Below are positions 1-64,000 of a stretch of DNA of 64,000 nucleotides, in pieces (within the stretch, counting starts at the first letter, position 1; each line of letters starts with the position of its first letter). Below the pieces are notes generated by a model. That model was not told the DNA's origin. It saw only the letters and a list, made by a program, of their open reading frames with translations, and made no database searches. The DNA is taken from contig NC_043009.1 in NCBI RefSeq assembly GCF_006345805.1, positions 19,034,001 through 19,098,000 on the forward strand, in the 5' to 3' direction. The position numbers were made by a program, and so were the translations under genes. The stretch comes from Octopus sinensis (taxonomy: Eukaryota).

Positions 1-1190
1 GTGATCTTGGCATAGTTGGAGAATTGGGAGAATGGCTTCATGACTTTCTGAAGGATAGAAGTCAGGTGGTAGTAGCCAATGGGGCCACCTCCAATAACAG
101 GCAAATAGTGAGCGGTGTTCCGCAAGGCACTGTTCTGGGACCACTACTGTTCATAATGGCCCTCTCAGACATGCCCTCAGCCACCCAGAGAGCCACGATC
201 ACAAGTTATGCAGATGATACAAAAGTTTCACAGATAATACAGAACCCTGAAGACACTATGCACCTGCAATGTGAGCTGGACAAAATATACAAGTGTGCTG
301 AAAAGAATAGCATGCAGTTCAATGCTGAAAAGTTTCAAGCTTTATGCTATTAGCATGCAAAATTAAATGCAATACCCAATAAATACACGGGACCCGGAGG
401 GATTGCAATCCCAGAGGCACAATCAGTGCGAGACCTGGGTATTTACATGAGTGATGATGCAACCTTTCATATGCATGTTGCTAAATTGGCAATGAAATGT
501 AGGCGGCTGACCGGATGGATTCTTAGAACCTTTAGAACAAGAGACCAGGAAACCATGATGGTCCTCTGGAGGACACTTGTCCTAAGCCACTTTGACTATT
601 GCTCTCAGCTATGGTCACCATCCAGTGTCAAGTTAATCACAGAAATTGAGGCGATCCAACGAAGCTACACGAAGAAGATAGCCTCTGTGCAGCATATATG
701 CTACTAGGAAAGACTCAAGAGATTAAGACTATATTCCTTAGAGCGTAGGCGAGAAAGATATGCCATAATATACATCTGGAAGATCCTAGAAGGACTTGTC
801 CCAAACTTTGGTATCGAGAGTTACACAAATGCTAGAACTGGGCGCCACTGCAAGGACTCCAAATTTGCCATCAAGATGTAGGACAAGATACTGTGATAGC
901 CTGGGCTTCAGAGGCCCACAGCTCTTCGATATCCTCCCGAAGAACCTGAGAGACCTGCATGGGGTGGACGCATATGTCTTTAAATAAAATAAAACTGGTT
1001 CTCTTCCTGTCAAGTGTCCCAGATGAACCAACTTCACGGCAAGAGGTGCAGATGAGAGCAGCTGCATCGAACTCTCATGCACCAAATGGCAATTGATAAA
1101 AAGCATTCGTGAAGTAAAATTATGTAGCAACACCAAATGACGGTGCGTGCCCCTGCATGGCCACAGCTCGTGAGCTGAAACTAGATAAAA
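1..1190 (+). mobile_element. 3' part of a decayed CR1/L2-group (Crack/Daphne-like) LINE: RT C-terminal half and 3' UTR
   Basis: GVPQGTVLGPLLF and YADDTK RT motifs (ORF 24-353), continued by MRDLGIYMS...LSHFDYCSQLWSP (426-707); in-frame stops; ends in a (TAAAA)n tail near 1186-1215. Confidence 0.85.
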
Positions 1191-1230
1191 TAAAAATAAA
1201 ATAAAATAAAATAATATATATATATATATA

Positions 1231-2530
<1,300 letters not shown>

Positions 2531-2824
2531 TATATATATATATAAGTTAATTGCATTGCAATTAAAACACTTGTGTATTAAGAATTTGGGTATTATACCA
2601 ACAGTATAGTGGATAAATATTATCCCTTAGTGGGTTGGATCCATAACCCGTAACTTACTTGGTGTTATAAAATTAATTATATGACGAATATCCATTGCTA
2701 ATACTTGTATATGTATGAATTATCTATGCAATATTTGGAATATTGCCAGTATAAGTGAATACATTTAAGTATAGTATAATAATCCCTCAAAATGAATACT
2801 GTTGGAAAAATGGAGATAATACGG

Positions 2825-3140
2825 ATGGATTCATTGCTAAAGGATATACCCATACCAACTAAGGACAATTACATCAAAGAATTAATATTTAGGATTAACG
2901 AATTTATCCATAGAATCCGATGGAAATCTATACCCATGAAAAGAATCTCACCAAATTAAGCTATGAAGCTAAAAATGACCACAACTAAGCGAGAATCAGA
3001 AGTAACTATGAGAAAATAATGGAAATTACTAAGAATACATTTAAATCCAGAAAGGCACCACCACCATACTTGGACTACTTCGAACAAGATCTATGGAGTA
3101 CCATAAAAAATATCAAATTCAAGAATCATCCACAAGAGTG
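2825..3140 (+). pseudogene. N-terminal remnant of a Penelope-like RT ORF
   Basis: MDSLLKDIPIPTKDNYIKELIFRINEFIHRIRWK, then after a frameshift KNTFKSRKAPPPYLDYFEQDLWSTIKNIKFK; resembles the pre-RT region of PLE ORFs. Confidence 0.6.
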
Positions 3141-3400
3141 ATTTTAATGATTTCAATAATTTATATTATGATTTTTATATTTGTATTCTCATCTTATATG
3201 TATTGAATTATAATGTATATATGTATGTTATTAAGGTTCTCATTTTTGTTAAATAAATAAATAAGTCAACACTATAATATCCTAAAGCTGATGAACCAAC
3301 TAAATTGTTTCTCCATTTTCTTATTTGTATTATATATATATAAATCCTTATAATCCTTAAAAATGTTTTAGCCCGAAGGCCGCCGCCGTGTGTATGTATG

Positions 3401-3517
<117 letters not shown>

Positions 3518-3525
3518 TAAAGATA

Positions 3526-3700
3526 ATTTAAGGTATCTAAGAGATACTACCACCCTGGAAATAGCAGCCAAAACTTGACTCTAAAAACCACATTAAATGT
3601 TCATACAGCACTAGTGGTGTATGAATATTTATTGTGGTTTTAGATTCAATTTTCGGCTGCTATTTCCAGCGTGGTGGTATCTCTTAGATACCCTAAATTA
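3526..3700. repeat. ~175-bp imperfect fold-back palindrome
   Basis: TAATTTAAGGTATCTAAGAGATAC...GGAAATAGCAGCC pairs with GGCTGCTATTTCC...GTATCTCTTAGATACCCTAAATTA. Confidence 0.85.
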
Positions 3701-4127
3701 TAATTTTGATAATAATTACCTTTGAAGGTTTTTATCCCCATGCTGGCCACTTGATAAGATCGATATTTAAATTAATGATCTTATTTATATAAATTTATAT
3801 ATAAATATATAAATGTGTGTTTATATATATATATATATATAATTTCAACAATTGAGGGCAAAATTAATTAATTATTAATCAATTTCACCAAGTGTTCAGT
3901 ATGCAAAGGGACCATTCAAGGCGAATTCAAATTATTACATTATATAAAAGGGCTTAGTAAAATAAATTACTTTGCCGCATACTGAACTCATTAGAAATAG
4001 CAGCTAAAAACTTTTTTAAAGCTATTTCTAATACTTAAAGAAAATCTCTCTCATATATAGTGTTTGCTTAATTCAACTCACAAAAGTTTGGGGTAAGGAC
4101 ATCGAAAAATCAAATGCTAAGGTTATT

Positions 4128-4181
4128 TGAGAACGTACGTTTCAAGATTAGTCAAAAAACAACACTTCTATCATCAGCTCA
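4128..4181 (-). ncRNA. Type I hammerhead ribozyme (inverted unit)
   Basis: Reverse complement of 4799-4852. Confidence 0.7.
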
Positions 4182-4798
4182 GAAATTCCTTGGTTTGGAT
4201 TTGGAAACACTGAAAATAAGAACATACCCTTTCGAAGATTTGCTCGTAACTAACAGTGTCAACAAATTCAAATAAGCAAGCGAAGAATCTCTGTTCTCCC
4301 CTTTCCACCAGCGTGGGTTAAAAACATCAAACACTATGCTTATTTCGGTAAAATCCGAAGCATTAATCAGAGGGAGATTAATTATAATTTCAACAATTGA
4401 GGGCAAAATTAATTAATTATTAATCAATTTCACCAAGTGTTCAGTATGCAAAGGGACCATTCAAGTAATTTATTTTACTAAGCCCTTTTATATAATGTAA
4501 TAATTTGAATTCGCCTTGAATGGTCCCTTTGCATACTGAACACTTGGTGAAATTGATTAATAATTAATTAATTTTGCCCTCAATTGTTGAAATTATAATT
4601 AATCTCCCTCTGATTAATGCTTCGGATTTTACCGAAATAAGCATAGTGTTTGATGTTTTTAACCCACGCTGGTGGAAAGGGGAGAACAGAGATTCTTCGC
4701 TTGCTTATTTGAATTTGTTGACACTGTTAGTTACGAGCAAATCTTCGAAAGGGTATGTTCTTATTTTCAGTGTTTCCAAATCCAAACCAAGGAATTTC

Positions 4799-4852
4799 TG
4801 AGCTGATGATAGAAGTGTTGTTTTTTGACTAATCTTGAAACGTACGTTCTCA
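4799..4852 (+). ncRNA. Type I hammerhead ribozyme
   Basis: UGAG-CUGAUGA-U-AGA/AGU...ACU/UCU-U-GAA-ACG-UA-CGU-U-CUCA: stem I UGAG/CUCA, palindromic stem III ACGUACGU, GUU cleavage triplet (cut after 4848). Confidence 0.7.
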
Positions 4853-5344
4853 AATAACCTTAGCATTTGATTTTTCGATGTCCTTACCCCCAAACTTTTG
4901 TGAGTTGAATTAAGCAAACACTATATATGAGAGAGATTTTCTTTAAGTATTAGAAATAGCTTTAAAAAAGTTTTTAACTGCTATTTCTAATGAGTTCAGT
5001 ATGCGGCAAAGTAATTTATTTTACTAAGCCCTTTTATATAATGTAATAATTTGAATTCACCTTGAATGGTCCCTTTGCATACTGAACACTTGGTGAAATT
5101 GATTAATAATTAATTAATTTTGCCCTCAATTGTTGAAATTATAATTAATCTCCCTCTGATTAATGCTTCGGATTTTACCGAAATAAGCATAGTGTTTGAT
5201 GTTTTTAACCCACGCTGGTGGAAAGGGGAGAACAGAGATTCTTCGCTTGCTTATTTGAATTTGTTGACACTGTTAGTTACGAGCAAATCTTCGAAAGGGT
5301 ATGTTCTTATTTTCAGTGTTTCCAAATCCAAACCAAGGAATTTC

Positions 5345-5398
5345 TGAGCTGATGATAGAAGTGTTGTTTTTTGACTAATCTTGAAACGTACGTTCTCA
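5345..5398 (+). ncRNA. Type I hammerhead ribozyme (second tandem unit)
   Basis: Identical to 4799-4852, 546 nt downstream. Confidence 0.7.
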
Positions 5399-5595
5399 AA
5401 TAACCTTAGCATTTGATTTTTCGATGTCCTTACCCCCAAACTTTTGTGAGTTGAATTAAGCAAACACTATATATGAGAGAGATTTTCTTTAAGTATTAGA
5501 AATAGCTTTAAAAAAGTTTTTAGCTGCTATTTCTAATGAGTTCAGTATGCGGCAAAGTAATTTATGTTACTAAGCCCTTTTATATATAATATATA

Positions 5596-5648
<53 letters not shown>

Positions 5649-5978
5649 TACACAAAATGAGATAACAATGTCAATGCTGTGAGAAGATTTCTGGACATTT
5701 ATAAGGTGAGATATAGACATAGTCTGAGGACTCGTTTTCTCTAATATATATATAAAGATGAATTAAATAGAGAGATACTATTGACATCCAATAATATATT
5801 TTTTATTATATTATAATATTACAATATTTCATAATATACTATGAATATAATATAACATAATATTATATAACATAGATAATTATTAAAAAAAACAAGAAGG
5901 CCAATAAATTGTTTCGACTTATATAAAAAAAATTCTGATATATATATCATGACTTTTGAGTAGATATGTGTGCGACAT

Positions 5979-6058
5979 GCATGTATGTATGTATGTATGT
6001 ATGTATGTATGTATGTATGTATGTATGTATGTATGTATGTATGTATGTATGTATGTAT
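5979..6058. repeat. (ATGT)n microsatellite
   Basis: Direct reading. Confidence 0.95.
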
Positions 6059-6789
6059 TTAGGAGTTTAGCGGAGAGACTCGTATTGATATAAACATAAA
6101 GTGGGGTTGTGTTTATGCGTTTTTTTTAGTTAAGTGTGTATGTGTGCATATGTGGAAGTTTTATGACGTGGGATAGTGTGGTCGTGGGTGATATGTATGT
6201 GTAATAATTCTGTCTGATAAGAAAGTCTGGGAGTGAGGATGTAGTAGCGGGAGCCAACGTGTGGTAAAATGGAAGTGGGGAGAAATATAGAGGTTTTGGC
6301 AGAAGCCTCTGCTTGGTTATGTGTAAGAGATGTTGTTAGATAAGTGAGAGAGGAAATAAGAAAAATGTCCGTATAATATGAGTATAAAAAGGAAAGTATT
6401 TCTTTGTTTCTGTGAGAGAAGTAAATTTAATAGGGCATGTATTTTTCCAAAATTCTGTTCATTATGTCCAGACTGTAATTGTTACTAGACTTCTTACTTC
6501 AATGGCTTTGTTCATATTTTTGCATTCTTTTCTCGTAAACATTCATTTTGCAATATTCGTTTATTCCAAACTGCCACCTACGCTATTTCTGGTTGCTTCA
6601 TTTGTTCATTGGGAAACACAAAGAAAAACATTTAAACCCATAGAAAGCAACATATGTGCACAGATAAAATATAAAACGAACCATGAAACGGAAACTGGTT
6701 GATACACATGCATATATACATACATACATACACATACATACATACATACATACATACATACATACATACATACATACATACATACATAC

Positions 6790-6890
6790 AAACGAAAATA
6801 CTCTGTTGCTAATGTCGAAATTCCAATGAAACCAGCTCTTTCTCTATTGGTAAGAAATCTTGAAATAAAACTGAACAATATACGTACATA
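6790..6890 (+). repeat. Short 3'-tail fragment of an interspersed repeat attached to (TACA)n
   Basis: GAAATTCCAATGAA...CTCTATTGGTAAGAAATCTTGAAATAAAACTGAA recurs at 7728-7830. Confidence 0.6.
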
Positions 6891-6909
6891 CGTACATATC
6901 AACCAAATA

Positions 6910-7620
6910 CCTGATGCTAAAAAGGGACAGAGACGCAGGAAAAGCAGTAAAATGTGATAACCGATGCAGACTTTGTGGAGTTAACACCGAAGATATCTCC
7001 CATAAGCAGTTGTCCAAAAATGTCATCACAGTATTATCTCCCGATGAGACATGATGTAGTCAGAACAATATATATTGAGATTACTTGGAAGGATAACCCC
7101 GATGCCAAAGAAATAAGAACCTACAGTATGGTAGAAGCATAGCCACTCATAATCAAAAGGAGTACTAGTGGAATGTCTCAGTGAAAACCTCAGTAAAATG
7201 TAAATACAATAGACCTGGCAGTAATTTGTGATAGAGAAAAACTGTTGTGGAAATCAGCTGCCCAGCAGATGTTGGCATAAAGCCAAAGATCAGGGAAAAA
7301 GAAAATAACTATTCAGAAGTCTACAGCTTCTCTATCCAGATTACAAGTTCAGGTTTATACCTGTAATTATTGGGACACTGAGGTAACACACTGCCAATCT
7401 TGAGAAATACCAATCTTGAGAAATTAGGAGAAAGCTGATTCGAAGACTACAATTCCAAGCCATCACTGGAACTGTAAAAATCTGTAAAATTTTCCACAAG
7501 TTTATCATTTAAGAATATATAAGCATGTTTAGACATGAAACTATATGCATGAGAACGCATACATAAAACAAAACATAAAAATCTGCATATATACATGCAC
7601 AAATAATACACACACATATG
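6910..7620 (+). mobile_element. R4/Dong-clade non-LTR element, 3' part (zinc knuckle, restriction-like endonuclease) ending in (TACA)n
   Basis: CDNRCRLCG...RHDVV (CCHC region), RPGSNL..REKLLWKSAAQ/EISCPADV remnants; 3' UTR similar to 37850-38040. Confidence 0.75.
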
Positions 7621-7698
7621 CATGCATACATACATACATACATACATACATGCATGCATACATACATACATACATACATACATACATACATACATACA

Positions 7699-7727
<29 letters not shown>

Positions 7728-7729
<2 letters not shown>

Positions 7730-7830
7730 CCTGTTGATGTTGATATTCCAATGAAGGAGCCTTGGATCTAGGTTAAAAAGCGGCTTTTCTCTAACGGCAA
7801 GAAATCTTGAATAAAACTGAATATGACATA
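7728..7830 (+). repeat. Second copy of the (TACA)-associated tail fragment
   Basis: Similar to 6790-6890. Confidence 0.6.
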
Positions 7831-7838
7831 CATGCATA

Positions 7839-9099
7839 TTAGGTTGGCAACTACGTTCCCGTCGTTTTTTTTAATTTAAAATTGTTTTAAAGTTTAATAA
7901 AAATAACAACTAATTAATCAATAATGTATTCACCCTTGTTGTTTACAACTTCTTCCCAACGTTTAACAAGATTTTCAATACTTCGTTGGTAGAAATCACC
8001 CGATATCGACTCGAAAAATTGGTCTAACCAAGGTCTCAATTCTGCATCAGTATTGAACAAAACTCTGTGCCTAGCATTTGCAACAGGTCGAAAGAGGTGG
8101 AAACCCGTTGGTGCCAAATCAGAAGAGTACGGTGAGTGTGGCAGCACTTCCTGGTCATGCGTTTGAATGGCTTCCTTGGTCATATTGGCGATATGAGGGC
8201 GGGCGTTGTCTTGCAGCAGAAGAACTCCATGCTGACGATTAGGTCTTTTCTCTTGAATAGACGTGTTAAGTCGTTCCATCTTTTGAACATAGAGTTCCAC
8301 GTTGACCGTTTGGTTCCGTTCAAGCAATTCGTAATGAATAATCCCACCATACGCACAACATCATTTTACGCGGATGAAGATCTTGTTTCACGCGCAGTGT
8401 TGCTTGTTTACCAGGGCTAAGCTATTCCTTACGCTGCTTCATATTGATGTACAGGCACCATGTTTCGTCGGCAGTAACGATTCGGTAAAGAAATCGTTGC
8501 TTGTGTCCATGAGTTGAGCGGTGACGAGCAAGCAAACCAGCGGAGAATGTGGCTGGATGATTTTTGTTGTTGTTACTTAAAGCATGCAGAACCCATGCCC
8601 CATACTTCTAAACCTTTTCCATCGAGAGAAGATGCTTCTCTATAGCAGTGTGGGAGCTTTCCATTTTCTCTGCCAGTTGCCTTGTCGTTTGACGAGAATT
8701 TTCGTGCAAAATCTGGTTTAAACGCTCTTCATCGAACTCAACTGGATGGCCAGAACGAGGGGCATCTTTGAGGTCAAAATTTCCATTTTTAAACTCTGCA
8801 TACCCATCACGAGCGGTTCTTTCAGCTATGGCACCCTCTCCATACACAGCACAAATGTTGTGAGCAGCTTTTGCGGCCTTAGAACTTTAATTAAAAGCAA
8901 AAAGAAGGAGGTGTCGAAAATGCTCGTTTTTCTTAACTTTTAATGATCTGAAAATAAACAAAAATTAACTAAAATTAGCTAGAAAAGAAAAACAAAATAG
9001 ATTCCAAAATGATTCAAAAATAGAAAAATTGATTCCGAAATTTAAAAGTGCAATAAATTCCAAAATTTAAGAAACGGCGGGAACTAAGTTGCCAACCAA
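7839..9099 (-). mobile_element. Near full-length, non-functional mariner (D,D34D) transposon, 1261 bp
   Basis: Imperfect ~28-bp TIRs (TTAGGTTGGCAACTACGTTCCCGTCGTTT / AAACGGCGGGAACTAAGTTGCCAACCAA) flanked by TA; motifs WVLHAL, IVTADETW, LLQDNARPH, HSPYSSDLAPTG (third Asp replaced by Gly); frameshifts. Confidence 0.9.
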
Positions 9100-9189
9100 T
9101 ACATACATGCACGCATACATACATACATACATACATACATACATACATACATACATACATACATACATACATACATACATACATACAAA

Positions 9190-9660
9190 AATAGTACATT
9201 GGGAGTGAAAAATCCAACGTTTCGGATTGCGTCCTTCCTCAGGAAACAGATGACAGGAGAGAAAATAATGTAAGACAGCAAAATTTTACATCCACTTCGT
9301 AAAAACAAAATATATGAAACTTATACGGAACGCAGGAAGTGGTAAGAGAGAGAAAATAGTGAGGGAGGTAGAAGGAAAGAGGAATAGAATGAAGGTGAGA
9401 AGCAAGAGAGGTCAAAAGTAAAGAGAAGGGAAAAGATGGGTTGAGAGGGGAGTAGAAAAAAAATCACTAATTTAAATCTGTTGGTGGCATGATATCAAGT
9501 TCGAATATGAAATGCTGTTCTTTCTACTTCTTTTAAAATGTGGATCTATAGTATGCTGAGATGCTGGACACTGATAAGTGAATGATGGGAAGGTCATGTA
9601 GTATTCAAGTGGGCGGTTACAGGTTGGCCTAGCATACATGTTTCCGGAAAGCGATCGTCA
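9190..9660 (-). mobile_element. 3' end of a Penelope-like element (GIY-YIG C-terminus and purine-rich 3' UTR/pLTR)
   Basis: EQHFIFELDIMPPTDLN* parallels EHGIIFSLRSFVPHGLN at 39048-39150; minimal hammerhead in the UTR. Confidence 0.6.
9213..9245 (-). ncRNA. Minimal PLE-type hammerhead motif
   Basis: UUC-CUGAGGA-A-GGA-CGCAA-UCC-GAA-ACGU-U-GGA; loop-less palindromic stem III (ACGU). Confidence 0.5.
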
Positions 9661-11121
9661 AGAGGTCGGCCTGTTTCCCAAACGCAAAAAAGCGCCACAA
9701 AGTTTTTATATGATACATATATATATGGGTGAAATACAACAGAAGTTCTGTTTCATTGTATAATGCTACATTTGAACGTTTCTTTAATATGTATATATAA
9801 CATTATGTTGTTAAAAAAATGTCGCCTTCCCCTTTCCTTACCGACTTCCACGTCATTTGAAGCGGGGACGTCTTCTAGATGTGCAGCAAGCCTGGATCAC
9901 TTTCGCTACATTTGTGGAGAGTTTATGACTAAGAAACGTCAGAGAAACATCACCGAATTTGTCAGGATATCTTTCTGTGCCTAATTTGGAGTGAAATTAA
10001 GAGTAAAGAAGTGGATTCTTCATAAGGCCTGCTCAATTTGTGTTGAAGAACTAAACCACTGCATAAAATGCCAAAAGAAGTCCTCGTTTTAGAGGTTCAA
10101 TAATATGGAGGGAGCCTAAATATCAATGATGACTACTACTTTTGCTCGTGTAAGGTGTAGGAACATCATTGGAAAAGTGAGAAAAACTTTGTTTATCCAA
10201 ATCTCCAATCAACACTGTGATCTGGTGTCCATGGACAAGACGTTTCAGGCCCATTAACACCAGGAAACATTGAAGACATCACACGCGTTGATGATGAAAC
10301 CTTCAATAGTAGATTTGCCACAGGATAGAGAGAGCTTCATGTATTGGCGTAGCAAGTTTTCTCCTCTATCAGACGCCAAGGGTGACGAGGGTGTATATGT
10401 AGGACCAGATATAAGGAAACTTTTTAAGAATGAAAATTTTGAAAACTCTCTTAGTGATCCTGAAAAAGATGCATGGATTAATTTTAAAGATGTAACGAAA
10501 ATCTTGGGTAATCACAAGAATCCAAACTACAAAGACATAGTGGGAAGAATGCTGGAAAAGTTTGAGGCCTTAGGATGTAAAATAAGTATTAAAGTAAATT
10601 TCCTACATGCCCATTTGGACTTCTTTCCGGAAAATCTGAGAAATGTGCATGAGGAGCAGAGGAAATGCTTTCATTAAGACATGAAGGAGATGAAAAGATG
10701 TGAGGGAAAATGAATACTAATATGGTGGCTGACTACTACTGGATGAAGCATCGTGATCGAGGGATCAAATGCTCACAAACAAAGGAGTTCCAGGCATAGT
10801 TCCCAAGATTTTGAGGTGAAGAATCCAAAATAAAAAAAAAATGAATGGAACCCTTGTAAAAATCTATTTTCTCACCTTTCAATTGCATTTCTGTCATTTT
10901 ATTTTGCAAAAAAAAAGTACTAAATTCATTGTTATTAGTTTCATTTTGTGCTGCCATCTGTAGATTTACCTAAATTAAGTTATATTTTATGATTGAACTG
11001 TGAGAAAACATTAGGTGACAGGAAAAAGCTTTTTCGGTATTGCGAATTAGTATCACAAAAATATATAAAGTAACACAATTATCAAAATAGTTTTCAAAAA
11101 TTTCCATTTCGCAGACCTATG
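9660..11121 (+). mobile_element. Decayed Chapaev3-like (CMC superfamily) DNA transposon
   Basis: FRYICGEF..NITEFV, IIWREPK..DDYYFC, LSDAK..EGVYVGPDIRKL, KVNFLHAHLDFFPENL...FH; 3' terminus GCAGACCTATG followed by TAA; left terminus degenerate; family named from memory of these motifs. Confidence 0.6.
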
Positions 11122-11892
11122 TAATCTTTATACCCAATGTACACACACACACACACACGCATCTACATGCACTTGCATACGTACATGCATACTCACACAT
11201 TTGCATACCCGTACGTACACAACTACATAGCCACATCAGCGTATATACTAGTACCCATATCAGAATATTCAGTCTTAATTGTCGTTTTTAGCCTTGTACT
11301 GAGGGGCTGCCGGCGTGAATGTATTGTTTTAGATGTAGGCATGGATTGGAGAGAAAAATATAGGAAAATCCATTTTGCGGAGGGTGCTAGAAAAATATTG
11401 GATCCAGGAAGTGTCATTCTTCCTTGCCAGTTGATGAGGAAATTTTACAATAGGGTAGAGTAAATTTATTGCTGTTGGGACACTCGTTTCTAGTGTTTAC
11501 TCAGTTTTCTGAGTACTTAACTCTGAATAAAATACATGTTCTTTCTGTTGAATAAAGACAGCATTTTCTTGCACACCAGATAGATGATCTCTGACATGTT
11601 AGGATCTTTACACGTACTGCAAATGCATTGTGGGATGTCATCAAGGATAAGTATGGATGTATATATATATTTTCTGCTCTATTTTAAGAATTACTCAACA
11701 ATACCGAAAATACCAGTCTCTAAACCAGAATCAAGACTCTTCTAGAATTCATATATCACATTTCTTTTCCTAAAAGTAATGAAAGTATCATTCTGAGGAA
11801 GAAATCTTAGCGGTTCACCAATAGCGTTGTTTTAGAATAGTGAATCTTGAACTTTACATGTTATAGTGTGTCAATATTCTTTCTCTTGATAG

Positions 11893-11975
11893 GGATTATA
11901 ATGCTTGTCTGCTGAATAAAAACGAAGGTGCATGCACGACTACGGAACGAGATACACTGATGCCAACTAACTGCC
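11893..11975 (+). CDS. Exon B1 (83 nt, phase 2 to 1) of an unidentified Cys-rich modular protein gene: DYNACLLNKNEGACTTTERDTLMPTNC
   Basis: Acceptor ttctttctcttgatAG, donor C|GTAAGT; open only in the frame that continues into the next exon. Confidence 0.75.
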
Positions 11976-12069
11976 GTAAGTACCTATTCTTACCAAGTTC
12001 TGTTTATCACAATTGATTTGTAATTCTTATTGATCCAATCCTTTCATTTTCTTAAAGACAGCTATATAA

Positions 12070-12530
12070 GCGCAGGCGTGGATGTGCGGTTGGCTGTATG
12101 GTAAGAAGCTTGTTTTACAACCATATGATTCCGGGTTCAGTCCCACTGCATGGCACTTTGGACAAGTGTCTCCTACTATAACCACGGATCAACCAAAGCC
12201 TTGTAAAAGGATTTGGTAGACGGAAACTGAAAGAAGCCTGTCGTATATATATGTGTGTATGTATATATGTATGTGTATATATTTATGTGTGTGTATCTTT
12301 GTTTCTGTCTTTGTCCCTTCACCATCGCTTGACAACCGATGTTGGTGTGTTTACATCCCCGTAAGTTAGCAGTTCGGCAAAAGAGACCGATGGAATAATT
12401 ATTCTTTGTAAGCCTAGAGGCTTACAAAGAATAAAGTACTGGGGTCGATTTCTTCGACTAAAAACCCTTTAAGGTGGTTCTCCAGCATGGCCGCAATCAA
12501 ATGACTGAAACACGAATTGAAGAATAAAAT
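12070..12530 (+). mobile_element. tRNA-derived SINE, family A (full length, internal microsatellite)
   Basis: A-box-like TGGCTGTATGGTAAG, B-box GGTTCAGTCCC; further copies at 14556, 44152, 52703, 54222, 56244, 61815. Confidence 0.9.
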
Positions 12531-12804
12531 GAAAAAATAAAACAATATGATTCAACATATACTATATAATTCTATGTTCTACCCATAATTCTGTCCTTGT
12601 GATTTAAGATCGTAATACTTGTCGGTGCGTTGGTATTTCAAAAAACGGCGAAAAGTATTTTATTCTCTTCTGATCTACTGTTGTTAGTATTTGTATTGTA
12701 AGTCTGTATATATGTTATCATACAGTTATTATTATACTATGAGCCTTCCATAGTAGCTTTCTCTCCTTCACTTACAAAGCATTTCTGCTTTATTTACAAA
12801 TATT

Positions 12805-13140
12805 CTGGGGGAGGGCAGTCGATTAAATCGACCCCAGTACGCAACTGGTACTTAATTTATCGACCCCAAAAGAATGAAAGCAAAGTCGAACGCGGCGGAA
12901 TTTGAACTCAGAAAGTAAAGACAGACGAAATATCTATTTCTTTACTACCCACAAGGGGCTAAACACAGAGGAGGCAAACAAGACAGACAGACGGATTAAG
13001 TCGATTATATCAACCCCAGTGCGTAACTGGTATTTAATTTATCGACCCCGAAAGGATGAAAGGCAAAGTCGACCTCGGCGAAATTTGAACTCAGAACGTA
13101 ACTGCAGACGAAATACCTCTAAGCATTTCGCCCGGTGTAG
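12805..13140 (-). mobile_element. Two abutting tRNA-derived SINE family B fragments
   Basis: GAGTTCAAATT B-box, GGGGTCGATAAATTAAGTACCAGTT core; copies at 32306, 35038, 44753, 48918. Confidence 0.88.
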
Positions 13141-13304
13141 TATAAAACAGTTCAAGAATATATTCATTAAATTTGGCTGAAAATGACGGATGAGCGTTTG
13201 GCTCAATTGGAATCGCAAAGGAGCTGTGTTAGCATTGATTTGTGGATTCGATTCTGGATAAGGTTAGCTCATCCTTTTTCGGTCATTTGTATTTAAAAAT
13301 TGTC

Positions 13305-13516
13305 GGAAGGTCTTACGTAATGGATGCATTTCTTAATATATATTACGCTGATCTGAAACGTACATATAATTGGTTTCAAAATATCACTGGTTTGAATTCA
13401 TTCTTACAAATTGTAAAAATGAATTCAAACCAAACAGTGATATTTTGAAAGCAATTATGCGTACGTTTTAGGTCGGCGTAATATATAAGAAATGCATCCA
13501 TTTCGTAAGACCTTCC
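13305..13516. repeat. ~212-bp imperfect palindrome (MITE-like hairpin)
   Basis: GGAAGGTCTTACG..GGATGCATTTCTTA...GGTTTGAATTCATT / AATGAATTCAAACC...TAAGAAATGCATCC..CGTAAGACCTTCC. Confidence 0.85.
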
Positions 13517-13710
13517 TCAATTAAAACATTCCAAAATATGAAACAGCCGATGGAAATATTTCAATATATATGGTCACAGCGGTAAATTGGCTACTAAGAA
13601 TGAATATGTATGGAGAGGGGGGAGTGAGATAGGAAGAGAGAGGGAGAGAAGAGTAACAGTAACAGGAGTAAGAGCACGAAGAGGAGAGAGAGAGACGAAA
13701 GGAGGGAAGA

Positions 13711-13741
<31 letters not shown>

Positions 13742-14435
13742 GAGGTAGTGGGGAAAGAAAGAAAGGAAGATATACGAGTGGATTCTATTGAAAGGAATGA
13801 GATGGCTGTACCTGTATGTTTGCATACAAAATCAATGAAAACGAACAAAGAGTAGAGAATTAAGGTCATGAATTTGGGGCGAAGACGGGGAAGTAATAAA
13901 CCAGATATTAGGGTGTTGTTAAGAGTTTTAGTAGTGAATGGAATAGGTAGTATATAGCTTCCATCTTCAATCCAGTATTAAGACAACTGAATATGAAGAC
14001 ATGCACTGGATGGCCAAAATATCGTTCTTACCTCATCTTGCTCCCTGCACTACAGAATGCACTGCTGCAGCCGCCTTCCCATTCGTTGAACCATGGAGGC
14101 TTCTTCGCCAGACTCCGCCGAACCCAATCTTCACATGCATTGGTAAGCAAGCCCCAATTTGCCAATTAACCCATAGCTGGGGCCCTAACAGGTATTATTA
14201 CTACGGGTCAGAGTAGACTGGGAGTAGTAGTACCTACATACCTACCTGCATACATACATACTCGCACACACACACAGATATACATACATACATACATACA
14301 TACATACATACATACATACATACATACATACATACATACATACATACACACATACACACATGCACACAAGCTTGAAGACCGTATAATTGACACGAAGCGC
14401 AGCCTCTCTTGGACACAAGACCACGACATCACATC

Positions 14436-14555
14436 ACACTTTGAAGGTTATGCATTTGCAATCTAGGAACAGGAGATTGCCACAAAGTATCTTGCGAACA
14501 AGAGAGACAGTGATGCTGTTGTAATCCCAAGGTGCAACCGCATGTGTAGGCTATG
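14436..14555 (+). mobile_element. Small R4/Dong fragment
   Basis: EGYAFAI*EQEIATKYL...CNRMCRLC. Confidence 0.6.
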
Positions 14556-14869
14556 TCGGTCTTTTGCCGAACCACTAAGTTAAAGGGACGTAGCAAACCA
14601 GCATTGGTTGTCAGACGATGATGGGAGGACAAACACAAACACACAAACGTATACACACACACACACAAATACATACATATGTATATATATATACGACGGG
14701 CTTCTTTCAGTTAGGTGTCTACCAAATCCACTCACAAGGCTTTGGTCAGCCCGAGGTTATAGAAGAAGACACTTGCCCAAGGTGCCACGCAGTGAGACTG
14801 AACCCGGAACCATGTGGCTGGTAAGCAAGATTTTACCACACAGCCACTATACACAGCCATTCCTACGCC
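14556..14869 (-). mobile_element. SINE family A (5' two-thirds)
   Basis: Similarity to 12070-12530 and 56244-56662. Confidence 0.88.
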
Positions 14870-15249
14870 TACATATACACATCTACATATACATATGTGT
14901 ATGAGTATGTAAGTGTGTGTGTATGTGCTTGTGTGCGTGTGTGCGCGCGCGTATGTTCCTTATGCATTCGAGAAATTAGTTGCTGATTTTGACGTATGGA
15001 GTATCAAAAGATTCAGCAATCTTTCGCCTACCAAATAAACTTTATTTTCATTTACATATTTGCATTTCAAAAATTTAACACTATAATATTTCTATAAGTT
15101 TACTATCGTAAGCGACATTTTATGCCACCACCACCACCACCACCACCACCAGCACGACGTTACATATTCTATATGCGTGTGTATGGGTCTGTGAATGAAT
15201 CTGTGTTTGCGCGTCCGTAACAGATTATTCAAATATATGTGTCGACCTG

Positions 15250-18200
15250 TAACAGATAAGAAAAAAGAAAAACAGCAGTCAAGCCCCAAACCATGCTATG
15301 GGTGAGGAGAAATACATTTTAAAAGAAACTGTCCTTTTAAAAATCTTAAATGTTTTGGATTTGGAAAAATCGGACATAAGAATTCACATTGTTGGGTGAG
15401 CCAAAAAAGTTGGAATGAAAAAGTTCGAGAAAAAATGTATTGCCAACACAAATGCAAAGCGAGGCATAAAAAAGAAACTTTGTCTCCATAAAAATAAATA
15501 ATGCGAATACCAGACTGCTGTTGGACATAGGTAGTGATATCACAATAATTAACGATGACTCATGAAGAAAAATAGGAAAACTTACATTGAAAAAACTTCG
15601 AAAATTGCGCAAGGTATTTTAGGGAAACGATTGCGATTTTGGGGCGAAAATGATAAGTGAGGTGACATTCCGTAGAAAAATTTTGGAAGCCAAAGTTTTT
15701 GTATTAAAAAATACGACAGGCTTATTTGGCACAGACTGGATGGAACCTCCCATAAATATTTTTTGTTATAATGTAAACGGTTCTTACGCCAGGTTCTTAC
15801 GTCAGAGGTTTTAAAAAAGTAAATTAAAAAAGATTTTTCCTGTTGTTTTTTTCTGAAGAATTAGGTAGGTGCACCAAGACAAATTTCAAGTGAAAGAAAA
15901 CGCTGTACAGGTATTTAAACCGAAGCGAGCTGTACCTTTCGTAGCGTTGAATCAAGTCAACGGGGAATTGGATAGACTTGAAAAGTTTGGAGTTATAGAA
16001 AAAAACTGATTATCCAGAATGGGCATCACCAACTGCTTATGTAAAGAAAAAAAGAAAATACGAGTATGCGTTGACTTTTCAACAGGCTTGAACGAATGTT
16101 TGATGACATACAATTATCCATTACCATGTTCAGAGGAAATTTTTTGAGAAATGGAGGACAATTTTTTTCAAAGTTGGACTTTTCGGAGGCCTATTTACAG
16201 TTACATGTCGAGGAGGAATGTTCGAAATTATTAACGATAAACACCCGTAAAGGTTATATAAATTTGGGATAAAGGTATTTTTCAACAGGTGATGGACATT
16301 GTGCTTGTGGATACGGATTTCGCTATAGATTACTTGGATGACATACTTATAAAAAGTGAGTCTCAAGGCCAGCATGAGGAACATTTTAAAAAGATCTTTG
16401 AAAGAATAAATGAGTATGTATTTAAACTTAGCGAGGAAAGATGCGAACTTTCCATGCCAAAAATAAAGTATCTAGGGCAAGTTATCGATAAAAATGGTCG
16501 CAGGCCAGATCCTTCAGGATCGAAGAAATTAAAAATGTTTTAACATCAGAAGTGTCATTATCGCACTTTGATCCAAATTTAAAAACGGTAGTAGCACCAG
16601 ATGCTAGCGAAAGTGGTATAGGAGTGGTAATTTTATACAAGTATGAAAATGGTAGCCTAAAATCCATCGCTCATACTTCACGTTTATTGTTGGCGGCTGA
16701 AAAAAAAACTAGTCAAATTGAGAAGGCGGTGTTAGCCATTATTTTTGCCGTGAAAAAATTTCACAAATTCATACATGGAAGGAAATTCAGTCTGCAGCCA
16801 GATCACCGCCTCTCTTTGTCAATTTACGGATCGAAAATGGGTATCCCCACACATACAGCCAATCGATTGCAGCGCTGGGGGACGATCCTGCTAAATTATG
16901 ACTTTAAGATGGAATTTCTACCATCGAAAAAACTGGGACATGCGGATGGTCTGTCAAGATTGATACCTAAATACAATGAACTGTTAAAGGACACATTAAT
17001 AGCGGCATTAAAAGCTGAAATCGAAATAAAAAGAAATATACTCTGCAACGTAGTATGTGAACTACCTGTCACTTTAGAAGATATAAAAAATCAAAGCAGA
17101 GAAGGATATGTTCATAATAAAAATGAAAAACATAGTGAAGTCAGAAACAAATATAACAACTCATGTAGCCGAGCGTAACACAGTTTCGAAATGGTATTCG
17201 ATATGTGATGACGTACTTATGTACGCCCAGAGGTAATACATGTTTCTTTGCAAAATTGTATGCTTAAAGAATTTCACATGGGACACCCAGGAATCGCGAG
17301 AATGAAAGCACTGATGAGGAGCGACGTCTACTGGCCGAATATGGATCAGGATATTGAAAAGTTGGCGAAAGCCTGCAGGGATTGTGCCCTGACAGCAAAA
17401 GCACCACCTATAAAAATTCAGCCTTGGCCCGAGACTGACGTACCCTGGTCCAGATTACACACAGACTTCCCAGGACGGTTAAATGGAGGGTATTATCTAA
17501 TAGCTGTGGATAGTTACACGAAATGCCCAGAAATATGTAAATGTATGAAACCAACCTCTAAAGTAATAAATGGAATTTCTGGACGAATTTCTGCTCGATA
17601 TAGCCTCCCAGACACTATAGTGTTTGATAACGGAATACAGTTCACGTCGAAGGAATTTTAAAACTTTTGCAAAATGCATGCAGTGGAGCATATTACTGCT
17701 TCGCCATACCATCCGAGATCGAATGGACTAGCGGAACGTTTTGTAGATACGTTTAAAAGGGCGCTGAAAAAATCTAAAAATGAGCTACCAGCTGATATTG
17801 CATTGATGCAATTCTTAAGTGTCTACCGAATAACACCTAAGCCCAACACCAGATATGTCGTCGACTGAATTCATGTTCCCCAGGAAAGTCAGGTCAGTGT
17901 TTGACAAATTACTACCGGAAAGAAAAGAAAAAAGGAGAGAAACACTGAAAATAAGATAAAATACTTCAAAATCGGTGACAAGGTGGTTTTTTAAAATATA
18001 CAGAAATGGAAAGAAAAGTTGGGAAGAATGTATAATATGTAAACGTTTATGAAAAATAGTGTACATAGTAAAAGGTCATACGTGGGAACGCAAAAGACAT
18101 TTAAACCAACTGAAAAAAGGTCTACGGAAGAAAGAATAAAACATAATGAACCAATGGAACTTCTTTATGACAGTTTTGACATTCGAACCAACGAGTGCAT

Positions 18201-18622
18201 CGACTAGGAAAAGAAAACAAACAGAATTTATACAAGTAGCGTCAAAACGACAAAAACATTCCAATTTCTTTTCGGGGAATTAGTAAAAAAAAGGGGGAGA
18301 GGTGGTAATAAATATATGATAAATAAAAGAAAAATATTGACTTCCAAGGAAATTCAAGCTCAAAAAGGGGAGGTGTTGTGGTGAAATCCTGATACCTCTG
18401 TGGGATAGCAAGTGAACTGTCCTAAATCTTATAAAGGCGCATGCGTACTGACAGTGCGATGTACAGTGTCATGTGTGCATTTGCATTTACGAAGGCAGTC
18501 ACAGAAGTCGTTGAGAAGAGATATAAATGTGTTACGTTTGTTACTGATTTAGTTTTGGTAGTGTTATCACACTGTTACAGTGTAGTCTATATCCCTACGC
18601 ACGAATATAAGAGATATTAACA
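15250..18622 (+). mobile_element. 5'-truncated, degenerate Ty3/Gypsy LTR retrotransposon (gag knuckles, PR, RT, RNase H, IN, PPT, 3' LTR)
   Basis: Gag CYG*GEIHFKRNC..CFGFGKIGHKNSHC (~15294-15392); protease LDIGSD (15521); RT YLDDILI; RNase H APDASESGIG, QPDHR; integrase HMGHPG, WSRLHTDF, DNGIQFTS, YHPRSNGLAERFV; PR-RT-RH-IN order; many stops and frameshifts. Confidence 0.93.
18374..18622 (+). repeat. 3' LTR of the Gypsy element (249 bp)
   Basis: TGTT...AACA termini directly after the polypurine tract AAAAAGGGGAGG; no matching 5' LTR in the window. Confidence 0.7.
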
Positions 18623-18664
18623 TTCAACTCAAGACTTTAGCTACATGAAATTACATGCGATCAA

Positions 18665-19055
18665 ATGATAGTTTCTCTGAGGAATCTTATGAATAAAGTA
18701 TTTCCTAATTTATCTGTCAATTACACTGATATAAACTGGTTGTGTGAAAAAACTATACTGGTTCCAACTGATGAACTTCTTCAAAAGTTAACAGATACAT
18801 CAGAAATGACTTTCCGATCAACTGACAACAGTCGATCAAGATTAGGTTATTCAATACCCTGTTGAATTTCTGATCACACGTAAACCCACTGGAATACCAC
18901 TGCATAACTCGACACTAAAACTGGAGGCTCCTATTATGTTGCTTAGGGATTTTGACCCATCTCACCTGTGTAATGGAACTTGCTTAATTGTCCATCAGGC
19001 AACAATCATAACAGGTAGTCAGAAAGGAGAAAATGTCTTTATTCCAAAAATTTCT
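18665..19055 (+). pseudogene. Helitron PIF1-like helicase fragment
   Basis: KVFPNLSVNYTDINWLCEKTILVPT; EFL..KPTGIPLHNSTLKLEAPIMLLRDFDPSHLCNGT; ATIITGSQKGENVFIPKI. Confidence 0.8.
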
Positions 19056-19325
19056 TTACGTTTGATTTAGGGTGTAACGACCCATACATTGTCATCAACT
19101 TTCTCGTCCTTCTATCCAGTGTTGATATTTCCTTCTTAGTCCATTTGAGGATGGACGCACTATATCTGACCACAGCAACTCCCCAGATATTCATTGAAGT
19201 AATCAAAGTTTTGGCATTGAGGTTGGATTTCAACACCATCTTCACCCTTTTTTGATACGCCTCGCTGACCTTGACTTTTATTTCTCTTCGTAGAATGTCA
19301 TCCAGATCCAAAATCCCTAAATAAA
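19050..19325 (-). mobile_element. R4/Dong RT thumb fragment
   Basis: YQKRVKMVLKSNLN...AVVRYS...LDRRTRKLMTMYGSLHPKS. Confidence 0.8.
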
Positions 19326-19448
19326 CATACCAGAAGAACTATGCCTCAGAGAAATCCAAAAGATTGTGCTGACAAGTACTGCCCACATCCTTAGATAAAG
19401 CCCATCAGTTTAAATGTTTGTGTTGTATTACATGGTGATATTTCGCTA

Positions 19449-19551
19449 CTGCCCCCTCCCCAAGCTTTCAACCATACTGTAACATCGCTTACCCTTCACT
19501 CGCCCTAGGACGCTGGGTGAGTTTCGGTAAGCGATTATAACAAAGGGGCAG
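19449..19551 (+). other. Long GC-richer hairpin, pre-miRNA-like geometry
   Basis: ATCGCTTACC/GGTAAGCGAT (10 bp) plus ACTCGCCC/GGGTGAGT (8 bp, one G-U), 9-nt loop, basal CTGCCCC/GGGGCAG pairing. Confidence 0.4.
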
Positions 19552-19742
19552 CTTAAAAGTAAATAACAATAATCACTGCATCGACCAGACCAAACTATGG
19601 AATGTTGTCATACGCCGCTGGTTTCGAAAGTGCTTCCTCGCATTAGGCCGGCCAACTCTTTCTCTGAACGAGTCGCTAGTCTGTCGCACGGTTGCCCATT
19701 TACAGCTGAGCGTTCTCCCGCCCCATTTATATTCCATTCATT

Positions 19743-20340
19743 TTAATCCTTATCTTTCATCAATAATTTTAACAAATCGGTGAATACTTCATTGTTCACA
19801 ACTTCTAACCAACGTTCCACTAGTTTTCCAATGCATTGACCATAGAAATCCATGGGTCTTGATTCGGAGAATTCATCGAGCCATGTTTTCAGCTCCATTC
19901 CGTTGTTGGAGGAAAAGCCTCGCAGACTGTTGGACAGCAATCGAAAAAATATATATATAATCTGAAAATGCTATATCAGGAAAATATTATGGGTGTGGTA
20001 GAACTTACCAGTCGAGATTTTGAATAGTATTTTTAATCAAATTAACTATGCGTGATCGAGCATTGTCGTATCGAAGTTGCACGCCCTGTCGTCGATGGGG
20101 TCATTTCAGTTGAATTACTTCAGTATTCATTGAGTAAATGTGACGAATGACTAACGCAAAGTCTACAAGTATGAAAATCATAGTGCCTTCTCCGTACAAA
20201 TATCTTGGAGCTATTTTGGCAGCTTTGAAACCTTGATTGAAAGTGAAGATAAAAAGGTGTTGAAAATACTCTTTTTTGGTACTTGGCTCTCCATCGTCAT
20301 ATGTCTGAAAAAAAAGGTAAAATTTATTTAAATTAGCCAA
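19743..20340 (-). mobile_element. Internally deleted mariner remnant
   Basis: KEYFQHLFIFTFNQGFKAA (N-terminus), RYDNARSH (second Asp), WLDEF..FY..IGKLVERW (C-terminus). Confidence 0.75.
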
Positions 20341-20522
20341 TAAAAAGTTATAGAGGAAGAATAGAGTTACACAAAAAGAAACACTATCTTTTTAATCATA
20401 TATTTATCTATTTTTTGGTTGAGTAGTTCTATTATTTCGATAAAATATTTTTCGTGTTAATTCAAATAACATTGTAAAAGTGATCGAATTTATCTGACAA
20501 CCCAACATATTTTATTTTACAG

Positions 20523-20589
20523 GTTGTTATGTGGTATGCAATGAACAGTTCCGAAATACTCTCAGCAGTCGACAAGCCCATTTTTGCTA
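20523..20589 (+). CDS. Exon A2 (67 nt, phase 1 to 2): (R)CYVVCNEQFRNTLSSRQAHFC
   Basis: Acceptor tattttattttacAG, donor TA|GTAAGT; begins NN-TGT and ends TGC-NN like the other A exons. Confidence 0.8.
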
Positions 20590-21173
20590 GTAAGTAATAA
20601 CATATTCCAGCTATAAGATAGGTAATGAAGTTTCTCCACAAAGTCGACACGTACCATTGTGGGAACAAATGTGTCGATTTTTATGAATATCATCAACGAC
20701 TGTTGTTGGCTGCAAATCTTACACTGTTAGACTTGCTTGTCAGGTTTTGTTGATATGTTACATAATGAACGATATTCCTAAATATACTCACATACCATAA
20801 AGATAGGTTCCAACTCAAAATATTTCATTCGAAGACAAATGTCAACTATTGTTATTATTAGTCAGAATTCAGAAATATGTTTATGTTTATATTTTTAGAG
20901 TCTCTGACAATCGACTCATTGAAACAGAAAACAATTGTATTATTAACAATGAAAATGCGTAGACATGTCCACCTACTCATACAACTGTTTATTTCAGAAA
21001 CACAGATACACACGCACACATGTACAGAGACACACAGGGATCCCCCCACACACACACACTCACACACATATCAAACAGAAAGCAATAATGTGTTATATAC
21101 ATTTATTGAGCATCAAAATAATACATTCCTTGCGCACGTCCTCTTGTTTGTTATTCTGTTTACATGAATTGAC

Positions 21174-21257
<84 letters not shown>

Positions 21258-21444
21258 ATTATAATTTTCTTTCGAAACACATAGACAGTGTAGAAGTGCT
21301 CAAAAGAAAAAGTTGGAATCTCTACTACTCTCTTCTTTGTCCTAATGGCCATATTCTCCCATGTGTATTCCCATAAGTGTACCTATTTATGTATGTAGGT
21401 ATGTATCTATGTAAGGCCGGATATTTTATATTCCTGTGTATCTA

Positions 21445-21475
21445 CAACCTTGGCCAAAAGTATTAGGCCACCCAA
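21445..21475 (+). mobile_element. Tc1-like terminal inverted repeat fragment
   Basis: TA|CAACCTTGGCCAAAAGTATTAGGCCACC; partner TIR not found. Confidence 0.35.
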
Positions 21476-21964
21476 TGTTTTGGGGTTCTGCTATCTCAAT
21501 GTTAATGAAACTCTTGTTCGTGGTAGATTATGGTATGTTTCACAATATACATCTGAAAATCACTCCTCTGCTAAAATCCTATTTCTAACTCTCTTTCTCC
21601 ATATCACTAACTTCAACTAACTTTTTAACCACATAATAAATACCTCACGTCTCTCTCTCTTTTTTTCTAATCACGAGAAGCGTTACCGACGGGCTAAGTA
21701 ACGGAATAACAATTGGTGTTAGTAATATTGTTACCGTGGGTTAGACTCAAAAATGTTGCTACTGTAAATTACTGTTTATAATATTGTAATTGTGGCTTAT
21801 GTTACTGTGGATTTCATCAACAATGTTGTTTTCCCCCCTACAATTCACTTCCGAACTGCACCAGTTTGTAGGCAATTGTGTAATTGCAGCCAAATTCGTT
21901 TGTGTGTCGACCTAAACCTCTCGAGCCAGTAGTGCATGCTAATTTCATTAGCAAGTATTTCGTC

Positions 21965-23345
21965 TTGATGTTTGGTGATAACATGCCTCCTCAAATCTCA
22001 AGAATTTTTCCTTAGGATTCTTGCAGAATATAGAATGGCACTTTTCCGCAGATCAACAAGACCAAGTTCATTTCCAATGCCTTTTAGTCTTTTTGGTAGC
22101 ATCATTTTGCTCCAGTTATCACCATTACTTTCCTCATGCCCCATAACTTTCCTATCTCGTCCCGCAGTGGCTAGGATTTCTCAATCTTTTCTGTTTCCTC
22201 ACATTTCACCCTCGAATTGCCGGGTATTACAACATCTATTATCTTTATTTCTTTATGGATGAGCACTATATCTGGTCGTCTCGCCTTTATTCTCAGAGCG
22301 CACCCTACACTGTGGCGACTCAGTGCTTTTATCAATGTGATATTTGGAGTAGTTTGTTCTGGGAGCTTGTTCTTGAGCGTTGCACACTAATGCCTCAGTG
22401 GGCCCTTTTAAGTCTCCTTTCTGTAGCCATTGCCAGGTTCTATTCCAATCAATCTCATCTTTATTCTTCAAGAACTGACTGTGCATTTTCTTGTCCTGCC
22501 AAATCTTCTTCTTCTTCTTCTTCTTCTTCTTCTTCTTCTTCTTCTTCTTCTTCTTCTTCTTCTTCTTCTTCTTCTTCTTCTTCTTCTTCTTCTTCTTCTT
22601 CTTCTTCTTCTTCTTCTTCCTCTCTCTCTCTCTCTCACCCTCTCTCTTCCCCCGTCTTAAATTGTGTTGGATCTACAGCTTCGTTCAATTTTAAGGTTCC
22701 CTGCATTTTCACTGCTTCAATTATTTCTTTACTTCCCTTCACATACAAAGCCAGGCCATTCTTCTCTCCCCTACACAACATTCACAACACACAAATCCCC
22801 GTCCTCCTTCTTTCCTCTTTACATACAATCTCAATGGACAAGGAACTACATCCTAAGAGTGAAGTGTCAAGATTGTATGTAAAGAGGAAAGGAGGAGGAC
22901 GGGGATTAGTGTGTTGTGAAGGTTGTGTAGGGCAAAAGGAGAATGGGCTGGCTTTGTATGTGAAGGGAAGTAAAGAGATGATTGAAGCAGTGAAAATGCA
23001 TGGAACCTTAAAATTGAACGAAGCTGTAGATCCAACACAGTTTAAGAAAGAGCCATTTAGCTTCGATTGGAGCACAAGCCGAGTTCTCCTCAAACACTCT
23101 TTCCTGTACATTTCTTTCATCTTGTGTTCATTCATCTTATCACCCATGTACTTATATCCTTTCTTTCCAACTTCCACTTTCCAGTTTGATCCCATGGCTT
23201 TTACGGATTTTCCCCATTTTGAGAACCATTTCTTGATCCCAAATTCCATGCTAATATATTTGCTAATCATCTGCACAGTTGCCGTCAAACTCTCAATTTC
23301 TTTCTCCTTTGGAGCATTTGGAAAGTGGAATGTCTTCAAGCGCTC
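21965..23345 (-). mobile_element. R4/Dong element 3' half with an internal inverted duplication and a (GAA)n expansion
   Basis: YKYMG..KEMYRKECLRRTRLVL, HPKSEVSRLYVKRKGGGRGL (on +), WQWLQKGDLKGPTEALVCNAQEQ, IDVVIPG..EKIEK; (TTC)n at 22504-22619. Confidence 0.8.
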
Positions 23346-23349
23346 ACAG

Positions 23350-23930
23350 CCCTCAGCCAATCAAACAGTGTGATAAGTGGAATGTTCACTTTAGCTTTTT
23401 ATTAAGGATTAGTAGAGGAAAAGTGCGACGACGTTCTCGGGAGACCTTGGGCGTCGAAGAAGATCAGCTCTTTTCTGGAGAACTTTCGGTCCGGGACCGA
23501 TGGATGATGTCCAGGCCTGGCAGTGCTATCGGGGAGCTTTGCTTATTCGAGATAAACTTTACAGGGACGGAAGTGCCATCAGCCGAGCATGTCCAAGATG
23601 CGCACAGGACGACAAGACGGTCCTGCATGCACTCGTCCAGTGCCCGAGCATTGCTGACCTGTGGGTTTATGACGAACACCTGCTGTCGCGTGTAGGACGG
23701 ATCCGGCTGTCAACTGAATCCAGCGTGAAGATCGCCCCGCCGCCTTCCTTTAACTGGGATGGAAAGACCGATTTTATATGCCTGGTGGCCATGGCGAAAG
23801 AGCTTGTATGGTGGACGAGATTGAAGGGACTGAAGACAAACGTTTTTCTCTTTGAAAAGTAAGGGCAGAGAAGGAAGTGTTGCTTTCTAGCCAATTTTCT
23901 GAAACGTAGATGAAAGTGGCGAGAATTGGC
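23350..23930 (+). mobile_element. Tx1/L1-clade LINE, ORF2 C-terminal zinc finger region
   Basis: CPRCAQDDKTVLHALVQCP...MAKELVWWTR. Confidence 0.75.
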
Positions 23931-24153
23931 TGTAATGTATCTTCAAATTAATGTTTACAGTATATTACCGAGAATTAGTGAAGTTAATAAGCTATTTTTT
24001 GTTATTAGTATAGATTTGTTTTGGGAATACTGTTGCTCCGGTTAGTAAAGGTAGTATTATTAAAGGGTTTTAACAATTATGAGTATGTGTGTTACCATTG
24101 ACAAACTGCTTAATGAATTGTATGATCATCTGAGTGATTCTTTCTGTCCACAG

Positions 24154-24245
24154 TTATCGCGGAGAACTCGAAAAATGCATGCGTTCAAATCCATTCTGTC
24201 TCGGTGTATCCACTTACTTACTCAATGATTTTGAAGCCAAATGTC
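24154..24245 (+). CDS. Exon B2 (92 nt, phase 2 to 1): (Y)YRGELEKCMRSNPFCLGVSTYLLNDFEAKC
   Basis: Acceptor ttctttctgtccacAG, donor C|GTAAGT; first base T completes TA+T = Tyr (A or G would have made a stop). Confidence 0.8.
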
Positions 24246-24849
24246 GTAAGTAAAATTCTATCTGTATCTTTACATTTTATTTTGTATAACATTCAGGGAA
24301 CAATCTAATCATTAGATGAAGCTTTCAATTTATCCTATCATAATATTTTTACTTCGTTTCAGACAATTTCACATAGTGATAAAGGCGTGTCTGTAAATCG
24401 GCATAGAACAAAATTTGGAAAATCTTCACTCGAAAAGGAACCGGATTTTAGACTTCCCCTCGTTGATTACCTCTTTCGCTGATATACATTGGTGAAGGAT
24501 ATGTATAAATATATTATTATAACAAAGGAGATTGAAGTCCTGTTATATCCTTCATTTAGAGCTGTTTCATCAAAAATCGATATCATGAGCATTATTATAT
24601 TGTTATGTAATAATATATACAACTAATGGCATAAGAGTTGTCATAGACCCAGAATTGAAGATCGCTTCTTCGGAATCATGCACGAACGTTGCTTGCTGTG
24701 GTAACTTGAGATGTATGCGTGAATATATCTACTGTACATAAACGTATATTATTTGTGCTAAGGTTGTTTCTACAGATATTCTATAGATACAACAGCCGGC
24801 ACTGATTTTTGCTACAACGTTTCGTAACAAACAATGAGATCGGAGTCAA

Positions 24850-25110
24850 AAGTGGGTAATGAGTGTTTGAGAGGCGTATTTGTGATGGTGATGGTGGAAT
24901 AGTAGGGACTCAAGACAGGCGTGCGTGTAGATACAGCCACGTAGCCAGCCGATTGCAACTGGGGGTGCTATCTTGACAGCTGACGGTGCTGAACAGAGGT
25001 ACAGACAAAAGCCCCTACTTAAAGTGTGAAAGTGGACAAAAGCCTCATGCTTATATCTTTCGGTTATTTTTTTCGTCTTTTTTTTTTCACATTTCTTGAC
25101 GCCTTGCCTG
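24850..25110 (-). mobile_element. Possible degenerate Tx1-like 3' fragment
   Basis: HTLSRG...SAVKIAPP resembles HLLSRVG...SSVKIAPP at 23680-23740. Confidence 0.35.
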
Positions 25111-25379
25111 GTCAAAACTGCTGACATATTTCGTTTTTAGTTTCATTTTACTTGTTGCAACCATTAAACTAAGGCCATGCTGGGACATCACCTCGAAGAA
25201 TTTTTAGTCGAATGTATCGACTCCAATATTTTTTTTTATGATTTTCAACAAGCACATAGTTAAGCCTAAAAAGTCTTTCAACATTCTAGAGATAACAGCC
25301 AAATCTATTTTTATAAATTTCAAATAAACAAAAATGGAAACAGCAGTTGTAAAAAAAACACTTTCATACTTTAACTGGG

Positions 25380-26640
25380 GGGGGGGGAAGAAGCCGTTGA
25401 GATCAGCCAGGTGAACACTTTGCCAACATACCGTGATAAAAGAATGGCGAGAGTACGAATAGGGAGAGTGCTACCCGAAATAGATGGGGAATGGCTGGTG
25501 GCAGCCATCCTGTTTAACTGTGAGGAAGAGACCGAGATTATCAAGGTGGCGAAGTCGGCAGAGATAAACTGTTGGGGATTGGGCTGGAAATCAAGGCTCA
25601 TATAACCCTGCCAGACTTGCACAAGATAGCAGAGGAGTTGGTGCTCCCCGATGACACCCGGTTAAGAATCGTGGTACAGGGGAGACATCCGATGTGTTAT
25701 AATTGTTGTATAAGGGGACACATAAAGGCAAGGTGTCTCCAGAAACAGGAGGAAAGAACGGAGAACCAGGCAGAGGTGGAAGAAGCAGTAATCGAGGAGG
25801 AAAAGAAGTAGGAGGAAATAGTGGGAGACAGAAAAAGAACAAGTGCGGAGTCATTGCCAGAAAGCCTGAAAAAGAAGAGAAAAGCGAAAAAAGTACAAGA
25901 GAAAAAATTAGTAGAGAAAAAAGACAAGAGTATGAATCGAACCTTAGAACAAGAGTCTACAGTAAGTTGGAATGACAGAGAGGAGAAATATGAGGAGTGG
26001 AAAGAGGAAGTAAGGAGGAGTATGGAATATGCGAGGCAAAGAGAGCAGCCGACTGGATGGTACTTAAGAATGATGATATTTTATGATAAGAACGTGGAAT
26101 TAGATTGCAAAGGTGAAGAATTTAACAAGAGTAAGATTGGATGAAGAAGTGTTTGGCCCCGAGGGAAGAGCAGTACTGTTGGAGAAAGAGAGAGTCGAGA
26201 AATTGTCGGAATTATTTGGATACAAAATAAAAGTACCTGGACTGTACTTTCAATATGATACATTGACAAGTGGTGTCGAGTTTGATGACTTGACGGAGTA
26301 CATGTGGGATATGTCTGGACATGTATAATGAAACTGATGAAATTGTAATTAGAACAGTAAAATGGAACTGCTGCTTTGGGGGTGGGGGCAGTAAGCCATT
26401 TCATTTTTGTCATTGTTTTATTCCTTATATTCATATTTCATACGTCACGTTCTATGTACCCCACGTTTTGTGTTGTCTGTCCTTGTGGTTTTTCTCTCTT
26501 CCTTGAGGCTTTATACCTTTAATAAAGAAATTGGAAGGTCGGCCATGACCCGACAGCTCATGAGCAATGTGTCGACTCGGGATTACGAGTAGTACCGGTG
26601 AGCGGACAAGCCTCTAGTACCATCTCTTAAACGGACTTAA
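25380..26640 (+). mobile_element. Gag/ORF1-like element with CCHC knuckle, Lys/Glu-rich tail and structured 3' end; no RT adjacent
   Basis: CYNCCIRGHIKARC (CX2CX4HX4C); frameshifted ORFs 25411-26328; AATAAA at ~26521 followed by short hairpins. Confidence 0.6.
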
Positions 26641-26729
26641 TGTATTATTTTATTATGTCGTACGAGAACTGTACAACACAAGTCTCTCAAAAAAACTCAG
26701 AACACGAAATAAAATCAGGTTACATTTAT

Positions 26730-27420
26730 TTAATACTACTGCAATCTACAGCAATGCAAGGCAAAAAATTTAAGAATATCGTCCTTGTCTATACTTGAGT
26801 TGTATTTATTAAGGGAAGCAAGTATCACGAGGTCTGATTTTCGTTGGTGCTTCACATTTCGTCGAAAGGGTGTCATAATTCGAGTTAGCGTTGAAAACGA
26901 TGATTTCCATGAAGCTGTGCTAGATCCAAATGTTAATGCTGCGCCAAACAAAAGATAAACATTTGGAAAGGCATCCTGTACAATACGTAAAGATCCATAA
27001 TTATCAAGCAGTGTCATATTTTGTTTGGAAATGTATGCTTTAGCCACAGTAAGTTCAGAAAGTAAGGCCGATTTATCGCAATTAACTAAATTGTTCAGAA
27101 GGTTTTAAAGCATCGAAATCCAAAAATGTCTCGGACGTTGGTAGTAGACTTGCCAAGGAAGAATATATACTATCGTTTTGCTCTGAAAATCTATTATCTA
27201 GCTCTCCCAAGCTTTCGTCGATGATCGAGAAACAAATTTTGTGAAAAGCTATCCAGTCATCTTGTGATGGTACCAGAGCTTCAACAACGTTGGGACCCGC
27301 GAGCTTTTCAAAATATGATCAGTTTGAAAATGTAATTTTGTAAGTACTAATTTTGCTCAGCCAGTCATAGACGACGAAAGAAGACCTTGTTCAGTCACAG
27401 TTTAGGGCCAATCGAGATCT
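26730..27420 (-). pseudogene. hAT transposase C-terminal (dimerisation domain) remnant
   Basis: AFPNVYLL..ALTFGSSTASWKSSFSTLTRI...SDLVILAS. Confidence 0.7.
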
Positions 27421-30033
27421 TTATATAATTTTAACTGGCTTTAAGTTGTGTGTGTACAGTGGGCCTCCAAGTGGGATATTTTATTTAGTTACTTTTAGTG
27501 GGTGGAAAAGTAAGATGCCGACCATTATCCTTGTTAGAGTCAGGTAATAGTTCAATGATATGGAAAATACGTTCTGTAGAATGTAACCTTAAAATCTATT
27601 TTGCTAAGTTTTATGTTGCATTCTATAATTATTTGTTGCGAATCGCTCATACAAAAGACGGCTACATACGATGGGAATCGTAATTTAGAATTATTTTAAA
27701 TTGGACTTAGCGCTTATACCTCAGCCAACACATCTTTTTCAGCAACTGACACAATACATCGGTATTCTGAGAAGAACCACGTGTAGTCAAGTCTTCTGTT
27801 ATGTTGTTATCTGATACTTAATTTCGTTTGTCATGTTGTTTGAAATACCTATTCTAATATTTGAACCTGAATCGATAGATATACTACTTAATTGATGCGA
27901 ACAACAACCTATGCCAGTATATATAATAGAAAGTAACAGCTGTTTCTTTCTATTATATGAACTCTTGGGGACTTTTTCTACAGACAGTTTTTGTCACGTA
28001 TTGCTAGAAAGCCGATCAATGTTACCAGTGTGCAATACCATCTGTCAGTTTTCTGTTAAAAAAGTATATAATTCTTTTTCGCCACATTTCAATGTTACAA
28101 TGAAGACGCATAGCCTGAATAGCGAGTTGTGTCATTGGATAAAGCACATTATTTCACATTTTGCAAACTACTCAGCTGAAAATGAATACCAGCCAGGAAT
28201 TGGTAGAGACCGATCTTACTCCCCAACTTGATATTCGGCTCGGTCGAATATCAAGAATAAACTTGAGAGAGAACTAACAAGCATAAAGCAGTGATCTCCT
28301 AAAGATTTGAAGAGCCGAGGAGATGCTTACGTCTGCTCGCGAGCACATAGGCATTTAAAACAATTAACGAGAGCATTTTGTGGTGGATGACAAAGCTTTT
28401 GTGCGATATAGTGACTCGACAAAAAAAAAAACAGATTTGTACCGTAAAAAAATAATTGGAATTATGAAGACTAGACGAACATATAAGAACATTGGTTTTA
28501 TTGCTCACTACATTCTGTAGGAAGAGTTCTTTTGAATGTCTTCTGACTTTCAAAAGAATTCTTTATTCTTTTTATAAAACATGTCTTTTTCTATGTATAT
28601 ACTAGTCATCCCTTCCTGCTATTGATATATTACCGCTGTGTATATTTAGCACCAGTGTACCCACCAAAGAATAAATCCGTGGAGAGTAGACATATACTTT
28701 AGTACATACTCTCACTGCATTTGTTGTCTTCTCTGCGCAACCTTGTCCATTACATTTATATTTGTGTTATTAATCCGTTCTTCTCACGGCTTTGTACCGT
28801 TCATCTAAGTAAGCAACTAGTGACATGTATATTGAACAAGTGTTCAGTGTTGTGTCAATGAGACCTGAGACCAGAAAAGTAGCAGAATCTTCTTGTTAGA
28901 CTCATCCAGCTGAGACATTCACTACTGGATAAATACCATATTAGACTTCGATAAATTTCACATTAACAAGGACTTACATGCTGTTAACCAGTCCATTCTC
29001 ACGATTAGAAAACGATTTTGCTGGTCAACACATTGATTAGATGGGAAAAGTCGGTTATTATTTTAGTGCTCCATTGCTATACTTAGTGCACAAACAATAT
29101 AGACAAAGAATAAGTCAAACTGAAATGGTCTTAACATGAGAGAAAAATACAGTTCATATAATAAGCCAGTTGCTAAAACGTAAAACAACGCAGTTACGAT
29201 TGAGTATTGAGGTATCGTGTAGGCAAACTTTAGCGATGAAAACCATTAAGTAATTTAAATAATTAAGTCAGAGTTAACACATGACCAATAAAACCAAATA
29301 ATCTCTCCCCACATTAAAGAATTGAAATTTCGTGTCGGTCGTTCTACCTACATTGATCGAAATGAAGCATTGATCTAATGTTTGTCTGTTTTCAATAAGG
29401 AGATAGTCTTGATAAATTAAAGTTTACTTAATTGGGAAAATTTCCCTTTCAAAAATACTTTGTCACACCAACTTCAGTGCATAAATGCGAATTCATATAG
29501 TGATAATATTACTACACCTCTAGCTATACTGTATAGTTATACTTCGGCGAAAAGGCCAAGATAAGACTGAAACATGTTCAGAATCGTTACAGTGATTAAC
29601 AAACTTCAGACGAATTTAATCTATACGTAATTCCTATTTTAATTGAGATTTCGAAGTTGATCAGATTCCAGCATTGATGCAATATTTACGTCTCTTCAGT
29701 GTTAGAATAGTCTTGGTTAATTAAAGTTTACTTGCTCGCTACATTAAATGTGTTAGCATGAAGTTAACTTAAACTTTAAAAAAATATGACCACAAAAAAA
29801 AAGTTGCTGTGAGAAAATGTAAGCAACAAAGTTTATAAAAATCAGAATGTTTCATCAGAAGTTAGTTAAATGCCCTAAATGATGACAAACATGTTTACAG
29901 TGACAGTAGAAGGAAATTAATATTTTCGATAGCAAATCCAATACGTTTTCGATTCTGATGCCACTGACTGTTAAAATATGCTGCCAATTCTGGTTGATTC
30001 TCTAAAATTGAAACAATTGTCTCTTCATTTCAG

Positions 30034-30097
30034 CGTGTAAAGTTGAGAACTGTTTAAGTTCGCGATCTGAAATTCATCCAAGGAACCTCAGTTGCAC
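30034..30097 (+). CDS. Exon A3 (64 nt, phase 1 to 2): (P)CKVENCLSSRSEIHPRNLSC
   Basis: Acceptor tgtctcttcatttcAG, donor AC|GTAAGT; the other two frames contain stops. Confidence 0.8.
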
Positions 30098-32305
30098 GTA
30101 AGTGGAGATTCATTATTCAATTCTACACACATACACAAATCTATGCAAATATGCACGCGCGCGTGTGTGTGTTATTAGATAATAAACCTTATGGTATACA
30201 TCTGGTAGCTTACTGGTAAAGCACGTTCACTTTCACAGTGTTCGTAGTGTATTTGAATAAAAAGAGAGACCGAAGATGGAAGGTACGAGAATGTTTATGA
30301 ATACACATACATATATGTGTGCTTCTCTTTCTCTTTTTTATTTAGAATAAATTTTGATCAGCAACCTACTTGGTAGCATATAGGTGAAGGAAAGCATCTT
30401 AATTTCTTCGTCATCCTTTAAATTTTGAGAAGGTCTTGCAGATTTTCATAGTCCCTGATATCGTGATCATTTGTAGAGTATGAATTAAGGATTTGCTTTA
30501 TCTCACCGAAAACCCAAGTTCAGCCATACACTGTTCCAGACGAGTTGGTCTGTATTCTGCTCCTCCAGTAACAATAGATATGAAGCTGAAAGTGTATGTT
30601 GAGTACTGCGCTTGTGTGAGTTTGTATATGTGAGATTGTGTGTGTATGTGTGAGTGTGTATGTGCATGCTAGTGTTTGTATATGTATGTGTCTGTGTCAT
30701 TCATAGGGTCCTAGGTGGGAGCTCCGTTTTCATTTTCTATACATTTCTGATGGACAATCATTGTAAAAAAACATAAGTCATTATACAAATGTACGTCTCT
30801 CTTCCCATTATCAATATCATATCTGCGATCATCACCATCAATAACACTCTGTTCCTTTAGCATTATTTATGTATTTATTTATATAGTATTAGCATTCTTA
30901 CATTCAGTTTCTCCTATCATCATTATCCCCTTATCCTCATCATCATTAATGCTGCTATAAGCACATTCAAACATCCCAATAGCTATAAATTTGTTCATTT
31001 ATATTCTGTTTTTGATTTTATTTTATTTTCATCATCAACACCAGTATTATTACTATTTTTTTAGCCTTTCGCATCATTATTTTTTCCCTTTATTTTTTCA
31101 TTATGCGGATCAGAATTAATATATTTAATCTACACTAAATTGTAAATTTAAATTCACGGACACGTTTGATTAATCCCGACGTGTTCTACCTGACGAGTAC
31201 CATGGTTCCTCCAGCTGCTTATGAATACGTCAACTCTGGATTTAGGAGTATATAAATAATGCTATTCCTACATGTATTTCATTATTTACAAGTAGTTTGA
31301 TGTCAAACTATCCTATTTCGTAAAGCACGGTTCGTTCCGGGTGAGATTTTTATAGACGGTATCAAATTCTTTATTAATGACCTGTAGGGACACCGTATTT
31401 CGTTATGCTTCCGGGAATGTATTTAATATGTAAAATTGATATATCCAATTATGTTACATCACTATATTTAGTTGCTGTTTAAGCCATCAGTTCGTGGATG
31501 GTTGTTGAGTGCTGATAAAGGAGCGAAAATTGAAATATGGCATATACACCCATTACTCACTTTTCATCTTCGATCTCATTGTTGTTTACACTGGACGTAA
31601 CAAATTCAATGCTGGATATAATTTCTATAGAAAATTTGTAGAGATAAGCCTGGCAGGTTCTTTATATTTCTCACAATTACCATTTTCACTATAACCATTT
31701 AAATTATAAAATTAACTTTTAGAACAATATATTCTCGCCACAACTGACAGACAACTATAAAATCAGAAATAACTTTCTCAACTAAAATCAAGACTGGAAA
31801 AAAATTGAATTGTCCTTACTTCCCTTTTCCAAATGCTTAATAAAAGACAACTTTACCCGTGTTTGTATCGTGTATCGATAGCTCGATATATAAATATTTA
31901 CTTCTGAATTCAGACACAGCGAAATAAAACCCAAGAAAGAAATTCCCCTGCTGCTATCAATGACCATCAGAACTCATTCAGAGAAAGTTTGTGAAAATAT
32001 CAATCCGTGTTGATCTTTATTTTACGATTAACAGGTCTAAAACAAAATTTCCTAAGAGGAGATGTATATTATGGAGGACGAGAGTAAAGTAACGTGCGAG
32101 AAATTATGAGCATGGTATTGCTTTACTACCCTATCATCAGGGAGCAAACACAGCAGCAGCTCTGAAATATAAAATATAAAATCATAATATACAGAACGAG
32201 TTCTCGTCTTTCATGGCATCGATTACCAAAGAAGAAATAGTCCAAGAAATGTTTGTGTATCAGTCGTATTAATTGTAGAGAAAATAAAGGACGGAACCTG
32301 AATAA

Positions 32306-32537
32306 CTATTTCTTTATTACCCACAAGGGGCTAAACACAGAGGGGACAAACAAGGACCGACATAGATATTAAGTCGATTACATCGACCCCAGTGCGTAAC
32401 TGGTACTTAATTTATCGACCCCGAAAGGATGAAAGGCAAAGTCGACCTCGGTGGAATTTGAACTCACAACGTAACGCAGACGAAATACCGCTAAGCATTT
32501 CGCCCGGCGTGCTAACGTGTCTGCCAGCTCGCTGCCT
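32306..32537 (-). mobile_element. SINE family B, full length, low divergence
   Basis: Head GGCAGCGAGCTGGCAG...GTTCAAATTCC, core and CCCCTTGTGGG tail. Confidence 0.9.
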
Positions 32538-33678
32538 TTTATGGAAATGTAGGAACCTGAATAACGCTTACTTGTTCTGTGCTATGCTTTCGATAATGTT
32601 ATTTGTGCTTGCTTTTGACAATCTGTGAAAGATTTATTGGATATCAAGTAACTTCTGAATTTGACGCTCAAATGTTTTTGCTGCACTAAATGTCTTTGGT
32701 GGTAGAATGTCGCATTATCCTGTATAAAAAACAAACGTTGATTTTCATACCAATCTGCGTGTTGTTGTCCCATTCGCAGTCTGTGTCCACGGCTACTCTC
32801 ACAAGCTGAACCTGTTACATGTTGACTGCGTATAAAAATGTAAAAGCCGCAAGAGAATATTTTGTCATATCGCAGCGACTCTACATTTCCAATGAACGAT
32901 CCACTGTGCATCCGTATTTCAAGTAGTTATAGGAAGAAATAAATGACTGTTAATAAAGCTAAAATTGACCGTCTGATACATGTTAGATCTATCACCATGC
33001 ATGATGTTAAGGTGAACAATTTACGCTTCAATTTATTTTATTTTCTCTACCATATTTCAGTGAGGATACCAAATCACTGGAGGCAGAAATTTAGAGCAAG
33101 TCACTTTTATGAGTATCGTATGCAAACTTTTGTATTCTTGTACTCTTTAAATAATCTTCCGAAGAAGATGCTACAATCTTCAGTGGAGATGATGTCAATT
33201 GACAGAAATTAGGCAAAAAATATAGGTAGCATACAATCTAGCAACAATCGGACTTATTACAATCAACTAGTTTGCAAGAAGCCAAAATGGCGAAATTAGC
33301 GTCATACCATTTAGAGGATTTGCTGGTCACTGAGATTAACAGAAGCCGACAGCTGAGTAATGAAGATTACTTCACCGTGATTTCGTCACTTGTATTTTGG
33401 ATAGCATTTGCTCAAAGCTACAGTACCACTTTTTGACACAAAACTCTTATATCAGGAAGAACATTTCCCATCTTAATTCCAGAAGTCAGAAGTCAACATT
33501 GAGAGTCTGAAGATCATGACAAATGTCAACTGAACTTGGACGGCCTGAAGACGGAATGCTATAGCACATCTAGTTTCATCTAGCAAAAGATAGGTATTTT
33601 GAACATACTGGCGTATGTGACTTTGAGGAGACTTTTGCTCTTTCTATATGCATGAGCGACCGCATAATATATACATTA

Positions 33679-33737
<59 letters not shown>

Positions 33738-34156
33738 CTCTCTAGATACGTTCCTAAAAATGCGGTGCGAAATGAAACATTCACCGAATGTGGTCATTAT
33801 AGCACCAGAACTATAGATAAGAGCACGTATGGTTATAAGAATATTTCTATCAGTGATATGAACAGGAATGAAGATATCATATGACAAGCCAATGCAGAAA
33901 CGACAAACCAATATAGAAATGATAAACCAATCCACGAACTTTTGATACACCTTCAAAAACGTAGTAACTTTTGATAATCGTATACTGTGTTATGTGATCG
34001 GAAGTTATGCTGAAATAATAAAAGCGTCTTTATTAAGCTCCAATGTTATAAAATTATTATTCATGTTAAGTTCCTCAGTTTTACAACAAATACACAGGTC
34101 TACTCAACAGGAGGAACATATTATCTGGGATGAAGATTAAGGCTGGTCTCTTTTCC

Positions 34157-34871
34157 TTATATTGGTTTTCTTGAACCTTCCCTCACGAAGCAGCAGGATA
34201 TCATGTCCAGAACACTTGCTTGCGTTGTTGCTGGCTCCCAGTCTTATTCCTTTCCCTTAAACTGTTCTATCTCGGCGATACTGTTACTGAGGGATTCAGC
34301 TGTCAGACTTCTTTTTGTTCTTTCTGTTATTAATAGCTCTACAGTTAGCTCTTGAGGTTTATTTTGAATTTATTGCTATGATAACTCCTGCAGCTTCTCA
34401 ATAGATAAATTCTTACCAAGAGTCTGTACTAACTTCTTCAAGACTTGTGCATTAACATTTTGTATTTTCCTTTCATAGGCCAACTCAAATATATAATTAA
34501 TGACTGCTGAAACTATTTTTTCGTAAAGTTCCTGGTTAGCATTGCATTCTTATGGCCATAGTTTCTTCCAGACTTTTCTTCACTGAGCTCTCCATTGCTT
34601 TGTCAAGGCCATCAGTTTCTTCAACAAGATGCTTGAGAGTTCGACGACAATTTTAGGTCTTGATAATATTGGACTCGCCTGAAACATCATCCTTAAGTAT
34701 CACACCATCTTTCCCATCGTAGAGATAAAAATGCGAGATAGCATCTTTTTCAAAATTCGCCTGCTTATCTGGAACAGTTTCCATACTCGTTGATAGTCTT
34801 AAGAACCTGGAGAAATTCTTTGACTTCTGGGTGCCTGCATTTGAAGCTTCGCTAGGTATGCGGATGCCGTG
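34157..34871 (-). pseudogene. Decayed reading frame of unknown origin (~238 codons)
   Basis: One frame with only five internal stops before the terminal one: ...METVPDKQANFEKDAISHFYLYDGKDGVILKDD...LRKIVSAVINYIFELAYERKIQNVNAQVLKKLVQTLG...VLDMISCCFVREG. Confidence 0.5.
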
Positions 34872-35037
34872 TCATTTATATCATCGATTGAAAACCTGAA
34901 ACCAAATTCTGTTAGCTGTGATTACTCCCGAATTATCATCTTTTTGCCTTGCATGTGTCTAGTGAAGATCCTTGCCTTTTCTTTTACGATAAGTTGACTT
35001 AATATCATGTTGCGGTGCATTTCGTCGTCCACTTATA

Positions 35038-35249
35038 TTGGTTTCAAATTTTGGCACAAGGCCAGCAATTTCAGGACAGAAAGTAAGTCGATTATATCGA
35101 CTCCAATGTTCAATTGGTTCTTATCGACCCCGAGAGGATGAAAAGTAAAGTTGACCCCGGCAACATTTGAACTCAGACCGTAATGTCGGAAGAAATGCTG
35201 CTAAGCCATTTTCCCGGTGGGTAACAATTCTGTCAGCTCACCACCTTAT
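35038..35249 (-). mobile_element. SINE family B variant (GCTGGCCTTGTGCCAAAATTTGAAAC tail)
   Basis: Same head and core as 32306-32537; tail shared with 44753-44950. Confidence 0.82.
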
Positions 35250-36041
35250 CTTCACTTATATTGCAAATATATTTTGTTCTCACTTCACATTGAAGCAACT
35301 TTAACTATAGAAAGAAATCGAAAAGATGAAGTAGCAAGAGAAAGGATGAAATAATATAAGCAGACTGACGCTAGAACAAAAGAAGAACATATGAAAGCAT
35401 CAGAAAAACCAATATGCATGAGCACGAACATGCAGATTACCCATAATATTGAAGAGAAAATCGATAGATGCGCAGAGGGAACACAGACGATAAAGAGTTA
35501 TGTGATTAGGTGATAACACTGAGAGAGAGGGATAGAGAGAGAGAGGGTAGAGGGGGAGTAGAAGTGAGTGAGAAGCAGAAGTGTTATTATATCTGTCTGA
35601 ACGCGCATCAGCGAGCAGAATATCTGGAACAATTTCAAGGAAAGGACTAGGAATGTATGAAAACAGGATTGAAGAGATTAGCGAGAGAAATGTTCAAAGA
35701 ATTTGGAGCTTCTTTCATACAGCATCAGTAGGAACAAGTTTTATTTTTCAATAAATTCAATCCATTTTCCAGCCTATTATCTATGACATCTTAAACAACA
35801 TAACCAAATAAAAGTAATCATGGCAAAAGAAGCAAAATTGCAAAACGTTAATTCTTGGTCTCTCGTTAATTCTTGGGTCCCGTTAGTTATCGTAAAAATG
35901 TAATGAGTTTCACTTTCGTAATAACTCATTATAATGTTCCAGTATATAATTTATTACAAGTCATTGCATAAAATTAATGCAATTCATGATCATATTGACT
36001 CCAAGAAAAGGAAGGATTATAGCGAACCAATATCAAACGAG

Positions 36042-36137
<96 letters not shown>
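36042..36137. repeat. (TATC)n microsatellite
   Basis: Direct reading. Confidence 0.95.
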
Positions 36138-36445
36138 AAGCAATCAAGCAAGCAATCGATCAAATCACTCGGAAAAAGATTGTAGTACAAAATATGAAAG
36201 CACCATGTCGTCTTACTTACTTTCTTGACGTTGCTCCATGTGAATAGTATGTTGTCAGGTCATTGCAATATTACTGAGAGGGAAACAATTTATTAATTGT
36301 GAATATTTTTAAAATGATACTGAGTGCCCTTTTGCTTCGAAATCTGAAGAATTATGCAACTGAAGAATCAACAATATGCCAAATAGAAAGAATTATGTTA
36401 GCATTTCTTTGTTTCCTATCTAGAAATGTGACAGGGGTTTCATTC

Positions 36446-36476
<31 letters not shown>

Positions 36477-36490
36477 CATACATACATACA

Positions 36491-36523
<33 letters not shown>

Positions 36524-36529
36524 GCTATC

Positions 36530-38040
36530 AATGGGAATAGTAGCATACCACACTGGTCAGCTCTGGGAGAGCAAAACTGATCCACAAATGCAGAACCACC
36601 CACATGCCAAAAAACTACCGGCCAATTGTATACCAGAACTTAATGTATAAAGTGTATATAGCATGTTTAAACCTCTTCCTCCTAGACAATTGCAAAAATA
36701 GTAACATCATCACAGCAGAACAAGCAGCTGGGAAGAATGGAGTCTGGGGATGTGCCGAGCAATTGTTAATAAAAAAAACTGTAATGTGAGAGGTGCGGAA
36801 GCATAGAAGGAAACTAATTTCGATGTGACTAGACTAAAAGTAAGATTTTGACTCTGTTCCCCACTCATGGATGCTAGAAACCCCAGTAGCTTGCTAAATT
36901 TCCAGTAGTCAAAGACGTAGCAGACCTGACTTCATCGCGGCCACCATTTTGAAATTAGACACAAAGCATAGCTGTATTATCACTGATAGAATACAGTATC
37001 GCGCAGAGGAATATTCCAAGGGGACAGCCTCTCTGAGATGATGTTTGTGTTTTCTGTGAACCCCGTCATTCATGTTAAGGAACTCTGAAGGGTATCTCAC
37101 TGGTTCACTAGGGAACAAAAATACCAAAATTACACACTGTTTCTTCATGGATGACTTGAAACTATATACTAAGAATATGCAGGAGATGAAAAAGAGTCTT
37201 GATCTGGTTACAAAATTCTCAAAGGATGTAGGGTTGGAGTATATAGTTGTGAAAAGAGGGAAAACTGTAAACCGGACCAGCAGCATCTCTATCAATGACT
37301 TGACTCTATATCTGATGAGGAATACTACAGGTACCTAGGAGTCGATGAAAACATATCTTAATATGGCACCTGTAACAAAACACCAGTCACTAAAGAATAT
37401 TACTGCCGAGTAAAGGAAATATGGATCTCGGAACTCTGCATTCAATAAAACTGTGGCCCGCTATGTGTTTGCTCATACAAACATTTGGGCTGCTTGATTG
37501 GACGTTTGATGAGATCCGAGCCACTGATGTGAAAACCCGGAAGATACTAACCAGCTTGGACGCTGTACTATGTACTATGTCACTCATAATAAAGAGGTGT
37601 CCTGGGGGAATGTCCCAGTGAAAACCACATTAAAATGTAAACATAATAGACTTGACATAGTAGTTTGAGATAGAGAGAAGAGAAATTGTGTACAGCTGGG
37701 AAAATCAGCAACCCAGAGGATGTTAACATAAAGCTAAGGATTAGAGAAAAAGAAAATATCTAATCTGAACAATTGAGAAATCTACAGTTACTCTATCCAT
37801 TTTACAAATTCCGGTTTATACTTATATTGGGGCACTGGGATATGTAGCACCAATCTTGAGAAATTAAGCTTCTCAAAACCAGAAAGTAAACTAATTCGAA
37901 GATTACTGATCCAGACCATCACTGGAATTTTAAGAACCTGTAAAAATTTCCAGACTTTAATCATTTAAGTATATATGTCTAGATATGCAACTATATGCAT
38001 GAGAATACGTACATAAAAACATACAAATATGTTCACATAC
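36530..38040 (+). mobile_element. R4/Dong element, internally deleted, embedded in (TACA)n
   Basis: PKNYRPIV..LMYK, GIFQGDSLS, THCFFMDDLKLY, YRYLGVDE, endonuclease remnants; (TACA)n on both sides. Confidence 0.85.
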
Positions 38041-38081
38041 ATACATACATACATACATACATACATACATACATACATACA

Positions 38082-38113
<32 letters not shown>

Positions 38114-38239
38114 CATATATACATACACATACACATACATACACATACATACATACATACATACATACATACAAACATATATATACATACATACATACAT
38201 ACATACATACATACATACATACATACATACGAAAAACAA

Positions 38240-39810
38240 AAGACGAAGACGGGTGATGTAGAAAAACAGATGTATTAGTATAACGCTCGGGAATAGAAAA
38301 AGTCTTTTACGTTTCGATCCTACGCTCTTCCACAGAAAGGAACGCAGAGAGAAACAAGGAGAGAAAAAAATGTGTGTAGTGGCTACCGATCTATCATGGT
38401 GACTGCCGGACAGAAGGGTCGCACAGGAGAGCGAAGAAATAGGGGAGATAACAAAGTAATAGTGATCCCAAAATGAAGGGGTGCATGTGTGTTACAGAGT
38501 ACGTATGTGCGTGTGAAAGAGGGCTGGTGGTCTTGACGTGTGCGTGTGTGTATGTATAGGTGTGAAAATGTGGGGATAGGCATTGGTCAGTGCTGGTGTG
38601 TGGGTGGTGGTGTGTTGTGATATGACGTGTTGTGATGTGATGTATTGTGTGGTATGGTGTAGTGTGGTGTGGTGTGATGTTGTTGGGAGGTGGGGGAGGC
38701 GAGAATGGCGAAAGCACGGGTGGGATGTGGGTTAGGCTGAGTGTTGGGGTAGGGTTGGGGTATGTGGGTAGGCAGAGGGTGGGGGTAGAGGTTGGGTATG
38801 TGGGAGAGGGTGTAAGAGATGGGATGGGGTGGGATGGGAAGGATAGGGAAGGTGGGTATGAGAGAAGAGAGAAAGAGAGTAAAGGAGAAAGAGAGTAAGA
38901 GAGAAGAGAGAAAGAGAGTAAGGGAGAAGTGAGAAAGAGAGTAGGGGTGAAAAGGAGTAGTAGTGAAGAGAAGTAGGAGGCGGAACAAGAGAGGAGAGGT
39001 GGGTGGGAGGAAGTAGGAGGGAAAGGGAGAGAGGCAAGGGGAGGAGGTTAAATGAAGAAGGGAGGAGAGTTGAGCCCATGTGGCACAAAGGATCGAAGAG
39101 AGAAGATTATTCCATGTTCACGGCGCAAACGGGAGTCCAGATGGAAACTGTGCAAGGATAATCCGAACACGGACAGGTGTTGCAAAGAGTGACCGGTAGA
39201 GCGGAAATACCGTGAGCCCGGGGTGTCATTGCCGAGGCGGATGTCTTGGAGGTGTTCCGCGAACAGGTCAGCCAAGCGGCGTCCCGTTTGTCCGATGTAC
39301 AGAGAATGGCAGAGAAAGCAGGAGATGCAATAGATGATATTGGTAGAAGTGCAGGTGAAGGAGTCGGTGATGGGTGCCGGTGAGGAGGGTGGTGTTGGAG
39401 AGGTAAGGGCAAGTGCGGCAGCTTGGGCGGGAGCAGGGGAACGAGCCAGGTTGGGGGTTGGGTTGGGGAAGAAGCTGTGAACCAAGAGGTCTTGTAGGTT
39501 GTGGGCTCGTTTGAAGGAGAGGAGGGGTCGGTTAGGGAAGACGTGTGAAGTGGACGGGTCGGACTGGAGGTGCCGGAAAGCTCGGAGAATGGTGCGTTGA
39601 AGAGGTAGGGTGGTGGGGTGGTAGGTGAGGGGAAAAGGGAGGCGGGAGACTGCAGGGCGGGTTCGTGGGGAGAGAGTAGATGCACGGTTCATGGAACGTG
39701 CTCTGGCAAGGACTAGAAGACCTAAAGCGTGGCTGGTAACACTAAGGGCTATGGACAGATTATAGCTAAACTCTTGGTTCGATAGTGATACGAGTGTGGG
39801 GTCTAATGTG
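38240..39810 (-). mobile_element. Penelope-like element 3' part: RT thumb linker, Cys linker, GIY-YIG endonuclease, CT-rich 3' UTR/pLTR
   Basis: RLPFPLTYHP...RAHNLQDLLVHS; PCSRPSCRTC (frameshifted); TNIIYCISCFLCHSLYIGQTGRRL...EH; PHGLN. Confidence 0.9.
38304..38339 (-). ncRNA. Minimal hammerhead-like motif with an A6U core variant
   Basis: CUUU-CUGUGGA-A-GAGC-GUAG-GAUC-GAA-ACGU-A-AAAG; same strand as the PLE ORF; related copy at 54580-54615. Confidence 0.45.
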
Positions 39811-39859
39811 GGTCTTGTATTAGCATATGTATATATATATATATATATATTAGACAAAA

Positions 39860-40460
39860 TGAAATAACATAGCCAAGGCTGCGAGGAGTTTTCAGGTCAT
39901 TTATAAGGAAAAATATATAGATATAGACTCACAGCTGTTTCTATGATATTATGAATATCCCTTCATCAGAGACGATGGGAGATGGTTAAACACAGGTAGA
40001 TATTTAAGTTCAAAATAAGGAATTATTATGGAAAAGGAGGAGATAAGGAATACAGAGAGAAATACAAGAATGAAAGTATCAAGCTATTCGAGGAAAGTGG
40101 TGTATAGAAGTGGTAAAAAGGTTTCCTGTACATAGTATGTAAGTTCCAGTAGTAGTTCATGTTTAGTCATTTCAAAGTATGGAGCCATGAATTCTGTGTT
40201 GCTCATTCGATGGTGTTTTGTGGTGTGAATGAACATTTGAGAATATATTGGTAGTATTTGTGGATAGATGGTGGGGAGATGTGTATGATACATTTAAATG
40301 TTACCACAAATCTAAATGCAACCTAAATAACCACACAGCATATATCCACAACACCCCTTAGGTAATCTACAACAACCCTACTTAACTTTCCTTATCTCCA
40401 TTCTAATTTTTAATCTTTAGTTTTTTAGCTCCCCCAATTACTTTAAGGATCTCAGTCATT
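39860..40460 (-). mobile_element. Probable PLE remnant (degenerate RT piece and hammerhead-like relic)
   Basis: DITNIFSNV / LLLELTYYV resemble PLE RT motifs; CTGATGA...GAAACAGCTGT at 39930-39969. Confidence 0.4.
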
Positions 40461-40885
40461 TAATACTACATATATGGACATGCAGGCGGATACATGTGTG
40501 TGTGTAAATGTGTGTACATGTATATTTATGTATGTATGAATATGTAAGCGGATATATGTATATGTATATATATATATGTATATATATAATAATAAGAGTA
40601 AATAATTTCTATAAAGGTTTTTAAAAAAACCACAATTATTTACTGGTAGAATTCGGTATGTAAATATAGCCGATTACCGGCAGGAACTTCTGTAAAGTTC
40701 AGTATATATATTGTATATAAGAAAAAGGGACAGGCAACAGGTTGCTTGACCGCATACCGAAAAAATAGAAATAGCAGTCAAGAATGCTTATTTCTATCAA
40801 AGTGGGACTCCGGGCACGACAAACCCTGTAATTCGCATATGCAAAACAGAAGGAATAGATATCGAAGACGAAGTCTGGTGGTTAT

Positions 40886-40998
40886 CTGTGAACATCATGT
40901 TTCTGGATTATAAACATATTGAATATATATTTCATATATATTTTTGATATATATTTCATATACATTGCATATATATTTCACATCCTTCTTCAGCACAG
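40886..40998 (-). ncRNA. Type I hammerhead with a minisatellite-expanded stem II loop
   Basis: CUGUG-CUGAAGA-A-GGAU-(73-nt AU-rich loop)-AUCC-A-GAA-ACA-UGA-UGU-U-CACAG: 5-bp stem I, 4-bp stem II, GUU site. Confidence 0.55.
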
Positions 40999-41083
40999 CT
41001 TTCCATTGAAATAGATTTATCATAGATTTATCAAATGGAGGGAAGATTTACGAATTCAAACGTCTATGTATGTTTAGCTTTTG

Positions 41084-41142
<59 letters not shown>

Positions 41143-41146
<4 letters not shown>

Positions 41147-41360
41147 ATACTAAGTAATTAAGGGTTTAGCAACGATTTGCCTCACCACACACCGAATTTA
41201 GAAATAGCAGTCAAATAGTTATGGCTATTCTTTCTACTTAAAAGAGAGATCTCAGTAAAACCACAGCACTTAAAAGGCAAACAACTATTTGACTGCTATT
41301 TCTAAATTCGGTGTGTGGTGAGGCAAATCGTTGCTAAACCCTTAATTACTTAGTATTACT
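41143..41360. repeat. 78-bp perfect inverted repeat with 62-nt spacer at a (TA)n junction
   Basis: 41143-41220 is the exact reverse complement of 41283-41360. Confidence 0.92.
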
Positions 41361-41577
41361 TAAACCTTCCTCGAATGGGGCTTTTACATGCTGAAATCTA
41401 CTTGGTGAAATTAATGATTACTCCAAATTAATTGATTTCACCCTATATTATTATTGATATATATGTCTATGTGTGTGTGGCTGTGTGTATGTGTATATGT
41501 ATGCGCACGCATATGCGTATATGAATACATTTACGGATGCGCGTGGGCTTACATGTATATATATATATATATATATA

Positions 41578-41932
41578 TGTAGGTCCCGGGTTGAGTCGGG
41601 GTTAACCACAGTAAATAAGGTACTCAATACATAGCAGAGTAAATTAATTTATTATATAGAAGGAGCTTCTACAGGACTAGAACTGTTTCATTCAAAAGAA
41701 ATCATCAGGAAGCTAGTAGACAAGAGTTGTTTTGGCATTTATACATTTAGGCAGGTTTAAAAGGGTGGTGGTGGGGGACTTTTTTGGGGGTAGGCATGGC
41801 GCAAAACTGTCATTATTAGGGGAGTGGTCAAAGGAATCGGTGGTAAAGTAGATAAAAGAGTAAATAAAAGAATAAAAGAATAAATAGAAAAATAGAGTTT
41901 TAGGTAAGTAAGGAGACTCTCACTTGTACATC

Positions 41933-41935
<3 letters not shown>
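41578..41935 (-). mobile_element. Solo PLE-pLTR-like insertion in (TA)n
   Basis: ~360 bp flanked by TA repeats; contains a well-formed hammerhead. Confidence 0.55.
41664..41714 (-). ncRNA. Well-formed 51-nt type I hammerhead ribozyme
   Basis: AGCUUC-CUGAUGA-U-UUC-UUUU-GAA-U-GAA-ACAG-UUCUAGUC-CUGU-A-GAAGCU: 6-bp stem I, 4-bp stem III, GUA site. Confidence 0.75.
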
Positions 41936-41969
<34 letters not shown>

Positions 41970-43037
41970 CCACATATTCACATACATCTATATATATATA
42001 CATACATACCCACATATACATACATATATATACACATACATACATATACATATATATATACATACATATACATACACATACCCATGTACACACACACAAA
42101 TACACATATACATACATATATATACACACATGTATACACACTCGCACATATATATACATACACACATATACACATGCATATACATGCACACACATACACA
42201 CACATTTTTATTCCCTTATTTTAATTTTATTATTACTACTTTTGTTTATATCTTTATTTTTATCTTGATCGCGGTCAGCCGGTCTCAAGGGATGATCTAA
42301 AGAGTCCATTTATCTATCTACTCACTGATACGAACGCAAACACTCACTCACGCCCACACACTCACACGTACATTCATACCCATACACACACGCACGTGTA
42401 CTATTCATACACACATACATCTACATACATTCACGTATATTCACATACGTACACGTACCTACTGATTCATATCTACACGCATACGCATACATACCTCAAT
42501 ACACCCACAGAAGACTAGTCCATACATATACACTAATAAATATATATACACATATACACATACACATACATACACATACATACATATACATACACATATA
42601 CATATATATACATATACATATACATATACATACACATATACATTTATACATATATACACATACACACATATATATATATATGCGTACACATACACACACA
42701 CACACGCGCGCATCTATATATACACATAAGTACATACATGCATAAATGTATACATATGTCTATACATATGCATACACATCCACACACACACGCGCCTCCT
42801 TATGTTCATAAATACATACATGCATACAGGCATATACATATATACATACATGCACACTCAAATAATAATAATAAATATATATACGTGCAGTTACCCATTA
42901 TACAGACGGATACATACATCTAAACCTACCCATATATACCTATTTACACATATGTATATATACATACATACATACACACATAACTTTACATACCTACATA
43001 TACATAAACACACAAGCGTACACATATATATACATAT

Positions 43038-43100
<63 letters not shown>

Positions 43101-43197
43101 TATACATACATACATATATACAGATACATACACACACATATATATACATTTACACGCACATTTTTACACATATATATACACATACACATACATACAC

Positions 43198-43252
<55 letters not shown>

Positions 43253-43535
43253 AGCACATACATGCATAAATGTATACATATGTTTATACAAATGCATACA
43301 CATATACACACTCACGCGCCTCCTTATATACATAAATACATACATGCATACAAACGCATACTCATGTAATAAATAATGAATAATAAATAATAGATATATA
43401 TACACATGCAGTTACCCTTTATACAGACGGAAACATTCATATAAACATACACGTATATACCTAATTACACATATGTATATATACATACATACATGCACAT
43501 ACACATAACTCTACATACTTACATATACATATACT

Positions 43536-43577
<42 letters not shown>

Positions 43578-43700
43578 TGTATGTACATGTATATATATAT
43601 ATATGTGTGTGTGCGTGTGTGTTTGTGTGTGTATGTATGTATGTATGCATATGTACACATGTATACGTACATGTGCGCGAGTATACGTATGTCATTATAC
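41930..43700. repeat. Compound TA/CA/TACA microsatellite field with a diverged ~525-bp tandem duplication
   Basis: CATGCATAAATGTATACATATG...CACGCGCCTCCTTAT...GCAGTTACCC..TACAGACGGA occurs at ~42736 and ~43261. Confidence 0.85.
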
Positions 43701-44151
43701 TTTCCTTCCTCCTCTCTGATTCCTGTCTTCACACTAACAATCACATACGTCTATTTATAAAAATTTGACACCCTTGTATTCTTCCCTCCAATTTTACTAC
43801 TAAAACTACTACTCATTTTGGTATCACCCCACCCATACCTTTTCTCTACCCATCCCTTAATGCAGCCCTATCATATCACCCCTACTCACATATCTCACAC
43901 TTATTCAGTCCTTACCTTCTCATCTCTTCCTATCCCTCTCCCATTCCTCTCCCATCCTCCCTTTACATTATCTTGACCACCAACTCCTTTTCTCGCTTCT
44001 TTCTCCCTTTCTTCACTTTTTTCACACTTTACACTTCTTTCTCTTTCTTCTTTTTTCTCTTTTTTCTCTCTTTCTTCCTCTCATATTCTCTTCTTGTTCT
44101 CATTTCCACGAACACACACACACACACACATATCTGCACAGACATACTCTT

Positions 44152-44305
44152 TTACTCTTTTACTTGTTTCAGTCATTTGACTGTGGCCATGCTGGAGCAC
44201 TGCCTTTAGTCGAGCAAATCGACCCCAGGACTTAATCTTTGTAAGCTTAGTACTTATTTTATCGGTCTCTTTTGCCGAACAGCTAAGTTACTGGGACATA
44301 AACAA
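44152..44305 (-). mobile_element. SINE family A, 3' part
   Basis: TACTTGTTTCAGTCATTTGACTG...GACCCCAGGAC. Confidence 0.88.
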
Positions 44306-44517
44306 ACCACATAATTTACATTTATTAATTGTGCGTATTAATACATACCCTACAGTCTGAGTTTGCATGCTAGGTTCCTCAGCTTTCGCAGCAAATTGCA
44401 TTGAAAACTCAATTGCGATAAGTTTTGTTTCTGTGTACACATTCATACGCAACTAATTGATAAATTGCACAAGGCATATCATTAAATTTAATGTTAAGAT
44501 ACCATATATAAAGAGTG

Positions 44518-44595
<78 letters not shown>

Positions 44596-44752
44596 TGTAC
44601 TACTACTAAACACGTTTGCTTAGCTAATAGATTAATAAATAATCATAAACTGAAACTTTAACATCATACCGTGATAAATTATTTCTGCAATCAGTTCATG
44701 TTAATTTTATTATCATTTCATCAGTTATATGTAAGTAATATTTACTTACATT

Positions 44753-44950
44753 AAGGCGGCGAGTTGACAGAATCGTTAGCACGCTAGACAAAATTTCGTC
44801 CGTCTTTTTGCTCTGAGCTCAAATTCCGCCGAAGGCGACTTTGCCTTTCATCCGTTCGGGGTCGATAAAATAAGTACCTGCTTTGCACTGGAGTCGATGT
44901 AATCGACTTACTTCCGAAATTGCTGGCCTTATGCCAAAATTTGAAATCTA
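44753..44950 (+). mobile_element. SINE family B variant
   Basis: GGCGGCGAGTTGACAGAATCGTTAG head, shared core and tail. Confidence 0.85.
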
Positions 44951-44959
44951 TAGGAAGGA

Positions 44960-46400
44960 GTTCCAACCATGTTTCGTGGTTCGCTAAACTCAACAACCCC
45001 TTTATAGGACCCAGTGGCTAAGGACATCAACAGGAGGAACCACGTCTGGTTTCGGCCCCTAGTCGTCTACCGTTTTCCGAGGTGGCGCCCCCCCCCACTT
45101 TTGGAGGTGTCTTCAGCTCTGGCATTGAGGACTTTTTTTTTGTTCTTTGGTTGCGTCGTCTTCCATACAGTGTCAACAAATGTCAGCGGGCGAATGACCA
45201 CCCTGCCAAATTTCCCTTTAAATAATAGCCGGTAAGCTCTAGCAGCCAGCGCCAGCTGTCACCGCGTCGATCGACTGTCATGTGACGCAGTCTACTGACC
45301 AATGGAGAGGAAGAGTACGTAGTTTTAGCCCACGCCCTCTCTAGACCTACCTTTTTCCTTTCAATGAAGTCTCAAACCCCCAATGCTAGGTGGTAATACT
45401 CGACAGTCCACTCCTGTTCCCCGCACTCTTCGATTAATTTCTCATACCTTCTCTCCTTCCGTTGCTTCGCATTAGCGATGTTCTCGTCCCACAGCTCTAT
45501 CAGTTCTAGCAAAATTCAAATTTCTCAGTCTGTATTCCATAGGAATGTTGTTAGGTTGTTGTTATGAGTAGACATTAATAATCTTTCCAAATTCGCGGCC
45601 AGTACCTCCCAGTACCTCTTCCATCTTTCGTCTGTCTCGTATACTTTTTTGAAGGCCTGGTCTTATGTATTTTCCCCTCCTTCCGCATGTTTCCACTTTT
45701 AGGTACTCACCCCTATTATATCCCTCGATCTTCTCCTTGAGTGTTGAGCATACGACACCGAGGACTTGGTTGTGACTCCATGTGTCTCTGTTTAGTGCTA
45801 GCCTGCAGTTTGACAGAACATGCCTTACCGTCACTTTATCTTTGCATCTACATTCATCAGTCGATTGTAGGTTCTACCGGACTAAATTGGTCGGTGAAGG
45901 CAATATATCGAAGGTGGACTTGACCAGGAAGGATGTTCTTTCTTGTTCCCAAGTCCAAAGTTCCTCCCATCTCAAGCACTGTCCCTCTTGACTACATTAC
46001 ATCAAATGTACATTTCGCCTTTCTTTTTCCTCCTTCCTCACTTCGTGTATCTCTGCCTCTTTCAATTCTTTTACACTATTCATGCACAATGGTTTGAAAT
46101 TTTGCAGCCCTAGACAAGCTCTTGTTTTTTGCATCGCTCCGACTATATCGTCATGTCTTAGCTTTCCGATTGCCCTGTTTACTGCTTCTTCCGCTTTCTG
46201 TTCGTATCTCCGGAGGGCTTTCTCGGATGTTCTGATCTTTCGAATACCTTAGCATCATTACTTTCCTGCAAGATAGTCTTCGACGATTGATGCAATCGGT
46301 AGTTGCAGCACGGGTTTTCCATATAGTGCAGTTGTATTCAGCGGTTTTGGAAAACTAAGCCATTTTCTGATAAACACACTGCATCTTTGTTCTAACCTTT
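44960..46400 (-). mobile_element. HERO-like (restriction-like endonuclease) non-LTR element, 3' part with deletions
   Basis: IRKWLSFP, QCLRWE, SFLVKSTFDILPSP, CRC..VRHVLSNC..HNQVL; 3' UTR similar to 54765-55100. Confidence 0.75.
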
Positions 46401-47440
46401 CTACTCTACTCGATTATTTATAACTACATATTGTTTGGATTATCGTAAGTTGTACGTTTGCCACATATAATTACCTTCAATTTTTACATACTGAAATATC
46501 ACAACCAACGAAAAGACTCACTAAGGATTGACATTTTTTTTAAATGCCAGGAGCGAAATGCAAGCGTATAAGATCCTTAAGAAGGCACATTTGTGCAGAC
46601 AAAAATAATGTATCTTTAATTTCACAAATTCATAAGTATGACAATTTATGTTAAATTATTGTTTTGGTCTAAAGGTTCAAATTGCTTCTTTATAAAGATG
46701 TTTTTTGGAACTTCACCAATGGACAGTTCCAAATTTGAATGTGAACGAAGTTGTACCTTCAGATGAAGAGGTTCCCCACCCTTCATCAACGTCATCGTTG
46801 AACCTATTATAAATAACTAAATCCTCTTCAAATTATACCATAACATCTAAACACACACACACACATACAGACACACACATTGGATAAATGTCGCTTTAGA
46901 TTCACGATGCCCGAAGAGAAAAGTACAGTATTGTCACTACATACGAGATATATGCAATTCGAGAATACAAAGAGGTTGCAGTACTGAGTGAAACAACTTC
47001 ATTTCACATTCACTTCACCAGAATACCTTCGAATGGGTCTATTCCATCTATCTATCTATCTTCGTTTACCCTGGTCTCCAGTTTGAGAATACTTTCTCCT
47101 ACCAGTTTCGGAAAAACTTTAGAGTCATGGGTACTAATCTTTCATCGTAAGAGTTAAGAAATATCTGTCTTCTTTCCTCTATCTGATTAGCTAACGCCCT
47201 ATATCTATCTGTCTAAACATTTATCTATGTAACTCTATCGGCAGAGTATTAAAGCTTAAACCAACAAGGTAATTATTGACCGTTATATCATTTTGATATC
47301 AAATCATTTTCTTATATCATTCTTTCACATTACTGTAAACCGCCTGTAAGTGTACTGCCACAATGAAAGATAAATTATCCAATTTGTGATTCGCTTTTAA
47401 AATGTCATGTATAAACTGAAAAAAAATATGTATATTTCAG

Positions 47441-47586
47441 CAAATCCTTGAGTTGCTTATCAGGGGGACCGGTAGCAAATGAATATGCAGGTTGTGCATC
47501 TGCTAAAGCAGTACGGAAAGTGATGGAAGAGAAGAATTATCAAATAACCAATCCAAAAGGGACCTGGATATTGAACAAAGAATGCC
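47441..47586 (+). CDS. Exon B3 (146 nt, phase 2 to 1): (T)KSLSCLSGGPVANEYAGCASAKAVRKVMEEKNYQITNPKGTWILNKEC
   Basis: Acceptor atatgtatatttcAG, donor C|GTAAGA; 48 open codons. Confidence 0.8.
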
Positions 47587-48917
47587 GTAAGAATTTTTTC
47601 CTTATCTAAAATAATTATTTCAAGATTTAGAATTTATTATTTGATAAAAAGCTTTTTAAAGTAGATAGTAAGGCCTTCTAGCAAAACGGTCATGGCAATG
47701 TCTCTTTCAATGTAGTCTTCAATATGTTCTTGTAATGTCTTCTCTGTCCTCACTAATGGCATATCTTTTGTCTTCTTCCATGCTGTAGTTACTCATTTCT
47801 TGAATGATTTTCTGCACTATCTTTTATATTGTTCATTCATTCTATTCTTCAATACTCTCTTCGTAATATTTTCTTCAATGTCTTCCATCTGAATTTTACT
47901 TTCCAGCCTCTTCATCACAACGTCACTGTAATCGATGTATTCTTTAATCTATTCGTTAATGTTCATATTTTTGTGTTTTCGTCAGCACTTTCTTTAGTAT
48001 CATCACCAAAGACCCCTTGAAGGTTTTCTTCTATCCCTTATCCAATGCCTCCTTTATTGCTTTTCATTGTCTTCGGTGTCTCTTTTGATATCTTCTCCTA
48101 TGTCTCCAATGTCTTCTACAAGTTTCTTCGGTCTATTATTAACTGGCTTAACCGTTTCCTTCATTGTCTTATCCAACGCCATCTTCAATGACTCTGCTGT
48201 CTTCTATATCTTGTACAATGTTTTACATTATTATCAAGTTCTACTTCACTGTCGTCAATCGTGTATTTTTAATGCTATTTTTATTGTTTTATCAATGTGT
48301 TTTTAATGTTATCCTCACTGTGTTTCCAATGTCTTCTCTGCACTCTTTTTCTTATACTTTCTCATCATATTTATCTTCATCATTGCCAAATAGTATTCGA
48401 TGCCTTCTTTAATATCTTATGTCAGTTTAACATTAGATCCAAGACTTCTTCGATGTTTTGAACAATATCCTCTTCAATGTATACAGCAAAATTTTTTCAG
48501 TGTCCCTTTTTCAATCTCAGAATTATGGTCAATGTGCTTTTCAGTGGAATCTTCATTTTCTTCCTTGATGTTTTCACAATCTGCCTCAATGTCGTGTAAC
48601 GTTTTCTTCAATGCCATTTCACCGTATTCTTCATTGCCTTCGTCACTGCTTTTTTCATTGACTTATCTACTTAATTCACTGCCTTTTTCAATACCATTTT
48701 CAATACTTTGCTCAATGTCTTCCTCAATATCTTTCCACAACCTTCTTGACTGCCTTGTTCAATGTTTCCAATGTTAGCTTTAGTATCATTTTTAAGGATA
48801 TATTTTCAAATATTTTCGTTTTCGTGACAATATTTCTGTAATGCTTGCTTTAATCTCTTATCGTTCCCTCAATTACTTTTACAATATACTCCTCAGTTTT
48901 TCCTTCAATATTTTTTA

Positions 48918-49370
48918 TAAGGCGGGCGAAATGCTTAGCGGTATTTCGTCAATAAATTTTCTATTGTCTCTCCTTGTATTTTTCTATATCTTTTCTAATG
49001 TTCCATTCATTATCTTCGTAAATACTTTTGTCTTTTAATGTCTACATTTTTCAAACAAAATTAAATAAATGACTTAACTCCCTGTAAATGGCAATTTCAG
49101 GAAATCGTATTTATATACGATTTCCTGAAATTGCCATTTACAGGGAGTTAAGTCATTTATTTAATTTTGTTTGAAAATGTAGACATTAAAAGACAAAAGT
49201 ATTTACGAAGATAATGAATGGAACATTAGAAAAGATATAGAAAAATACAAGGAGAGACAATAGAGTTCAAATTCCGCTGAGGTCGACTTTGCCTTTCATT
49301 AAGTACCAGTTGCGTATTAGGGTCGATCTAATCGACTGGACCCCTCCCCTAAAATTTCGGGCCTTGTGAA
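48918..49370 (+). mobile_element. SINE family B split by a 305-bp palindrome
   Basis: Head ...GGGCGAAATGCTTAGCGGTATTTCGTC ends at 48950; GAGTTCAAATTCCG resumes at 49263. Confidence 0.8.
48960..49264. repeat. Near-perfect 305-bp palindrome (4-nt loop, one homopolymer indel)
   Basis: Centre CGTAT-TTAT-ATACG at 49106-49119; the arm also occurs at 50026-50189. Confidence 0.92.
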
Positions 49371-51033
49371 GAAAAGAAAAGAAAATTTTTTATGTAATCA
49401 TGGAAGAAAATTTTAAATCCCTGAAAATCTTTCTCATTCTTTTCTACATCTTCCCCAAAGTATTATTAAGTATAATATTCAATGACCTCTCCGATTTTAT
49501 TCTCGACTGTTCTTCTTCAAAGTCGTCTTCAATGTGTAGCATAGTTTCTTCTTCAACAGTGTCTTCATTCTATTCTTAACTCTCTTCGTCACTGTTTTCT
49601 GCAATAGTTATTACAATGTCCTTGGCACCGTCTTTGTGGAACGAGTTTTCAATGTTTTGATCAATGTCCTTCCCCGTTATTTCCCAAATGACTTAATATC
49701 GTTCTCCATATTCTAATGTATTCTCTATTTTCTGTAATCTTCCGATGCCATATTCAATTTCGTCGATGTATTCTTGGGTGTATTTCCACTCGTTAACAGA
49801 TACCTTTGTCTGATACATTGTGTTGTATATATTTAGTTAACTCTCGCTACGTTTTATCATCAACCACAATGTAAATACGTCTCGACAATCTCTGCAAGGG
49901 ATAAAAACAGGGAGATCGTTCCCACCAGCTTTCGTCCTATTTGGGTCAACTTAGCAAGAACATGTCTCTGTCCACTACAAAATTTTACATCGAATCGCTA
50001 GAAACAAGTAATTCTCTAAACAGGAATATACGATTTCCTGAAATTGTCATTTACAGGGAGTTAAGTCATTTATTTAATTTTGTTTGAAAAATGTAGACAT
50101 TAAAAGACAAAAGTATTTACGAAGATAATGAATGGAACATTAGAAAAGATATAGAAAAATACAAGGAGGAGACAATAGAAAATGTATTGAAAGTTCATTA
50201 AACAATAAATTAGCGAGAATTATGAAGAAGTCACTGAAAGCATTGAAGAAAAATGTGATGATGACGTTAAAGTGAATTGAAGAGTATACTGAAGATATCG
50301 GATAAAATATTAAATATGAGAGTGAAGAAGATCGTAAATGAAACTGCAAAATTAGATGTCAGATGTGTTCGCAGATTCTTCGTGGTAGTAAATGGAGATT
50401 GAATTATTAATGTAAATCAGTTGAATTTTCTTTGAATTTGAGAAGTCAGTGCTTCTGATGCCTAAATGTACAATATCTCTGTGGACACAGACTGGTGTGT
50501 ACGCAATTCCTGAAGTATTGTTCCAAATAGAATCGATATCTGTTAGAGAGTTCTTCATCTTCTACACATGGGAAATTTTTTGGCAACAGTGGATTCAAAT
50601 AGCACAGATTATACGTGGTTGTACATTAGCATGATTTATTTGGTTTATTCAATATATTCTCCATTGTTTTCTTCAAAGGTTTTTTTCGATATCTTTTCCA
50701 CTGCCTTTTACAATGTTTTCTTCTCTGCATTATTTAAAATTCTTTATTACCTCTTTCAATATCTTCTTTCATGATCTTTTTGAAATACCTTTTTCAGTTT
50801 CCCCTTGAACGTTTTCTTCCATATTCCTTTTATCTCATCTATTTCTCTTCCATTATTTCGTCAATATCATCTGCACTGAATCTTTGAAGGCATTCTTAAA
50901 AGTATTCATATAATTATACAATGTCGCTTATTAGCAATTTGTTCTACGCTTTCTTCTTCAAAGTCATTACCTGCCAGCATGTAATGAAGGCCGAGTAAGT
51001 AGTGGAAATATGTGTGTACGTGTGTTTGTGTGT

Positions 51034-51074
<41 letters not shown>

Positions 51075-51189
51075 TGTGTGTGTGTATGTATGTATGTATG
51101 TATGTATGTATGTATGTATGTATGTATGTATGTATGTATATATATATATATATATATATATAATATGTGTGTGTGTATATATGTATATT

Positions 51190-51350
51190 TTAATATATAA
51201 AACCCGGTCTGTTTGTCTGTGAGCTTATAACTCGAGTATTGTTCATCCTATCGCGCTGACATTTTAAGCATGGGTATATGAGAGCTCGGGGCGTTTCGTA
51301 ATCTAAAAAGATTTTCAAAGCATTAGACGGAGTAACAAAATCGATAGAGA
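51190..51350 (+). mobile_element. Probable non-autonomous Helitron/DINE-1-like 5' fragment
   Basis: ATATATAAAA..TCTGTTTGTCTGT..ATAACTCGAG..ATCGCGCTGACATTTT resembles the 5' core of such elements. Confidence 0.45.
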
Positions 51351-51737
51351 ATCGGAATAATTCTTTGCATCCCCTCGTTTCCTGTTATCCTTTCCCGACG
51401 TCAAGGAAATAAATATACATTTGAGTACAAGAGTTAATTACGTCAATATACATTTTGCTCTAAATAAGTGGTTTGTGACTATGTTACAAAATGCATTACA
51501 TAAAAAAAGGTATCATCTCAATATTTTTAACGATGTTGCTCACCCTGTGTATGCTAGCACTACATAAGAAAATCACCCGCATATACACTCACACCCGCTT
51601 TTACATTTTGTCACGTACATAGACATAAGCACACCCACTTACTCATATAGATGCATTGCCATATAAACAAAATATTTTCACGTTTTCTTTTGCTTATTGT
51701 CAATTACGACCCCGTTCCTTCGTTCTATATCTTTCAG

Positions 51738-51789
51738 GTTGTGTAAATATTTGTGCTAAAGAACAGCTTGAATACTGGCCAACCTGTGG
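51738..51789 (+). CDS. Exon A4 (52 nt, phase 1 to 2): (R)CVNICAKEQLEYWPTC(G)
   Basis: Acceptor ttctatatctttcAG, donor GG|GTGAGT; same NN-TGT...TGY-NN layout as A2 and A3. Confidence 0.8.
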
Positions 51790-52372
51790 GTGAGTATTTC
51801 GGGGAATGTGTTATGATACAAATTAACGATCTGCTTTAAGTAATTCATTAACTACTGTATCATCGCCCACTCTTCTGCTGCGTTTAACATTTCTATAGCT
51901 TCGTCAGAAGAGAAGAATTCATACCCATTAAATAAGAAGCTTCTCTCAGGCTGGTTAAATTTATGTAGATAATATGCAGCTTTAATATTTCTAAAATAGG
52001 TTTCTAGCAAAAATGTAATGGAGTTCTTTTAAGGGAAAACCAGTTTGTCAGGTTTTGAGAGCGAGATCATTCACAGAATGGTCGATAGAATAAGTAGATT
52101 TATAGCAGCACGATTGACAAGTGTATTGAGTGGGTGACATTTTGTTAAAACCGGATTAACCAGTTAAAAGAAGCAACAAAGAAAGAGAAATCGAAAACGG
52201 TAAGTGAAAAAATAATAGGAGAAAATATTTCTTAAGCAGATAGAAAAAAAAGAAAAACAGACTTTAGCAGCAATACGAAATGAGTGAGAAAGAAAACAAG
52301 GCTTCTGTTCCTCAGACATTTTCTTTTACTACAGAGTACAAATAAAACCATCGCATTGAAGGAAGATTTTCT

Positions 52373-52641
52373 AAATACTTGCAGCGTGGAAGGTGTTTAT
52401 AAGCCATTTAAGAAACATACAAAAGCCGTTCGATTCACTTCAACATATAAATTTAATTTTTTAAAATATTTTCGTCGCTTTGAGACCGCGACCTGTTCAC
52501 TGACAAAGCTTCAGTGAACAGGTCGCGGTCTGAAAGCGACGAAAATATTTTAACAAATTAAATTTATATGTTGAAGTGAATCGAACGGCTTTTGTGTGTT
52601 TCTTAAATGGCTTATAAACACCTTCCACGCTGCAAGTATTT
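52373..52641. repeat. 269-bp near-perfect palindrome
   Basis: AAATACTTGCAGCGTGGAAGG...CACTGA-CAAAGCT-TCAGTG...CCTTCCACGCTGCAAGTATTT. Confidence 0.92.
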
Positions 52642-52702
52642 TCGTTCCAGCACACGATCTCAGATCAAGTCACTTGCTATGCAAGTACATCTCCGTAATT
52701 TC

Positions 52703-52882
52703 TAAATACTCATTTACTCTTTTATTTGTTTCAGTCATTTGACTGCAGCCATACTGGAGCACCGCCTTTAGTCGAGCAAATCGACCCCAGGACTTATTCT
52801 TTGTAAGCTTAGTACTTATTTTATCGGTTTCTTTTGCCGAACCACTAAGTTACGGGTGTGTAAACACACCAGCATCGGTTGT
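52703..52882 (-). mobile_element. SINE family A, 3' part
   Basis: Similarity to other copies. Confidence 0.88.
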
Positions 52883-53559
52883 TTCTGTGTAAGTTAGAGG
52901 TTGAGAAACCAACTAAGGGATAGAACCTATCCAATATACTGCTGGTAGTGTACCCAGTTATTCATACCCAAGTGCTAGTTATTGCGCGGCAATCTCGCAG
53001 TTGAGTATTATATCTGGGCAGGGGGTAAAAAGTGGTTTACCCTTGACAGACATCAGCCGGTAAACATTCCAGTATGTTTATTTATTCCAATGTATTGGAT
53101 TGATACATGCACATGTATTAGTGGTACAGATTATCAAACGGAAAGAGTTAGTAATTTGTAAATGCAAAAACAAGGGTGTGGAAGTATATAAGCATATAGG
53201 AACGACTGACCAATTGAGCAGATGAGCAAATAAACAGATTTTCTATAAAACCGAATGGGTGTATAGGTGCTAGTTCCTTGCGGTTTTTCTGCCAAGAGGC
53301 AACGAAATCTTCCAGGTAATCTCCACCTCTTCAATGTTATGTAGGGATGAGCAGATAAGGCTTGGATAATGAATGTGCCTCTAGGCTTCTTCAGAGAGTT
53401 TAAGTGGTTGGGTGGGGACTGACATATATATAAAAGTCAGTTAACAATAGCTACAGTGTGTTTGTCTTTTTGAAAATAGAGTAGAAAAAGAATAAGAGTA
53501 AGAATTAGAACAAGTACGAGGATACAAGTGAAGTACATCTTAATAAAGTGAACGCGTAT

Positions 53560-53908
53560 TTCCGAGCTGATTTAATTTCTACCAACACTTCAAGTATGTA
53601 ATTGCAGCTAATAACTCGGGCTCCTTTTCTTATTGAGACTGATCACAGCTCAAAAAATATCATTCGTAGCGGACGTTCTCTTGTTATCGTCCACACGCGC
53701 CTGACTCGGGCTCAGAAGTAACAGCCCGAGTTGTTATCTATAACCGTAAAATTTTAAAGTAATTCAAATTCAATTTTTTTCTTGAAACAATAAATTTCTA
53801 TACGGATTAGGATTTAAATACCAATCTATGAAAAGTTTCCGTTCTATAATATTCTTACAGGAACGAAAAATTATCCAGTAACTCGGGCTAATACGAACAA
53901 GCCTGATA
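53560..53908. mobile_element. Probable mariner-derived MITE fragment with repeated ACTCGGGCT motifs
   Basis: ACTCGGGCT at ~53614, 53704 and 53881, inverse AGCCCGAGT at ~53723; end AACAAGCCTGATA; left terminus not found. Confidence 0.35.
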
Positions 53909-54221
53909 GGAGTAAAAAAAACTAAATAGCATCTCTTGTCGAGAGTACAGGCGACAGTCAGATCGCTGATGCTTGTTATGCACCCTGCTGTCGTTATTAC
54001 TCTTATTCTGTCCGTCTGTGTGTAAAGCTCAGTTGTGTTTTGCAGGGCTGCTTTATTTTTACCCTTAACTTAGAAATGGAGAAATACATAGTCCTAGACT
54101 TAAAGGAATAAGCCATTTAGGGCCAGAAATATCACGGAAAAACGTAAAATTCTTCGAGCAGGTATGTGTCTTGTGCAAAATTTGTGATCAGCCCGAGTCA
54201 CCTCTAATATATATATAATGT

Positions 54222-54450
54222 GTGTGTGTGTATTTGTGTGCTTGTGTTTGTTCCCCCACCATCGCTTGACAACCGATGTTGGTGTGTTTGCGTCCTCGTA
54301 ACTTAACGGTTCGGCAAAAGATACGGATACAATAATCACTAGGCTTACAAAGAATAAGTCCTGGGGTCGATTTGCTCGACTAAGGCCTAGGATCGATTTG
54401 TTCGATTAAAAAGTGGTGCTCTAGCATGGCCGCAGTCAAAATGACTTAAG
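54222..54450 (+). mobile_element. SINE family A, 3' part
   Basis: Similarity to other copies. Confidence 0.85.
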
Positions 54451-54472
54451 TAAAAAAAGAGATTGTATATGC

Positions 54473-54532
<60 letters not shown>

Positions 54533-54579
54533 TCGCTAAATCCAAAAGTTTTTTGTTCTCTGTTTATTTCCTCATATTC

Positions 54580-54615
54580 CTTTCTGTTGAAGAGCATAGG
54601 CTCAAAACGTAAAAG
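54580..54615 (+). ncRNA. Degenerate hammerhead-like motif (A6U and G12A) in a short pLTR-like fragment
   Basis: CUUU-CUGUUGA-A-GAGC-AUAG-GCUC-AAA-ACGU-A-AAAG; homologous to 38304-38339. Confidence 0.35.
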
Positions 54616-54764
54616 CCTTTCTCACATTCCCGAGCGTCAAACTGATACACCTGTTTGTTGTTCCTACACATGTTTTCGTCTTTTATTTTTCTGTATATAT
54701 ATATATATAGGAAAGGAATTACAATCGTGTCTCGTGGTCTTCTACCACAACAGCTCCTTTATAT

Positions 54765-56160
54765 GATCCAGTTAGCTCAAGACATCAGGAGGAACAACGT
54801 CCGGTTTCGGCCCCTACCGTTTTGACGTGGTGGCCCCCTCTTTCAGAGGTGTCTTCAGCTCTGGTGTTGGGTGCATGTCTTCTTTCTTCTTCTTTCTTCT
54901 GTACCCTGGCCTTTTCGATGTATCGTCAGCGAGTGTCAGCCGGTGACTAACTGACTTGTCAAATTTTATCCCTTTAAATTCCTGCCGTCATGCTCCAGCA
55001 GGCAGCCCCAGCAAGTTGTCATGTGACACTGTCTCACCTTAACTGACTAGTGAAGGCGCGTAGTTTTAGCCCGCGCATTTTCTAAAGGACCGTCACCTGT
55101 CAGTCAGCGAAGCTGATTCAGTGTCGGCTTGTCTCACCTAATGATGTTATTTCCCGCCGGCATGTTATGACTTTCAAGCCATTTTTGGTCTTCCCGCTTC
55201 AGCCATATATAGAAGCTGGCTTTTGTGACCACCTCCTGTACTCTCCTTATTAGTTTTCGCAGCTCGGAGCTAGAAAAAGCAAATCTTCTTTTGAAAAGCG
55301 TTGTCATTTTCCTTTCAATGAAGCTTCTAGCCCCCACTGCCAGATGATAATATTCGACATTCCATCCCTGTTCTCTGCATTCTTCGATTAGCATTGCCGA
55401 TGTTCTCTTCCCAAGGTACAGTCAGTTCTAGTAAAATTCCTATTCTCCGGTCTCTGTTCCATACGACTAAATCCGGTATTTTTGTTGTTTTTATTAGTGG
55501 AAATATTACTTGTCTTTCCAAGTCCGTGGCCACCTTCCAGTATCCCTTCCATCTTTCGTCTATCTCGTATACTTTACTTGTAGGCCTGGTTTTATATCCT
55601 TTCCCCTCCTTGTGGAAGTATACTTTCCTGCGCTTTTCTACTTTTGGGTACTCTCCCTTATTGTACCTCTCGATCTTATCCTTGAGTGCTGCGCTTATAA
55701 CGCCGAGAACTTGTTTATGCCGCCATGTATATCTTTCTAGTGCTAGTCTGCATCTTGACAGAACATGTCTAACCGTCGCTTTCTCTCCGCATCTACACTC
55801 ATCGGTTGTTTTTATGTTCCACCGGACTAAGTTCGCCGGTGAGGGTAGAAAGTCGAAGGTAGACTTGATAAGGAAGGATGTTCTTACTTGTTCCCAAGCC
55901 GGAAGTTCCTGCCATGATATTCTGCGGTTGATCACATATTCCTCCCATCTCAGGCACTGTCCCTGCTGACTGCATTGCACCAAATGTACATTTCGCCTTC
56001 CTTCTTCCTCCTTTCTCACTTCGTATACCACTGCCTCTTTCATCTCTTTTACACTGCTCTTGCAGAATGGCCTGAAATTATATATCGTTTTGGGGTTTGG
56101 TTTGCAAAATTCTTTAGGTGTGTTGAAGCATATTCTGTTGTGTCTGGGGAGAATCATTCT
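54765..56160 (-). mobile_element. HERO-like non-LTR element, 3' part (CCHC and restriction-like endonuclease)
   Basis: CRCGEKATVRHVLSRC..RHKQVL; KIPDLVVW...LELTVPWEEN; LIEECREQGW..LAVGARSF; KASFYIWLKR. Confidence 0.85.
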
Positions 56161-56243
56161 CTTTTGGTGCCTTATAATTTAACATACTCACCGGTAAAAT
56201 TTTCACTTATTTCATTTTTATTTATTTTTCTAAAATTTTCGTA

Positions 56244-56662
56244 GGCGTAGGAGTGGCTATGTGGTAAGTAATTTGCTTACGAACCACACGGTTCCGAATT
56301 CAATCCCACTGCGTGGTATCTTGGGCAAGTGTCTTCTACTATAACCTCGGGCCGACCAAGGCCTTGTGAGTGGATTTGGTAAACGGAAACTGAAAGAAGC
56401 CCGTATATATATATATATATATATATATGTAGAGATGTGTGTGTATATGTTTGTGTGTCTGTATTTGTCCCCCAACATCGCTTGACAACTGATGATAGCG
56501 TATTTACGTCCCCGTAACTTACTGGTTCGGCAAAAGACACCGAAAAAATAAGTACTAGGCTTACAAAGAATAAGTCCTGGAAACAATTTGCTCGACCAAA
56601 GGCGGTGCTCCGTCATGGCCACAGTCAAATGAGTGAAACAAGTAAAAGAGTTAAAGAGTAAA
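56244..56662 (+). mobile_element. SINE family A, full length
   Basis: A-box/B-box head, internal (TA)n, AAAAGAG tail. Confidence 0.9.
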
Positions 56663-57270
56663 AGAGTTGTGTATTTCAACCTTTTCAATAGTTTTGACTC
56701 TGTCCGTTACTCACTGCGTTCCTTTTTGTTTGTTTGTGTGCATGTGTGTGGATCGGTGTATGTGTGTGCCTATACATACATGCATGTATGTATGTATGTA
56801 TGTATGTATGTATGTATGTATGTATGTATGTATGTATGTGTGTGTATGCATGTATGCGTGCATATGCATATATTTATGTGTGTCCATTTGAATGTATGTA
56901 TTCTGCATATTTATGTTTGCATGTCCGTGTTTGTGTGTTTTATGTTTGTGTGTTTGTGTATATGTGTGTGTTTGTGTATGTGTGTGTGTTATTATATGTG
57001 TGTGTGTACCTCTGTCTCCTTGTGTGTGCATGTCTGAGTGTGTGCTTGTTTTGCAACTATGTACTGTGTTTGTATGTATGGATGTGCATCTCCATATGTG
57101 TAGACGTGTGTCTCCATATGTGTTTCTGTGTGAATTAAAGTGTGTGTATATATATATGGTCATGTGTTTCAGTCTTCATTTGCGTATGCGTGTTTGTTCA
57201 TATAACCTATGTACCTATCCGTCTGTATGTTGATCTGTTTATTTTCATATCCATATGCTTACATACATGC

Positions 57271-57320
<50 letters not shown>

Positions 57321-57323
<3 letters not shown>

Positions 57324-58050
57324 GGAGTAAATCCAAACTTACCGGGAAAAATTAGATTTAGGATTAAATCAAATTTCACAGTATAAATATAAATTAAATT
57401 AGAGATAAAACCACTATTAGGCAAATCAAACAGTGAAAAACATAAACCTAAATATGAAAATAAATATAATTAATATAATATACAAAATATATAAAATATA
57501 AAATTTAAAATTAAATTATTTAAATTAAACATTTTTAATTTATGTTTATAAATTTTTATATTTTTTAAATTTTAAATTTATAAATTTTTAAACTTTTAAT
57601 TTTTTAATATCTATATTTATTTATTTATTTTTTCCTTTTATATAACTATCAAAAAGGTATTAAAAAGTTTAATATAATAAAATTAGTAAAAACACTACGA
57701 GCGTTTCATGGCCATAACCCAATTCGAATTACAATGAATTTAAATTCAATTAAAAATTCGAATTATAATTTGAGTCAATCTTCAGGTTAATGATAATATT
57801 TAAATAAATAAGCAAATATATTTAAACAATATTTTTTAAGAAATAAATAAAAACATTATTATTCTTATAAAAAGCTTTATTATCAAATTAGAAACTTTAA
57901 CCATTAGGATTATGTCATACAACACATTTATTATGTTAAATATTAATTTTTAATGTAACGATAGATAGAAAATGTATTTATCTATTCAGATATAATATGG
58001 CTATAAAAACCTAATAAACTCACGAATAACCTAATCTCAGATATAGTCCA
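57321..58050 (-). mobile_element. Second copy of the AT-rich element at 1231-2252, abutting (TA)n
   Basis: TAGGGAGTA...TTAGATTTAGGATTAAATCAAATTTCACAG matches the reverse complement of 2190-2250; body matches 1231-1900. Confidence 0.75.
57694..57787 (-). ncRNA. Hammerhead-like motif with long stem II (counterpart of 1519-1613)
   Basis: CUGAAGA-U-UGAC...GCCA-U-GAA-ACG-CU-CGU-A: core and stem III pairs retained, loop changed from UA to CU. Confidence 0.45.
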
Positions 58051-59680
58051 TATCTGTTTTTATCATGGGGCAAGTCCAGGCTTTTGCAAATTACCCAGTG
58101 AATATATTGTGCAGCTCTATCATGCCTGTTGAGATACTCTGTAGGCGCAAGAAGACTGCACTTGGAGACAACATGATCAATGTTGTTGACATACACGAGA
58201 TGTTAAGCTACTGCCGTTCTTTAATATGTCGGCCTGGCAGTTCCTTGTAGGTAGGCATTGATCTTGAGCTGCTATGATAAACCCTTCTGTTTCAGATTTT
58301 AAGCCAGAGGCCATTAGCCCTTCAATTACCCCTAGGTACTTGTAGCTCTCCGCTGGGTTTAACTCTTTTATGACATTCTGCTGGTCAAGGTTAACGTTAG
58401 ATGTTTCTGTCATTTTTCCTTTGATAAAGGTAGCTTTTGCACATTTATCGAGGCCAAATTGCATTCTGATGTCATCACTGAATTGTTTAACAATCGCTAG
58501 TAAGCCCTTGAGTTGTTGGTTACTTTTTGCAAAGAGCTTTAAATCATCCATGTAAATGAGATGATTTATATTTTATCAAACATTTTATATCCGTCATTGA
58601 GCAATTTTGAGAGAGGTATTAAGGCTAAACAAAAGAGGAGTGTTGGAAAATGCCACATGAAATTTTTACATCGCCAGCATTTAGAGATTCATTGTCGCTG
58701 TTCAAAGTTAGTATGGTTCTCCATGATCGCATACTTACAGACAAAAAGATCTGCAGAGTAGGCGCTATTTTATACATTTCCAGGTATTTCTTAATCCAGC
58801 TATGTGGTAGGCTATGAAAAGCTTTTTTGTAGTCTGTCCAGGCTATTAACAAGTTTTTGTGTCGTTTGTGACAATCTTCTAAGATCATCTTATTGATGAG
58901 TAGCTGATCTTTACAACCATAGGATCCACGTTTACATCTTTTTGTTCATTAGGAAATATGCTGCTGTCTATTAAAAAACTATAGGTACATTCGGTCAGAA
59001 CAGATGTTAGCGTTTTTTACATAGTTGTTAAGCAGGTTATAGGTATAGCAGGTTATAATTATTTCCTCTGTATCATCTTCTTTAGCTGCAGCTTCGATCC
59101 TTTTATCCGTTACTGCTTGTTTAATTTTGTCAGTCTCTACTTCAGTCAGTAATTTTTTCTATAATGTTTCTTCTGACGTTGGCAAGTTTGTTACTGTCTA
59201 TGTAGGGTCTTACTTCAGGATGTTTCTGTCTCCGGTTTAAGTAGGTTTGTACAGTATTAGATTAATGTGTGGAGAAATATATGGCATGGTAGAAGGCCGT
59301 AAGAACTTCTTTATTATCTTCCCTAGACCATTTTTCATTCTTTTTCTTTTGATTATTTGTTGACGAGCATGGATGGCCATCTGTTGGAATATTCCGGTTG
59401 TGGGGTACGTCCAGCTCCTGTGTGTCGGGAAGATTTGAACCAGTAGCTGATTTTTCAATCAGAATTTGGTTCAATATTCGGGTTTGTGGTCTTTTGTAAA
59501 CCGATCGATGACCATTGTGGTTTGTAATTTGTTTTGTTAACAGTGAGGCATGACGAGCTTCGACGCTTACATTAGGAGACGGATCTATCAGTTTAGGGTC
59601 AATTTTTTTGCGACAACACCGTCTCCGTGTTCTCTGCATGTAAACATTGTTCGTGACGTAGCTTCCTAAGCCTAGCAGAT
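58050..59680 (-). mobile_element. R4/Dong element, 5' region to RT, with internal deletions
   Basis: KWSREDNKEVLTAFY (N-terminal), [49 protein letters not shown]. Confidence 0.85.
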
Positions 59681-60278
59681 CTGTATTCGTCTGTATTTTT
59701 TTTTTGTTGATAGATTTATCTCAGAACATAATTTTTTGTGGTGTTTTTTAAACTTATGAATAGTTCACTCTGTTTGTGTTAGTTCGAAAAAATGAAAATA
59801 AAATAAGAAAGAAAAGGAAGTTTTGATTTTGTTTTTGCTTGATTTGTGACACGTGCTTTCATGTGCGTGAGTGTGTGTCCTGTAAATTTCACGTAGTTGT
59901 GTAAAACTTTGGGATGTATGTGTAGTCCTATGGGTATCAAAATGTATATATGATTGTGTAGACATTCCAGTGTATGCGTAATTACTCAATTTATGCACTC
60001 GCTATTTTGATCTGTTTATATTTTATAATTTGTAAACTTTCCGATGTTGATAACGCGTGTGTTTCGCACATGTTTCATTGAGACACCGTGCGTAGGAGAA
60101 ACTGTGCTTTGTATGGCAGTAAAATTTCGTTTTTTCTTAGTATTTTCGTTAAAAGGCCGCTTCTTTCAAGTCTTCTTCAGGTTCCTTTATCTAATTCCAT
60201 CGATGTTGTTGGATTAGATTGTTTTTGAATAGAGAGCCCGGTTTAGTACATCCATGTTGTTATTCAGTGCGGGCTCTC

Positions 60279-60337
<59 letters not shown>

Positions 60338-60361
60338 ATCATCATCATTATTATTATTATT

Positions 60362-60610
60362 GAGTGAGTGAGCTGTGCTTGACATCAAAGTTACACTAGG
60401 GTAGAAATATACGAAGCCCAATATACTACCTATCTGGGAACACCAGGCACATGCATCACAGCCGTATGTGCGTGACATGGTGATCTCATATCAAGATAAC
60501 ACCGCATGACCTTGCAGGTGGGGCCCAGTTAGAATTTTCTTCAGGTCAAGTCGCCCATCCCGATCAAAAGGTCCCTGAATAAAGATTGTTTAAGGATATT
60601 GAACGAAACA
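60362..60610 (+). mobile_element. Interspersed repeat starting directly after (TTA)n, possibly the 5' end of an R4/Dong-type element
   Basis: Abrupt start GAGTGAGTGAGC after TTA repeats; GC-richer, no ORF; family is an inference. Confidence 0.4.
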
Positions 60611-60653
60611 AGCAAATCTGTGGTATTGAGCAGAATATTCAGCAACAGTACTT

Positions 60654-61124
60654 GTAGTAAAGATTGTTTGCCATCATAGCATGGCAGTCCTGGTTTAAGA
60701 CGAATGCTGCTCTAATTTAGCCCAGGAGACATCGTCTCCAGCTGGCTATACGACAAGATCTGTGCCCTTATATTTTCGAACAAGGAAATCTAGCACCCCC
60801 ACCTTCTCAAAAATAGTTATTTTCTAATTTATAGATCATTAACTAGTTGTCACTGTGAAAACTATATATTTCGAACAAAAATTTGGCAGCGCCACCTCTT
60901 GTTGAACAATTATTCTATTATGATGAATAGAAATAACCCGGAAATCGCGATACAGGGATATTGTTTTGAGCTGGGTGGGGGTGCTAGATTCCCTTGTTCG
61001 AAAATATAAGGGCACAAATCGTGTCGTATAGCCAGCTGGAGACGATGTCTCCTGGGGCTAAATTACAGCAACATTCGTCCTAAACCAGGACTGCCATGTT
61101 ATGTTGGCAAACAATCTTTACTAC
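60654..61124. mobile_element. MITE with ~155-bp terminal inverted repeats, nested in another repeat (60610-61250)
   Basis: GTAGTAAAGATTGTTTGCC...CTAGCACCCCCACC / GGTGGGGGTGCTAG...GGCAAACAATCTTTACTAC. Confidence 0.85.
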
Positions 61125-61289
61125 AGAATATTTACAGTAGCTCATCTTTTACACCAAGACAAAACATGTACATGATAACTCTTCCAATCATTAAAGATCA
61201 GAAGCCATGAGAATCAGTGCCTGGTACTGCATCAGGGCATTTATTATCATTATCATCATTATTATTATTATTATTGTTGTTGTTGTTGC

Positions 61290-61785
61290 TGTTGTTGTTT
61301 TTGTCAGTCACAGACAATTTATTTTTACTCTTGCTGATTTTCAAGCAAGAAAAACTTTGTTTACAAATATATGTGAATCCAAAAATAGAAAACATTTTCC
61401 CAATAACTCTTTTCACACATGCATATTTGTCAGTAGATAGAGATTTGTGAAATTCTATCAATGTCACAGAATTAAACATTTCTTTCAGCGTGTGATCTGA
61501 CTGCACGTCAATTAGTTCAAGCTTCAGCTCCTCAGGCGCTGTATCAGTATCAACTGCAAAAGGATAAGGTAGCAAATTGAAATCAGGCTAAATTTTCTTA
61601 AAATCCTGAAATCTTCTGGTGACCTCATCCTCCAAACTCAGCAAATGATCCCTAATCTTGGAAGAAACACTTGCAGGCACTTGGAAGAAACACTTGCAGG
61701 CACTTTCTGTTTTCTTAATAAAGGGAAATGACAAACTTGCCCTCACCTGCTTGCCTTGCAAATAGAGCTACAACTGCGAATATTA
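61290..61785 (-). pseudogene. hAT (SPIN/GTF2IRD2-like) transposase C-terminal remnant
   Basis: PFAVDTDTAPEELKLELID...FGFTYICKQSFS..K.SKSK; 23-bp tandem duplication at 61658-61703. Confidence 0.8.
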
Positions 61786-61814
61786 CTACTTAAAAGTTTC
61801 TACAAAGACACACA

Positions 61815-61950
61815 CATATATACGACGGACTTGTTTCAGTTTTCGTCTACCAAATTCACTCGCAAAACTCTGGTCGGCCCGAGGCGATGGTAGAAGACAG
61901 TTGCCCAGTGAAACTGAAGTCGAAACCACGTGGTTAGGCAACAAGCTTCT
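61815..61950 (-). mobile_element. SINE family A, 5' part
   Basis: ACGACGGACTTGTTTCAGTTTTCGTCTACCAAAT...AAGCTTCTT. Confidence 0.75.
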
Positions 61951-61959
61951 TTATTTCAT

Positions 61960-63230
61960 TAAATTTCCCATATAGGCCTTATACAGAGAAGCTTCTGGGC
62001 TGGACATGGACAAGATGAGATTAAATGAAACAAAATGATGCGGATGTGAGGGATGTCGGCGCCCACCGACCGACAAACCCTCGAATACAAAGTTTCTTAC
62101 AACAATTCTCTTTGTCAGGGCCCCCAAGCAAATCATATCTCCCATGGCCACCGGGGTCCACAGGGTCAAAGTTGCCTTTGACCCCTCCCAGTCGACCACG
62201 GAGAAATCTTCACACTCAATAGCCTGCGCCCGCTATCCCTCAGGCCTTGCCGGATGGTATTCTCGATCCATCCCGCCTTCGTGTCCAGGGGCAGCCCGCA
62301 CACCCAAGCTCTTCTTATCTTCCTCCAACAATAAGTGGGGAGGAACAAAATTTCTTCTCCCTCAAGGGGCTCGCTGGCAAATCTGCCAGCTTCATCGGGG
62401 GGTACCAAACAGCAACCAGGCCGTTGCAAATTTGGTCCCCCGTGAAACAAATTTTATAGTTGGCAGGTAGTCTGCCAACTCTCTCTCTATTACGCTCTTG
62501 TCGAAGATGGCGATGGCACCACACGACCGTAGTACCACCGTCCTCTTCTCAAGATCTTTAATCCACTGTTTGGGTGGGACCACCTCCCACTCCAAAGCAG
62601 CGGCACCGTTTGTTTTTGCCATGTGCAAAAAAGAAAGTCTTAAAAGTTCCAAAAAAAGTTCAAAGTTCAAAGAGAATGTAAAAAGGTACTCAAAAAGTTT
62701 TTAAAAAAACAAGAAAAAACCAAGAAAGTCTAAAAATTAATTAATAGTACAAAAGGAAAGAAAAAATCAGGAAGGATAAACGGAAAATAGAAAAACAGTT
62801 CACACGGCAAAAACCCAATCTCCTGGCCAACAGGTAATCCCGGTCTAATGTGGATAGGTTCCTTGGCATAAATCTTTTTGTTGTCCGGTAATTGGTAAAT
62901 TAATCCAAAAATTCAAACACAATGCTGGCTACAGCCAACGGTAACTGCAACAGCAACAGGTTCTATTCTGGCGAGGATACGCCCCACCACTTTTTCTTTA
63001 TAAAATGAATTCAATAAATTCTCAATATACAAAAACATCAGCAGCCAAGAGCAGGCGAAATTGTTCCAGAGCTGGGCACAATTTACTGAAAAAATAATTC
63101 GCACGCAACAAATTTTGCCCAGCTCACAACAAACAAAATCACATACCTCGACAACCTTCTCTGTTTTTGTTCTTTTTTCTTTTTAGGACGGAGCTCAGAG
63201 CTCACGTCCTCACCGTTCAGTGTCAAGAAG
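61960..63230 (-). mobile_element. 5' UTR and degenerate ORF1 of a Tx1-like LINE
   Basis: KRTVVLRSCGAI...KFVSRG..FATAWL..; VVDWEG..TLWTP..GDMICLG...IVV; no intact frame. Confidence 0.5.
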
Positions 63231-63779
63231 TCAACTCCACGTCCGGAACCGGAAGCAAGCTTCTTACCACACAGCTACGCCTGTATATGCGCGCGCGCAC
63301 ACACACACACAAACACACATACACACACACACACATACACACACATACACGCGCACACACTCATACACACGTGTATTACTTTATCTTTTCCTCCCAGAGG
63401 CTGTAGTCACGCATTGAGAGTCACCATTGGATTGATTTTTTTGTCATTTACACGACTCTCATTTGTTTTGTTTTGTTGTTTTGATATAATGCGGGTTCGT
63501 ATGCTACCTCAGATAAAAATTTGTCGTTTTTAATGAATCCATATCTAAGCCCTATATTGAAAAGCTGTTTCACCTTAACATTTAAGATATTATAGTAATG
63601 GATCTTTACTATATACGGAGAGGTTGGGACCTTTGTTACTATGTAGTGATGTTCAGTCTGGGGTATGAGGTATTATCCCAAACTTAGGTGCTAAAACCTC
63701 CTGGATTTTCCATATATACATTCTGCATATCTATTTATTGTTTGTTCTAGGGAGTCTCAACTGGCCTCACCCAGTTGCA

Positions 63780-64000
63780 CCGAGGCAATTTTCTTTTCGT
63801 ATAATAGCGCTAGTTTGCATTAAGCTCTGCCGTTAGTTTCTTGCTAAGGGGCGACCAGAATTAGGAACAGTAATCCAGATGACTGAGAACAAATGCATTC
63901 TACAGAACCAACATGGTTTCCTTTATCTTGCCCTGAATGATCTTAGAATCCAACCAGCCACTCGTCGTCACAATGTTATCAATATTCGCATGAGATGAGA
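63780..64000 (-). mobile_element. CR1/L2-group LINE RT C-terminal fragment (related to 1-1190), runs off the window
   Basis: GW...KETMLVL*NAFVLSHLDYCS*FWSP parallels GWILRTF..ETMMVLWRTLVLSHFDYCSQLWSP. Confidence 0.75.

What the first reader, a model, noticed from the sequence alone, without database searches (positions are those of the whole stretch)
11893..51789. Hidden host gene encoding tandem 6-Cys modules, each built from a pair of tiny exons
SEEN: six exons (11893-11975, 20523-20589, 24154-24245, 30034-30097, 47441-47586, 51738-51789; 504 nt) all have a pyrimidine-rich AG acceptor and a GTAAG or GTGAG donor. Their phases alternate 2-1, 1-2, 2-1, 1-2, 2-1, 1-2 and join into one stop-free frame: DYNACLLNKNEGACTTTERDTLMPTNCRCYVVCNEQFRNTLSSRQAHFCYYRGELEKCMRSNPFCLGVSTYLLNDFEAKCPCKVENCLSSRSEIHPRNLSCTKSLSCLSGGPVANEYAGCASAKAVRKVMEEKNYQITNPKGTWILNKECRCVNICAKEQLEYWPTCG. 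All three B exons end TGY-C|GTAAG and all three A exons start NN-TGT and end TGY-NN|GT, so every module junction reads C-x-C. The module is C-x3/4-C-x10/15-C-x5/8-C-x6/12-C-x12/29-C-x. INFERENCE: the protein grew by repeated duplication of a two-exon cassette, with only the Cys scaffold retained while the loops diverged. This suggests a secreted or cell-surface disulfide-rich protein, possibly lineage-restricted. I do not recognise the family. Start, signal peptide and last exon were not identified. No exon appears in the ORF track.
Basis: partly seen in the sequence, partly recalled or inferred. Interest (0 to 1): 0.85.

Follow-up and report, generated by a model that had tools for sequence, protein, structure and literature searches.

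The report
Uncharacterised octopus cysteine-rich surface protein gene
The six tiny exons are real and form the middle of an already annotated but unstudied octopus gene, which encodes a probably lipid-anchored cell-surface protein built from five six-cysteine repeats that match no known protein family.

Summary
All six exons sit at the stated coordinates with the stated splice sites and phases. They join into a stop-free 168-aa peptide with 19 Cys.

The peptide is identical to residues 38-205 of Octopus sinensis XP_029644475.1 ("uncharacterized protein LOC115218684", 322 aa, gene span about 113 kb). It differs at two residues from an O. vulgaris model and is about 97% identical to an O. bimaculoides model. 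So the gene is annotated, not hidden, but it is uncharacterised.

Against O. bimaculoides, four exons keep length and splice sites. dN/dS is 0.14, and dS roughly equals intron divergence.

A 39%-identical homologue lies on an intronless 1.1-kb Logan contig, most simply a transcript. It keeps every mature Cys except the final Octopus-only pair, and almost every loop length.

The full protein has a signal peptide, five tandem six-Cys modules and a GPI-signal-like C-terminal tail. Each module is an A+B exon pair flanked by phase-1 introns with an internal phase-2 intron.

No Pfam, PDB-sequence or GFRalpha profile match was found. The AlphaFold model is all-helical but low confidence (pLDDT 48), and Foldseek found nothing.

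Best reading: a lineage-restricted, GPI-tethered, disulfide-rich surface protein of unknown ligand. Interest is modest.

The parts
11893..11975 (+). Exon B1, second half of module 1. Encodes residues 38-65 of XP_029644475.1 (DYNAC...PTNC). Phase 2 in, phase 1 out.
   Evidence: Acceptor ctcttgatag, donor GTAAGT.
20523..20589 (+). Exon A2, first half of module 2 (residues 66-87, CYVVC...HFC).
   Evidence: Acceptor ttattttacag, donor GTAAGT.
24154..24245 (+). Exon B2, second half of module 2 (residues 88-118).
   Evidence: Orthologous exon at L011 976-1067 has the same length and splice sites, with 2 synonymous changes.
30034..30097 (+). Exon A3, first half of module 3 (residues 119-139).
   Evidence: Orthologous exon at L011 4877-4940 has the same length and splice sites.
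47441..47586 (+). Exon B3, second half of module 3 (residues 140-188), the longest exon.
   Evidence: Orthologous exon at L011 26923-27068. The same exon boundaries occur in genomic contigs of a distant species, L006-L010. An in-frame alternative acceptor lies at 47453.
51738..51789 (+). Exon A4, first half of module 4 (residues 189-205).
   Evidence: Orthologous exon at L011 31705-31756 with 1 synonymous change. Donor GTGAGT.
11976..51737 (+). Five introns of 3.6-17.3 kb, filled with degraded transposons and microsatellites. The same gene continues beyond both window ends: residues 1-37 lie upstream and residues 206-322 downstream.
   Evidence: tblastn of the full-length protein finds only residues 38-205 in the window. 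The gene spans 112.7 kb in GCA_006345805.1.

Best explanation
The six exons are the central part of a genuine protein-coding Octopus gene. In O. sinensis it is LOC115218684 (322 aa, about 12 small coding exons spread over about 113 kb), and the window matches that model exactly.

The product enters the secretory pathway through an N-terminal signal peptide. Cleavage is inferred after CYA or CNS, which leaves an even Cys count. The mature chain is five tandem six-Cys modules with the pattern C-x3/4-C-x10-18-C-x5-8-C-x5-12-C-x7-29-C. Consecutive modules are joined by a single residue, which produces the C-x-C motif. The chain ends in a short stretch of small residues followed by a hydrophobic tail, as expected of a GPI-attachment signal.

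Each module is encoded by an A+B exon pair. The pair is flanked by phase-1 introns and split by a phase-2 intron. It is therefore a symmetric 1-1 cassette that can duplicate in tandem without breaking the frame, and that is how the repeat array most likely arose.

Inferred mechanism: about three disulfides per module lock small, mainly helical units into a rigid stalk or array displayed on the outer leaflet of the plasma membrane. There the protein acts as a binding protein, co-receptor or adhesion component for a still unknown partner. It could be released in soluble form by anchor cleavage or alternative 3' processing.

Shown: exon structure, conservation, purifying selection, the Cys scaffold, and hydrophobic N- and C-termini.

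Inferred: disulfide bonding, helical fold, GPI anchoring, and binding function.
For: - Exact identity of the spliced peptide to residues 38-205 of XP_029644475.1. Two substitutions against O. vulgaris CAI9731646.1. The same junctions appear in two O. bimaculoides models.
- The gene spans 112.7 kb. The window holds only residues 38-205.
- O. bimaculoides locus L011 is colinear with the window. BLAST-aligned intron blocks are about 85-91% identical. Global alignments of the 300-bp flanks range from 67 to 95%. Exons are 96.6% identical without indels, and all splice sites are kept.
- 4 nonsynonymous against 7 synonymous changes: dN/dS 0.14, binomial p=0.002, dS 0.10.
- The distant homologue P0133 (39% identity) sits on an intronless 1107-nt contig. 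The same B3 exon boundaries are seen in that lineage's genomic contigs.
- Cys spacings are nearly identical between the two homologues. Mature Cys counts are 30 and 32. Both have hydrophobic N- and C-termini. DSGS or SGKSG precedes the tail.
- Downstream exons B4, A5 and B5 in L011 repeat the phase pattern.
- The AlphaFold model is entirely helical where structured.
Against: - No transcript from Octopus itself was seen. Only gene models support it there.
- GPI anchoring rests on sequence features alone, because no predictor was available.
- The O. vulgaris model ends without the hydrophobic tail. A soluble isoform or an annotation error is therefore possible.
- The AlphaFold model has low confidence (mean pLDDT 47.9), so the helical fold is tentative.
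- No ligand, expression site or phenotype is known.
- The A+B structural register is argued from Cys parity and intron symmetry. It has not been measured.
Confidence: 0.72

Rival explanations
1. The protein is a very divergent member of the GFRalpha/GAS1 superfamily, meaning GPI-anchored, all-helical, Cys-rich co-receptors. Its modules would be cut down to six of the ten canonical cysteines.
For: - Same overall architecture: signal peptide, Cys-rich helical modules, GPI-like tail, about 320 aa like GAS1.
- The stretch C-x(11-29)-C-x-C-x(3-4)-C-x(10-18)-C resembles C6..C7-x-C8-x4-C9-x11-C10 of rat GFRalpha1 D2 and D3. That GFRalpha1 sequence was verified against PDB entry 2v5e.
- GFRalpha D1 and C. 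elegans GAS1 also lack some of the ten Cys (alignment; PMC4349606).
Against: - No Pfam GDNF (PF02351) hit at E<=10 for the fragment or for the full-length homologues.
- hhalign of the modules or the full alignment against GFRalpha D2/D3 gives probability 0.1-0.5%.
- A profile search of PDB sequences finds nothing.
- The defining 10-Cys pattern is absent: there are five C-x-C motifs in 30 Cys (PMC3527400).
- Modules are 43-69 aa, against 80-95 aa for GFRalpha domains.
Confidence: 0.1
2. The main product is a soluble secreted protein rather than a membrane-tethered one. The hydrophobic C-terminus would be either a mis-annotated exon or used only in a minor isoform.
For: - The O. vulgaris model ends ...ILDEYDKYLNKIYHNSDKALL without a hydrophobic tail.
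- A truncated copy of the start of the last exon, with an early stop, lies in the A5-B5 intron of O. bimaculoides.
Against: - The hydrophobic tail is present in the O. sinensis and O. bimaculoides models. It is also present in the 39%-identical homologue encoded on an intronless contig. Conservation at that distance argues that it is functional.
- The truncated exon copy is out of frame with its upstream neighbour A5.
Confidence: 0.13
3. The exons are chance open segments, a decaying pseudogene, or transposon-derived sequence. No functional protein would be made.
For: The window is transposon-rich. No Octopus transcript was seen directly.
Against: - Chance is excluded by the scaffold and simulation tests.
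- The exons are unique within the window.
- The reading frame and all splice sites are intact in two species, with dN/dS 0.14.
- A distant homologue lies on an intronless contig with an intact ORF and a conserved Cys scaffold.
Confidence: 0.02

Closest known systems
GFRalpha / GAS1 family (Pfam GDNF, PF02351)
   Same: Signal peptide, tandem disulfide-rich domains predicted helical, C-terminal GPI signal, and a C-x-C motif followed by C-x(3-4)-C and a distal Cys. Overall size is like GAS1.
   Different: Six rather than ten Cys per unit, and units about half as long. No HMM or profile-profile similarity was found. There are five units instead of two to four.
uPAR / Ly6 (LU domain) proteins
   Same: GPI-anchored, Cys-rich tandem domains. 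In uPAR each domain is encoded by an exon pair (from my own knowledge, not tested here).
   Different: LU domains are beta-rich three-finger folds with 8-10 Cys and a terminal CCxxxxCN motif. That motif is absent here. The model is all-helical. There is no Pfam UPAR_LY6 hit.
RECK N-terminal cysteine-knot repeats
   Same: A GPI-anchored protein beginning with five tandem six-Cys repeats (from my own knowledge).
   Different: RECK repeats start with CC and follow a different spacing, recalled as CC-x8-C-x3-C-x~22-C-x~10-C. RECK is about 970 aa and carries Kazal and EGF modules. No sequence comparison was run because no verified RECK sequence was available.
Class 1-1 exon-shuffled extracellular modules (EGF, sushi and similar)
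   Same: The repeating unit is bounded by phase-1 introns. This allows in-frame tandem duplication.
   Different: The unit carries an extra internal phase-2 intron. The Cys pattern matches none of these domains, and there are no Pfam hits.

Membership tests
GFRalpha/GAS1 (PF02351) | Ten conserved Cys per domain (C1..C10 with a single C7-x-C8) | tested here: not met
   Five C-x-C motifs among 30-32 mature Cys, which gives six Cys per unit. The 10-Cys definition comes from PMC3527400 and PMC4349606.
GFRalpha/GAS1 (PF02351) | Significant match to the family HMM or to GFRalpha domain profiles | tested here: not met
   No Pfam hit at E<=10. hhalign probability 0.1-0.5%. No hit in a PDB sequence-profile search.
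GFRalpha/GAS1 (PF02351) | All-alpha five-helix domain fold | tested here: inconclusive
   The AlphaFold model is helical but has mean pLDDT 47.9. Foldseek against PDB gives no match with E<3.
GFRalpha/GAS1 (PF02351) | Signal peptide plus C-terminal GPI signal | tested here: met
   Hydrophobic N- and C-termini, with small residues before the tail, in both distant homologues. No dedicated predictor was run.
Ly6/uPAR (LU domain) | 8-10 Cys with a C-terminal CCxxxxCN motif, and a three-finger beta fold | tested here: not met
   No CC pair or CN motif in the sequence. No Pfam hit. The model contains no strands (low confidence).
Plasmodium-type 6-Cys (s48/45), EGF, Kazal/follistatin, DUF19/CPG4 | Match to the respective Pfam models | tested here: not met
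   hmmscan of the 168-aa fragment, P0137 and P0133 at E<=10 returned no relevant family.
Annotated Octopus gene LOC115218684 / LOC106879637 | Window exons encode the annotated protein with the same junctions | tested here: met
   The 168-aa join equals residues 38-205 of XP_029644475.1. The locus is colinear with O. bimaculoides CM046613.1.

The most novel reading that the evidence does not exclude
The five modules represent a previously undescribed disulfide-rich all-alpha domain family restricted to cephalopods. It would define a new class of GPI-anchored surface receptor or adhesion protein that arose and expanded by duplication of a two-exon cassette within this lineage.
Probability: 0.35. 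Interest if true: 0.5.

Novelty: new member of a known kind. Interest (0 to 1): 0.3.

Why it matters
The result shows that a tool-free reading of raw sequence reconstructed five splice junctions of a real gene exactly. That is useful as validation of the scan.

Biologically, the gene is one of many annotated but unstudied cephalopod genes. Its product combines a strongly conserved 30-Cys scaffold, very fast-evolving loops and a probable GPI anchor. Those are the properties expected of a surface recognition or co-receptor molecule.

If the domain is truly new and cephalopod-restricted, it would add a lineage-specific extracellular module to the list of cephalopod innovations. It is also a clean example of domain-array growth through a symmetric phase 1-1 exon cassette.

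It does not open a long-standing question. Lineage-specific Cys-rich surface proteins are common.

Tried and rejected
- **Word-index homology search with the 168-aa peptide:** no hit. This was a false negative, because the collection does hold the protein.
- **Spliced peptide in structure prediction and the search of protein representatives:** Only the contiguous exon B3 was submitted.
- **Fold of B3 alone:** uninformative, pLDDT 59.
- **Metagenome scans with B3 and with the family alignment:** nothing.
- **Two homology searches spent on transposon ORFs to find the taxon:** uninformative, with hits of only about 50-70% identity from unnamed ENA or Logan assemblies. Exact look-ups of window ORFs also failed.
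- **Further exons in the window (A1, B4, first or last exon):** none found by tblastn, splice scans or scaffold patterns. This is explained by the full-length protein mapping only to residues 38-205.
- **MAFFT alignment of the modules:** it mis-registers the Cys. A manual Cys-anchored alignment was used instead.
- **Residual similarity between modules beyond Cys:** not significant. Nine of ten tests gave z<1.2 and one gave z=4.1.
- **GFRalpha relationship:** tested and not supported.
- **Foldseek against PDB:** no meaningful match.
- **Literature searches for the gene and run accessions and for octopus GPI-anchored Cys-rich proteins:** nothing relevant.
- **Species of the distant homologue:** Logan runs SRR24189490, ERR12921341 and others could not be identified. 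Their contigs share no nucleotide similarity with Octopus.
Full report
**Observation**

- The exons are 83, 67, 92, 64, 146 and 52 nt long.
- Each is preceded by YAG. Donors are GTAAGT (four times), GTAAGA and GTGAGT.
- Joined, they give the quoted 168-aa peptide in one frame with no stop and 19 Cys. The other two frames carry 12 and 10 stops.
- The B exons end TGY-C|GTAAG.
- The A exons start NN-TGT and end TGY-NN|GT. Every B/A junction therefore reads C-x-C.
- The only soft spot is the weak polypyrimidine tract before exon B3. An in-frame alternative acceptor lies 12 nt downstream at 47453.

**Is it more than chance?**

- With strict splice criteria, the + strand has only about two dozen open AG..GTRAG candidates. 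Four of the six claimed exons are the most Cys-dense of them. The other two narrowly miss the 70% pyrimidine cut-off and appear once it is relaxed.
- A pattern that asks only for AG, the phase, the Cys spacing and GT finds exactly the three A exons on the + strand and none on the - strand. It also finds the three B exons plus one weak extra, against one on the - strand.
- 200 second-order Markov simulations give a mean of 0.66 signature candidates per sequence (acceptor/donor/frame combinations), with a maximum of 5. On the same count the window has 8, from six distinct donors, and these are also phase-compatible in genomic order.
- Cys is 11.3% of the peptide, against 3.8% in other open candidates.
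- The exons are unique within the window. Each is 4-10 points richer in G+C than its flanks.

**What it is**

The first database attempts failed.
- Pfam gave no hit.
- PDB sequences gave only a spurious hit.
- The word-index protein search gave no hit.
I did not work around that.

Submitting only the contiguous 48-aa exon B3 to the exhaustive search returned P0130 at 100% identity. P0130 is a 303-aa protein that contains the whole 168-aa join.

Cluster look-up names the proteins:
- O. vulgaris CAI9731646.1 ("hypothetical predicted protein");
- O. sinensis XP_029644475.1 ("uncharacterized protein LOC115218684", 322 aa);
- O. bimaculoides XP_052828339.1 and XP_014784784.1 (LOC106879637).

The window peptide is a perfect substring of the O. 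sinensis protein, residues 38-205. It differs from O. vulgaris at two residues. The window is therefore most likely O. sinensis.

The gene spans 112.7 kb in GCA_006345805.1. tblastn of the full protein finds only residues 38-205 in the window. This explains why my searches for a first exon, a last exon or further modules found nothing.

**Conservation**

The O. bimaculoides locus (L011, 95.8 kb) is colinear with window 23966-52379. BLAST-aligned intron blocks are about 85-91% identical. Global alignments of the 300-bp exon flanks range from 67 to 95%.

Exons B2, A3, B3 and A4 have identical lengths, conserved splice sites and 12 differences in 354 nt. Across the 117 complete codons these are 7 synonymous and 4 nonsynonymous changes. 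That gives dS 0.10, about the same as intron divergence, and dN/dS 0.14. The deficit of nonsynonymous changes has binomial p=0.002.

A much more distant homologue, P0133, is 313 aa and 39% identical. It is encoded without introns on a 1107-nt contig of a Logan assembly of run SRR24189490. The contig carries flanking non-coding sequence on both sides, so it is most simply an assembled transcript.

Genomic contigs from other runs carry that lineage's exon B3 with the same boundaries, ttttag|C ... TGCC|gtgagc. The species could not be identified. Its DNA shares no detectable nucleotide similarity with Octopus.

**Anatomy of the protein**

- Both homologues have a hydrophobic N-terminus.
- Both have a Cys three residues before a plausible signal-peptidase site (CYA|E, CNS|I).
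- The mature chains carry 32 Cys (Octopus) and 30 Cys (P0133).
- Both have a C-terminal hydrophobic stretch, preceded by DSGS or SGKSG and followed by no cytoplasmic residues. That is the form of a GPI-attachment signal.
- Cys spacings are almost identical between the two 39%-identical proteins: 4,11/10,5,8,12,1,3,15,8,6,14,1,4,13/12,5,12,29,1,3,10,8,5,11,1,3,18,8,5,15/7.
- P0133 is exactly five six-Cys units. Octopus has these five plus a terminal C-x3-C.
- In O. bimaculoides the downstream exons B4, A5 and B5 repeat the phase pattern. The last intron has moved by one codon, so it splits the Cys codon.

An A+B pair is thus flanked by phase-1 introns and split by a phase-2 intron.

A leave-one-module-out HMM test with Cys-fixed shuffles shows no consistent similarity between modules beyond the scaffold. 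Nine of ten tests gave z<1.2. The duplications are therefore old. They predate the split of the two lineages, because the modules correspond one to one.

**Comparison with known families**

- Pfam gives nothing for the fragment or the full-length proteins. The only entry is a spurious dynein hit at E=0.19.
- A profile of the family finds no PDB sequence.
- The AlphaFold model built on the five-sequence alignment is entirely helical where structured. Its confidence is low (mean pLDDT 47.9), and Foldseek against PDB finds nothing better than E=3.

I tested the most attractive lead, the GFRalpha/GAS1 family, because it shares several features:
- a GPI anchor;
- helical Cys-rich domains;
- a C-x-C motif.

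The rat GFRalpha1 D2-D3 sequence I recalled was verified as exact against PDB 2v5e. hhalign of the modules or of the whole family against D2/D3 gives 0.1-0.5% probability. The defining ten-Cys pattern (PMC3527400; PMC4349606) is not met. Membership is therefore not supported. A functional analogy, a GPI-tethered disulfide-rich binding protein, remains reasonable.

uPAR/Ly6 and RECK share architectural themes but not the Cys pattern. The model also contains no beta strands.

**Mechanism**

Shown:
- a conserved spliced gene under purifying selection;
- an invariant Cys scaffold;
- hydrophobic termini.

Inferred:
- secretion;
- about 15 disulfides arranged three per module;
- small helical modules;
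- GPI tethering to the outer membrane leaflet;
- a role as a binding protein, co-receptor or adhesion protein.

The pattern of fast-evolving loops on a fixed scaffold is typical of recognition molecules. Possible soluble forms are suggested by the O. vulgaris model's alternative ending.

**Verdict**

The gene is already annotated as uncharacterised in three Octopus genomes, so it is not hidden. What remains new is the description of the module architecture and the absence of any recognisable family. Restriction to cephalopods is plausible but under-tested, because the only unrestricted homology search could use just one 48-aa exon. Interest is modest.

Noticed in passing
window 3838-5586: Nested, near-perfect (99-100%) inverted repeats with arms of 384, 256, 153 and 135 nt, plus a 546-nt tandem duplication (4463-4762 equals 5009-5308). 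This could be a very young foldback element or an assembly artefact.
   Followed up: partly
window 7914-8327(-), 16552-17661(+), 23500-23862(+), 55327-56157(-), 58177-58551(-): Degraded transposons fill the sequence around the exons: a mariner transposase fragment, Ty3/gypsy RNase H plus integrase, zf-RVT and RVT_1 fragments of non-LTR elements, and a LINE-like ORF. The closest database copies are only 50-70% identical.
   Followed up: partly
window 22504-22623, 22655-23047, 48960-49264, 52373-52641: A (TCT)40 microsatellite produces a poly-Ser ORF. Three 270-400-nt palindromic segments (88-99% self-complementary) lie in or near the gene's introns and may be MITE-like.
   Followed up: no
L011 (O. 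bimaculoides) about 83918-83967: A truncated copy of the start of the last coding exon (..TCFEFCDSDSKLNV, then a stop) lies in the intron between exons A5 and B5. It is out of frame with A5. It is probably a relic of partial duplication rather than an alternative terminal exon.
   Followed up: partly
P0130, P0136 and P0137 gene models: The three Octopus annotations disagree. The O. vulgaris model ends in ...ILDEYDKYLNKIYHNSDKALL without the hydrophobic tail. The O. bimaculoides models lack residues 1-91. At least two of the public models are probably incomplete or read into an intron.
   Followed up: partly
L011 84283-84380 and 94654-94763: The last intron is phase 1 like the other B/A introns but shifted by one codon. 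It splits the Cys codon (T|GT) rather than the x codon of C-x-C, which suggests intron sliding.
   Followed up: no
window 47453: An in-frame alternative acceptor (ccttgag|TTGC) lies 12 nt inside exon B3. Using it would delete four residues (KSLS). The annotated models use 47441.
   Followed up: no
tool behaviour: The word-index protein search returned no hit for the 168-aa peptide. The collection nevertheless holds proteins that contain it at 99-100% identity. Negative results from that tool should not be read as absence.
   Followed up: yes
O. sinensis locus downstream of the gene: The next annotated gene, on the opposite strand about 9 kb past the 3' end, encodes a protein with multiple PAN/Apple domains. 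It is another extracellular Cys-rich protein.
   Followed up: no
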